Shown one piece after another: positions 1-64,000 of a DNA stretch of 64,000 bases. The number at the start of each line of letters is the position of its first letter. The first letter of the stretch is position 1. A program made the position numbers and the translations under genes. Source of the DNA: Octopus sinensis (lineage: Eukaryota). Where the stretch lies: the NCBI RefSeq assembly GCF_006345805.1, contig NC_043026.1, positions 13,619,579 to 13,683,578 on the forward strand, in the 5' to 3' direction. Below the pieces are notes generated by a model. It did not search any database and was not told the DNA's origin. It worked only from the letters and a program-made list of their open reading frames with translations.

Positions 1-54
1 ATGGCATTGAAAGGTGCGTGAGCATATTTAGGGTACCTGAATATATTCAGCTGC

Positions 55-380
55 ATCATCATCATCATCATCATCATTTAGTGTCTTCTTTCCATGCTGG
101 CATGGGTTGGACGGTTCAACTGGGATCTGGGAAGCCAGAAGGCTGCACCAGGCTCCAGTCTTGATCTGGCAGTGTTTCTACAGCTGGATGCTCTTCCTAA
201 TGCCATCCACTCCGAGAGTGTAGTGGGTGCTTTTTACGTGCCACCGGCACGAGGGCCAGTTTGGTGGTACTGGCAGCAGCCACGTCCAAATGGTGCTTTT
301 ACGTGCCGCCTGCACAGGAACCAGTCCAGTGGCACTGGCGACGTCCTCACTCGAATGTTTCACGTGCCACCAGCACAAAA
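55..380 (-). mobile_element. Short retroposon with (GAT)n tail and GGCGTTAGGAAGGGCATCC-type motif (probably RTE-mobilised)
   Basis: (CAT)n run then ttccatgctggcatgggttggacgg...gctggatgctcttcctaa; same family recurs at ~14212, 31205, 34990, 37640, 39625, 53975, 55095, 61800. Confidence 0.7.
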
Positions 381-547
381 TTATCTCGTAGCTTTGAGAT
401 TTTGATGATGTGATTTGTTTACTTACAGAATGACATTGTAGGGTAGGTGTGAGAGGCTGGACCTTGCTAGTTTCAACATAAAAATGGATACAGCTAATGT
501 AACCCTTCAACATTCAGATTCCTGTGTCAATTGTAATGTTTATTTGT

Positions 548-945
548 TCTTTTACTTGTTTCAGGCATTTGACTGCGGCCATGCTGGAGCACTGCCTTTA
601 ATCGAGCAAATCGACCCCAGGACTTATTCTTTGTAAGCCTAGTACTTATTCTATCGGCCTCTTTTGCTGAACTGCTAAGTAACGGGGACATAAACACACC
701 AGCACTGGTTGTCAAGCGATGTTGGGGGGACAATCACAGACACACAAACACACACACACATATATATATATACATATATACGACGGGCTTCTTTCAGTTT
801 CCGTCTACCAAATCCACTCACAAGGCTTTGGTCGGCCCGAGGCTATAGTAGAAGACACTTGCCCAAGGTGCCATGCAATGGGACTGAACCCGGAACCATG
901 TGGTTGGTAAGCAAGCTACTTACCACACAGCCACTCCTATGCCTA
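548..945 (-). mobile_element. Abundant tRNA-derived CORE-like SINE with internal (TA)n(TG)n microsatellite (SINE family A)
   Basis: Head tggctgtgtggt...ggttcagtccc (pol III A/B-box-like), ccttgggcaagt core, internal microsatellite, tail ...gactgaaacaagtaaaaga; more than 15 copies in the window. Confidence 0.85.
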
Positions 946-1354
946 TGTTTTGAATTAATCATGCATTATCTCGAAATTTCAATGATGTGATTAATTTTTA
1001 GAATGATGTTGTAGGGTAAGTGGGAGAAGTCTGATCTAGCTGGTTTTAATATAAAGCCGGTAGAATATTTGGATCAATACAGCTACAGTAAACCCTTTAG
1101 CATACAGATTGATCTGTCAAACCTAATGTTTATTTATTCATATTGTTTTAAATTACTCATGCAATCTCATACCTTTGAGATTTCTATGATATAATAGTAT
1201 ATTTTTAGAATGATGTCGGGTAGGTGTGATATGCCAGATCTGGCTGGTTCCAATACAAAAGAGGTAGAATATTTTGGTTGGATGTGGGCAGTTTAAATAA
1301 TAAAGGGTTAAAGTGGATTTTCACAAAATCACAGCCATATTTTTCATAACTTTC

Positions 1355-1770
1355 ATAGGCATAGGAGTGGTTGTGTGGTAAGTAGCTTGCTTACCAACCA
1401 CATGGTTCCGGGTTCAGTTCCACTGCATGGCACCTCGGGCAAGTGTCTTCTACTATAGCCTCGGGCTGACCCAAAGCCTTGTGAGTGGATTTGGTAGACG
1501 GAAACTGAAAGAAGCCCGTCGTATATATGCATATTTATATATATATATGTGTGTGTGTGTGTGTCTGTATATGTTTGTTCCCCCAACATCACTTGACAAC
1601 CGATGCTGGTGTGTTTACGTCCCCATAACTTAGCGGTTCGACAAAAGAGACTGATAGAATAAGTACTAGGCTTACAATGAATAAGTCCTGGGGTCGAGTT
1701 GCTCGACTAAAGGTGGTGCTCCAGCATGGCCACAGTCAAATGACTGAAACAAGTAAAAGAGTAAAGAGAG
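1355..1770 (+). mobile_element. SINE family A copy
   Basis: Full head, microsatellite and tail match to the family. Confidence 0.85.
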
Positions 1771-1899
1771 GGAGAACTTACGTGTTTCCTGTAACAATCA
1801 CAGCTATTACATGAGAGAGAGAATCATTTTGTTATCATAGGTGAGATTAGAAAATTGAAATTAAGGAATTATATAAAAAGAAAAATCTTTAGAACTCAC

Positions 1900-2298
1900 A
1901 TAGGGCGCAGGAGTGGCTTTGTGGTAAGTAGCTTGTTTACCAACCACATGGTTCCGGGTTCAGTCCCACTGCGTGGCACCTTGGGCAAGTGTCTTCTACT
2001 ATAGCCTCGGGCCGACCAAAGCCTTGTGAGTGGATTTGGTAGACGGAAACTGAAAGAAGCCCGTCGTATATATGTATATATATATATGCGTGTGTGTGTG
2101 TTTGTCCCCCTAGCATTGCTTGACAACCGATGCTGGTGTGTTTATGTCCCCGTTACTTAGCGGTTTGGCAAAAGAGACCGATAGAATAAGTACTGGGCTT
2201 ACAAAAGAATAAGTCCCGGGGTCGAGTTGCTCGATTAAAGGCGGTGCTCCAGCATGGCCGCAGTCAAATGACTGAAACAACTAAAAGAGTAAAAGAGA
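1900..2298 (+). mobile_element. SINE family A copy
   Basis: Full-length match; ends ~65 nt upstream of the HMGCS exon acceptor. Confidence 0.85.
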
Positions 2299-2364
2299 TA
2301 TTTAAAATTAAAAAAAAATGTTTTTGTTAATACATAGTTCATAAAATTTCTTTGAATTCTTCAG

Positions 2365-2518
2365 AAAACTTCACTGTGGCTAGCGCCAATGCATTTGTGT
2401 TTCATTCACCATACTGTAAACTGGTGCAGAAATCTCTGGCCCGGCTTGTACTCAATGATTTTCTGCGAGACCCCAATCCCGACTTCAACGGATTGTACAA
2501 TGGTCTTGAAGAATTCAG
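2365..2518 (+). CDS. HMGCS1: HMG-CoA synthase internal exon (NFTVASANAFVFHSPYCKLVQKSLARLVLNDFLRDPNPDFNGLYNGLEEF)
   Basis: ttcttcag acceptor and gtgagt donor; contains FHSPYCKLVQKSLAR, the conserved HMG-CoA synthase motif; phase 1 to phase 2. The upstream exons lie outside the window. Confidence 0.96.
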
Positions 2519-2606
2519 GTGAGTCTAACACATTTTTTATTAATCTTCAACCAATATGCTGTGGCACCAAAGTTTTTTGGGGGTTTTTTCTCATTCTCTG
2601 TCTTGT

Positions 2607-5600
2607 TTGCAGCGTGGAAGGTGTTTGTAAGCCATTTAAGAAACACAGAAAAGCCGTTCGATTCACTTCAACATTTAAGTTTAATTTGTCAGAATATTTT
2701 CGTCGCTTTAAGACCGCGAGCTGTTCATTGACAAAAATCCATGCTGAATAAGGTTTATATATATATATATATACAATTGCAGCGTGGAAGGTGTTTATAA
2801 GCCATTTAAGAAACACACAAAAGCCGTTCGATTCACTTCAACATTTAAGTTTAATTTGTCAAAATATTTTCATTGCTTTAAGACCGCGACCTGTTCATTG
2901 ACAAAAATCCATGCTGAATAAGGTTTATATATATATATATAATTGCAGCGTGGAAGGTGTTTGTAAGCCATTTAAGAAACACACAAAAGCCGTTCGATTC
3001 ACTTCAACATTTAAGTTTATTTGTCAGAATATTTTCGTCGCTTTAAGACCGCGACCTGTTCATTGACAAAAATCCATGCTGAATAAGGTTTATATATATA
3101 TATATATACAATTGCAGCGTGGAAGGTGTTTATAAGCCATTTAAGAAACACACAAAAGCCGTTCGATTCACTTCACTTCAACATTTAAGTTTAATTTGTC
3201 AAAATATTTTCATTGCTTTAAGACCGCGACCTGTTCATTGACAAAAATCCATGCTGAATAAGGTTTATATATATATATATAATTGCAGCGTGGAAGGTGT
3301 TTATAAGCCATTTAAGAAACACACAAAAGCCGTTCGATTCACTTCAACATTTAAGTTTAATTTGTCAAAATATTTTCATTGCTTTAAGACCGCGACCTGT
3401 TCATTGACAAAAATCCATGCTGAATAAGGTTTATATATATATATATATACAATTGCAGTTGCAGCGTGGAAGGTGTTTATAAGCCATTTAAGAAACACAC
3501 AAAGCCGTTCGATTCACTTCAACATTTAAGTTTATTTGTCAAAATATTTTCATTGCTTTAAGACCGCGACCTGTTCATTGACAAAAATCCATGCTGAATA
3601 AGGTTTATATATATATATATATACAATTGCAGCGTGGAAGGTGTTTATAAGCCATTTAAGAAACACACAAAGCCGTTCGATTCACTTCAACATTTAAGTT
3701 TAATTTGTCAAAATATTTTCATTGCTTTAAGACGCGACCTGTTCATTGACAAAACCATGCTGAATAAGGTTTATATATATATATATATATACAATTGCAG
3801 CGTGGAAGGTGTTTATAAGCCATTTAAGAAACACACAAAAGCCGTTCGATTCACTTCAACATTTAAGTTTAATTTGTCAAAATATTTTCATTGCTTTAAG
3901 ACCGCGACCTGTTCATTGACAAAAATCCATGCTGAATAAGGTTTATATATATATATATATATACAATTGCAGCGTGGAAGGTGTTTATAAGCCATTTAGA
4001 AACACACAAAAGCCGTTCGATTCACTTCAACATTTAAGTTTAATTTGTCAAAATATTTTCATTGCTTTAAGACCGCGACCTGTTCATTGACAAAAATCCA
4101 TGCTGAATAAGGTTTATATATATATATATATACAATTGCAGCGTGGAAGGTGTTTATAAGCCATTTAAGAAACACACAAAGCCGTTCGATTCACTTCAAC
4201 ATTTAAGTTTAATTTGTCAAAATATTTTCATTGCTTTAAGACCGCGACCTGTTCATTGACAAAAATCCATGCTGAATAAGGTTTATATATATATATATAA
4301 TTGCAGCGTGGAAGGTGTTTATAAGCCATTTAAGAAACACACAAAAGCCGTTCGATTCACTTCAACATTTAAGTTTAATTTGTCAAAATATTTTCATTGC
4401 TTTAAGACCGCGACCTGTTCATTGACAAAAATCCATGCTGAATAAGGTTTATATATATATATATATACAATTGCAGCGTGGAAGGTGTTTTAAGCCATTT
4501 AAGAAACACACAAAAGCCGTTCGATTCACTTCAACATTTAAGTTTAATTTGTCAAAATATTTTCATTGCTTAAGACCGCGACCTGTTCATTGACAAAAAT
4601 CCATGCTGAATAAGGTTTATATATATATATATACAATTGCAGCGTGGAAGGTGTTTATAAGCCATTTAAGAACACACAAAAGCCGTTCGATTCACTTCAA
4701 CATTTAAGTTTAATTTGTCAAAATATTTTCATTGCTTTAAGACCGCGACCTGTTCATTGACAAAAATCCATGCTGAATAAGGTTTATATATATATATATA
4801 TACAATTGCAGCGTGGAGGTGTTTATAAGCCATTTAAGAAACACACAAAAGCCGTTCGATTCACTTCAACATTTAAGTTTAATTTGTCAAAATATTTTCA
4901 TTGCTTTAAGACCGCGACCTGTTCATTGACAAAAATCCATGCTGAATAAGGTTTATATATATATATATATACAATTGCAGCGTGGAAGGTGTTTATAAGC
5001 CATTTAAGAAACACACAAAAGCCGTTCGATTCACTTCAACATTTAAGTTTAATTTGTCAAAATATTTTCATTGCTTTAAGACCGCGACCTGTTCATTGAC
5101 AAAAATCCATGCTGAATAAGGTTTATATATATATATATATACAATTGCAGCGTGGAAGGTGTTTATAAGCCATTTAAGAAACACACAAAAGCCGTTCGAT
5201 TCACTTCAACATTTAAGTTTAATTTGTCAAAATATTTTCATTGCTTTAAGACCGCGACCTGTTCATTGACAAAATCCATGCTGAATAAGGTTTTATATAT
5301 ATATATATACAATTGCAGCGTGGAAGGTGTTTATAAGCCATTTAAGAAACACACAAAAGCCATTCGATTCACTTCAACATTTAAGTTTAATTTGTCAAAA
5401 TATTTTCATTGCTTTAAGACCGCGACCTGTTCATTGACAAAAATCCATGCTGTATAAGGTTTATATATATATATATATACAATTGCAGCGTGGAAGGTGT
5501 TTATAAGCCATTTAAGAAACACACAAAAGCCGTTCGATTCACTTCAACATTTAAGTTTAATTTGTCAAAATATTTTCATTGCTTTAAGACCGCGACCTGT

Positions 5601-6620
5601 TCATTGACAAAAATCCATGCTGAATAAGGTTTATATATATATATATAATTGCAGCGTGGAAGGTGTTTATAAGCCATTTAAGAAACACACAAAAGCCGTT
5701 CAATTCACTTCAACATTTAAGTTTAATTTGTCAAAATATTTTCATTGCTTTAAGACCGCGACCTGTTCATTGACAAAAATCCATGCTGAATAAGGTTTAT
5801 ATATATATATATATACATTGCAGCGTGGAAGGTGTTTATAAGCCATTTAAGAAACACACAAAAGCCGTTCGATTCACTTCAACATTTAAGTTTAATTTGT
5901 CAAAATATTTTCATTGCTTTAAGACCGCGACCTGTTCATTGACAAAAATCCATGCTGAATAAGGTTTATATATATATATATACAATTGCAGCGTGGAAGG
6001 TGTTTATAAGCCATTAAGAAACACACAAAAGCCGTTCGATTCACTTCAACATTTAAGTTTAATTGTCAAAATATTTTCATTGCTTTAAGACCGCGACCTG
6101 TTCATTGACAAAAATCCATGCTGAATAAGGTTTATATATATATATATATACAATTGCAGCGTGGAAGGTGTTTATAAGCCATTTAAGAAACACACAAAAG
6201 CCGTTCGATTCACTTCAACATTTAAGTTTAATTTGTCAAAATATTTTCATTGCTTTAAGACCGCGACCTGTTCATTGACAAAAATCCATGCTGAATAGGT
6301 TTATATATATATATATATACAATTGCAGCGTGGAAGGTGTTTATAAGCCATTAAGAAACACACAAAAGCCGTTCGATTCACTTCAACATTTAAGTTTAAT
6401 TTGTCAAAATATTTTCATTGCTTTAAGACCGCGACCTGTTCATTGACAAAAATCCATGCTGAATAGGTTTATATATATATATATATACAATTGCAGCGTG
6501 GAAGGTGTTTATAAGCCATTTAAGAAACACACAAAAGCCGTTCGATTCACTTCAACATTTAAGTTTAATTTGTCAAAATATTTTCGTCGCTATAAGACCG
6601 CGACCTGTTCACTGACAAAA
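2607..6620 (-). repeat. Left arm of foldback element 1: 24 tandem ~169-bp units, each with a variable (TA)n tract and a hammerhead-like core on the minus strand
   Basis: gcagcgtggaagg recurs 24 times from 2609 to 6493 (spacing 163-176 nt). Confidence 0.95.
6569..6619 (-). ncRNA. Type I hammerhead ribozyme-like motif with G3-C8 swapped core
   Basis: Minus strand: UUUGUCA / GUGAACA / G / GUCGC-ggucuuaua-GCGAC / GAAA A UA UUU / UGACAAA. 7-bp helix I, 5-bp helix II closed by G10.1-C11.1, palindromic helix III (AAUAUU). Activity untested. Confidence 0.72.
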
Positions 6621-6897
6621 TTCCGTGCTGCATCACGAAGTTTTGTCAGTGAACAGGTTTAGCTGGACGGATGGACTTGTTTATTCTGTCTTGTACTTAT
6701 TCTATCGATCTGTTTTGCCGAACCGACATATTAAAAAAGATTAAAAAAGAAACTTTACTCATGGGACAAACAGTAATAACAACAAGCAAGCTACAACTAT
6801 AATGATGATAATAATAATAATGGTTTAATTTGTAAAAATATTTTCGTCGCTTTAAGACCGTGACCTGTTCACTGACAAAAATCTGTGTTGCATACAG

Positions 6898-7361
6898 GTG
6901 AACAGGTCGCGGTCTTAAAGCGACGAAAATATTTTGACAAATTAAACTTAACTGTTGAAGTGAATCGAACGGCTTTTGTGTGTTTCTTAAATGGCTTATA
7001 AACACCTTCCACGCTGCAATTGTATATATATATATATATAAACCTTATTCAGCATGGATTTTTGTCAATGAACAGGTCGCGGTCTTAAAGCAATGAAAAT
7101 ATTTTGACAAATTAAACTTAAATGTTGAAGTGAATCGAACGGCTTTTGTGTGTTTCTTAAATGGCTTACAAACACCTTCCACGCTGCAATTATATATATA
7201 TATATATATATAAACCTTATTCAGCATGGATTTTTGTCAGTGAACAGGTCACGGTCTTAAAGCGATGAAAATATTTTGACAAATTAAATTTAAATGTTGA
7301 AGTGAATCTAACAGTTTTTGTGTGTTTCTTAAATGGCTTACAAACACCTTCCACGCTGCAA
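6898..7361 (+). repeat. Right arm of foldback element 1: three inverted ~169-bp units
   Basis: Reverse complement of the left-arm unit; ends ...ccttccacgctgcaa, mirroring the start at 2607. Confidence 0.93.
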
Positions 7362-7554
7362 TTGTTTTCGTTCCAGCACATGATCTCAGATCAAGTCACT
7401 TGCTATGCAAGTACATCTCCGTAATCTGTTTTGCTTATTTTTTTGATTCCTTGTAATATACGAATGCACAATGACTAAGGAATTCGCCTCATGGCCATGT
7501 CGTGTTCAGTTCAGTCTCACTGCATGACACCTTTGCCAAATGCCTTCTACCTAT

Positions 7555-7785
7555 TTCTTTACTGCCCACAAGGGGCTAAACACAGAGAGGACAAACATGG
7601 GCAGACAAACGGATTAAGTCGATTACATCGACCCCAGTGTGTAACTGGTACTTAATTTATCGACCCCCAAAAGGATGAAAGGCAAAGTCGACCTCAGCAG
7701 AAATTGAACTCAGAACGTAACGGCAGACGAATATGGCTATGTATTTTGCCCAGCGTGCTAACGTTTCTGCCAGCTTGCCGCCTTC
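7555..7785 (-). mobile_element. tRNA-derived SINE family B monomer (Deu/Nin-like central domain)
   Basis: Reverse complement reads ggcaagctggcagaaacgttagcacg...gagttcaatttc...gtcgactttgcctttcatcctttt...; the domain assignment is from memory of Deu/Nin-SINE consensus. Confidence 0.8.
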
Positions 7786-8008
7786 TACCATTGCCTTTGG
7801 CCAACCAATGCCATATGAGCAAATTTGGTTGATGGAAACTGCAAGAAAGACCATCCTATATCGAACGGCTTTTGTGTGTTTCTTAAATGGCTTACAAACA
7901 CCTTCCACACTGCAATTGTTGAAAATTGTTTATTTAGAGCATAAAGCCATCATTTACATAATCTCTTGAACTTATTAATTATGCATTTATTTATTTATTT
8001 ATTTGCAG

Positions 8009-8179
8009 GAAAATTGAACTGGAGTCTACATACTTTAATAAGCAAGTGGAATCTACGTTTGTGAAGTGCAGTGAAAAGGCATTCCTTCAGAAAACCAAAC
8101 CGTCTCTTTTTTTGGCAAACAGAATCGGAAACATGTACACTCCATCAGTCTACAGCTGTTTACTCTCCTATATAATGCA
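8009..8179 (+). CDS. HMGCS1: HMG-CoA synthase internal exon (KIELESTYFNKQVESTFVKCSEKAFLQKTKPSLFLANRIGNMYTPSVYSCLLSYIM)
   Basis: tttgcag acceptor, gtaagg donor; conserved GNMYTxSVY motif; 171 nt, phase 2 to 2, matches both neighbouring exons. Confidence 0.96.
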
Positions 8180-8197
8180 GTAAGGATGAATGGCTTC

Positions 8198-9054
8198 TTA
8201 ACCCTTTCGTTACTGTATTTATTTTGCGATGCTCTGTGTTTCTTTCAATTACTTTAAATATAACAAAGAATTTAGTAAAATAACTTAGTTATCATTCAGC
8301 TAGTGTTAGGAACATAAATTGTGACTAAGGTTTGGTGGAAGATTTTAATTCAGAACTTATGAAAACAAGATACTTGTACTACAGAGCCAGAGCTGGTTTT
8401 AACCAGGTTGGTACCGAAAAGGGTTAAGAATTGTTTCTCTATTGTATATTTCAACACTTTTGTTACCATATTTCTGTTGAGATGCTCTGTGTTTCTTTCA
8501 ATTACTTTAAATATAACAAAGAATTTAGTAAAATAACTTAGTTATCATTAAGCTAGTGTTGGGAACATAAATTGTGACTAAGGTTTGGTGGAAGATTTTA
8601 ATTCAAAACTTACGAAAACAAGACATTTGTAGTACAGAGCCAGAGGTGGTTTCAGCCAGGTTGGTATTGAAAGGGTTAAAAACACTTCTACATTTGGGTA
8701 GACAGACATTAGAAGCAGTTGAAAGGGTGTGGATTGAAGGAAATTTTGGCTATTATTTCTAGCATATAGAGTAACCACATTGAGGTCTCCTTCTCTCATG
8801 TCTTCTGCTGATTATTTTTCTTCTTAACCCTTTTGTTACCATATTTCTGTTGAGATGCTCTGTGTTTCTTTCAATTACTTTAAATATAACAAAGAATTTA
8901 GTAAAATAACTTGGTTATCATTCAGCTAGAGTTAGGAACATAAATTGTGACTAAGGTTTTTGGTGGAAGATTTTAATTCAGAACTTATGAAAATAAGAGA
9001 TTTGTACAACTGAACCAGAGGTGGTTTTGGCCGGGTTGGTATCAAAAGGGTTAA
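8198..9054. mobile_element. Cluster of three ~225-bp piggyBac-like MITEs
   Basis: ttaa-ccctttcg...cgaaaaggg-ttaa (8198-8427) and ttaa-cccttttg...caaaaggg-ttaa (8824-9054), plus a middle copy ending at ~8678; TTAA flanks and CCC/GGG termini. Confidence 0.8.
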
Positions 9055-9100
9055 AGGGCATCTTTTGAAGTTTCTCCTTTTCTGTGTATGATTTTTGTTT

Positions 9101-11394
9101 TGTGAGGTATTTTTGCCATCTCAATATGGCTAACCACTAAGGGTGGGTGTTACTGTAGCTTCTAGCCCCAGGAGAACATCATCTCCAGCTGGCTTTAGGC
9201 ACACTATCTGTGCCCTATCGGTATTTGCAAAGGGAGGTCATCCTTCCCTTGTCAACCTAAGTGATACGCACAGACTGCAATTTCTAGGTATTGACCCGTC
9301 ATCAGCGTACGACAATCACCGGTTTTCGATGAAGGGAGTCCCAATGCAAATCCTTATATCCTTTTTCCAGTAACTTTTCGTCACTGATCTTGAAAAACTG
9401 TATGCAAGCAATAATAAATCTCTTAACTAGATGTAAACAGTAACTGCACGACAACGTGAGGTATATTTGCCATCTCAATATGGCTAACCACTAAGGGTGG
9501 GTGTTGCAAATACCTTAAGGGCACAGAAAGTGTGCCTAAAGCCAGCTGGAGACGATGTTCTCCTGGGGCTACAAGCTACAGTAACACCCACCCTTAGTGG
9601 TTAGCCATATTGGGATGGCAAATATACCTCACATTGTCGTGCAGTTACTGTTTATACTTCGTTCAGAGATTTATTATTGCTTGCATACAGATTTTCAAGA
9701 TCAGTGACGTAAAGGTACTGGAAAAAGGATATAAGGATTTGCATTGGGACCCTTCCATCGAAACCGATGATTGTCGTACGCTGATGACGGGTCAATACCT
9801 AGAAACTGCAGTCTGTGCGTATCACTTAGGTTGACAAGGGAAGGATGACCTCCCTTTGCAAATACCTTAAGGGCACAGAAAGTGTGCCTAAAGCCAGCTG
9901 GAGACGATGTTCTCCTGGGGCTACAAGCTACAGTAACACCCACCCTTAGTGGTTAGCCATATTGGGATGGCAAATATACCTCACATTGTCGTGCAGTTAC
10001 TGTTTATACTTCGTTCAGAGATTTATTATTGCTTGCATACAGATTTTCAAGATCAGTGACGTAAAGGTACTGGAAAAAGGATATAAGGATTTGCATTGGG
10101 ACCCTTCCATCGAAACCGATGATTGTCGTACGCTGATGACGGGTCAATACCTAGAAACTGCAGTCTGTGCGTATCACTTAGGTTGACAAGGGAAGGATGA
10201 CCTCCCTTTGCAAATACTGATAGGGCACAGAAAGTGTGCCTAAAGCCAGCTGGAGACGATGTTCTCCTGGGGCTACAAGCTACAGTAACACCCACCCTTA
10301 GTGGTTAGCCATATTGAGATGGCAAATATACCTCACATTGTCGTGCAGTTACTGTTTATACTTCGTTCAGAGATTTATTATTGCTTGCATACAGATTTTC
10401 AAGATCAGTGACGTAAAGGTACTGGAAAAAGGATATAAGGATTTGCATTGGGACCCTTCCATCGAAACCGATGATTGTCGTACGCTGATGACGGGTCAAT
10501 ACCTAGAAACTGCAGTCTGTGCGTATCACTTAGGTTGACAAGGGAAGGATGACCTCCCTTTGCAAATACCTTAAGGGCACAGAAAGTGTGCCTAAAGCCA
10601 GCTGGAGACGATGTTCTCCTGGGGCTACAAGCTACAGTAACACCCACCCTTAGTGGTTAGCCATATTGAGATGGCAAATATACCTCACATTGTCGTGCAG
10701 TTACTGTTTATACTTCGTTCAGAGATTTATTATTGCTTGCATACAGATTTTCAAGATCAGTGACGTAAAGGTACTGGAAAAAGGATATAAGGATTTGCAT
10801 TGGGACCCTTCCATCGAAACCGATGATTGTCGTACGCTGATGACGGGTCAATACCTAGAAACTGCAGTCTGTGCGTATCACTTAGGTTGACAAGGGAAGG
10901 ATGACCTCCCTTTGCAAATACCTTAAGGGCACAGATAGTGTGCCTAAAGCCAGCTGGAGACGATGTCCTCCTGGGGCTACAAGCTACAGTAACACCCACC
11001 CTTAGTGGTTAGCCATATTGGGATGGCAAATATACCTCACATTGTCGTGCAGTTACTGTTTATACTTCGTTCAGAGATTTATTATTGCTTGCATACAGAT
11101 TTTCAAGATCAGTGACGTAAAGGTACTGGAAAAAGGATATAAGGATTTGCATTGGGACCCTTCCATCGAAAACCGGTGATTGTCGTACGCTGATGACGGG
11201 TCAATACCTAGAAACTGCAGTCTGTGCGTATCACTTAGGTTGACAAGGGAAGGATGACCTCCCTTTGCAAATACCGATAGGGCACAGAAAGTGTGCCTAA
11301 AGCCAGCTGGAGACGATGTTCTCCTGGGGCTACAAGCTACAGTAACACCCACCCTTAGTGGTTAGCCATATTGGGATGGCAAAAATACCTCACA
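9101..11394. mobile_element. Foldback element 2: inverted arm of ~1.15 units plus ~5.4 tandem 352-bp hammerhead-containing units, flanked by a TSD
   Basis: Starts tgtgaggtatttttgccatc and ends gatggcaaaaatacctcaca; flanks atttttgtttt at 9091-9101 and 11394-11404; the 352 period is confirmed by repeated ORFs at 9610/9962/10314/10666. Confidence 0.93.
9775..9819 (+). ncRNA. Type I hammerhead-like motif (repeated at cores 9781, 10133, 10485, 10837, 11190; minus-strand copy at 9273-9305)
   Basis: CGUACG / CUGAUGA / C GGGU-caau-ACCU A / GAAAC-UGCA-GUC / UGUGCG. Full core, 6-bp helix I, palindromic UGCA loop; the base of helix II is a non-canonical C.A. Confidence 0.75.
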
Positions 11395-11442
11395 TTTTTG
11401 TTTTGTTTTCACTTTTTTATTTTTTGTGGCTGTTTGCATAAT

Positions 11443-12243
11443 GTTACCTAGAAATTATGTTAAAAACTGCTGTTCAAACCGAAAAGATCCATATCTTACA
11501 AACTATAGAATTTTCTCAATAAAGCCAAGAGAAAAAGATGTTTTATAAACACATTCTACCTGTATACGAAGTTTAAAAGTGTTTAGTTACGTGGAAATTA
11601 TGTTAAAAACTGCTGTTCAAACCGAAAAGATCCACATCTTACAAACTATAGAATTTTCTCAATAAAGCCAAGAGAAAAAGATGTTTTATAAACACATTCT
11701 ACCTGTATACGAAGTCTAAAATTCTTTAGTTACCTAGAAATTATGTTAAAAACTGCCGTTCAAACCGAAAAGATCCGAAAGTTAGGGGTAGGGTTAGGGG
11801 TGGGGGAAGGGTATCTTTTTTTCTTCACAAATGTAAATAAACCCAATCTGTTTCTTAAACGAGGGACATATTCATACGGCACAGAATGTTTTTTTTTTAC
11901 CTCAATGGACGTCAGTGATTGGTTGAAATTGCAGAAATGCAAGAAATTAAAGACCAAATATCTTACAAACTATAGAATTTTCTCAATAAAGCCAAGAGAA
12001 AAAGATGTTTTATAAACACATTCTACCAGAATACGAAGTTTAAAAGTGTTTAGTTACCTAGAAATTATGTTAAAAACTGCCGTTCAAACCGAAAAGATCC
12101 ATATCTTACAAACTATAGAATTTTCTCAATAAAGCCAAGAGAAAAAGATGTTTTATAAACACATTCTACCAGAATACGAAGTTTAAAAGTGTTTAGTTAC
12201 CTAGAAATTATGTTAAAAACTGCCGTTCAAACCGAAAAGATCC
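11443..12243. repeat. Unclassified dispersed element with tandem ~143-bp subunits and a ttaggg-like tract
   Basis: Repeated ttacctagaaattatgttaaaaactgccgttcaaaccgaaaagatcc units; related copies at ~40340-40665 and ~63500-63850. Confidence 0.75.
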
Positions 12244-12312
12244 CTTCTTTTTAGGTTTACACCAATTGCATTTCCCCTCTGCAAGCTCACCATAAAACAG
12301 TAGTTGGTATAT

Positions 12313-13340
12313 ATACAGGATGCGGTGGATAAATTGTCATCTAAATTTCATAAAATGAAAATAACACTGACATCTCATTTTAAGAGATAAATATACCAAA
12401 ATTACATAAAAATATCTTGAAATACTAATGAGTAAATTTATTCAATGAAATCGCCATTGGCTTCAACTACAACTCCAGACAACTTCAGAATTTCCTGCAA
12501 CGCTTCTGGACAGTCTACTTGTTGAAGTTGTTGAATGCTACCATAGGCGCAGGACTGGCTGTGTGGTAAGTAGCTTGTTTACCAACCACATGGTTCCAGG
12601 TTCAGTCCCACTGCGTGGCACCTTGGGTAAGTGTCTTCTACTATAGCCTCGGGCCGACCAAAGCCTTGTGAGTGAATTTGGTAGACGGAAACTGAAAGAA
12701 GCCCGTTGTATATGTATATATATATATATATGTGTGTTTGTTTGTGTGTCTGTGTTTGTCCCCCTAGCATTGCTTGACAACCGATGCTGGTGTGTTTACG
12801 TCCCCGTCACTTAGCGGTTCGGCAAAAAGAGACTGATAGAATAAGTACTAGGCTTACAAAAAAATAAGTCCCGGGGTCGAGTTGCTTGATTAAAGGCAGT
12901 GCTCCAGCATGGCCGCAGTCAAATGACTGAAACAAGTAAAAGAGTAAAAAGAGTAGAGAGTATAATCCTTGCCTTCAGTTTATCTTTGGTGTTACAAGGA
13001 GTTTTGCTGGTCCCTCACTCAGCTACGCTCCACACCTAATAACGGAGGGGTTTGCAGTCTGGGGAGTTGGGTGGCCAGATGTTAGGGATGGCGTGGTTCC
13101 AGAGAGTGAGTGTTCAAAGCTACCGTACCTTCGTAATCGCCATTAGATTCATCCAATTCGTTCCAAGTCCTCTGCACTGTCCTCATATAGACACCCAAAC
13201 GCTCTGAAATTTTCATATTAGAGCTTCCAGCACAGATGCCAAGCAGTACAGCATGTTGTTTCCAAATTTCTGGCAGTGAAATTGCGTCATGGTGCTGTTT
13301 TTCTCACAGACAGTGCCCGACTGACCCTACTATACTGTGT
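12313..13340 (-). mobile_element. Degenerate mariner (maT/DD37D-like) transposase remnant interrupted by a SINE A copy (12543-12960)
   Basis: Minus strand encodes IPNIWPPNSPDCKPL..VW and a C-terminal VVEANGDFIE*, with stops. Confidence 0.7.
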
Positions 13341-13540
13341 AGTCAACAAAATCAAAAAAAAAACTATGTGCATGCGTGAAATTAAATTATAAAAAGGCAA
13401 CAATTTATCCATCACACCCTGTGTGTGTGTGTGTGCTCCCTCTTGTTTACCACTTCCGCCTTTTCAGTATGTGACCTGGTGAAGACCACTTGCATTTTTT
13501 TTCCCTCTGTCCTCCCACCTCGGGATCTTTCTTTCTCTTG

Positions 13541-13576
13541 TGTTTCCGACGAAGAGCTCCGCTCGAAACGTCATAC
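13541..13576 (+). ncRNA. Degenerate minimal hammerhead motif within a ~250-bp pLTR-like repeat
   Basis: C(C)GACGA A GAGC-ucc-GCUC GAAAC GUC; U4 is mutated to C and helix I is poor. Confidence 0.5.
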
Positions 13577-13793
13577 CCTCCTTCTTCCCTTTTTTCCTGA
13601 GCGCCTAATAATACTTTATTTGTTCCACATCCTCGCGTTGTTGTCTTTTTGTTTTCTTGTTTGGATAAACTTTATTTATATGTATATACATACGTGGATG
13701 TATTTATGTAGGTGTGTGTGTAATATACATTACGCACACACATATCACACAATATTGTATCATTTTTATTAATTATCTTGTTTCCTTCTCCAG

Positions 13794-14026
13794 CCAATCA
13801 CTTGCAGACCTACCAGGACAAAGAATCGTCCTCTTCTCCTATGGTTCCGGCCTGGCCTCTTCCATGTTCTCCCTCCACATCACCCAGGACAATTCCAGTG
13901 GATCTTCCCTTGAGAAACTCTACCACTCGATAAGTGGCATCAGAACTCGGTTAGAATCTCGGGTGAAATTCAGTCCCAAAGAATTTGAGGAAACGTTGCA
14001 ACTCCGCGAGAAGACACATCATATCG
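13794..14026 (+). CDS. HMGCS1: HMG-CoA synthase internal exon (QSLADLPGQRIVLFSYGSGLASSMFSL...LREKTHHI)
   Basis: ttctccag acceptor, gtaggt donor; hallmark FSYGSGLA motif; phase 2 to 1. Confidence 0.97.
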
Positions 14027-14211
14027 GTAGGTTTTACATGGGCTGAAGTGTGTTTGTGTATACTGATATATGATAGAAGGATAGAAAATATTATATTTAT
14101 AAGCCCTAAAATTCACTTCATAATTGCCCATGGGCATATGGCGTAGTGGTTAAGAGTAGGGACTACTAACCCCAAGATTCTGAGTTCAATTCCAAGCATA
14201 ATGATAACAAC

Positions 14212-14500
14212 ATCATCATCATCGTTTAACGTCCGCTTTCCATGCTAGCATGGGTTGGACGGTTCAACTGGGGTCTGGGAAGCCAGAAGGCTGCACCAGG
14301 CCCAGTCAGATCTGGCAGTGTTTCTACAGCTGGATGCGCTTCATAATGTCAACCACTCCGTGAGTGTAGTGGGTGCTTTTTACGTGCCACCGACACAGGT
14401 GCCAGATGAGGCTGGTGAACGGCTATGCTCGGATGGTTCTTCTTACGTGCCACCGGCACGGAAGCACTGGTATCACAGCTACAATTTCCATTTGATGTTG
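14212..14500 (-). mobile_element. (GAT)n-tailed retroposon copy
   Basis: Same family as 55-380. Confidence 0.75.
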
Positions 14501-14645
14501 ATTCTGATTTCCACTTGCCTCAACAGGTCTTCACAAGTGGAACTTTGTGTCCCAACAGAGAAAGGACCTGAATAAAAATAATAATAACAACAACAACATC
14601 AAAAAATACCTTGGGAATGAGAATCCAGGTTCGAAATTTCCCCAA

Positions 14646-14690
14646 GACACCTGATGAAGGCTGGAAGGTATATCAGCTGAAACGTTGTGT
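14646..14690 (+). ncRNA. Minimal type I hammerhead motif (Penelope pLTR-like)
   Basis: GACAC / CUGAUGA A GGCUG-gaagguauau-CAGCU / GAAAC GUU / GUGU; palindromic AACGUU in place of a helix III loop. Confidence 0.62.
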
Positions 14691-14742
14691 TAACAACAAA
14701 GATGAGGGCAAATATCCATCAAATGTAAATAATGTGATGTAT

Positions 14743-15135
14743 GTGGCTGTGTGGTAAGTAGCTTGCTAACCAACCACATGGTTCCAGGTTCAGTCCCACT
14801 CACTGCGTGGCATCTTGGGCAAGTGTCTTCTGCTATAGCCCCAGGCTGACCAATGCCTTGTGAGTGGATTTGATAGATGGAAACTGAAAGAAGCCTGTCG
14901 TATATATGTATATATATATATGTATATGTATGTGTGTGTTTGTGTGTCTGTGTTTGTCCCCGTAGCATTGCTTGACAACCGATGCTGGTGTGTTTACGTC
15001 CCCGTCACTTAGTGGTTCGGCAAAAGAGACCGATAGAATAAGTACTGGGCTTACAAAGAATAAGTCCCGGAGTCGATTTGCTCGACTAAAGGCGGTGCTC
15101 CAGTATGGCCCTAGTCAAATGACTGAAACAAGTAA
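14743..15135 (+). mobile_element. SINE family A copy
   Basis: Family match. Confidence 0.8.
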
Positions 15136-16539
15136 AAAAAAAAAAAAAATGTATGGTTGTGTGTTTTAAACTGTGATTTTTTTTTTAATTGAAAAATATT
15201 AAAAAAATTTCTTTAAACTTGGAAAATTATAAAAAAAAAGGTTCTTTTTGTAATCTTATAAATTGCTGTGGGAAAATACAAATTTGCAAAAATTTTCTGA
15301 AAATTCCATAAAATCAAAAAACTATGAGGGTGTTCAATGGCAGGTTTGAAGCAAAATTCCACTGTTTAATTCAACCTGCTAGAAAATGTAGCCAAGTCTG
15401 CCGTAGGTAACATTGTTTGTGTGTATCATTATCTCCATATCTACTCACTCAGATTCCTTGTATAGTCACTCTTTACCCATCAGACTTATTCCTCGGTGAA
15501 GATTTCAGGGTGTAGGTTCAAATCCTGTAAGTGCAACTAAGCGTTTTCTATACCAAGAATCTCTGGATCTTATCTGTTGACTCTATGTATGTATGTGTGT
15601 GTGTGTAATATATATGGTAAGTAGCTTGCTTGGAGGCACAATCCCACTGCGTGGCATCTTGGGCAAGTGTCTTCTGCTATAGCCCCGGGCCGACTAATGC
15701 CTTGTGAGTGGATTTGGTAGATGGAAACTGAAAGAAGCCTGTCATTATATATATATAATTACACACAACAGGATTCTTTCAGTTTCTGTTTACCAAATCC
15801 ACTCATGAGACTTTTGTCAGCCTGAAGCTATTGTAGAAGACACTTACCCAGGGTGCCACATGATGAGGCTGAACCCAGAACCATGTGGTTGGGAAGCAAT
15901 CTTTTTACCACACAGCCACACCTGCACCTATAAAAAAGCACATGGCCAGATGTTTGTTCATGGTGACCCCATTTGTCATCCCATCTACTGAAAGAAACCC
16001 TGTGGGGTGTGATGAGAACGGTGACATCATGTGCAGACCTAACCAGTTGGAAGCACAGTAAATTATAAGTTTCATCTGTCACATATATTTCAAACCGTGC
16101 AGTTCTGCAACAGGATTGAATAGTCGTCTGAGAGGCCATGGGCAGAAGGTCAGGAATGCCATTGACGATGCAAAAGCTCAATCTGGCACTTTCTCCTTTA
16201 GTTATGGCAACGAGGGTTCTTGTTGTTCTGGTCAGTGGGACAGCCTGCTCATGAAATTAATATACATATGGCTGAGTACTCCACAGACACATGTAGCTTT
16301 AATGTAGTCCACAGGGAGAATTGGCGTGATACAGTGTTGCAAGGCTGGCCCTTTGAAATACAGGTACTACTCATTTTTGCCAGCTGAGTGGACTGGAGCA
16401 AATAAAGTGTCTTGCTCAAGGACTCAGTGCATTGCCAGGAATTGAACTCATGACAGAGAGAATGCCAGATTGAGCCATTTGCTCAGATGATTTCTGTCCC
16501 CTAGTGCTTTTGCATTGTCAGTGGCATTCCTGGCCTTCC

Positions 16540-17130
16540 TATTTCTTTATTGCCCCCAAGGGGCTAAACATAGAGGGGACAAACAAGGACAGACAAATGG
16601 ATTAAGTCGATTATATCGACCCCAGTGCATAACTGGTACTTATTTAATCGACCCCGAAAGGATGAAAAGCAAAGTCGACCTCGGCGGAATTTGAACTTAG
16701 GACGTAACGGCAGGCGAAATACCTATTTCTTTATTACCCACAAGGGGCTAAACATAGAGGGGACAAACAAGGACAGACAAATGGATTAAGTCGATTATAT
16801 CGACCCCAGTGCATAACTGGTACTTATTTAATCGACCCCGAAAGGATGAAAAGCAAAGTCGACCTCGGCGGAATTTGAACTTAGGACGTAACGGCAGGCG
16901 AAATACCTATTTCTTTATTACCCTCAAGGGGCTAAACACAGAGGAGACAGACGGATTAAGTTGATTATATCAACTTCAGTGCGTAACTGGTACTTAATTT
17001 ATTGACCTCGAAAGGATGAAAGGCAAAGTCGACCTCGGCTGAATTTGAACTCAGAACGTAACGGTAGGCGAAATACAGCTACGCATTTCACCCGGCGTGC
17101 TAACGTTTCTGCCAGCTCGCCGCCTTAACC
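16540..17130 (-). mobile_element. SINE family B tandem array (~3 units)
   Basis: Repeated ctatttctttattacccacaaggggctaaac...gaaatac units; one head (ccagctcgcc) at the right end. Confidence 0.85.
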
Positions 17131-17268
17131 ACCACAAATAATAATACCAATACTAACATCACTACCACCATCAATTCTACCATCAACACCAACAAAGCTA
17201 ATATCTGTTTCTTTATTACCCACAAGGGGCTAAACATAGAGGGGACAAACAAGGACAGACACATGGAT

Positions 17269-17496
17269 TAACCCTTTAGTGTTCGCATTATTCTGCCAAA
17301 ATTAATGCTTTTTTCATCCACTTTGTTTTGAACTAATCAAGCATTATCTTGTAGCTTTGAGATTTTGATGGGCTTGCTGTTAATTTTTAAAACGATATTG
17401 TAGGGTTGGTGTGAGAGACCAGCTCTGGCCAGTTTGAACATAAAACAGGCAGAATACTTTTGGCCGGATATGGCCGGTTTAAATGCTAAAGGGTTA
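17269..17496. mobile_element. piggyBac-like MITE (family 2)
   Basis: ttaa-ccctttag...ctaaaggg-ttaa; related copies at ~950-1310, 18480-18690, 25965-26640, 38080-38303. Confidence 0.8.
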
Positions 17497-18035
17497 AGTC
17501 GATTATATCAACCCCATTGCGTAACTGGTACTTATTTTATCGACCCCGAAAAAATGAAAGGCAAAGTCAACCTCGGCGGAATTTGAACTCAGAACATAAA
17601 AGCAAACGAAATATTGCTAAGCATTTCACCCGGCGTGCTAACCCTTCTGCCCATGACCTCTCATACAACTATTCAATCTTGTTGCCGAACTGCACAGTTT
17701 GAAATATATGTGACAGATGAAACTTATAATTTACTGTGCTTCCAACTGGTTAGGTCTGCACATGATGTCACCGTTCCCATCACACCCCACAGGGTTTCTT
17801 TCGGTAGATGGGATGACAAATGGGGTCACCATAAACAAACATCTGGCCATGTGCTTTTTTATAGGTGCAGGTGTGGCTGTGTGGTAAAAAGATTGCTTCC
17901 CAACCACTTGGTTTTAGGTTCAGTCCCCCTGCGTGGCACCCTGAGCAAGTGTCTTCTACAGAAGCTTCAGGCTGACGAAAGTCTCATGAGTGGATTTGGT
18001 AAACGGAAACTGAAAGAAACCTGTTGTGTGTGTAT

Positions 18036-18257
18036 ATACTCTTTACTCTTTTACTTGTTTCAGTCATTTGACTGCGGCCATGCTGGAGCACCGCCTTTAA
18101 TCGAGCAACTCAACCCCGGGACTTATTCTTTTGTAAGCCCAGTACTTATTCTATTGGTCACTTTTTGCCAAACCGCTAAGTGACAGGGACATAAACACAC
18201 CAGCATCGGTTGTCAAGCAATGCTAGGGGGACAAACACAGACACACAAACACACACA

Positions 18258-18309
<52 letters not shown>

Positions 18310-18476
18310 TATGACAGGCTTCTTTCAGTTTCCGTCTACCAAATCCACTCACAAGGCATTGGTCGGCCCGAGGCTATAGTAGAAGACACTTGCCCAAGAT
18401 GCCACACAGTGGGACTGAACCCGGAACCATGTGGTTGGTAAGCAAGCTACTTACCACACAGCCACTCCTGCGCCTA
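18036..18476 (-). mobile_element. SINE family A copy
   Basis: Family match. Confidence 0.85.
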
Positions 18477-18814
18477 CAAAACATTATTTTTTATATCTGT
18501 CGGTCAAAAGGTAAACATCCTGAATTACTCATGAATTATCTTGTAGCTTCGAGATTTTAATGATGTGGTTGTTTATTTTTGGGCTGGCATTGTAGGGTAG
18601 GTGTGAGAGGCAAGATCTAGTCAGTTTGAGCATAAAACAGGTAGAATGTTTGGGCCAGATAGGGGCCAGTTTAAATACTAAAGGGTTAAAAATTGAAGTC
18701 TATGCATGTAAATGCAGGAATTAAATAGGCTAGGCACTGGCATGGCTATGTGGTAAGAAGCTCGCTTCTTAACCACATGGTTCTAGGTTCAGTCTTACTG
18801 CTTGGCACCTTGGA

Positions 18815-19185
18815 AGCACTCCGTCAGTTACGACGACGAGGGTTCCGGTTGATCCGAATCAACGGAACAGCCTGCTCGTGAAATTAACGTGTAAGTGGCT
18901 GAGCACTCCACAGACACGTGTACCCTTAACGTAGTTCTCGGGGATATTCAGCGTGACACAGAGAGTGACAAGGCCGGCCCCTTTGAAATACAGGTACAAC
19001 AGAAACAGGAAGTAAGAGTGAGAGAAAGTTGTGGTGAAAGAGTACAGCAGGGATCACCACCATCCCCTGCCGGAGCCTCGTGGAGCTTTTAGGTGTTTTC
19101 GCTCAATAAACACTCACAACGCCCGGTCTGGGAATCGAAACCGCGAGTCCGCTGCCCTAACCACTGGGCCATTGCGCCTCCACTG
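18815..19185 (-). mobile_element. tRNA-Arg-like SINE family C
   Basis: Reverse complement of 23777-24160; head ggcgcaatggcccagtggttagggcagcggactcg...gtttcgattccc. Confidence 0.85.
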
Positions 19186-19618
19186 CTTGGCACCTTAGGC
19201 AAGTGTCTTTTACTATAGCCTCAGACCAGCCAAAGCTTTGTGGGTGGATTTAGTTGATGGAAACTGAGAAAAGCTTTTGTTATGTATTTGTGTGTGTGTG
19301 TGTGTGCATGTCTTTGTGTCTGTTTTTATCATCACCAGCACCACCCCCACTGCTTGGCAACCGGTGATGGTATGTTTACATCCTTGTAACTTGACAGTTC
19401 AGCAAAAAGAAACTGATAGAATAAGTACCAGGCTTTAAAATATTCAAGTACTGAAGTCAATTCTTCAGGGCAGTACCCCAGCATGGCCGCAGTCTAATGA
19501 CTGAAGCAAGTAATTAATAAAAGATGCTACACGTTTTTGTCTTCAGCATGTGTTTGATACGTGTTCCGACCATGGCCATCCTGTCTATTTCTCTCTGTTT
19601 TTTTTTTATCTATGGCAG

Positions 19619-19770
19619 CTCCATATGTTCCTATTGGATCCACAGATCACCTGTACCCTGGCACTTGGTACCTGACTGAGGTGGACGATAAACATCGACG
19701 GAAATACGCACAGAAGCCTGCCTCTCCTCTTTGTGATGGTCACGCTAACATGGAGCAGCACATGGCACAG
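19619..19770 (+). CDS. HMGCS1: HMG-CoA synthase internal exon ([33 protein letters not shown]...)
   Basis: ggcag acceptor, gtaact donor; conserved GTWYLxxVDxKHRRxY C-terminal motif; phase 1 to 0. Confidence 0.95.
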
Positions 19771-19993
19771 GTAACTAAGGACAGACTTACTACTACTTTT
19801 ACTACTAACAGCACCATCAGTACTATTACTACTACCACAACTACTACTAATACTAACACCAGCATCATTATTATTACTACTACCACCTCCACTACAACTA
19901 CCACCACCTCATTATTGTGAAGTGAATTTCTCAGCCTCTCAACAATGCTAGTGTTGTGTGTGTGTGTATGTATATATATATATATGTATGTAT

Positions 19994-20029
<36 letters not shown>

Positions 20030-20223
20030 ATAATAATAAATATTAGGGAATAAATCCAAATTTACAGGGAAAAATCAGATTTAGGATTAAATCCAATTTT
20101 ATAGTAAAATATTATAAAATATTATTAGAGACAAAACCACTATTTTGCAAAACAAACAAGGAAAGACTTAATCAATACATAAAATTTTAATAAATAGTCA
20201 AAAAAACCGTTTTGTCTCTAATA

Positions 20224-20279
<56 letters not shown>

Positions 20280-20281
20280 TA

Positions 20282-20331
<50 letters not shown>

Positions 20332-20904
20332 TCTCTCTCTTTATTTGCTCTTTATTCCTTTCTGCTGAAGAGCAAAGGCTCAAAATGTTAAAGACTTTTT
20401 CAATTTTCCTCTATATATACCCCTTTCAAGCATTCCCTTTTGGAGGGGATTTTTTGATAAAGTTTAGTTCTGCCTGAAAATACATTAGTATAATACTTGC
20501 AAATTAACAATTTCAAAAGTCAATCAGTAAATACAATACACATACACATATATATATATACACACATATACACACATGTATATATACATTTCGTTCTTTC
20601 CACTATTCTTTCTTTCATTCCCCCTCTCTCACATTTCCTGGCTTTTTCTTCATTCTCACCCTCCCTCCTCTTCCACTTCACTCTGTCCCTTTTCTTTTTT
20701 TCTCGTCCCTCCCTAATTCTTCTATCCCTCTGCCTCTAAATCTTCCTCTTCTCTCTCCATGTGACGGTGTTCCACCAAGCCTGACCTTTCTTTCTTGGTT
20801 TGACCCCCATCCATGCAACATCTATATTCCTCCCTATGCCTGTAATCTCTTTTGTCCCTGCCATAGGCTTCACTTCCACAAGCACCAGCTTAATTTAATT
20901 CATC

Positions 20905-21905
20905 CATATTCTGAACGCCTTACTTCCCTGGGCATGGATACATTAAAACTCCGACGTCTGGCAGCTGACTTGGCAGACACCCATAAAATTATTAACCATC
21001 TTACAAACAATAACTCTGAGCACCTTTTCAAACTCCACCCGTCTAACACCCGTGGACATATTTACAAAGTCAGAAAACAGCACAGCTCCCATGACTTTAG
21101 GAAACATTTTTTTCATGCTAGGAGTTGCTGAAGCATGGAACAAACTGCCGGCATCAGTTGTTAGTTGTCAGAGCACTGCATCCTTCAAAACTTCCATGCT
21201 TCCTGAGATTCGCCAACACTACACCAGATTTTCTCCCCTCCATACTCACGCAAGCATGTATCAGACTCACACACTGTTTGCTTTCCAGACATTTGTACAT
21301 TACTGCATATGCAGACACCCATAAAATTATCAACCATCTTACTAACAATAACTCTGAGCACCTTTTCAAACTCCACCCGTCTAACACCCGTGGACATATT
21401 TACAAAGTCAGAAAACAGCACAGCTCCCATGACATCAGGAAGCATTTTTTCACGCTGAGAGTTGCTGAAGCATGGAACAAACTGCCGGCATCGGTTGTTA
21501 GTTGTCGGAGCACTGCATCCTTCAAAACTTCCATGCTTCCTGAGATTCGCCAACACTACACCTGATTTCCTCCCCTCCATACACACACAAGCATGTATCT
21601 GACTCATACATTGTTCACTTCCCAGACATTTCTACATTACTGCATATGCTTTATATGCACTTTCTGACAAATTGTGGTGCATCTGAGCACTGTATACAAT
21701 AATTTCATTATTATTATTATTATATTATTCGCCAACACTACACCTGATTTTCTCCCCTCCATACACACACAAGCATGTATCTGACTCATACATTGTTCGC
21801 TTTCCAGACATTTGTACATTACTGCATATACTTTATACGCACTTTCTGACAAGTTGTAGTGCACCTGAGCACTGTATACAATAATTTCATTATTATTATT
21901 ATTAT
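20905..21905 (+). mobile_element. 5'-truncated CR1-clade LINE 3' end with an internal 337-bp tandem duplication
   Basis: Translates to YSERLTSLGMDTLKLRRLAADL...SNTRGHIYKV...RKHFFTLRVAEAWNKLP, the CR1 ORF2 C-terminus; (TAT)n tail. Confidence 0.88.
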
Positions 21906-22324
21906 TAAGAAATGAGGGAAGGAGACCTCAATGTGGTCACTCTATATGCTAGAAATAATAGCCTAAATATAGTAAGGAAAGGGTTAAGAAGAAAAATAAA
22001 GAGCAGAAGAAATGAGGGAAGGAGACCTCAATGTGGTCACTCTGTATGCTAGAAATAATAGCCTAAATATAGTAAGAAAAGGGTTACTATAATCTCATGC
22101 TTTCTGAGATTCGCCAATACTACACCTGGACTCAAACATTGTTCGCTTTCCAGACATTTCTACATTACTGCATGTACTTTATACGCACTTTCTGACAAGT
22201 TGTGGTGCACCTGAGCACTGTATACAATAATTTCATTATTATTATTATTAGTCGAAAGACACCTGTTGTTAATGTCCTTATTAGCATTTATGTACCAATT
22301 CTCCTTTTTTTTTTATCTTTGCAG

Positions 22325-22351
22325 GGTTCCCAGAAAACAGCTACTGCATAA
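22325..22351 (+). CDS. HMGCS1: Probable terminal coding exon of HMG-CoA synthase (GSQKTATA*)
   Basis: Strong polypyrimidine acceptor (ctccttttttttttatctttgcag), phase 0, in-frame TAA; AATAAA at 22481 and 22536 downstream. The peptide is too short to confirm by homology. Confidence 0.7.
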   Translation, partial: GSQKTATA

Positions 22352-22480
22352 ACAAGAGATCATTGCTGCTGGTTTTTTTGTGGGGGGCTGTCATTCTTTG
22401 TATTAATATATTATAAAATACATACGATATATGTATATATATATATATATATGTAAAGGCAAGGTATATATCTATAACAC

Positions 22481-22541
22481 AATAAATACAAGGTATATGT
22501 ATGTATAGCATAATAACCATACAGTATGTTTATAAAATAAA
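22481..22541 (+). terminator. Candidate polyadenylation signals for HMG-CoA synthase
   Basis: AATAAA at 22481-22486 and 22536-22541, 130-190 nt after the stop codon; AATAAA is common by chance in this AT-rich DNA. Confidence 0.3.
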
Positions 22542-22636
22542 ACCTGCATTAATGTAATATATATGTATGTATGCATGCATGTATATATTATGTATGTATT
22601 ATACATATATAGATTATGTATATATATATATATATA

Positions 22637-22942
22637 TAAATTAGAAAAAAAAACACCATTTAGCAATTCAATAATGAAAAATTAAATTATACCATTTCGA
22701 AAAATTACGTATTATAGAAAGATTAAATATAAGATAAAACGTATAACAATGATTAAATAATGTGCAAAATAATAAATAAAACGTATATATTTATTTATTA
22801 TTTATTATTTTGCACATCACTTAATCATCGTTATGTTTTATCTTATATTTAATCTTTCTATAAGGTGTAATTTTTCTAGATGGTATAATTTAATTTTTCA
22901 TTATTGAATTGATAAAAGGTGTGTTTTTTTTTTTCTAATTTA
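22637..22942. repeat. Imperfect ~305-bp palindrome (arms ~145 bp) between (TA)n runs
   Basis: taaattagaaaa...tgtgcaaaataataaata mirrored by tatttattattttgcaca...ttttctaattta. Confidence 0.85.
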
Positions 22943-23776
22943 TATATATATATATATTATATTTTGTGAAATTTGATTTGGTATTTCTAAATTGAATTTT
23001 TCCCTGTAATTTTGGAATAATATTCCCTCATATTATTATTATTATTATTATTATTATTGTTGTTGTTATTATTATATATAATACATATTCATGTATTGTA
23101 TATGTGTATGCAAGATGTGTGTGTGTATGTGTGTTTCGTAGAATAAAAACTAGGAAGTCCTTGGTATAACATTATATATTTGAGAAAATAAAAATAATTT
23201 TTCTGCTTTAATAATTAGATATTTATATAGGTGCAAGAGTGGCTGTGTGGTAAGTAGCTTGCTTACCAACCACATGGTTCTGAGTTCAGTCCTGCTGTGT
23301 GGCACCTTGGGCAAGTGTCTTCTACTATAGCCTTGTGAGTGGATTTGGTAGACGGAAACTGAAAGAAGCCCGTCATATATATGTATATATATAAAACAAA
23401 GTGGAGTTGTGGGGTACCGCACAATTAATCAGTCTGTAAATGAACCTTTACAAATTCTTGTTTATTAAGTTTTTCTTTTAAATTTCCTAATTACTCCAAC
23501 TGTAACTCTTTAGCATTTAGACTGGGTATATATATATCTGGCCCAAATATTTTCCCTGTTTTATGTTGAAGCCGACCAGTTTTGGCCTCTCACCCCAACC
23601 TTACAATCTCATTCCAAGAATAACCAGCCACATCACTGATATCTCGAAGCTACAAGATAATTCATGATTAATTCAAAGCAATATGACTAAATAAGCATTA
23701 CATTTGACAGAGTAATCCCCCTCTCTCTTTCGGAGAGGCATTGAGCAGCTATACGCACACATACACACAATTCTGC

Positions 23777-24160
23777 TGAGGTGCAATGGCCCAGTGGTTA
23801 GGGCAGCGGACTCGCGGTCATAGGATCGCGGTTTCGATTCCCAGACTGGGCGTTGTGAGTGTTTATTGAGCGAAAACACCTAAAAGCTCCACGAGGCTCC
23901 GGCAGGGGTTGGTGGTGATCCCTGCTGTACTCTTTCACCACTCTTTCTCTCAATCTTACTTCCTGTTTCTGTTGTACCTGTATTTCAAAGGGCTGGCCTT
24001 GTCGCTCTCTGTGTCACGCTGAATATCCCCGAGAACTACGTTAAGGGTACACGTGTCTGTGGAGTGCTCAGCCACTTACACGTTAATTTCACGAGCAGGC
24101 TGTTCCGTTGATTCGGATCAACCGGAACCCTCGTCGTCGTAACCGACGGAGTGCTTCCAT
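23777..24160 (+). mobile_element. tRNA-Arg-like SINE family C
   Basis: A/B boxes in the head; tail ...cgtcgtaaccgacggagtgcttcca. Confidence 0.85.
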
Positions 24161-24319
24161 CCACATACACACACAACAGTAACTTCCGCCTACCGAATTC
24201 AATGACAAAGCTTTGGTCTGCTCGGGGGCCATAGTGGAAGACACCTGGCCAAAGTTCCACGCAGTGGGACTGAACCCGAAACCATGTAGTTAGGAAGCTA
24301 GCTCCCTAATCACACACTA

Positions 24320-25515
24320 AATGCTAAACATTTACACTGGCCATATTTGGCCAAAAATATTCTACCCGTTTTGTTTTTGGACTGGTCAGATCCGACCTCT
24401 CACACCTACACTACAATGTCATTCTGAAAATAAACTATCACATCATTGAAATTGCAAAGTTATGAGATTAATGCATTATTAATTCAAAGCAATATAAATA
24501 AATAAGCATTACATTTGACAGGGTAATCTGAACGCTAAAGGGTTAAACTGGCCAGATCCAGCCCCTTGCACCTACCCTACAATGTCATTCTAAAAATATA
24601 CAATCACATCGCTGAAATCTCAAAGCTACAAGATAATGCATGATTAATTCAAAGCAATATAAATAAATAAGCATTACATTTGACAGGGTAATCTGAACGC
24701 TAAAGGGTTAAACTGGCCAGATCCAGCCCCTTGCACCTACCCTACAATGTCATTCTAAAAATATACAATCACATCGCTGAAATCTCAAAGCTACAAGATA
24801 ATTCATGATTAATTCAAAGCAATATAATAAATAAGCATTACATTTGACAGGGTAATCTGAACGCTAAAGGGTTAAACTGGCCAGATCCAGCCCCTTGCAC
24901 CTACCTACAATGTCATTCTAAAAATATACAATCACATCGCTGAAATCTCAAAGCTACAAGATAATTCATGATTAATTCAAAGCAATATAAATAAATAAGC
25001 ATTACATTTGACAGGGTAATCTGAACGCTAAAGGGTTAAACTGGCCAGATCCAGCCCCTTGCACCTACCCTACAATGTCATTCTAAAAATATACAATCAC
25101 ATCGCTGAAATCTCAAAGCTACAAGATAATTCATGATTAATTCAAAGCAATATAAATAAATAAGCATTACATTTGACAGGGTAATCTGAACGCTAAAGGG
25201 TTAAACTGGCCAGATCCAGCCCCTTGCACCTACCCTACAATGTCATTCTAAAAATATACAATCACATCGCTGAAATCTCAAAGCTACAAGATAATTCATG
25301 ATTAATTCAAAGCAATATAAATAAGAGTAATCTAAGTGCTAAAGGGTTAAACTGGCCAGATCTAGCCCCTTGCACCTACCCTACAATGTCATTCTAAAAA
25401 TAAACAATCACATCACTGAAATATCAGAGCTGCAAGATAAAGCAGGATTAATTCAAAACAATGTGAGTAAATAAGCATTACATTCGACAGGATAATCCGA
25501 ATGCTAAAGGGTTAA
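24320..25515. repeat. Tandem array (~7 units, ~165 bp) derived from the piggyBac-like MITE family 2
   Basis: ctaaagggttaa recurs at ~24540, 24705, 24869, 25033, 25198, 25344, 25509. Confidence 0.9.
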
Positions 25516-27109
25516 GACTTCCCTTAGCATTCAAGTGTTAAGTCACATCTAGCTTGGATTCCAGTGTTTTGGTAAGTGGCCCAGGCTGTGGCTCCATGTA
25601 AAAAAACCTGACTCAACTGTAGCATGGAGAAAAAAAATTCCTCTCAAGGTTGTCTGAAAGAGTTAATCTACATATTTTGTTTAGCATGCCATCAGTGGGA
25701 TGAAATTTCCAAGATCTGTTTAAAACTGCCCACAACATTCTGGTGTTAAGTTCCCTCCAGCCTGGATTTCAGTTCCAGATTTTTTTTTTTTTTGGTAAGC
25801 GTCCAGGCTGTTGTTCCTTTTAAAAGGACTCCTTCTATTGCTGCATGGAAAAGAATTCATCAGCAATATCCAGCAAAGTGCAAGAACCTTTCGCTTATGA
25901 TGGAAACAGCCGGGAGATCTCCATACGACTATTTCTTGGTGGGATGAAATCTCCAAGATATGTTTAACTCTTTAGCATTTAATCTGGCCATAACCAGCCC
26001 CAAATTTTCTTCCTGTTTTATGTTCAGTCTGGCCAGACTAGGCCTCTCACACCTTCCTAACAAGGTCATTATAAAAATAAGCAATCACATTATTCTTTTC
26101 TACTATAGGCACAAGGCCCGAAATTTTTGGGGAGGGGGGGCCTGTCGATTAGATTAACCCCAGTGCGTAACTGGTACTTAATTTATCAACCCCGAAAGGA
26201 TGACAGGCAAAATTGACCTTGGCGGAATTTGAACACACAATGTATCTCAAAGCTGCAAGACAATGCATGATTAATTCAAAGCAATATAAATAAATAAGCA
26301 TTACATTTGACCTGATAATCTGAACGATAAAGGGTTAGATTGGCCATATCCAGCCCCTTGCACCTACCCTACAATGTCATTCTAAACATAAGCAATCACA
26401 TCAATGAAATCTCAAAGCTACGAGATAATTCATGATTAATATAAATAAGAGTAATCTGAACGCTAAAGGGTTAAACTGGCCAGATCTAGCCTCTTGCACC
26501 TACCCTACAATGTCATTCTAAAAATAAACAATCACATCAATGAAATCTCAAAGCTGCAAGATAAAGCAGGATTAATCCAAAACAATGTCAATAAATAAGC
26601 ATTACAATTAACATGATAATCTGAATGCTAACGAGTTGACTAATAAAGACTAGATAAACACCGTTTATACAATGCAGTGAAAGCCTTGTATCCCTTCTAT
26701 AGCAGAACACCTGAGCTTAGCCTTTCATTAATTATACTTAAGCCTTTCAACACCTGGCCTAGAACCATTGCTCCTTCTTCCCCTTACTTTCAAACCTACC
26801 CATCCCCCTTATTTAGTTAAAGGGGCTTTTCTCTCTTTTTGTTTTTCCTCTTCTTGTTTTGCAAGTTACTTGTGTGTGTGTGTGTGTGTGTATGTATGTG
26901 TGTGTGTGTGTTTGTCCCCCTACCACCGCTTGACAACAAGTGTTGGTGTGTTTACATCCCTGTAACTTAGTGGTTCGGCAAAAGAAACTGATAGAATAGG
27001 TATCAGGTTTTAAATAAATATGTCCTGGGGTTTTGTTCAACTAAAACCCTTCAAGGTGGTGCCCCAGTATGGCTGCAGTCAAATGACTGAAATGAGTAAG
27101 AAAGAAAAA

Positions 27110-27202
27110 AAGGATATATGTATGTGTGTGTATATATATATATATGTGTATGTATATGTATGTATGTATATATATATATATATATATGTATATGTATGTA
27201 TG

Positions 27203-27235
<33 letters not shown>

Positions 27236-27300
27236 ATATATGTATATGTATGTATATATATGTATATGTATGTATATATATGTATGTATGTATGTATATG

Positions 27301-27334
<34 letters not shown>

Positions 27335-27335
27335 A
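27110..27335. repeat. Compound (TA)n/(TATG)n microsatellite
   Basis: Direct reading; it explains several spurious low-complexity ORFs. Confidence 0.95.
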
Positions 27336-27339
27336 ACAC

Positions 27340-27645
27340 GTGAAGGCACATGGCTTAGTGGTTAAGGTGTTGCACCAATGATTGCGAGATCACGGGTTCG
27401 ATTCCCAGACCGGGCATTGCATTGTGTTCTTGAGCAAAGCACTTCATTTCACGTAGCTTTGCGATCATTTCAGCATCTGACATGTGGCACCCAGTTGCAC
27501 CTGTACAGGTAATGTCGATTCGACAACAGAGAGAGTGAGCTTGTGTCTACACAATCATTTGATCATTATATAAACAAATCATCTGTGTGGTTGTTCGGTA
27601 AGAATTTGTCAAACCGTCATACGTCATCTAACGACGGGAGAGTCC
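27340..27645 (+). mobile_element. tRNA-derived CORE-like SINE (another family)
   Basis: ggcacatggcttagtggttaag...gggttcgattccc head, then gtgttcttgagcaaagcact core-like segment. Confidence 0.7.
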
Positions 27646-27663
27646 ATTATATAAACACACACT

Positions 27664-30320
27664 GCGAGCTGGCAGAAACGTTAGCACGCCGGGCGAAATG
27701 CGTAGCTGTATTTCGTCCGCCGTTACGTTCTGAGTTAAAATTCCTCCGAGGTCGACTTTGCCTTTCATCCTTTCGGGGTCGATTAAATAAGTACCAGTTA
27801 CGCACTGGGGTCGATATAATCGACTTAATCCGTGTATCTGTCCTTGTTTGTCCCCTCTGTGTTTAGCCCCTTGTGGGTAGTAAAGAAATCGGTATTTCGT
27901 CTGTCGCTGCGTTCTGAGTTCAAATTGCGCCGAGGTCGACTTTGCCTTTCATCCTTTCGGGGTCGTTTAATTAAGTACCAGTTACGCACTGGGGTCGATA
28001 TAATCGACTTAATCCGTGTATCTGTCCTTGTTTGTCCCCTCTGTGTTTAGCCCCTTGTGGGTAGTAAAGAAATCGGTATTTCTTCTGCCGCTACGTTCTG
28101 AGTTCAAATTCCGCCAAGGTCGACTTTGCCTTTCATCCTTTCGGGGTCGATTAAATAAGTACCAGTTACGCACTGGGGTCGATATAATCGACTTAATCCG
28201 TGTATCTGTCCTTGTTTGTCCCCTTGTGGGTAGTAAAGAAATCGGTATTTCTTCTGCCGCTACGTTCTGAGTTCAAATTCCGCTGAGGTCAACTTTGCCT
28301 TTCATCCTTTCAGGGTCGATTAAATAAGTACCAGTTACGCACTGGGGTGATATAATCGACTTAATCCGTGTGTCTGTCCTTGTTTGTCCCCCTCTGTGTT
28401 TAGCCCCTTGTGGGTAGTAAAGAGATAGGTATTTTGTCTGCCGCTACGTTCTGAGTTCAAATTCCGCCGAGGTCGACTTTGCCTTTCATCCTTTCGGGGT
28501 CAATTAAATAAGTACCAGTTATGCACTGGGGTCGATGCAATCGACTTAATCCATGTGTCTGTCCTTGTTTGTCCCCTCTGTGTTTAGCCCCTTGTGGGTA
28601 GTAAAGAAATCGGTATTTCTTCTGCCACTACATTCTGAGTTCAAATTCCGCCGAGGTCGACTTTGCCTTTCATCCTTTCGGGGTCAATTAAATAAGTACC
28701 AGTTATGCACTGGTCTCGATGTAATCGACTTAATCCCTTTGTCTGTCCTTGTTTAGCCCCTTGTGGGTAGTAAAGAAATAGGTTTTTTTGTCTGCCGCTA
28801 CATTCTGAGTTCAAATTCCGCCGAGGTCGACTTTGCCTTTCATCCTTTCAGGGTCGATTAATAAGTACCAGTTACACACTGGGGTCGATGTAATCGACTT
28901 AATCCCTTTGTCTGTCCTTGTTTAGCCCCTTGTGGGTAGTAAAGAATAGGTATTTTGTCTGCCGCTACATTCTGAGTTCAAATTCCGCCGAGGTCGACTT
29001 TGCCTTTCATCCTTTCAGGGTCGATTAAATAAGTAACAGTTACACACTGGGGTCAATGTAATCGACTAATCCCTTTGTCTGTCCTTGTTTAGCCCCTTGT
29101 GTGTAGTAAAGAAATAGGTATTTTGTCTCTGCCGCTACATTCTGAGTTCAAATTCCGCCGAGGTCGACTTTGCCTTTCATCCTTTCAGGGTCGATTAAAT
29201 AAGTACCAGTTACCACTGGGGTCGATGTAATCGACTTAATCCCTTTGTCTGTCCTTGTTTAGCCCCTTGTGTGTAGTAAAGAAATAGGTATTTTGTCTGC
29301 CGCTACATTCTGAGTTCAAATTCCGCCGAGGTCGACTTTGCCTTTCATCCTTTCAGGGTCGATTAAATAAGTACCAGTTACACCACTGGGGTCAATGTAA
29401 TCGACTTAATCCCTTTGTCTGTCCTTGTTTAGCCCCTTGGTGTAGTAAAGAAATAGGTATTTGTGTCTGCGCTACATTCTGAGTTCAAATTCCGCCGAGG
29501 TCGACTTTGCCTTTCATCCTTTCAGGGTCGATTAAATAAGTACCAGTTACACACTGGGGTCGATGTAATCGACTTAATCCCTTTGTCTGTCCTTGTTTAG
29601 CCCCTGTGTGTGTATGTAGTAAAGAAATAGGTATTTTGTCTGCCGCTACATTCTGAGTTCAAATTCCGCCGAGGTCGACTTTGCCTTTCATCCTTTCAGG
29701 GTCGATTAAATAAGTACCAGTTACACACTGGGGTCGATGTAATCGACTTAATCCCTTTTTCTGTCCTTGTTTAGCCCCTTGTGTGTAGTAAAGAAATAGG
29801 TATTTTGTCTGCCGCTACATTCTGAGTTCAAATTCCGCCGAGGTCGACTTTGCCTTTCATCCTTTCAGGGTCGATTAAATAAGTACCAGTTACACACTGG
29901 GGTCGATGTAATCGACTTAATCCCTTTGTCTGTCCTTGTTTAGCCCCTTGTGGGTAGTAAAGAAATAGGTATTTTGTCTGCCGCTACATTCTGAGTTCAA
30001 ATTCCGCCGAGGTCGACTTTGCCTTTCATCCTTTCAGGGTCGATTAAATAAGTACCAGTTACACACTGGGGTCGATGTAATCGACTTAATCCCTTTGTCT
30101 GTCCTTGTTTAGCCCCTTGTGGGTAGTAAAGAAATAGGTATTTTGTCTGCCACTACATTCTGAGTTCAAATTCCGCCGAGGTCGACTTTGCCTTTCATCC
30201 TTTCGGGGTCGATTAAATAAGTACCAGTTACACACTGGGGTCGATGCAATCGACTTAATCCGTGTGTCTGTCCTTGTTTGTCCCCTCTGTGTTTATCCCC
30301 TTGTGGGTAGTAAAGAAATA
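27664..30320 (+). mobile_element. SINE family B 15-mer tandem array bounded by a 15-bp TSD
   Basis: 15 ttctgagtt B-box units of 169-184 bp; tatataaacacacac at 27648-27662 and 30321-30335. Confidence 0.92.
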
Positions 30321-30548
30321 TATATAAACACACACATGCACATACGTGCGCTTGAAGAGTTTACGCAGGAGAGAACAAAGCGCATATGGCTAGCATTTGA
30401 TATTTTGATATTTCAACAGTATTATCACATAATTTACTTTGCTAACTTATACATACGTACATGTGGCTTTTGCATGAAGTATGTATGTGTTTGTGCATGT
30501 GAAGTGACTGTGTGTATGCAAGTATTTATGTGTTTGTGAGAATGTATA

Positions 30549-30927
30549 TCTCTTCTCTCTATATATAAACGGCAGTTTGTCTGTGTGCGTGTCTGTGTGT
30601 CTGTTAGGTTGTACCCTCACCCTGACCACGGCTTTCAACCGATTCTGATGAAACTTGACACACACATAGCCCAATGTCATAATTCAAAACTAACGCAGCG
30701 AAAATTTTGAAAAGTTCCCCCAGTTCTGAAAAAAAATCGATAAATTCGACATGGGGTCGAGAATCAGAAACACAAACCACAGACTGTCTAGGGGACGCAA
30801 CTCGACCTTTTTTAACTAAAAAAAAAATTTACCACAATTTTTTTGCTATTTTTTGGCTATAACTCTCTAAAAATGCTTTATAGTTATTTCCCTTACAAAC
30901 CTGAGCAACGCCGGGCGATACTGCTAG
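30549..30927 (+). mobile_element. Non-autonomous Helitron
   Basis: 5' TC, 3' hairpin-forming gagcaacgccgggcgatactg then CTAG, followed by T. Confidence 0.85.
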
Positions 30928-31170
30928 TATTATATAAAGGTGTGTGTGTGTGTATATATATATTTAGTATTCTTATACAAGAATGTTACTGATAGTAACT
31001 TTGAAGTTTTTGTCAGTTAAATCATTGTCGGCAACTTCGAAGTCACTGTCTACAACATCCTTGTATAATAATAATAAATTTGTACTCTACACAAGTGTAG
31101 AGTGACCCATGAAATTTGTGTAAAATTGTTTGTATTATAACTGAACATAAAAAACAAACATTGTGTTTGG

Positions 31171-31210
<40 letters not shown>

Positions 31211-31523
31211 CATCATCATCGTTTAGCATCCGTTTTCCATGCTAGCATGGGTTGGACGGTTCAACTGGGGTCTGTGAAGCCGGAAGGCTTCATCAAGCCT
31301 AGTCAGATCTGGCAGTGTTTCTACGGCTGGATGCCCTTCCTAACACCAATTGCATTATATATACATATATGTATGTATATATATACATATATGTATGTAT
31401 ATATATATTATACATATAGGGTAAAAAAATTATTAATTTATAATTAGTAAATTTCACCAAGTAGTTTTGGTATGGAAAGGAACCATATTCGGTAAAAACT
31501 TATACAAGAAGTTTTATATATAA

Positions 31524-31910
31524 CTAGCAGTATCGCCCGGCGTTGCTCGGGTTTGTAAAGCATTTTTAGAGAGTTATAGCCCAAAAATAGCAAAAGAATG
31601 CATTAAAAATGGAAAAAAAAAATTATGGTAAATTTTTTTTTTAAATCGTTGACTCATCGTAGACATTTTTATAGAATTACTTCCCTTATGTAATAGCGAA
31701 AAAAATGCATTAAAATGGAAAAAAATGATGGTAAATTATTTTTAAAATCGTAGACTCATCGTAGACGCGCACTAATACCCAGAAGTGCTCGATATGAATG
31801 ACGACTATAAGATACTCGGTTTTGGTTTAAACTGCACTGCAAAATGTGGGAGTAGTTAAGAATCTAAATCGTAGGAGACAGACACACAACCTTACTTTTA
31901 TATATAGAGA
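31524..31910 (-). mobile_element. Non-autonomous Helitron
   Basis: ctagcagtatcgcccggcgttgctcggg at the 3' end and tctctatatata at the 5' end, both on the minus strand. Confidence 0.85.
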
Positions 31911-32094
31911 TTATAACAATAATTAAAGGTTTAGCAACAAGTTGCTTAACCACATACCGAAATATTTAGAAATAGCAGCCAAAAGACCATTATTTCTTTT
32001 CGCAAAAAGAAATAACGGTCTTTTGGCTGCTATTTCTAAATTCTTCGGTATGTGGTTAAGCAACTTGTTGCTAAACCTTTAATTATTGTTATAA
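31911..32094. repeat. Near-perfect 184-bp palindrome
   Basis: ~90-bp arms with about 3 mismatches and a 3-4 nt loop (cgc). Confidence 0.95.
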
Positions 32095-32329
32095 TTATAT
32101 AATATATATATATATAATTATATATATATAATTACATAGGCGCAGGAGTGGCTGTGTGGTAAGTAGCTTGCTTACCAACCACATGGTTCCGGGTTCAGTC
32201 CCACTGCATGGCACCTTGGGCAAGTGTCTTCTACTATAGCCTCAGGCCAACCAAAGCCTTGTGAGTGGATTTGGTAGACGGAAACTGAAAGAAGCCCGTC
32301 TTATATATGTATATATATATATATATATA

Positions 32330-32887
32330 TATGTTTGTGTTTGTCCCCCTAGCATTGCTTGACAACCGATGCTGGTGTGTTTATGTCCCCGTTACTTAAC
32401 GGTTCGGCAAAAGAGACCGATAGAATAAGTACTGGGCTTACAAAAGAATAAGTCCTGGGGTCGAGTTGCTCGATTAAAGGCGGTGCTCCAGCATGGCCGC
32501 AGTCAAATGACTGAAACAAAGTAAAAGAGTAAGAGTATATATATACACGCACACACATATTCACACATACATACGTACATGTGCATACATATTTATATGC
32601 ACACGTATAATGCACAACAGACAAAATGAGTTGAGTTTTTTTTTTGTTTTTTGTTGTTTTGGTGGGTGAGAGCACGTGGGCTGGGGTGGAGCATTTTTCT
32701 TTTTCTTTTTTTTTTGCTGTTACAAACTGATATTTTTATATATGTATGTATATAATTTTCTGTTTTATTTTATATTTTCCTTTCTTTTTCACTGAATTTG
32801 TTATTTCTCAGAAGGGAAGAAAATTTGTTTTCGTTGTAGATTTTTTTTTTTCATCTGTTCCCCTTTATATAATCTATATATAATGTA

Positions 32888-32921
<34 letters not shown>

Positions 32922-33380
32922 GATTTAATTGAAGAAATGAGAATGCAAATCGACGTAACATTTCCATCATGAAACATTGTTTATTCCATTCCACAGCCTG
33001 GTGCAACCATCTCGTTCGCCAGCCCTCAGTCAAAATCGTCCAACCCATGCTAGCATGGAAAGCAGACGCTAAACGATGATGATGATGATATAAAGTTTTT
33101 ATATCTATATTATATTGTGTGGAATTTGATTTAGTATTTCTAAATTGAATTTTTTATCCTTGTAAGTTTGGATTTTATTCCCTCAAATAATAATTATATA
33201 TATATATAGGCGCAAGAGTGGCTGTGTGGTAAGTAGCTTGCTAAACAACCACATGGTTCCGGGTTCAGTCCCGCTGTGTGGCATCTTGGGCAAGTGCCTT
33301 CTGCTATAGCCCCGGGCCGACCAATGCCTTGTGAGTGGATTTGGTAGACGGAAACTGAAAGAAGCCTGTCGTATGTATGT

Positions 33381-33422
<42 letters not shown>

Positions 33423-33967
33423 TGTGTTTGTCCCCCTAGCATTGCTTGACAACCGATGCTGGTGTGTTTATGTCCCCGTTACTTAACGGTTCGGCAAAAG
33501 AGACCGATAGAATAAGTACTGGGCTTACAAAGAATAAGTCCTGGGGTCGAGTTGCTCGATTAAAGGCGGTGCTCCAGCATGGCCGCAGTCAAATGACTGA
33601 AACAAAGTAAAAGAGTAAAGAGTATATATATACACGCACACACATATTCACACATACATACGTACATGTGCATACATATTTATATGCACACGTATAATGT
33701 ACAACAGACAAAATGAGTTTTTTTTTTTGTTTTTTGTTGTTTTGGTGGGTGAGAGCACGTGGGCTGGGGTGGAGCATTTTTCTTTTTCTTTTTTTTTTGC
33801 TGTTACAAACTGATATTTTTATATATGTATGCATATAATTTTCTGTTTTATTTTATATTTTCCTTTCTTTTTCACTGAATTTGTTATTTCTCAGAAGGGA
33901 AGAAAATTTGTTTTCGTTGTAGATTTTTTTTTTTCATCTGTTCCCCTTTATATAATCTATATATAAT

Positions 33968-34008
<41 letters not shown>

Positions 34009-34490
34009 GATTTAATTGAAGAAATGAGAATGCAAATCGACGTAACATTTCCATCATGAAACATTGTTTATTCCATTCCACAGCCTGGTGCAACCATCTC
34101 GTTCGCCAGCCCTCAGTCAAAATCGTCCAACCCATGCTAGCATGGAAAGCAGACGCTAAACGATGATGATGATGATATAAAGTTTTTATATCTATATTAT
34201 ATTGTGTGGAATTTGATTTAGTATTTCTAAATTGAATTTTTTATCCTTGTAAGTTTGGATTTTATTCCCTCAAATAATAATTATATATATATATAGGCGC
34301 AAGAGTGGCTGTGTGGTAAGTAGCTTGCTAAACAACCACATGGTTCCGGGTTCAGTCCCGCTGTGTGGCATCTTGGGCAAGTGCCTTCTGCTATAGCCCC
34401 GGGCCGACCAATGCCTTGTGAGTGGATTTGGTAGACGGAAACTGAAAGAAGCCTGTCGTATGTATGTATATATATATATATGTATGTGTG
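32330..34490 (+). repeat. Two-copy 1087-bp tandem duplication bounded by SINE A copies (32136, 33207, 34294)
   Basis: Duplicate ORFs offset by 1087 nt (33183/34270; 33048/34135). Confidence 0.92.
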
Positions 34491-34989
34491 TGTGTTTGTC
34501 CCCCCTAGCATTGCTTGACAACCGATGCTGGTGTGTTTACGTCCCCGTTACTTAGCGGTTCGGCAAAAGAGACCGATAGAATAAGTACTGGGCTTACAAA
34601 GAATAAGTCCCGGGGTCGATTTGCTCGACCAAAGGCGGTGCTCCAGTATGGCCGCAGTCAAATGACTGAAACAAGTACAAGAGTAAATATATCATCAGTG
34701 GATCATATATCTGAAAAAGAAGCACACTCAAAACATGAGAGCAGTAATGTGTTTATAGGAAGTTATATATATAAGGCTAGTCATAGAGTGGCCAAAGGTT
34801 TTGCATCGATGAAGCACTTAGCCTTATAGATGCCTGCAGGTCAGATGTCCACTGCCATGGAAGTCTGTTGAACCGTCTATAAGGCTAAGCACTTTACGGA
34901 TGTGAAACCATTGGTCGCTTTATGACTGCCATATAATTAACTTCCTATACATGTGTGTGTGTGTATGTATATATGTGTGTGTGTGTACT

Positions 34990-35315
34990 GTTATTAATGA
35001 GGTGGCACGTAAAAGCACAATCCGTTCGTGTTCGTTGCCAGCCTCGCCTGGACCCCGTGCCGGTGGCACGTAAAAGCACCATCCGTTCGTGGCCGTTTGC
35101 CAGCTCCGTCTGGCACCTGTGCGGGTGGCACGTAAAAAGCACCCACTACACTCACGGAGTGGTTGGCGTTAGGAAGGGCATCCTGCCGTAGAAACACCGC
35201 CAGATCAGACTGGGCCTGATGCAGCCTTCTGGCTTCCCAGACCCCAGTTGAACCGTCCAACCCATGCTAGCATGGAGAACGGACGCTAAATGGTGATGAT
35301 GATGATGATGATGTG
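34990..35315 (+). mobile_element. (GAT)n-tailed retroposon copy
   Basis: Family match with internal ggtggcacgtaaaagcac subrepeats. Confidence 0.8.
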
Positions 35316-35849
35316 ATGAGGGTTTGTCAATCCATGCAATCTGTTAACAGGAGTACCCCAGGCTAACAAAATGTTTTCATATAAGTAAAGAGGTCCATGT
35401 AAACCTGTGGCAGGGTCTAAGATTGTAGTCCAATACCGGTCAGTTTTGTAAATCCATAGCTGAATTCCCAGCTAAATTGGGGTTAAGTGATATACAAGAA
35501 AGAGCGTAAATAATGAGCTTTATATATTCCTTTATTTGTGCAACTAACAGCTGTTTCTGATATAGGTGCGTTCTTAGATCTCTTTACTCAATCCTTTGAT
35601 CAATTGACTGATTGAGTATACAGAACTATGAACGCACCTGTAATGCTTATCAGAAACAGTTGTAAGTAAAAAAATTGAACAAATAAAAAAAAAACATATG
35701 TAAGACCCCTTATTTATGCCTTTTCTTGCATGTGTGTGTGTGTGTGGATAGATAAATGTATAAGTTGGGGTTTCAAATCTGGATATCTGAAGAAGTGTTT
35801 GAACTATAATGTTAATACACATGTTGCGTGTACTGCATATAGAATAAGC

Positions 35850-36268
35850 AACTCTTACTCTCTCTTTTACTCTTTTACTTGTTTCAGTCATTTGACTGCG
35901 GCCATGCTGGAGCATCGCCTTTAGTCGAGCAAATCGACCCCGGGACTTATTCTTTGTAAGCCCAGTACTTATTCTATCGGTCTCTTTTGCCGAACCGCTA
36001 AGTGACGGGGACCTAACACACCACAGCATCGGTTGTCAAGCAATGCTAGGGGGACAACACAGACACACAAACATACACACACACATATATATATATACAT
36101 ATATACGACAGGCTTCTTTCAGTTTCCGTCTACCAAATCCACTCACAAGGCTTTGGTCGGCCCGAGGCTATAGCAGAAGACACTTGCCCCAGATGCCACG
36201 CAGTGGGACTGAACCCGGAACCATGTGGTTGGTTAGCAAGCTACTTACCACGCAGCCGCTCCTGCGCA
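35850..36268 (-). mobile_element. SINE family A copy
   Basis: Family match. Confidence 0.85.
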
Positions 36269-36498
36269 ACGTTCATTTATGGAAACATTCATAAGCTTGA
36301 TTTGACTTCTCTTTTTCTCGATTAGATTAATTATTATCCACTTTGTGAGGGCCATACCATGGATTCACAAAGTGCTCCTTTTTAACATCAGTTGAAGTGT
36401 AACTGATTTTCTTTCAGTTATTGGAATGCTACTCTAGCCAGGTTCCTACATGAAATCCTACATGAGGTGATCGCTTGGATTATAATTATCCCCGCATT

Positions 36499-36546
<48 letters not shown>

Positions 36547-36909
36547 ACATGTATGTATGCATACACACACATGCACACATATATAAATTACTATACATAT
36601 TATGCATTTATGAATGAACAATAAAGCTATTCTCAGAAAAAAAAGCACAATGATTTCGTTGTTTTTGAATATACAAAGATAGACCAATGTCTTCAGCTCT
36701 TTTTTTGTACCATCCAAAGAAAAGGTGAGGTGATTCTTTTACTTGTTTCAGTCATTTGACCTGTAGCCATGCTGGAGCACCACTTTTAGTCAAGCAAATC
36801 AACCCCAGGACTTATTCTTTCTAAGCCTAATACTTATTCTATCAGTCTCGTTTGCTGGATTGCTAAGTTATGAACACAAACCACACCAACATTGGTTGTT
36901 AAGAGAAGG

Positions 36910-37480
36910 TGGTGATCTGGCAGAAATGTTAGCATGCCGCGCGAAATGCTTAGCGGTATTTCGTCTACCATTACGTTTTGAGTTCAAATTCTGCTGAGGT
37001 CGACTTTGCCTTTCATCCCTTCAGGGTCGATAAATTAAGTACCAGTTACGCACTGGGGTCGATGTAATCGACTTAATCCCTTTGTCTGTCCTTGTTTGTC
37101 CCCTTTGTTTAGCCCCTTGTAGGTAGTAAAGAAATAGGTATTTCGTCTGCCGTTACGTTCTGAGTTCAAATTCCGCCGAGGTCGACTTAGCCTTTCATCC
37201 CTTCGGGGTCGATAAATTAAGTACCAGTTACGCACTGGGGTCGATGTAATCGACTTAATCCCTTTGTCTGTCCTTGTTTGTCCCCTTTGTTTAGCCCCTT
37301 GTAGGTAGTAAAGAAATAGGTATTTCGTCTGCCGTTACGTTCTGAGTTCAAATTCCGCCGAGGTCGACTTAGCCTTTCATCCCTTCGGGGTCGATAAATT
37401 AAGTACTAGTTATGCACTGGGGTCGATGTAATCGACTTAATCCCTTTGTCTGTCCCCTCTATGTTTAGCCCCTTGTGGAC
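36910..37480 (+). mobile_element. SINE family B trimer
   Basis: One head and three B-box-to-tail units. Confidence 0.85.
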
Positions 37481-37639
37481 AATAAAGAAATAAGAAGCTT
37501 GCTTCCTATCCACATGGTTCCGGGTTCAGTTCCACTGTGTGGGTCCTTGGGCAAGTGTCTTCTAATCTCACCTCAGGCCATCCAGTCTTGTGAGTGGATT
37601 TGGTTGATGGAAACTGAAAGAAGCCTGTTATGTATATAT

Positions 37640-38080
37640 ATCATCATCGTCGTCGTTTAACGTCCGCTTTCCATGCTAGCATGGGTTGGACGAATTACTG
37701 AGGGCTGGCGAACCAGATGGCTGCACCAGGCTTCAGTCTTGATCTGGCAGAGTTTCTACAGCTGGATGCCCTTCCTAAAGCCAACCACTCCGAGAGTATA
37801 GTGGGTGCTTTTTACTTGCTACCGGCACAGGGGCCAGTCAGGCGGTACTGGCAACGACTTCGCTTGAATCTTTTACACATGCCACCGGCACAGGTGCCAG
37901 TAAGGTGATGCTGGTAACAATCACGCTCGAATGGTGTCTTTTATGTGCCACCGGCACGGACGCCAGATAGCTGCTCTGGCAATGATAACACTCGGATGGT
38001 GCTTTTAATACCTTACTAGCACGGGGCTCGAGTGCCAGTAAGGCAACGCTGGTAATGATCACGCTCGAATGGTGCCTTTT
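37640..38080 (-). mobile_element. (GAT)n-tailed retroposon with an expanded internal subrepeat region
   Basis: Family match. Confidence 0.75.
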
Positions 38081-39288
38081 AACCCTTTAGCATTCAAACC
38101 GGCCATATCCGGCCAGAATATTTAACCTGTTTTATATTGAATCTGACCAGATCTTGCCACTCACCTCAGCCCTACCATGTCTGAAACTAAAAAAACCACA
38201 TTACCGCAATCTCTAAACTACAAGATAATACATGATTAATTCAAAACAATATAAATAAACAAACATCACATTTGACAGAATAATCAGAACACTAAAGGGT
38301 TAAGTGCCACTTGCACTGAAGCCGGTTATCCACTCTGTCAATGATCACGCACGTATGGTGCTCTTTGCACCCCACTAGCACAGGTGCCAGTCATCGAATT
38401 TGATTTTGATTTTGATACATATGTGAGTGAATCTCTGTGTCCATGTTTGTCTTCCCCGTCACCACTTAACAACTGGTGTTGGTTTGTTTACATCCCCGTA
38501 ATTTAGCAGTTCGGCAAAAAGCGACCAATAGAATAAGTACTAGGCTTACAAAGAGTAAGTCCTGGGGTTGATTTCTTTGACTAAAACCCTTTAACACGGT
38601 ACTCCAGCATGGCCGCAATCAGATGACTAAAACAAGTAAAAGAATACTTTATTTCCATTCTTGTTTTTGTTTTTACTGCTTTGGCTCGCAGCAACGGTTT
38701 CCAAGCAGTATGCTGCAGCATACAGGTGCACTACAAGGCGGTGGTCATGGAAGGGATGGGTTTATCTAGTTACATCTGAGATTTTTTTTTTTTAAATATG
38801 ATTCAAGGTTTTAGGAAAGCTAGACTAATTACAGTCTTTGAGAAATGTGCTATTTATAACTTTTGGTTCTTTACCAAAAAGATTTCTTCCGAATTCATGG
38901 AAATCCTCTTTTTGTTTGCCTCTCAGGGATGATCGTGGCTGGAATGGCTCTGAATATAGGTCTGCTTGATCAGAACTGTCCAACAACATGTGATACTACT
39001 GTGATATGCAAGAAATATCAGCTAAATCTCACTGAAATTAAATTGTACTGCCTTAAGAAGTGGAGGGTATTTTGAATAAAATATAGTCCTTGACTAGTCA
39101 GAAAAAATAAATTTGATATTTGGAAAGGATGGTCATTGTTGGAATGGCTCTGAAACCAGGCCCACTTCATCAGAGCTGTCCAAGAGTTAAACAATAGTAT
39201 ATGTTACTACTGTTGTTTAGGGCCTCATGAGAGAGACACTATGGCATGAAAAGGATAGCAGCCAAATCCCTCTCAAATTATACCTTAA

Positions 39289-39922
39289 CTAGCACTATGA
39301 CCCGGCAACGCTGGGTCATAGTGCTAGTGCATGCATACAGCTGCGTGCGTGCACATACACGCGAGTACTGTCCGAATCTCCGACCACTCACATACAGCTA
39401 GCTGGCATTCAATAGGTGTATCAAGTTTCGTGCATTTTGATTGGGTTTTGGATAGAAAATTCACAAAAAAGTCACTTCTATTGATTTTTTAATGGCTTTA
39501 TGGGGTGACTGGGGAAATGTAAAGATGTGCACGACCACCCTTGGACGGTTTTGAATGACCATAGAAAGTGCGAGCCCTCTAACTGAAAAATTGTGGATTT
39601 GTATAAAGGACACGCACACAGACATCTTCGTTTAGCGTCCGCTTTCCATGCTAGCATAGGTTGGACGGTTCAACTGGGGTCTGGGAAGCCAGAAGGCTGC
39701 ACCAGGCCCAGTCTGATCTGGCAATGTTTTTACGGCTGGATGCCCTTCCTAACGCCAACCACTCCGGGAGTGTAGTGGGTGCTTTTTACGTGCCACCAGC
39801 ACAGGTGCCAGACGAGGCTGGCAAACGGCCACAATCGGATGGTGCTTTTTACGTGCCACCGGCACGGGGGCCAGGCGAGGCTGGCAACGGCCGATATCTT
39901 GCCGTTTATATATATATAGAGA
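39289..39922 (-). mobile_element. Non-autonomous Helitron interrupted by a (GAT)n-tailed retroposon (~39625-39905)
   Basis: 3' ctagcactatgacccggcaacgctgggtcatagtgctag hairpin; the 5' tctctatatatatataaacggc matches the 30549 copy. Confidence 0.75.
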
Positions 39923-40769
39923 TACTTTAATTTCAAAATTAAATTTCATGGTTATTCCAGAAATCATGGTAAATATCAGCCAACAACTAGAATTGGTATT
40001 TTCTGGAAGTCATGCTGCTTCAATAAACTTGACACAGATCTCAACAAAATATTAAATTTCAAACATTGACATTCCTCAACAAAAGACAGATGGGTAAATA
40101 AAACTGCTTTCTGAAGTCAAAGGTAATGAAATTTTGAGTGGAAATATCTGATCTCTGCAGTAAAAGAGTTAATTACATTAAATAATGCACTCCTTGATTT
40201 GTTAGAAACAGTAGCCAAATCTCCCTCAAATCAGAGATTTTGACCCTTTAACTGCAAAATAAAATCCAATGGTTATTTCTGTGTTGATATTAAATATCTG
40301 TCTGAAGACGGAATTAGTATTTTCTGCAAGTCATTTTGCCTTAATAAATTAGGTTTAGGGGTGGGGGAAGGGTATCTTTTTTTCTTCACAAATGTAAATA
40401 AACCCAATCTGTTTCTTAAACGAGGAACATTTTCATACGGCACAGAATATATTTTTTTTACCTCAATAGACGTCATTGATTGGTTGAAATTGCAGAAATT
40501 GAAGGAAAAAACAACAACAAATATCTTACAAACCATAGAATTTTCTCAATAAAGCCAAGAGAAAAAGATGTTTTATAAACACATTCTACCAGTGTATGAA
40601 GTTTAAAAAGTGTTTAGTTACGTGGAAATTATTTTTAAAAACTGCATTTCAAACCGAAAAGATCCTTAATATTTCTTTACATAAACACATTTAATGGTCC
40701 ATTGCTGAGATTTCAGCAAAAAAAAGGCCGTATTTGAAACACTGATTTTAAAGAAAAAATACAAAAAAC

Positions 40770-41170
40770 ATTTTTTAACTTCGAAAACTTTAAAAAAAAC
40801 CCAACTTTTTTTTGAAATCGTAGAAAAGACTTTCTGAAAATTCCCAAAACTTAAAAAAGTTATGAGGGATTAATATAGGGTACTTAAGCTAGAATTCCAC
40901 CGCCAACGCTACTAAATCATCCTAATCCTCCACGCAGGATTTGCAGAAACCCAAAGATAACAGAAACCACAAAAATATAAAAATATAAAAATATTTTTTA
41001 ACTTCGAAAACTTAAAAAAACCCAACTTTTTTTGAAATCGTAGAAAAGGTTTTCTGAAAATTCCCAAAACTTAAAAAAGTTATGAGGGATTATATAGGGT
41101 TCTTAAGCTAGAATTCCACCGCCAACGCTACTAAATCATCCTAATCCTCCACGCAGGATTTGCAGAAACC
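40770..41170. repeat. Two-copy ~220-bp tandem duplication
   Basis: ttttttaacttcgaaaac...ccacgcaggatttgcagaaacc is repeated. Confidence 0.85.
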
Positions 41171-41699
41171 ACAATAATATAAAGAATAACAAGATTTATC
41201 TTTCTTTCTGGGAGTGATGGTTATATTTATAGCATTCAAGCTTTTTGCTTCTTTCTTTCTTTCTGTCTTTTCTTTCTCTCTATTCTATAATTAATATGTA
41301 AACGTATACGGGCAACGTCAGACAAACTGTCTATCTCTACCAGGTCTGTGAGAATTGCTTGTGGCCATGCTTGTTTAAACGGAGTCAGGCCTATTTTGGA
41401 TGAATGCCAGTTCGGTGAAAGGAACAATTTTGATGCGGTGTGGAGCCTGGATAACTTACTGCCGTGGACTTAGTTTAACATCGCAAACACCAAACATACA
41501 TACACACATATAGCAAAAAATTCGTGTAAAAAAACCCCAAAAAACAGAATCTCAGAAGATAAAAAAGAACCATTTTTCATATAAATATATTAATAAAGAA
41601 TTAATATAGAATTTCATCCACCAAAAGGACGAAGGTCAGAAAAGTAAAAAAATATAAAACCCACACTAATTATAAAAAAACACTAAAATCTTTCGGTAC

Positions 41700-42349
41700 T
41701 ACTAGCGAACAGTGGTCCCGGTGCGCGCACTCGCATAGTCGCACATCCGCGCTAGCTAGTCGTGACTAGTCGATCCTTACTTTGTATTTTTGTGTATTAT
41801 TTACTTTGTTTAATAAATTATTTATTTTGTGGGTACTACTGGAGAACAGCGGTCCCGGTGCGCGCACTCGCGCTGGCTAGTCGTGACTAGTCGATCCTAC
41901 GTCTACCTAGCAAAGTAAATAAATTATTTATTTTGTGTTTTATTTACTTCGCTAGGTAGACGTTGCAGAATCGACTAGTCACGACTAGCTAGCGCGGATG
42001 CGCGACTACGCGAGTGCGCGCACCGGGACCACTGTGTTTTTGTGTGTTATTTTACTTTCTGTTTTATTTACTTTGCTAGGTAGACGTTGCAGGATCGACT
42101 AGTCACGACTAGCTAGCGCGGATGCACGATTAATTGAATGCGCGCACCGGGACCTCTGTTCTCCAGTAGTGCCCGTCTACTTTCCTACCTACATTCACCT
42201 CTAACGTTTAAAAATAGTCTACATGCCAAATTTAGTTTCGTATTTTGATGCTAGCTTTACTCTCACGAAGCAGTGCCCGTAATTACACCGCAAGGAAACA
42301 TTCGGAGTTACCCCGTCGTTAGTTTCGCTTTTGCTTTTCTTCACTCTCA
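41700..42349. promoter_or_regulatory. CpG-rich palindromic region, probable (possibly bidirectional) promoter
   Basis: Dense CpG in an otherwise CpG-poor window; 2+2 inverted copies of ggtcccggtgcgcgcactcgc...ctagtcgtgactag; lies just upstream of an ATG exon with a gtaagt donor. Confidence 0.5.
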
Positions 42350-42415
42350 ATGTCTCGTCACTATATGCCTGAAAGGCGGTTCGCACCCGACCCCAATGAT
42401 CAGAACGGCAGAATG
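42350..42415 (+). CDS. Probable first coding exon of an unidentified gene (MSRHYMPERRFAPDPNDQNGRM)
   Basis: ATG, 22 open codons, consensus ATG|GTAAGT donor, next to the CpG-rich region; no recognisable homology. Confidence 0.5.
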
Positions 42416-42754
42416 GTAAGTTAAAAGAGTTTTGTTTTGTTTACTGTTGTTTTAACCCCTTGTGTCGGGCTTTTCTTGAGTAAGAACTCTGGCGCAAAGG
42501 GGATTCCTCCCTTGGACAATCCGGTCTCCTTTTTTTTTCGCCTTTGCTTTTACTACTATGTTGTAGTGATTCCGAAAATGAACTTCCAACTCGCGAATGT
42601 GCTCGATCGGTTTTGTTTTTCTGAGATCGAGAAAGTGCTACAAAGGGTCTGGACACAACTTCTTCTCTCTGACCAAACCAATACAAAAAAAAGAAAAAAA
42701 AAGAAAATGAAAAAAGGAAAAAAAAGAAAGGAAAAAATAGTGAATTATCTATGG

Positions 42755-44242
42755 TTTCTAGCGTGTATTACCCCTTATTTGTAGCCCCAATGTCCCTATG
42801 ATTTCTATCGTGTATTACCCCTTATTTGTAGCCCGATTGTCCCTATGATTTCTAGCGTGTGTTACCCCTTATTTGTAGCCCCAGACTTCTGCTCAAAGAT
42901 GTATGTCCCTATGATTTCTATCGTGTATTACCCCTTATTTGTAGCCCCAATGTCCCTATGATTTCTAGCCCCAATGTCCCTATGATTTCTATCGTGTATT
43001 ACCCCTTGTTTGTAGCCCCAATGTCCCTTTGATTTCTATCGTGTATTACCCCTTATTTGTAGCCCGAATGTCCCTATGATTTCTAGCGTGTGTTACCCCT
43101 ATTTGTAGCCCCAGACTTATGCTCAAAGATCTATGTCCCTATGATTTCAAGCGTGTATTACCCCTTATTTGTAGCCCCAATGTCCCTTTGATTTCTAGCG
43201 TGTGTTACCCCTTATTTGTAGCCCCATGTCCCTATGATTTCAAGCGTGTATTACCCCTTATTTGTAGCCCCAATGTCCCTATGATTTCTAACGTGTATTA
43301 CCCCTTATTTGTAGCCCCAATGTCCTATGATTTCTAGCGTGTATTACCCCTTATTGTAGCCCCAATGTCCCTTTGATTTCTATCGTGTATTACCCCTTAT
43401 TTGTAGCCCGAATGTCCCTATGATTTCTAGCGTGTGTTACCCCTTATTTGTAGCCCCAGACTTATGCTCAAAGATCTATGTCCCTATGATTTCTAGCGTG
43501 TATTACCCCTTATTTGTAGCCCCAATGTCCCTTTGATTTCTAGCGTGTGTTACCCCTTATTTGTAGCCCCAGTGTCCCTATGATTTCAAGCGTGTATTAC
43601 CCCTTATTTGTAGCCCCAATGTCCCTATGATTTCTAACGTGTATTACCCCTTATTTGTAGCCCCAATGTCCCTATGATTTCTAACGTGTATTACCCCTTA
43701 TTTGTAGCCCCAATGTCCCTATGATTTCTAGCGTGTATTACCCCTTATTTGTAGCCCCAATGTCCCTATGATTAATAACGTGTATTACCCCTTATTTGTA
43801 GCCCCAATGTCCCTATGATTTCTAACGTGTATTACCCCTTATTTGTAGTCCCAATGTCCCTATGATTTCTAGCGTGTATTACCCCTTGTTTGTAGCCCCA
43901 ATGTCCCTATGATTTCTAGCGTGTGTTACCCCTTATTTGTAGCCCCAATGTCCCTATGATTTCTAGCGTGTATTACCCCTTATTTGTAGCCCCAATGTCC
44001 CTATGATTAATAACGTGTATTACCCCTTATTTGTAGCCCCAATGTCCCTATGATTTCTAACGTGTATTACCCCTTATTTGTAGCCCCAATGTCCCTATGA
44101 TTTCTAGCGTGTATTACCCCTTATTTGTAGCCCCAATGTCCCTATGATTTCTAGCGTGTATTACCCCTTATTTGTAGCCCCAATGTCCCTATGATTTCTA
44201 GCGTGTGTTACCCCTTATTTGTAGCCCCAGACTTATGTCCCT
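42755..44242. repeat. 47-bp minisatellite (~30 units)
   Basis: cgtgtattaccccttatttgtagccccaatgtccctatgatttctag repeated, with occasional agacttatgctcaaagatct insertions. Confidence 0.96.
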
Positions 44243-44987
44243 GATGTGTCCATCTCATCGTTTATTCTGACTAAGTGTATCTAGGATTATATTATTTTAC
44301 GTGCTATCGTTTTTGTTTAACCCCGAGTCAGTCCTGAATAGCTCTATAACCCAAAGATACCTAGCCGTGATCTTTAGTGATAACAGTAGTTCGTATACAT
44401 AAGTAAATTCGATGTGATGTGGTAGAGGAAACATGTGATTTCATCTTAGACGTTTCCAGCGCTCCGTCAATGACCATCGCGTCCTTTTTGGTTTTGTATT
44501 TTATTTATAGCTAACTTATATTCCTCAATACAAACTTTTTCAACTGCTGTGCCATGTATGGCTTGCATTCGCATATATGTGCGGCAATTTTTTTTTTAGA
44601 CGAGTCAGGAAAATGCAGATGATTTATGCACCGTACCTCTGCATGAATATATATTTTGCAACAAAGTACAGTCCATGCATCTATCACTGTTTTCATACTT
44701 AAAATGATGAGGCCTTTAGAACGATCCTCGTGTACTACGCTTTATATGGTGTCCTGTAGATGGAAAAAAAGATGGAAACTTGAGGTTTCAATGTGTCTCC
44801 GTTTAGGTATTTTTTCCTCAGATTTTTTTAATGCGATACAAAGGAGATCTGGTTCCTATTTCTACGAGATCTGTTTGATATTTTAGAAGTCTCTTTCATC
44901 AGCACATACTGCGATTTAATTGATATTTCTACTAATATCTATTATCAGGTAGAAGCATCTCTCTGGGTAGCTGATTAAACATGGCAG

Positions 44988-47900
44988 GTGTGATTTGAGG
45001 GAAATTTGGCTGTTATTTCTACCCTGTCTACTACTATGTAAAGGTCTACCTCGTTAGTTCATATATATAGGTGTGATGTGAGATAGATTTAGCTGGTATT
45101 TCCAGCTGCTTTACAACTATGTAGAAGCCACCCTCCTTGGCTCATGAGATCCGAGGGAGATATGGCTGCTATTTCTACCATTTCTAGCTACCATGTAGAT
45201 ATCTCTCTCGTTGGCTTATACATTCTTATAGAGATCTGACTGTTATTTCTACCCTGTCTACTACTATGTAAAGGTCTACCTCGTTAGTTCATATATATAG
45301 GTGTGATGTGAGATAGATTTAGCTGGTATTTCCAGCTGCTTTACAACTATGTAGAAGCCACCCTCCTTGGCTCATGAGATCCGAGGGAGATATGGCTGCT
45401 ATTTCTACCATTTCTAGCTACCATGTAGATATCTCTCTCGTTGGCTTATACATTCTTATAGAGATCTGACTGTTATTTCTACCCTGTCTACTACTATGTA
45501 AAGGTCTACCTCGTTAGTTCATATATATAGGTGTGATATGAGATAGATTTAGCTGGTATTTCCAACTGCTTTACAACTATGTAGAAGCCACCCTCCTTGG
45601 CTCATGAGATTTGAGGGAGATATGGCTGCTATTTCTACCATTTCTAGCTACCATGTAGATATCTCTCACGTTGGCTTATACATTCTTATATGCGTACGTA
45701 ATACAGTAAGGTGTGATTTGGTTGCTATTTCTAGCATCTAGCTTCTGTGTACAGTTTTTTTTTCTTTGGCTCATAAGAAAGCAAGATGCAGTTTGAGTGA
45801 GATTTGACTGCTATTTTCAGCAGTAGATGTCTTTCATTAGCTCGTACATACCCGTTTACACCTGCATAATACTTGAATGTAATTTGAGGGAGATATATGG
45901 CTGCTATTTCTAGCATTTCTAGCTACCATGTAGATATCTCTCTCGTTGGCTTATACATTCTTATATGCGTTCGTAATACAGTAAGGTGTGATTTGGTTGC
46001 TATTTCTAGCATCTAGTTTCTGTGTACAGGTTTTTTTTCTTTTGCTCATAAGAAAGCAAGATGCAATTTGAGTGAGATTTGACTGCTATTTCCAGCAGTA
46101 GATGTCTTTCATTAGCTCGTACATAATACTTGAATGTAATTTGAGGGAGATATATGGCTGCTATTTCTAACATTTCTAGCTACCATGTAGATATCTCTCT
46201 CGTTGGCTTATACATTCTTATATGCGTACGTAATACAGTAAGGTGTGATTTGGTTGCTATTTCTAGCATCTAGCTTCTGTGTACAGTTTTTTTTTCTTTG
46301 GCTCATAAGAAAGCAAGATGCAGTTTGAGTGAGATTTGACTGCTATTTTCAGCAGTAGATGTCTTTCATTAGCTCGTACATACCCGTTTACACCTGCATA
46401 ATACTTGAATGTAATTTGAGGGAGATATATGGCTGCTATTTCTAGCATTTCTAGCTACCATGTAGATATCTCTCTCGTTGGCTTATACATTCTTATATGC
46501 GTTCGTAATACAGTAAGGTGTGATTTGGTTGCTATTTCTAGCATCTAGTTTCTGTGTACAGGTTTTTTTTCTTTTGCTCATAAGAAAGCAAGATGCAATT
46601 TGAGTGAGATTTGACTGCTATTTCCAGCAGTAGATGTCTTTCATTAGCTCGTACATAATACTTGAATGTAATTTGAGGGAGATATATGGCTGCTATTTCT
46701 AACATTTCTAGCTACCATGTAGATATCTCTCTCGTTGGCTTATACATTCTTATATGCGTACGTAATACAGTAAGGTGTGATTTGGCTGCTATTTCTAGCT
46801 TCTAGCTTCTGTGTACAGGTTTTTTTTCCTTTGGCTCATAAGAAAGCAAGATGCAATTTGAGTGAGATTTGACTGCTATTTCCAGCAGTAGATGTCTTTC
46901 ATTAGCTCGTACATACCCGTTTACACCTGCATCATACTTGAATGTAATTTGAGGGAGATATATGGCTGCTATTTCTACATTTCTAGCTACCCGTGCATAA
47001 TACTTGAATGTAATTTGAGGGAGATATGGCTGCTATTTCTACCATTTCTAGCTACCATGTAGATATCTCTCTCGTTGGCTTATACATTCTTATATGCGTA
47101 CGTAATACAGTAAGGTGTGATTTGGCTGCTATTTCTAGCTTCTAGCTTCTGTGTACAGGTTTTTTTTCCTTTGGCTCATAAGAAAGCAAGATGCAATTTG
47201 AGTGAGATTTGACTGCTATTTCCAGCAGTAGATGTCTTTCATTAGCTCGTACATACCCGTTTACACCTGCATCATACTTGAATGTAATTTGAGGGAGATA
47301 TATGGCTGCTATTTCTAACATTTCTAGCTACCCGTGCATAATACTTGAATGTAATTTGAGGGAGATATATGGCTGCTATTTCTACCATTTCTAGCTACCA
47401 TGTAGATATCTCTCTCGTTGGCTTATACATTCTTATATGCGTACGTAATACAGTAAGGTGTGATTTGGCTGCTATTTCTAGCTTCTAGCTTCTGTGTACA
47501 GGTTTTTTTTCCTTTGGCTCATAAGAAAGCAAGATGCAATTTGAGTGAGATTTGACTGCTATTTCCAGCAGTAGATGTCTTTCATTAGCTCGTACATAAT
47601 ACTTGAATGTAATTTGAGGGAGATATATGGCTGCTATTTCTACCATTTCTAGCTACCATGTAGATATCTCTCTCGTTGGCTTATACATTCTTATATGCGT
47701 ACGTAATACAGTAAGGTGTGATTTGGTTGCTATTTCTAGCATCTAGCTTCTGTGTACAGGTTTTTCTTCTTTGGCTCATAAGAAAACAAGATGCAATTTG
47801 AGTGAGATTTGACTGCTATTTCCAGCAGTAGATGTCTTTCATTAGCTCGTACATAATACTTGAATGTAATTTGAGGGAGATATATGGCTGCTATTTCTAC

Positions 47901-48665
47901 CATTTCTAGCTACCATGTAGATATCTCTCTCGTTGGCTTATACATTCTTATATGCGTACGTAATACAGTAAGGTGTGATTTGGTTGCTATTTCTAGCATC
48001 TTGCTTCTGTGTACAGGTTTTTCTTCTTTGCTCATAAGAAAACAAGATGCAATTTGAGTGAGATTTGACTGCTATTTCCAGCAGTAGATGTCTTTCATTA
48101 GCTCGTACATAATACTTGAATGTAATTTGAGGGAGATATATGGCTGCTATTTCTACCATTTCTAGCTACCCGTGCATAATACTTGAATGTAATTTGAGGG
48201 AGATATATGGCTGCTATTTCTACCATTTCTAGCTACCATGTAGATATCTCTCTCGTTGGCTTATACATTCTTATATGCGTACGTAATACAGTAAGGTGTG
48301 ATTTGGTTGCTATTTCTAGCATCTAGCTTCTGTGTACAGGTTTTTCTTCTTTGGCTCATAAGAAAACAAGATGCAATTTGAGTGAGATTTGACTGCTATT
48401 TCCAGCAGTAGATGTCTTTCATTAGCTCGTACATAATACTTGAATGTAATTTGAGGGAGATATATGGCTGCTATTTCTAACATTTCTAGCTACCATGTAG
48501 ATATCTCTCTCGTTGGCTTATACATTCTTATATGCGTACGTAATACAGTAAGGTGTGATTTGGCTGCTATTTCTAGCATCTAGCTTCTGTGTACAGGTTT
48601 TTTTCCTTTGGCTCATAAGAAAGCAAGATGCAATTTGAGTGAGATTTGACTGCTATTTCCAGCAG
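44988..48665. repeat. Higher-order satellite built from 60-110-bp monomers sharing a gat(t/a)tgrctgctatttct motif
   Basis: Three ~230-bp units followed by ~250-280-bp trimers; an identical ORF repeats at a 532-nt offset. Confidence 0.93.
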
Positions 48666-48819
48666 ATCTGACTACTACGTAGATGTCTTTCTTTATGGCA
48701 GTGAACTGGCAGAAGAATGCTTCGCGATATTTCTTTCGACTCGTTGCGTTCTGAGTTTCAACAAATTCCGTCGAAGTCGATTTTGCCTTTTATCACTTTC
48801 GTGGTCGATGAATCGGGCG

Positions 48820-49555
48820 GGGGGTCAGTGTAATGGACTAACCCCCTAGCCCCACTCCCGACTCCCCCTCCAAAATTTCAAGGCCTTATGTCTAAAGTAA
48901 AAAAAGGATTATTATTGTTATAAATTTTCTTTTCGTGCCAGATACGGTTAAAGAATGTTTGAGGGGGCTTTAAAGAAATTATCTTTTGAAAGTAAGGGAG
49001 AGATAGATCGGGGGTCAGTGTTATAGACTAACCCCTAGCTCCACTCCACCTCAAAAATTTCAGGCCTTATGTCTAAAGTAAAAAAAAGGATTATTATTGT
49101 TATAAATTTTCTTTTCGTGCCAGATACGGTTAAAGAATGTTTGAGGGGGCTTTAAAGAAATTATCTTTTGAAAGTAAGGGAGAGATAGATCGGGGGTCAG
49201 TGTAATAGACTAACCCCTAGCTCCACTCCACCTCAAAAATTTCAGGCCTTATGTCTAAAGTAAAAAAAGGATTATTATTGTTATAAATTTTCTTTTCGTG
49301 CCAGATACGGTTAAAGAATGTTTGAGGGGGCTTTAAAGAAATTATCTTTTGAAAGTAAGGGAGAGATAGATCGGGGGTCAGTGTAATAGACTAACCCCTA
49401 GCTCCACTCCACCTCAAAAATTTCAGGCCTTATGTCTAAAGTAAAAAAAAGGATTATTATTGTTATAAATTTTCTCTTTCGTGCCAGATACGGTTAAAGA
49501 ATGTTTGAGGGGGCTTTAAAGAAATTATCTTTTGAAAGGAAGGGAGAGATAGATA
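48820..49555. repeat. ~179-bp tandem repeat (4 units) containing a SINE-B-like tail fragment
   Basis: ggggtcagtgtaatagactaacccc...agagatagatc is repeated. Confidence 0.9.
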
Positions 49556-49904
49556 GAGAGAGATTATGCGGAGATGTACAGAAAAACGATGCCAGCATCC
49601 CTCTACACTGCGTGTCTGAATACCATATATAGGCTTTGAGACTCGAAAAAAAAAACAACAAACATGTTCTCATACACACAGACACACACACACAGGTGTA
49701 AGGTGCGATGAGCAGGTATTTTTTCTTTACGTCAGACGTTGCGTTTTTTTTTACGTTTCGTTTTAGTCCGCGATACCTGTCCGAGAGACTAACAGGCCTT
49801 AAAAAAAAAACCTCATTACGAAAAGCGTGCCAATCGTGGCCGTTCGTTTGTGTTTTATTCATATGTTTGTTTGGTTCTGTAGTCAGCCCTGAACTAAGCT
49901 TAAT

Positions 49905-50575
49905 GTGGCGAGCTGGCAGAAACGTTAGCACGCCGGGTGAAATGCGCAGCCGTATTTCGTCTACCGTTACGTTCTGAGTTCAAATTCCACCGAGGTCGAC
50001 TTTGCCTTTCATCCTTTCGGGGTCGATAAATTAAGTACCAGTTACGCACTGGGATTGATATAATCGACTTAATCCATTTGTCTGTCCTTGTTTGTCCCCT
50101 CTGTGTTTAGCCCCTTGTGGGCAATAAAGAAATAAGAAACGTTAGCACGCCGGGCGAAATGCGTAGCTGTATTTCGTCTACCGTTACGTTCTGAGTTCAA
50201 ATTCCACCGAGGTCGACTTTGCCTTTCATCCTTTCGGGGTCGATAAATTAAGTACCAGTTACGCACTGGGATTGATATAATCGACTTAATCCATTTGTCT
50301 GTCCTTGTTTGTCCCCTCTGTGTTTAGCCCCTTGTGGGCAATAAAGAAATAAGAAACGTTAGCACGCCGGGCGAAATGCGTAGCCGTATTTCGTCTGCCG
50401 TTACGTTCTGCGTTCAAATTCCGCCGAGGTCGACTTTGCCTTTCATCCGTTCGGGGTCGATTAAATAAGTACCAGTTACGCATTGGGGTCGATATAATCG
50501 ACTTAATCCGTTTGTCTGTCCTTGTTTGTCCTCCGTGTTTAGCCCCTTGTGGGTAGTAAAGAAATAGGTACTTCT
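49905..50575 (+). mobile_element. SINE family B array (~4 units; some junctions at the A-box)
   Basis: Junction gaaataagaaacgttagcacg at ~50130 and ~50350. Confidence 0.87.
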
Positions 50576-51254
50576 TCCAGATTTTCGTTCTGAGTCGACC
50601 TTTGCCTTTCATTATTTTGGGGGTCCAATGTAATCGACTGTGTTCCCCCCTACTTCCCGTTCAAATCTTCAAGCCTTGCACCTGTATTTGAAGAGGATGG
50701 GGAGGAATTGAATTTGTAACCTGCGTAATTGTATAGAATAGCGTCGGAAATTGTCTTGTCGGTCGAAAAACTGCAATTTCTTTGGATTTTTGTTTTAAAT
50801 ACCACAAAATATAAATTCTAATGAAAGGTATGCCAACCGAGGCCATTTAAAAAAAAATACCCCCAATTTTTTTTTTGTTTTTAGATATTATAATCTATTC
50901 CGAACTACGTTCTTAATGTGAAGGCATAGTCTGGGTAATCCTGTAGAATAGCGTCGAAAATTATCTAGCCTATCAAAAATTCCGCAGTTTCTTTGGATGT
51001 CTGTTGTTAACATCGGGGATTACAATAATAGATTTTATAAAAAGCGGGCCGGCCGTGACCATTAAAAATAAAAAATTCTGTCTTTTACTCAGCTACGAAC
51101 AACACTTTATTTAGTCGATGAAAAGACTGTAATTTCTTACATTTTGGATGTTTTAAATATCGGAGATTAAGATTCTGCAAAAATGGAAATCATAAAGTCA
51201 GTTATTTGACAGAAGTTTCGCTCCTGTAATTTTCGTTCTGTTGAAGGCGAAATG

Positions 51255-52140
51255 CTTTGCGGTATTTCTTCTGCCGTTACGTTCTGAGTTCAAATTCCGT
51301 CGAGATCGACTTTGCCTTTCATCCTTTCGGGGTCGATAAATTAAGTACCAGTTACGCACTAGGGGTCAATATAATCGACTTAATCCGTTTGTCTGTCCTT
51401 GTTTGTCCTCTCTGTGTTTAGCCCCTTGTGGGTAGTAAAGAAATAGGTATTTCATCTGCCGCTACGTTCTGAGTTCAAATTCCGTCGAGGTCGATTTTGC
51501 ATTTCATCCTTTCGGGGTCGATAAATTAAATACCAGTTGCGCACTGGGGTCGATATAATCGACTTAATCCGTTTGTCTGTCCTTGTTTGTCCTCTCTATG
51601 TTTAGCCCCTTGTGGGTAGTAAAGAAATAGGTATTTCGTCTGCCGTTACGTTCTGAGTTCAAATTCCGTCGAGGTCGATTTTGCATTTCATCCTTTCGGG
51701 GTCGATTAAATAAATACCAGTTACGCACTGGGGTCGATATAATCGACTTAATCCGTTTGTCTGTCCTTGTTTGTCCTCTCTATGTTTAGCCCCTTGTGGG
51801 TAGTAAAGAAATAGGTATTTCGTCTGCCGCTACGTTCTGAGTTCAAATTCCGTCGAGGTCGACTTTGCCTTTCATCCTTTCGGGGTCGATAAATTAAGTA
51901 CCAGTTGCGCACTGGGGATCGATGTAATCGACTTAATCCGTTTGTCTGTCCTTGTTTGTCCTCTCTGTGTTTAGCCCCTTGGGGGTAGTAAAGAAATAGA
52001 AATAGGTATTTCTTCTGCTGTTACGTTCTGAGTTTAAATTCCGCCGGGATCGATAAATTAAGTACCTGTTGCGTACTGGGGTCGATCTAATCTCGACTGG
52101 TCCCCTCCCCCCAAAATTTCAGGCCTTGTGCCTAGAGTAG
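51255..52140 (+). mobile_element. SINE family B array (~4-5 units)
   Basis: agtaaagaaataggtattt junctions. Confidence 0.87.
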
Positions 52141-52656
52141 AAAAGAATTTTCGTTCTACTGAAAAATGTACAAAAAGAAAAAAAAGAACATAATTTTTAG
52201 ACTCAGACATAGCTCAGGTAAGAAATTTGCTTCCCAACTACACAGTTCTGGGTTCAGTCCCACTGCTTGGCACCTTGGGCAGGTATCTTCTACTATAGCC
52301 TAGGGTTTACCAAAGCCTTTTGAGTTTGGTAGATGGAAATCATTTGTGTATATATCTGAAAGCACGTGGCCTAGTGGTCAGGGCATTCGCTCACGGTCAT
52401 AAGGTCATGAGTTCAATTCCTGGCGGCGTGTTGTGTCCTTGAGCAAGATACTAGTTCATGTGGCTTCAGTTCACTCAACTGGCAAAAGTGAGTTGTTTCT
52501 TTATTCGAAAGGGCCAGCCGTGTCACATTTTGTGTCATGCTGAATCACACTGAGGACTATGTTAAGGGTACACGTGTCTGTGGAGTACTCAGCCACTTGC
52601 ACATTAATTTCAGATCAACTGGAACCCTCAGCATTGTAACTGATAGAGTGCCAGTT

Positions 52657-53785
52657 ATGGGCATAGACACATTGAAACTCCGACGTCTGGCAGCTGACTC
52701 GGCAGACACCCATAAAATTATCAACCATCGTACAAACAATAACTCTGAGCACCTTTTCAAACTCCACCTGTCTAACACCCGTGGACATATTTACAAAGTC
52801 AGAAAACAGCACAGCTCCCATGACTGTCGGAAACATTTTTTCACGCTGAGAGTTGCTGAAGCATGGAACAAACTGCCAGCATCAGTTGTTAGTTGTCGGA
52901 GCACTGCATCCTTCAAACCTTCCATGCTTCCTGAGATTCGCCAACACTACACCTGATTTTCTCCCCTCCATACACACGCAAGCATGTATCTGACTCATAC
53001 ACTGTTCACTTCCCAGACATTTGTACATTACTGCATATGCAGACACCCATAAAATTATCAACCATCTTACAAACTATAACTCTGAGCACCTTTTCAAACT
53101 CCATCTGTCTAACACCCGTGGACATATTTACAAAGTCAGAAAACAGCACAGCTCCCATGACTTTAGGAAACATTTTTTCATGCTAAGAGTTGCTGAAGCA
53201 TGGAACAAACTGCCAGCATCAGTTGTTAGTTGTCGGAGCACTGCATCCTTCAAAACTTCCATGCTTCCTGAGATTCGCCAACACTACACCTGATTTTCTC
53301 CCCTCCATACACACGCAAGCATGTATCTGACTCATACACTGTTCACTTCCCAGACATTTGTACATTACTGCATATGCAGACACCCATAAAATTATCAACC
53401 ATCTTACAAACTATAACTCTGAGCACCTTTTCAAACTCCAACTGTCTAACACCCGTGGGCATATTTACAAAGTCAGAAAACAGCACAGCTCCCATGACTT
53501 TAGGAAACATTTTTTCATGCTAAGAGTTGCTGAAGCATGGAACAAACTGCCAGCATCAGTTGTTAGTTGTCGGAGCACTGCATCCTTCAAAACTTCCATG
53601 CTTCCTGAGATTCGCCAACACTACACCTGATTTTCTCCCCTCCATACACACACAAGCATGTATCTGACTCATACATTGTTCGCTTTCCAGACACTTGTAC
53701 ATTACTGCATATGCTTTATACTCACTTTTTGACAAGTTGTGGTGCACCTGAGCACTGTATACAATAATTTCATTATTATTATTAT
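52657..53785 (+). mobile_element. CR1 3' end with three 337-bp tandem units
   Basis: ORF track 52537/53021/53358 shows the repeated ...RVAEAWNKLP...RQHYT; (TAT)n tail. Confidence 0.9.
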
Positions 53786-53795
53786 AATATATATA

Positions 53796-54506
53796 TATAA
53801 ACGACCTATTCTTACATCAGTGTATAATCGACATAAAGGATGGTTTAAAGCTCTCTTCAGCTGCATGCAATTGTTATACCAAAGGTTTGGATTTTTCATA
53901 ATGTGGTGTAAACCTTTGGTATAACAATTACATGCAGCTGAAGAGAGCTTTAAACCATCCTTTATGTCGATGACTGGCACCCGGCAGTTGCCAGGACCAC
54001 TGGACTGACTCCTGTGCACGTGGCAAGTAAAGAAACACCGTTTCGACCCTGTACTTGAGGAGACCCATTGAGTCAAGTACACCAACATCAAAAATCAATG
54101 GAAACTGCAGCTGTAATCCCTGTACCGGAGGCATGTAAAAAGCAGCATCCGACCGTGGCTGATGCCAGCGCTGCCTAGACTGGCTTCCATGCCGGTGGCA
54201 CGTAAAAAGCACCAATCCGATCGTGGCCGTTGCCAGCCTCGCCTGGCACGTAAAAAGCACCAAACTGATCGTGGCCGTTGCCAGCCTCGCCTGGCACGTA
54301 AAAAGCACCCACTACACTCACGGAGTGGTTGGTGTTAAGAAGGGCATCCAGCTGTAGAAACTCTGCCAGATCAGACTGGAGCCTGGTGCAGCCTTCTAGC
54401 TTCCTAGATCCCCGGTCGAACTGTCCAACCCATGCTAGCATGGAGAACGGACGTTAAACGATGATGATGATGATGATAACACTGATGTAAGAATAGGTCG
54501 TTTATA
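53796..54506. repeat. Foldback palindrome (~95-bp arms) whose right arm is split by a (GAT)n retroposon (~53975-54477)
   Basis: tataaacgacctattcttacatcagtgt and cgacataaagg...aaaggttt are mirrored at 53912-53970 and 54479-54506. Confidence 0.8.
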
Positions 54507-54650
54507 AAGCTTGAAACACGTGTACCGCAACATCCTTTGTGTTCTGTTTTTGATTTCATTTTATACACATACCCTCTCATCTCTGCTACTAGCCGGTGTA
54601 TACAGGTGCTTACACTTATCAAGTATTCACACCAAATTTATTGTACCTAC

Positions 54651-54702
<52 letters not shown>

Positions 54703-55539
54703 ATAATAATAATATTAAGGAATGGCCTTGATAGGCCATTTGACCCACTAGAAAGAGCAGCTAAACTGAAACCGCTAAATAGTTGTAATTCAGAAACCAA
54801 AGGAAAATAAAAATAAAAACATTTACCCTTATCATCTTTGGACTATGCATAGTTTCAACATACATATTGGCAAACCAATTTAATTAAATTAAATTAAATC
54901 TGTTTGCCACTGGTCTGTCTCGTCAGCAAAGAAGCCAGGGAAATATATATCCACGAGGCGACAGTATCAACGCCTTGAGAATATATATTCTAAATTTTCA
55001 AAATCTACCGTCACCGCGCCAACTTGAATTTTCTTGAATTCTTGAATTTTTTGTTACCCTGATATTGATTAATATATATATATATATATATACATTGGCG
55101 TTAGGAAGGGCATCCAGCCATAGAAACATTGCCAGATCAGACTGGGCCTGGTGCAGCCTTCTGGCTTCCCAGACCCCAGTTGCACCGTCCAACCCATGCC
55201 AGCATGGAAAGCGGACGCTAAACAATGATGATGATACATATATATATATCTGTGTGTGCATGTGTCTTTGTGTTTGCCACTCCCACTTGATAACCAGTGT
55301 TGGTTTGTTTACATTCCCATAACTTAGCTGTTTGGCAAAAGAGACTGATAGGATAAGTACCCCATTCAAAAAAAATATATATATATACTGATGTCAATTC
55401 ATTTGAATAAAAAACATTTGAGGGATGGCCACAGTCCAGTGACTTAAACTAGTAAAAGCTAAAAGGTAATTGCTGAAGTATAGAGTGTAGATTGAATTAT
55501 CTCAAACGTTAAGAGAAAGAAATGTAACTTTTTCCTGCA

Positions 55540-56363
55540 ATAAATTCATCTAAACCAACCCTTTTCATTGACACTTAACATAGCTACTGTGGGTCCTCAA
55601 TTTACTATTTCATTTGTGTAGACCCTTAGAAATCTTATATGGACCCTGGTTGAGAAGCACTGAGTTAAACCCTTCAAGGTGGTGCCTCTGCATAGCCACA
55701 ATCCAGTAACTGATTTTGCAATAAATACATCTAAACCAACCCTTTTCATTGACACTTAACATAGCTACTGTGGGTCCTCAATTTACTATTTCATTTGTGT
55801 AGACCCTTAGAAATCTTATATGGACCCTGGTTGAGAAGCACTGAGTTAAACCCTTCAAGGTGGTGCCTCTGCATAGCCACAATCCAGTAACTGATTTTGC
55901 AATAAATACATCTAAACCAACCCTTTTCATTGACCACTTAACATAGCTACTGTGGGTCCCCAATTTACTATTTCACTTGTGTGGACCCTTAAAAATCTTA
56001 TATGGACCCCCAGGTGTCATGTGGACCCTGGTTGAGAAGCACTGAGTTAAGCCCTTCAAGGTGGTGCCTCAGCATAGCCACAATCCAGTAACTGATTTTG
56101 CAATAAATACATCTAAACCAACCCTTTTCATTGACACTTAACATAGCTACTGTGGGTCCCCAATTTACTATTTCACTTGTGTGGACCCTTAAAAATCTTA
56201 TATGGACCCTGGTTGAGAACCACTGAGTTAAACCCTTCAAGGTGGTGCCTCAGCATAGCCACAATCCAGTAACTGATTTTGCAATAAATACATCTAAACC
56301 AACCCTTTTCATTGACACTTAACATAGCTACTGTGGGTCCCCAATTTACTATTTCATTTGTGT
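55540..56363. repeat. ~178-bp tandem repeat (~4.5 units) containing a hAT-MITE-like end (ggttgagaagcactg) fused to a SINE-tail fragment
   Basis: Direct repeat reading. Confidence 0.88.
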
Positions 56364-56482
56364 GCTTACGGCCATATCACGTTGAAAGCACCGGTTCTCG
56401 TCTGATCACCGAAGTTAAGCAACGTTGAGCCTAGTCAGTACTTAGATGAGTGACCGCTTGGGAAACCTAGGTGCAGTAAGCG
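56364..56482 (+). rRNA. 5S: 5S rRNA-derived full-length copy (probably retroposed; no oligo-T terminator)
   Basis: gcttacggccatatcacgttgaaagcaccggttctcgtctgatcaccgaagttaagc...agtacttagatgagtgaccgcttgggaaacctaggtgcagtaagc; terminal GCUUAC/GUAAGC helix intact; box-C G-to-A changes relative to typical animal 5S. Confidence 0.93.
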
Positions 56483-56496
56483 TAACACATAAGTGG

Positions 56497-56793
56497 AGGC
56501 ACATGGCCTAGTGGTAAGAGCAGCGGACTCGCAGTTGAGGGATCATGGGTTCGAATCTCAGACCGAGCGATGTGTGTGCCTATGAGCGAAATACGTAAGC
56601 TCCACGCGGCTCCAGCAGAAGGTAATGGCAAAACTTCTGCTGACTCTTTTGCCACAACTTTCTCTCACTCTTTCCTCCTGCATCTTGCAGCTGACCTGCG
56701 ACGGACCGGCGTCCCATCCAGGTGGGGAACCTATACACCAAGGAAACCGGGAAACCGGCCCTTATGAACCAGGCATGGCTCGGGAAGGAACAA
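56497..56793 (+). mobile_element. tRNA-derived SINE fused downstream of the 5S copy
   Basis: ggcacatggcctagtggtaagagcagcggactcgc...gggttcgaatctc head; tail ...ggctcgggaaggaacaa. Confidence 0.85.
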
Positions 56794-56810
56794 ATTTCAT
56801 TTGTGTAGAC

Positions 56811-57245
56811 CAGTGGTTTTCAACCAGGGTTCCGCCAGTACAGTCCAGGGGTTCCGCAAGAAGTTGCAAAACTGCTAAAATCGGCAGTAATTTTTAATTC
56901 TCCTGTGCAGATATGTGTGCATTAGACTATTAAATTATTGCACAGGGGTTCCTCGAGCCAGTGGAATGTTTCCTTGGGGTTCCGCTCCAGCAAAAAGATT
57001 GAAAAGCACTGGTCTAACTAGTGTCTAACTGACTGTATCTAACTCAGTGGTTTTCAACCAGGGTTCCGCCAGTACAGTCCAGGGGTTCTACAAGAAGTTG
57101 CAAAACTGCTAAAATCGGCAGTAATTTTTAATTCTCCTGTGCAGTTATGCGTGCATAAGACTATTAAATTATTGCACAGGGGTTCCTCGAGCCAGTGGAA
57201 TGTTTCCTTGGGGTTCGGCTCCAGCAAAAAGTTTGAAAAGCACTG
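56811..57245. mobile_element. Head-to-tail dimer of a ~200-bp hAT (Charlie-like) MITE
   Basis: cagtggttttcaa...ttgaaaagcactg termini; 8-bp gtgtagac at 56803-56810 and 57246-57253. Confidence 0.88.
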
Positions 57246-57619
57246 GTGTAGACTCTTAAAAATATCTTATATGTACCCAGGTTGGCAACCACTGAGTAAA
57301 GCCCTTGAAGGTGCTGCCCCAGCATGGCCACAGTCCAGTGACTGAAATAAATAAAAGGAAATAAATCTTGATGATATTTTTAGAAACCTGTTATAAAGAT
57401 GGAAACATTCTTCTCCCTTCCTACTGAAGGGAGAGGCTACACAGATTTGTAGCCAGAGGTGGTTTGGGGATACAGCTGTCACCATATAGACTGGAAGTGT
57501 CAGTGGTGATGATGGGGCCCTGTTTAGCTCCCAAAGGAGCTTTCTATTGTAGATGACTAATACCAACTGGGCCGCCATGATAGTCGCTGTTTAACTATCT
57601 GCTCTGATTGATAAGTCTT

Positions 57620-58280
57620 TTAATCAGTCAGAATGAAGGACATGTGATGCCTCTTCACTTCTTTCCACAAGGTCTTCAAGCAAACTCTGCTGCCCACATA
57701 GATGTTCTGAATACAGTGGTTAAGCCATGGATCGATAATGTATGCAACGGAAGACCTTACGTGTTTCAACAAGACTCAGCACCATCGTAATACAGGAATA
57801 GATGACGGGAAACTTTCATGCGCAGGAGTGGCTGTGTGGTAAGTAGCTCGTTTACCAACCACATGGTTCCGGGTTCAGTCCCACTGCGTGGCACCTTGGG
57901 CAAGTGTCTTCTGCTATAGCCTCGGGCCAACCAAAGCCTTGTGAGTGGATTTGGTGGACGGAAACTGAAAGAAGCCCATCGTATATATATATATATGTAT
58001 GTGTGTTTGTGTGTCTGTGTTTGTCTCCCTAGCATTGCTTGACAACCGATGCTGGTGTGTTTACGTTGCCGTCACTTAGCGGTTCGGCAAAAGAGACCGA
58101 TAGAATAAGTACTGGGCTTAGAAAGAATAAGTCCTGGAGTCGAGTTGCTCAACTAAAAGACGGTGCTCCAGCATGGCCGCAGTCTAAGTAAAAGAGAGAG
58201 TAAAAAAGAGATATAACCCCCAACATTTGGCCTCCTAGCTCCCCAGATCTCAATCCACTGGATTACTATGTAGGGCGTGT
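57620..58280 (+). mobile_element. mariner (maT/DD37D-like) transposase fragment interrupted by SINE A (~57820-58210)
   Basis: EGHVMPLHFFPQGL...KPWIDNVCNGRPYVFQQDSAPS, then ITPNIWPPSSPDLNPLDYYV. Confidence 0.88.
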
Positions 58281-58292
58281 CTTCTTCTTCTT

Positions 58293-58324
<32 letters not shown>

Positions 58325-58546
58325 AGCATCCACCCGGGGTGGGTTGAGCTGGCTTCATTCATCCTCAATGCTGCGTCTCTCACAAATAATTTTTAGACTC
58401 AGACGTGGCTCAGGTAAGAAGTTTGCTTCTCAACCACACAGTTCTGGGTTCAGTCCCACTGCTTGGCACCTTGCGCAGGTATCTTCTATAGTCTCGGGTC
58501 CACTGAAGCCTTGTGAATTTGGTAGATGGAAATCATTTACTCTTTT

Positions 58547-58914
58547 ACTTGTTTCAGTCATTTGACTGCGGCCATGCTGGAGCACCGCCTTTAATCGAGC
58601 AACTCGACCCCAGGACTTATTCTTTTGTAAGCCCAGTACTTATTCTATTGATCTCTTTTGCCGAACCACTAAGTAACGGGGACGTAAACACACCAGCATC
58701 GGTTGTCAAGTAATGCTAGGGGGACAAACACACACACGCATATATATTTATATATACATATATACGATGGGCTTCTTTCAGTTTCCGCCTACCAAATCCA
58801 CTCACAAGGCTTTGGTCAGCCTGAGGCTATAGAAGACATTTGCCCAAGGTGCCACGCAGTGGGACTGAACCCGGAACCATGTGGTTGGTAAGCAAGCTAC
58901 TTACCACACAGCCA
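58547..58914 (-). mobile_element. SINE family A copy
   Basis: Family match. Confidence 0.85.
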
Positions 58915-59214
58915 AGGCACGTGACCTAGTGGTTAGGGCATTTGCTCGTGATCATAAGGAATACTCTGATGGATAAGTTGTTTAATCAAAGGCATTTCCG
59001 GCCATGGCTAACGCATAAATTTAGGAATATCTATTACTTCAATTTTCCAATGTGTCTTCCTCTTGAGACAATGAAGCATGAATTGAGGGAAACTTAGCTG
59101 CTGCTTTTTGCAGGTCGATCAACAAGCTACAGGCTCCCTCCTTGGCTTGTTGCCCAACATTGTTAAGAAACATTGGCGCAGATTGGAAGGTTTTATTTTG
59201 TTTTCTTTTTTTAC

Positions 59215-59615
59215 CTAGGTGCAGGAGTGGCTGTGTGGTAAGTAGCTTGTTTACCAACCTCATGGTTCCGGGTTCAGTCCCACTGCATGGCATCTTGGGC
59301 AAGTGTCTTCTGCTATAGCCTCGGGCCGACCAAAGCCTTGTGAGTGGATTTGGTAGACGGAAGCTGAAAGAAGCCCGTCGTATATATGTATATATATATA
59401 TATATATGCATCAGTGTGTTTGTCCCCCTAGCATTGCTTGACAACCGATGCTGGTTTGTTTATGTCCCCGTTACTTAGCGGTTCGGCAAAAAAAAGACCG
59501 ATAGAATAAGTACTGGGCTTACAAAAAGAATAAGTCCCGGGGTCGATTTGCTCAACTAAAAGGCGGTGCTCCAGCATGGCCGCAGTCAAATGACTGAAAC
59601 AAGTAGAAGAGTAAA
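59215..59615 (+). mobile_element. SINE family A copy
   Basis: Family match. Confidence 0.85.
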
Positions 59616-60040
59616 GACCATCTGTGTAAACACATTTAAAAAAAGAAAAAACTTTTACAGTCTGTCGGCCCATTTGATGCCATACCAGTCAATGGTTACT
59701 GCTGTAATGAGCTGAGGGTTTTGTTTTTATTAGACAGATGGTTGCAAATTGTGAAACGGGAGGATGTTTACATAAACAAGGTGCAGACATAGCTGTGTGG
59801 TTGAAAAAATTAGCTTCACAGCTATGAGGTGCATTCCAGAAGTTTTGAGACTTTTTCAGTAGAGACATTTATTAATTTCAAACTGTGGCTGTGTGGTAAG
59901 TAGCTTGCTTACGAACCACATGGTTCCGGGTTCAGTCCCACTGCGTGGCACCTTGGGCAAGTGTCTTCTACTATAGCCTCGGGCCGACCAAAGCCTTGTG
60001 AGTGGATTTGGTAGACGGAAACTGAAAGAAGCCCGTCGTA

Positions 60041-60070
<30 letters not shown>

Positions 60071-60072
<2 letters not shown>

Positions 60073-60382
60073 CTTTATTCAAAGCAGCAGAAAATTCAAC
60101 AAAACCTGTTACTCTGAGTTTCCCATTGCCGTTCGTCGGCAAAACCTGTTACTCTGAGTTTCCCATTGCCGTTCGTCGGCAAAACCTGTTACTCTGAGTT
60201 TCCCGTTGCCGTTCGTCGGACAGTTTTTGCGAGCAAAAACTGTCTGACGAACGGCAACGGGAAACTCAGAGTAACAGGTTTTGTTGAATTTTCTGCTGCT
60301 TTGAATAAAGCATATTACTCTACCACTGGTATTTGAGTACTCTTTTTTTCCACCTTGTTTCACATTTATGTGTTTACTCCGG
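60071..60382. mobile_element. Foldback element 3: ~80-bp palindrome with a triplicated 40-bp hammerhead core
   Basis: tactttattcaaagc...cagtttttgc-ga-gcaaaaactg...gctttgaataaagca, plus ~70 nt of right-arm tail. Confidence 0.88.
60234..60283 (+). ncRNA. Type I hammerhead-like motif
   Basis: CAAAAACUGU / CUGACGA / A CG-GCAA-CG G / GAAACU-cag-AGUA / ACAGGUUUUG. 9 of 10 pairs in helix I, GNRA-capped 2-bp helix II with an A.G base, GUA site. Confidence 0.68.
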
Positions 60383-60417
<35 letters not shown>

Positions 60418-61011
60418 TATATATATGTATGTGCGTGTTTGTCCCCCCAACATCACTTGACAACCGATGCTGGTGTGTTTATGTCCCCGTAACTTAGGGG
60501 TTCGGCAAAAGAGACCAATAGAATAAGTCCTGGGGTCGATTTGCTCGGCTAAAGGCGGTGCTCCAGCATGGCCACAGTCAAATGACTGAAACAAGTAGAA
60601 GAGTAAAAGAGTGTAGAAAATAAATAATTCTATTTTTTGGGGTTGATATTTAATGCCATTACAGAAATAACAGCGCTTGAAATGAGTAAAAGATAAGGAG
60701 TATAATTATATCTGGGTTGAGAGTTGGTCCTGGATCAGCCATTGCTTGAAATCAGTAGTGTACTCAGGAGTACATGTGTGTATATGTCTTAACTTCCAGC
60801 TATTGTTGTCTGTGGAGGTGGGCTTGGTGTTGAAAGGATTGCCAAGAATCTGGTACATCTTTCACCATCAGTCAGGCAGCTTAGCTTGCTAGCGGCTTGT
60901 TTGCTAATTGATATTCAGCAAGGTAGCTCTGGGGTTGGCTGGGTAGGTGATGTACACTTTCGCACAGACAATGAGCTTATTGTAATACCGAGCAGGGTAG
61001 TATTGGGCTAG

Positions 61012-61372
61012 GAGCTAGCAGAAACGTTAGCCGTATTTCGTCTGCTGTTACGTTCTGAGTTCAAATTCCGCCGAGGTCGACTGAGCCTTTCATCCTTTCG
61101 GGGTCGATAAATTAAGTACCAGTTACATACTGGGGTCGATATAATCGACTTAATCCCTTTGTCTGTCCTTGTTTGTCCCCTCTGTGTTTATCCCCTTGTG
61201 GGTAGTAAAGAAATAGGTATTTTGTCTGCCGTTACATTCTGAGTTCAAATTCCGCCGAGGTCGACTTTGCCTTTCATCCTTTCAGGGTCAATAAATTAAG
61301 TACCAGTTATGCACTGGGGTCGATATAATTGACTTAATCCCTTTGTCCCCTCTGTGGGTAGTAAAGAAATAG
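61012..61372 (+). mobile_element. SINE family B dimer
   Basis: Family match with the same junction. Confidence 0.85.
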
Positions 61373-61387
61373 GCATATATATATGTG

Positions 61388-61722
61388 AAGGTACATGGCT
61401 CAGTGGTTAGAGCGTTGTGCTTACAATCGTGAGTTTGCGAGTTCGAATCCCTGATCGGGCTGCATGTTGTGTTCTTGAGCAAGACACTTTAATTCACGTT
61501 GCTCCAGTTTACTCAGATGTAGAAGTGAGTTGCGACGACACAGGTGTCAAGCTGTATCGGCCCCTTTGCCTTTCCTTTGGATAACACTGGGGCCATGGAG
61601 AGGGCAGGCTGGTATGTATGGGCGACTGCTGGTCTTCCATAAACAACCTTGCCCGGACTTGTGCCTGGGAGGGTAACTTTCTAGGTGCAATCCCATGGTC
61701 AGTCATGACCGAAGGGGGTCTC
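61388..61722 (+). mobile_element. tRNA-derived CORE-like SINE ending catgaccgaagggggtctc
   Basis: ggtacatggctcagtggttagagcg...gagttcgaatccc head; gtgttcttgagcaagacactt core. Confidence 0.75.
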
Positions 61723-61799
61723 AGTATATATATACAGGGTGCTTAAGGTATTTGAGGACAGTTATATATGTACACAAAAATGACTCTTAGAAACACTCG

Positions 61800-62092
61800 A
61801 GCGTGGCAGTTACTAGCGTCGCCTGATTGGCGTCTGTGTCGGTGACACGTAAAAGCACCAACAGATCGTGGCCGTTTGTCAGCCTCCCCTGGCACCTGTG
61901 CCGGTGGCACGTAAAAAGCACCCACTACACCCTTAGAGTGGTTGGCGTTAGGAAGGGCATCCAGCTGTAGAAACATTGCCAGATAAGACTGGAGCCTGGT
62001 GCAGCCTCCATGGCTTACCAGACCCCGGTTGAACCGTCCAACACATGCTAGCATGGAAAGCAGATGTTAAACGATGATGATGATGATGATGA
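61800..62092 (+). mobile_element. (GAT)n-tailed retroposon copy
   Basis: Family match. Confidence 0.8.
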
Positions 62093-62137
62093 AACAGACA
62101 ATAATACCTTCTTACTGAAAAAAGTTTTGATTATCAA

Positions 62138-62530
62138 TAGGCGCAGGAGTGGCTGTGTGGTAAGTAGCTTGCTAACCAACCACATGGTTCCGGGTTCAGT
62201 CCCACTGCGTGGCATCTTGGGCAAGTGTCTTCTGCTATAGCCCCGGGCCGACCAATGCCTTGTGAGTGGATTTGGTAGACGGAAACTGAAAGAAGCCTGT
62301 CGTATATATGTATATGTATATATATGTTTGTGTGTCTGTGTTTGTCCCCCTAGCATTGCTTGACAACCGATGCTGGTGTGTTTACGTCCCCGTTACTTAG
62401 CGGTTCGGCAAAAGAGACCGATAGAATAAGTACTGGGCTTACAAAAGAATAAGTCCCAGGGTCGATTTGCTCGACTAAAGGCAGTGCTCTAGCATGGCCC
62501 CAGTCAAATGACTGAAACAAGTAAAACAAG
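62138..62530 (+). mobile_element. SINE family A copy
   Basis: Family match. Confidence 0.85.
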
Positions 62531-62544
62531 TAAAAAAAAACAAG

Positions 62545-63262
62545 CTTCAATAACGGCTTTTATGCGATGTCTGAATCCCCTGCATGCTAGGATCAAGGGA
62601 TCTGTGTTCATATTGGACCTTACTCTGACTATGGAGGCTTTTAGGGATCCTTTGGTGTTTTGAGGGTGCTCATTAATCTCTTTCTCAACTACACGCCCTA
62701 CATGGACAACGAAAAACCTCGCTGATGACAGTCAAGGCTGATCTGGAACCCAACCTAGGCCCCTACATGGACAACGAAAAACCTGGCTGATGACAGTCAA
62801 GGCTGATCTGGAACCCAACCTAGGCCCCCATATCTACGGCGTTCGCCGCTGGAATAAGGAGTCGTTGGAAATCACGTGGTCGTTAGCCTAAAATCGCCAG
62901 GCCTGGTCGGCGTTTGTGAGAGATGCAGCATTGAGGATGGATGAAGCCAGCTCAACCCACCCCGGGTGAATGTTGTAAGAAGAAGAAGAAGAAGACACGC
63001 CCTACATAGTAGTCCAGTGGGTTGAGATCTGGGGAGCTAGGAGGCCAAATGTTGGGGGTTATGTGGTCATGAAAGTTTTCCTGTAGTCTTGTGTGATGGT
63101 GCTGAGTTTTGTTGAAAAACATAAGGTCTTCCGTTGCATACATTGTCGATCCATGGCTTAACCACTGTATTCAGAACATCTATGTGGGCAGCAGAGTTTG
63201 CTTGGAAGACCTTGTGAAAAGAAGTGAAGAGGCATCACATGTCCTTCATTATTGACAGCCCC
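62545..63262 (-). mobile_element. mariner (maT/DD37D-like) transposase 3' fragment
   Basis: ENFHDHITPNIWPPSSPDLNPLDYYV, resuming after the RTE insert as GVVEKEINEHPQNTKGSLKASIVRV...RHRIKAVIEA. Confidence 0.88.
62704..62994 (+). mobile_element. 5'-truncated RTE-clade LINE 3' end with (AAG)n tail
   Basis: KTWLMTVKADLEPNLGPHIYGVRRW...AWSAFVRDAALRMDEASSTHPG*; 13-bp TSD acacgccctacat at 62691-62703 and 62995-63007. Confidence 0.85.
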
Positions 63263-63854
63263 TACAAAACCATGACAGTTTTTTTTTCTTAATTGTTATC
63301 CTTAAATTAATTTAACAATTAAGAAAAAAAAAACGAAAGGCTAAAACTCAAAACAAAAACAAAACGAATAATTTTAGACACACACGTAACAATTAAATTA
63401 ATTTAACAATTAAGAAAAAAAAAAAACGAAAGGCTAAAATTTAGGTTGAGGGTTAGGATTAGTGACAGGATGTCTCAGTTTTAGACGCAGCAAATGATTT
63501 TAGCTAAATAGATGCAATCGATTGGTTAAAATTCGAAAAATTAAACTACGTTAAACTTACAAATCACAATTTTCTCAAGAAAGCCAAGAGAAAAAAATGT
63601 TTTATTTTGACACATTCTACCAGTATACGAAGTTTAAAAGTGTTTAGTTAACTAGAAATTGTGTTGAAAACTGCCGTTCAAAAGGAGACAATTTCATACG
63701 ACACCGCTACGGAAAATGGGATTTTTCTCACGGTATCAAATGAAAATGTCACCCATAATTATGGCCCTAGTATCGATCTATTGCATTTCAATCTATTTTA
63801 GATTTAGGGTTAGGGGAAGGGTATCTTTTTTTTCTTCACAAATGTAAATAAATA

Positions 63855-64000
63855 GGTGCAGGAGTGGCTGTGTGGTAAGTAGCTTGCTAACCAACCACAT
63901 GGTTCCTGGTTCAGTCCCACTGCGTGGCATCTTGGGCAAGTGTCTTCTGCTATAGCCCCGGGCTGACCAATGCCTTGTGAGTGGATTTGGTAGAGGGAAA
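63855..64000 (+). mobile_element. SINE family A, truncated by the window end
   Basis: Head match. Confidence 0.8.

Follow-up and report, generated by a model that had tools for sequence, protein, structure and literature searches.

The window analyzed here, a stretch of 64,000 nucleotides of Octopus sinensis DNA, matches O. sinensis CM016888.1 at 100% identity and contains three tandem arrays with unequal inverted arms. These arrays are real and were seen in two independent assemblies. HMGCS1 introns contain elements 1 and 2, whose foldback junctions are also present in an independent O. vulgaris assembly. TRF reported a 169-bp repeat (23.8 copies, 2607-6630) and an inverted array (2.7 copies, 6899-7365) in element 1, a 352-bp repeat (5.4 copies, 9504-11396) in element 2, and a 40-bp repeat (3 copies, 60100-60219) in element 3. 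No RT or GIY-YIG ORF was found within the window, in agreement with the original prediction that it holds no autonomous partner. The features are as follows.

2607-6660 (-): element 1 left arm, 23.8 x 169 bp (~145-nt unit plus (TA)n linker), no hammerhead (TRF, sequence)
6661-6822: element 1 centre, unrelated, 162 bp, in which 33 bp are a piece of a dispersed SINE-like repeat
6823-7361 (+): element 1 right side, ending ...CCACGCTGCAATTGT (sequence)
7362-7425: 64-bp block adjoining element 1, missing together with element 1 in O. bimaculoides
7860-7915 (+): solo copy of the element 1 unit, 56 nt, 5'-truncated, with the same 3' end (...CACTGCAATTGT; sequence)
9092-9100: element 2 target-site duplication (TSD), left copy, TTTTTGTTT, repeated at 11395-11403
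9101-9505 (-): inverted left arm of element 2, 1.15 units, with the ribozyme sense outward (inverted repeat; hammerhead at 9267-9311)
9504-11394 (+): element 2 right arm, a tandem of 5.37 units of 352 bp, every unit with one type I hammerhead (TRF; hammerhead matches)
11395-11403: element 2 TSD, right copy, TTTTTGTTT
54835-54932 (-): second type I hammerhead, unrelated, absent from the original prediction (descriptor match; Rfam)
60071-60230 (-): left arm of element 3 with three 40-bp units, core box CCGACGA in every copy
60233-60315 (+): element 3 right arm, one unit, holding the hammerhead look-alike at 60240-60277, the sole copy with CUGACGA
60316-60382 (+): one-sided tail of element 3, 67 nt, then (TA)n

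The element 2 hammerhead

The type I hammerhead core is complete in all six copies of element 2, five on the plus strand in the right arm (9775-9819, 10127-10171, 10479-10523, 10831-10875 and 11184-11228) and one on the minus strand in the left arm (9267-9311). Therefore, the ribozyme sense runs outward in both arms. The motif reads cgtacgCUGAUGA-CGGGUCAAUACCUA-GAAA-CUGCAG-UC-ugugcg, and a strict hammerhead descriptor returned 7 matches in the window versus 0.05 expected per shuffled window. Furthermore, among 7 distinct family-2 sequences, 96.1% of helix cells were paired compared to at most 59% when the partners were slid, and two-sided compensatory changes were found across copies: G-C became A-U in helix I, the helix III palindrome changed from UGCA to UCGA, and helix II also carries such changes. 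The helices thus covary, and with the complete cores these results supported the proposal of a tandem retrozyme with hammerheads in element 2.

Helix III has 2 bp and carries a palindromic tetraloop as its cap, and helix II has a C.A mismatch at its base, as in HHR_Amex2, which also combines a capped 2-bp helix III with a mismatch at this position. The family-2 palindromes were computed to be able to form intermolecular duplexes of 8-12 bp, and element 2 dimers within multimeric transcripts should self-cleave. The unit RNA is weakly structured (z = -1.7), and an 86-nt search of the motif with Rfam Hammerhead_1 gave no score even at E<=10. Older family-2 copies carry CCGA in place of CUGA; therefore, individual loci decay neutrally. 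The hammerhead cleavage site coincides with none of the insertion ends or inner junctions.

The hammerhead at 54835-54932 has a long helix II and a helix III formed by the palindrome CUAUGCAUAG. It is hosted by a ~390-bp single-copy insert between (TA)n tracts that is not a foldback, and it scored 15.4 bits over the full Rfam Hammerhead_1 model, below the gathering score of 34.

Insertion anatomy of the three families

The two arms of element 2 (9101-9505 and 9504-11394) are inverted copies with 94-97% identity, and both end outward in ...CCTCACA. The 9-bp direct repeat TTTTTGTTT that flanks them is a true TSD (length about 9-11 bp), because O. bimaculoides keeps the empty site with the target in single copy (L002 ~18310-18330). 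The inner junction, ggtgggtgtt/gcaaatacc, is identical in O. vulgaris. A second, 80%-diverged family-2 foldback (L001 14013-14735) is flanked by a perfect 10-bp TSD, TAATAAGATA, and its O. bimaculoides site is likewise empty with a single target copy. Its outer ends lie at different unit positions, 174 and 75, and since its TSD is perfect all the same, a terminal inverted repeat (TIR) is not needed. Both family-2 insertions contain an inverted inner copy.

In element 1, the left arm carries its constant end ...GCTGCAA outward and is closed by a small hairpin turn (6597-6660); its interior units hardly differ from one another, and the three outermost units are variants. The right side comprises, in order, an oppositely oriented 77-nt unit fragment, a hairpin turn at ~6885-6900 and 2.7 outward-reading units, with 6150-6612 pairing with 6898-7365. 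Both arms of elements 1 and 2 had been predicted to stop at the same nucleotide, which holds for element 2 but not for element 1, where the ends lie within 4 nt of each other and not on an identical base. The centre of element 1 is also found in O. vulgaris (L003 19087-19255), as is the solo 56-nt copy. The block at 7362-7425 is either a one-sided tail of the element 1 insertion or flank deleted in O. bimaculoides; in O. vulgaris, it occurs as two inverted copies around the element (L003 18855-18918 and 19484-19548).

Furthermore, the element 1 family includes a non-foldback trimer (L001 9385-9902) with a TSD of about 10 bp, ~AATATT(T)CTA, and 3 extra nt at the 5' junction. The trimer is absent from O. 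vulgaris and from O. bimaculoides, where the site is empty with a single target copy. Where the constant side of a family copy has flank, the boundary reads ...GCTGCAA(TTGT) in 4 of 4 cases, while the opposite ends vary (full head, 56-nt truncation or inverted copy). The unit has an 11-nt TIR, TGCAGCRTGGA. A hammerhead had also been predicted in element 1. However, CUGANGA...GAAA...UH was absent on both strands with one core mismatch and loops <=200 nt allowed, a search that covers all circular permutations, and Rfam reported no ribozyme at E<=10.

Element 3 is flanked by (TA)n tracts, and its inverted pairs are 60068-60137 with 60246-60315 and 60180-60230 with 60233-60283. The right arm outruns the left by 67 nt, in line with the (TA)n setting and the ~70-nt shorter left arm described originally. 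The hammerhead assigned to this element did not withstand scrutiny. In the window, CUGACGA occurs in the innermost right-arm copy only, the other three copies reading CCGACGA, and the essential U4 is missing in 5 of the 6 family copies. Helix II has 2 bp, the tandem copies have no helix I, and the apparent helix I of the right-arm copy is the stem of the central hairpin. By chance, a shuffled window would contain 0.22 matches of such relaxed quality, and Rfam found no ribozyme at E<=10. An O. vulgaris copy (L003 40296-40492), absent from the other species compared, has CCGACGA in both arms and a broken helix III. The lone CUGA is probably derived, because a single C-to-T change at a CpG separates it from the family-majority CCGA. 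The O. vulgaris copy is an independent insertion with the same tail and left-arm end as the window copy; both have non-matching ends and a one-sided tail of 50-67 nt. Since these two insertions share their boundaries, the element 3 foldback is inherited from the master copy and not remade at each insertion.

Mobility and integration

All three families are mobile. Unrelated loci carry independent insertions of each family, and precise O. bimaculoides empty sites with target duplications were found at three loci. These observations contradict, as a full explanation, the view that the arrays are ordinary immobile satellites to which local DNA rearrangement (inverted duplication, fork stalling or unequal crossover) gave a new shape. 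That view draws on the homogenised array interiors, on the large copy-number differences between sister species (5.37 versus 0.37 units in the element 2 right arm, about 24 versus 1 in the element 1 left arm) and on a tandem triplication in O. vulgaris that takes in 43 bp of true flank. It is very improbable for the insertions themselves and holds for the post-insertion phase only. DNA-level expansion and contraction clearly followed insertion, because sister species differ by whole units and the triplication includes flank; the copying from multimeric RNA that was proposed originally therefore cannot be the whole source of array size. Also hard to maintain is the original picture of three hammerhead-bearing multimers forming one ribozyme-defined system, which is largely refuted and most improbable. 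Element 2 qualifies as a hammerhead retrozyme and one element 3 copy can be drawn as a minimal hammerhead, but the absence of a core in element 1 under every topology, the defects of the element 3 helices and U4, the probably derived state of its single CUGA, the chance expectation for such a match and the negative Rfam searches all stand against it. Because the hammerhead occurs in one family of the three, the ribozyme cannot unite them, and a shared hammerhead system is not supported.

We consider it reasonably likely that these are three mutually unrelated families of short, non-coding, non-autonomous retroposons of O. sinensis, integrated through target-primed reverse transcription in the manner of Penelope-like elements (PLEs), and that only family 2 is a retrozyme. 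A staggered cut of a T/A-rich or (TA)n target would give rise to the ~9-11-bp duplication. A multimeric (or circular, rolling) RNA template would then yield cDNA in which the units run head to tail, the outer end constant and the inner end variable, and a template jump or priming on the other target strand would add the inverted inner copy. The outcome would be unequal arms with both 3' ends outward and, in some cases, a one-sided tail, after which the arrays would grow and shrink as DNA. Elements 1 and 3 would share this route with element 2 without a ribozyme. We infer the RNA intermediate, the two-strand priming and the choice of a PLE over a LINE enzyme.

Unequal inverted arms built from tandem repeats are the classic anatomy of FB elements. 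Their presence here, with short unrelated centres, could point to foldback DNA transposons or MITEs (Drosophila FB or Mutator-like) moved by a transposase, with tandem-unit TIRs, a 9-10-bp duplication and the element 2 hammerhead as a passenger. The TSDs (9-11, 10 and ~10 bp) are also of Mutator/Foldback length, the outer termini of elements 1 and 2 match, the element 1 unit has its 11-nt TIR, and Mutator and other TIR families are active in O. vulgaris (PMC13282606). Furthermore, both element 2 arms end on one base, an outcome not expected from random internal priming on a multimer. As originally expected, the elements of the window are mobile and non-coding, carry their constant (3') ends outward and would usually be annotated as satellites or MITEs. 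However, a transposase is quite unlikely as the agent, given the second family-2 foldback with its perfect TSD and no TIR, the one-armed trimer with its extra junction nucleotides, the 5'-truncated element 1 copy sharing one end only, and the unmatched ends and one-sided tails of both element 3 insertions. Moreover, the compensatory changes that preserve the family-2 hammerhead helices argue for RNA-level selection. The same retroposition could have been carried out by a LINE (RTE, CR1 or Dong-R4), L1-style twin priming on multimeric RNA producing the inverted arm. Such priming would leave an anatomy identical to that of a PLE, and it predicts 3'-ends-out inverted repeats in which the outer end of one arm is arbitrary, as seen in the second family-2 foldback. 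The targets are T-rich, and LINEs are the most active retroelements of O. vulgaris (PMC13282606). We regard this as unlikely: type I hammerheads and retrozymes are tied in the literature to PLE pLTRs and not to LINEs, (TA)n bias and one-sided tails are described for PLEs, and a poly(A) or microsatellite 3' tail is absent from every insertion examined.

Relation to known systems

The tandem-plus-inverted shape common to the three elements is real and matches published PLE insertions (Evgen'ev & Arkhipova 2005; Craig et al. 2021, PMC8557442); in itself it is a known PLE pattern and not a new one. Such insertions are marked by 5' truncation and partial tandems, by a neighbouring inverted copy that is itself 5'-truncated, by variable TSDs, and by a one-sided 30-40-bp tail and a microsatellite bias, with (TA)n targets for Naiads, whose hosts include Octopus; nonautonomous PLEs of Chlamys form multicopy head-to-tail insertions (PMC8557442). 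The elements described here, likened to PLEs by architecture and not by sequence, share head-to-tail multimers, adjacent inverted inner copies, constant outer 3' ends with variable inner ends, and hammerheads with a palindromic helix III. Their TSDs likewise measure ~9-11 bp, element 3 and perhaps element 1 have a one-sided tail, and the 54835 hammerhead, like element 3, sits in a (TA)n target. Unlike PLEs, the elements have no RT or GIY-YIG ORF, their units are non-coding and 145-352 nt long, and their tails measure 50-67 nt instead of 30-40 nt. Two of the three families have no hammerhead, as in Naiads. A total of 31 PLE families with 336 recently active copies is reported for O. vulgaris (PMC13282606).

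The nearest relatives of element 2 are the metazoan non-LTR retrozymes (Cervera & de la Pena 2020, PMC7229834; axolotl Rtz_353/HHR_Amex2, mussel 350-390-bp repeats), which consist of tandem 150-450-bp repeats with type I hammerheads, have TSDs longer than 4 bp and include vertebrate representatives that cluster with PLE pLTRs (bioRxiv 10.64898/2026.07.22.740005). Like them, element 2 has a 352-bp tandem unit with one type I hammerhead, a GC content of 44%, a TSD above 4 bp and no LTR, PBS, PPT or ORF. Newt satellite 2 and Schistosoma Sm-alpha also consist of tandem ~330-bp type I hammerhead repeats with a weak helix III needing dimers (PMC7229834), but the arrays described here are unrelated in sequence and form short, dispersed insertions with defined TSDs. 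In contrast to described retrozymes, the element 2 family has a cephalopod host, is known here from DNA sequence, and offers insertion boundaries with empty sites and an inverted inner copy in both insertions. Inverted copies are undescribed in PMC7229834, where the word "inverted" occurs 0 times, and in the preprint (bioRxiv 10.64898/2026.07.22.740005), where it is limited to the reference list, and no cephalopod retrozyme is reported in the searchable literature. In sum, the element 2 family is a new member, from a cephalopod, of the metazoan non-LTR retrozymes, and elements 1 and 3 are ribozyme-less retroposon families that share its architecture.

Inverted arrays and the HMGCS1 gene

A padded query of three exon translations matched HMG-CoA synthase 1 (HMGCS1) of Octopus sinensis at 99% identity. 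At 100% identity, the window matches the O. sinensis HMGCS1 locus (L001; GCA_006345805.1, CM016888.1); adding 15866 to an L001 position gives the window position. Consecutive introns of the gene house elements 1 and 2. Two orthologous HMGCS1 loci, L002 from O. bimaculoides and L003 from O. vulgaris, served for comparison. HMGCS1 differs in length among the three species (O. sinensis, 28.2 kb; O. vulgaris, 23.5 kb; O. bimaculoides, 13.7 kb), and intronic repeat insertions, elements 1 and 2 among them, appear to account for most of the difference.

HMGCS1 exons and layout of the three elements (window positions)
~2390-2518: HMGCS1 exon
8009-~8165: HMGCS1 exon
~13800-14020: HMGCS1 exon
~19620-19720: HMGCS1 exon
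2607-6630: element 1, 23.8 tandem units, followed by a small hairpin turn, an unrelated 162-bp centre, a second turn and 2.7 inverted units to 7361
9101-9505: element 2, left inverted arm of 405 bp
9504-11394: element 2, abutting right arm of 1.89 kb
60071-60382: element 3, an inverted repeat with its centre at 60231/60232; the left arm holds three 40-bp units, the right arm a single unit and, on that side only, a 67-nt extension

The arrays and inverted arms were found where the original prediction had placed them. About 15 tandem arrays occur in the window, and only those of elements 1, 2 and 3 have an adjacent inverted arm; the remaining close inverted pairs are dispersed SINE-like copies of ~400 bp. 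Palindromic long-read chimeras were ruled out as the source of these foldbacks (tandem-unit elements with two unequal inverted arms), since two independent assemblies agree on the inner junctions and these family shapes are seen again at other loci. The absence of an autonomous partner from the window, also predicted, was borne out: no ORF of at least 150 aa carried the domains of one, neither a reverse transcriptase nor an endonuclease was found, and a Pfam search of ten window ORFs of 117-189 aa matched only the last HMGCS exon.

Several other repeats lie in the same 64 kb. One SINE-like sequence recurs in tandem arrays at no fewer than five loci, suggesting that short elements in this genome commonly form head-to-tail multimers. 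Two positions in the window, 1087 bp apart, match a single O. vulgaris flank, which points to a tandem duplication of ~1.1 kb in O. sinensis.

Other features of the window
11443-11776, 11779-11812 and 11958-12243: two 143-bp tandem arrays right after element 2, with telomere-like repeats (gttaggggtagggttaggggtggggg) in the stretch between
16538-17076, 27708-30291, 36955-37455, 49918-50566 and 51261-52054: SINE-like GGTATTTCGTCTGCCGTTACGTTCTGAGTTCAAATTCCGCCGAGGTCGAC... in tandem, periods of 169-217 bp, at least five loci
32550-33063 and 33637-34150: the two positions to which the O. vulgaris flank maps
41698-42170: small inverted repeat with 69-nt arms, 190 bp apart and 96% identical, possibly a MITE
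56364-56482 (+): full-length 5S rRNA match (104 bits), perhaps a 5S gene or the head of a 5S-derived SINE, directly downstream of two 181-bp tandem arrays (55536-56009, 56022-56364)

Hammerhead motifs

We searched for type I hammerheads with a descriptor in the order CUGANGA, helix II, GAAA, helix III, UH and helix I (open). In its strict form it matched all six units of element 2 (five on the plus strand in the right arm, one on the minus strand in the left arm), where chance would give 0.05 matches per window (100 dinucleotide shuffles). The motif reads cgtacg-CUGAUGA-C[GGGU-CAAU-ACCU]A-GAAA-C-UGCA-G-UC-ugugcg and has the same 2-bp helix III, tetraloop cap and mismatch at the base of helix II as the hammerheads of axolotl retrozymes (PMC7229834). 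A search of the window at Rfam gathering scores returned 5S rRNA as its only match and no hammerhead. At E<=10, both regions searched gave no ribozyme family and only miRNA-like matches, caused by the inverted repeats themselves, and RF00163 (Hammerhead_1) did not match the element 2 motif in 86 nt even at that threshold. Minimal hammerheads with a short helix III have been found in the literature by descriptors (RNAmotif; PMC7229834), and we thus read the RF00163 miss as speaking neither for nor against element 2 function.

Comparison within family 2 (the relatives of element 2) bears on the same point. We aligned seven distinct sequences from O. sinensis and O. vulgaris, comprising element 2, a ~80%-diverged insertion at L001 14013-14735 and O. 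vulgaris orthologues; in this small set, with the structure drawn from one member, 96.1% of cells were paired, versus at most 59% when the partners were slid. Changes on both sides affect three pairs, located in helix I (G-C to A-U), helix II and the loop of helix III. The last change turns UGCA into UCGA, and ACUGCAGU and ACUCGAGU are each an 8-nt palindrome, as predicted for a hammerhead that acts as a dimer; the palindromes are able to form duplexes of 8-12 bp. U4 is changed to C in older family-2 copies, indicating that individual loci decay. On the strength of its core and compensatory changes, element 2 is predicted to belong to a bona fide type I hammerhead family. A strongly structured, rod-like RNA was rejected for its unit, which folds weakly better than shuffled sequences (z = -1.73).

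The original prediction had assigned hammerheads to all three elements, and two of the three claimed ribozymes are absent. In element 1, no hammerhead was found on either strand with one core mismatch, relaxed helices and loops of up to 200 nt. Such loops cover all permuted topologies in a tandem array, and type II/III or permuted hammerheads were likewise not found within that limit. The nearest approach to the core is the 7-mer CUGAAUA, with CUGACAA found in a minority of units. Element 3 yielded one relaxed descriptor match (60240-60277; chance expectation 0.22 per window), in which helix II has 2 bp and the supposed helix I is the stem of the central hairpin; its tandem copies are without helix I. 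Five of the six family-3 copies, namely the other three window copies and both arms of an independent O. vulgaris copy (L003 40296-40492), read CCGACGA at the core, and in that O. vulgaris copy C15.2 is changed to A and helix III is broken. A single C-to-T step at a CpG turns CCGA into CTGA, and the lone CUGA box of element 3 is thus probably derived.

A candidate type I hammerhead motif that had not been listed occurs at 54835-54932 (-), ctttgCUGACGA...GAAA-CUAUGCAUAG-UC-caaag. It is unrelated to element 2 and matches the strict descriptor; its helix III is a 10-nt palindrome and its helix II is long. Rfam Hammerhead_1 scores it at 15.4 bits, under the gathering score of 34. The motif sits in a single-copy, non-foldback insert of ~390 bp (~54700-55095) between two (TA)n tracts.

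Empty sites, ends and later changes

O. bimaculoides has a precise empty site for element 2 (...gtgtatgaTTTTTGTTTtgttttcac...), which establishes the 9-bp repeat at its borders (up to 11 bp, depending on end assignment) as a true target-site duplication (TSD). The diverged family-2 foldback at L001 14013-14735, upstream of the window, is flanked on both sides by the 10-mer TAATAAGATA, present once at the empty site in O. bimaculoides; a version with part of the sequence deleted occurs in O. vulgaris (L003 14170-14393). A non-foldback trimer of the element 1 family (L001 9385-9902) also has an empty site in O. bimaculoides (...aaatgtaatatttctattt...), with ~AATATT(T)CTA duplicated and 3 extra nt at the 5' junction, and is missing from O. 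vulgaris as well. Conversely, the TA-rich site orthologous to the O. vulgaris family-3 copy is without insertion in O. sinensis. TSDs at the three loci thus measure 9-11, 10 and ~10 bp, too few loci for judging whether their length is fixed.

The borders of element 1 allow either of two readings. Element 1 and the 64 bp on its right (7362-7425) form a block that is missing in O. bimaculoides, and in O. vulgaris the 64-bp block lies on both sides of the element in inverted orientation. It is either a one-sided insertion tail with a decayed TSD of ~11 bp (CTGTYTTGYTT), or true flank that was deleted in O. bimaculoides and co-duplicated in O. vulgaris, with a 6-bp TSD, TTGTT(T).

The constant side of family 1 has the same end, ...GCTGCAA(TTGT), at all four boundaries, namely the two outer ends of element 1, the trimer and the 56-nt solo fragment at 7860-7915, and the opposite ends vary. 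The inner turns of the family lie at the unit head (...CCATGCTGCAT), and at two unrelated loci the units are linked by the same sequence containing (TA)n, which indicates that the copied template was already a multimer. The ~145-nt unit (e.g. L001 9392-9535) has 11-nt complementary termini, TGCAGCRTGGA ... TCCAYGCTGCA, forming a panhandle in the predicted fold. On its opposite strand, weak A-box-like and B-box-like (GTTCGATTC) motifs can be seen by eye. A tRNA-derived SINE head was considered for element 1 and rejected, as ARAGORN finds no tRNA in the window.

Both of the two independent family-2 insertions are foldbacks with unequal arms and the ribozyme sense outward. Their inner junctions differ (unit positions 1/80 in one, inside the hammerhead in that at L001 14013-14735), and the outer ends of the latter, older copy fall at unit positions 174 and 75; in element 2 both arms stop at the same base, which random internal priming on a multimer would not predict. 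The differing junctions and ends indicate that the inverted arm was made anew at each insertion and that a terminal inverted repeat was not required. None of these ends or junctions coincides with the GUC| cleavage site, which argues against a linear cleaved monomer as template; an uncleaved multimer and a religated circle both fit. In family 3, the left-arm end and the right tail are the same in both insertions, indicating that the foldback belongs to the master copy.

The arrays have changed since insertion. O. vulgaris carries element 2 as well, with an unchanged inner junction and a right arm of 130 bp (0.37 unit) versus 5.37 units in O. sinensis, a difference of a whole number of units. 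At L003 20930-21640 there are three tandem copies of a ~247-bp unit, which comprises 43 bp of genuine flank and ~200 bp from the left arm of element 2; the copies join at catcag|catc, within the hammerhead box. DNA-level tandem duplication has clearly crossed the insertion boundary here. Element 1 occupies 4.75 kb in O. sinensis versus ~0.9 kb, otherwise arranged, in O. vulgaris. Within the O. sinensis array, interior units are near-identical and edge units variant, a qualitative comparison, as many 1-nt indels defeated ungapped alignment. Differences among the units at 2607-6630 are mainly such 1-base indels and may represent long-read assembly errors rather than biology. Together, the copy-number differences between species, in assemblies that are both long-read based and may have collapsed some arrays, the triplication and the uniform interior indicate that array length was largely shaped at the DNA level and is no measure of how long an RNA template was.

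Relation to retrozymes and Penelope-like elements

Metazoan non-LTR retrozymes were defined by Cervera & de la Pena 2020 (PMC7229834). We looked for tandem units of 150-450 bp with a type I hammerhead in each, low GC and TSDs longer than 4 bp. Element 2 has this format, with 5.4 units of 352 bp plus 1.15 inverted units, a GC content of 44%, a hammerhead per unit, and TSDs of 9-11 bp and, in its relative, 10 bp, each with an O. bimaculoides empty site; it carries only accidental ORFs of 47-93 aa and no LTR, PBS or PPT. No report of cephalopod hammerheads or retrozymes was found in the literature searched, nor did the retrozyme literature searched describe inverted arms in insertions. Copies elsewhere were sought by exact-pattern scans, with two patterns in metagenome contigs and also in viral contigs, and by a protein-space search with an accidental 80-aa ORF of the element 2 unit, aimed at genomic and transcript contigs; none turned up.

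The anatomy has a precedent in Penelope-like elements (PLEs), whose insertions are partial tandems truncated at the 5' end, frequently next to an inverted copy that is itself 5'-truncated (Craig et al. 2021, PMC8557442). One end of them also bears a tail of 30-40 bp, their TSDs vary and they are biased towards microsatellites; nonautonomous PLEs insert as multiple head-to-tail copies, and Naiads, which are present in Octopus, favour (TA)n and have no hammerheads (PMC8557442). PLEs of O. vulgaris have been recently active (PMC13282606). Scored for 5' truncation, head-to-tail copies, an adjacent inverted copy, variable TSDs, a one-sided tail and a microsatellite or T/A-rich target, the three families taken together match this signature. 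From its sequence, element 2 is best classed as a putative cephalopod retrozyme inserted in an already known way rather than as an unprecedented type of system; elements 1 and 3 share its insertion signature and lack a ribozyme. The original observation is partly confirmed and its reading as a retrozyme/Penelope system partly supported; a hammerhead system common to all three elements is not.

A broader, tentative reading, which we hold at less than even confidence, is that short multimeric non-coding RNAs in octopus, whether or not they carry a hammerhead, may be mobilised by Penelope-type machinery priming both target strands, retrozymes being one branch of ribozyme-optional "multimer retroposons". 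LINE twin priming on multimeric RNA would produce the same anatomy, and we regard it as unlikely. Movement by a foldback or Mutator-like DNA transposon is quite improbable: it would fit the shape, the ~10-bp TSDs and the matching terminal inverted repeats of elements 1 and 2, but the second family-2 foldback ends at positions 174 and 75, neither family-3 copy has matching ends, and family 1 includes one-ended and truncated copies down to a solo fragment. The extra nucleotides at a 5' junction and the RNA-level covariation in family 2 also speak against it. Rearrangement of a satellite without any insertion is contradicted by the empty sites and seems very improbable indeed.

Under the Penelope-type reading, the same anatomy in two ribozyme-less families within the same 64 kb suggests that the architecture reflects the integration machinery rather than the ribozyme, in line with a proposal in the literature that hammerheads may be no more than parasites of PLEs (PMC8557442). 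Whether metazoan retrozymes are parasites of PLEs is a current open question. Li et al. 2026 tied vertebrate retrozymes to PLE pLTRs by sequence, arguing from similarity in Xenopus, and stated that neither invertebrates nor the life cycle had been covered (bioRxiv 10.64898/2026.07.22.740005). The PLE-type tandem and inverted anatomy of the element 2 family, with its empty-site-verified TSDs, provides independent structural evidence in a cephalopod. Such elements are expected to inflate introns, as in HMGCS1, and to be mislabelled as satellites or MITEs. If the broader reading is true, integration would not need the hammerhead, and the empty sites seen across species would provide the first evidence from insertion junctions linking non-LTR retrozymes to PLE-style integration in an invertebrate.
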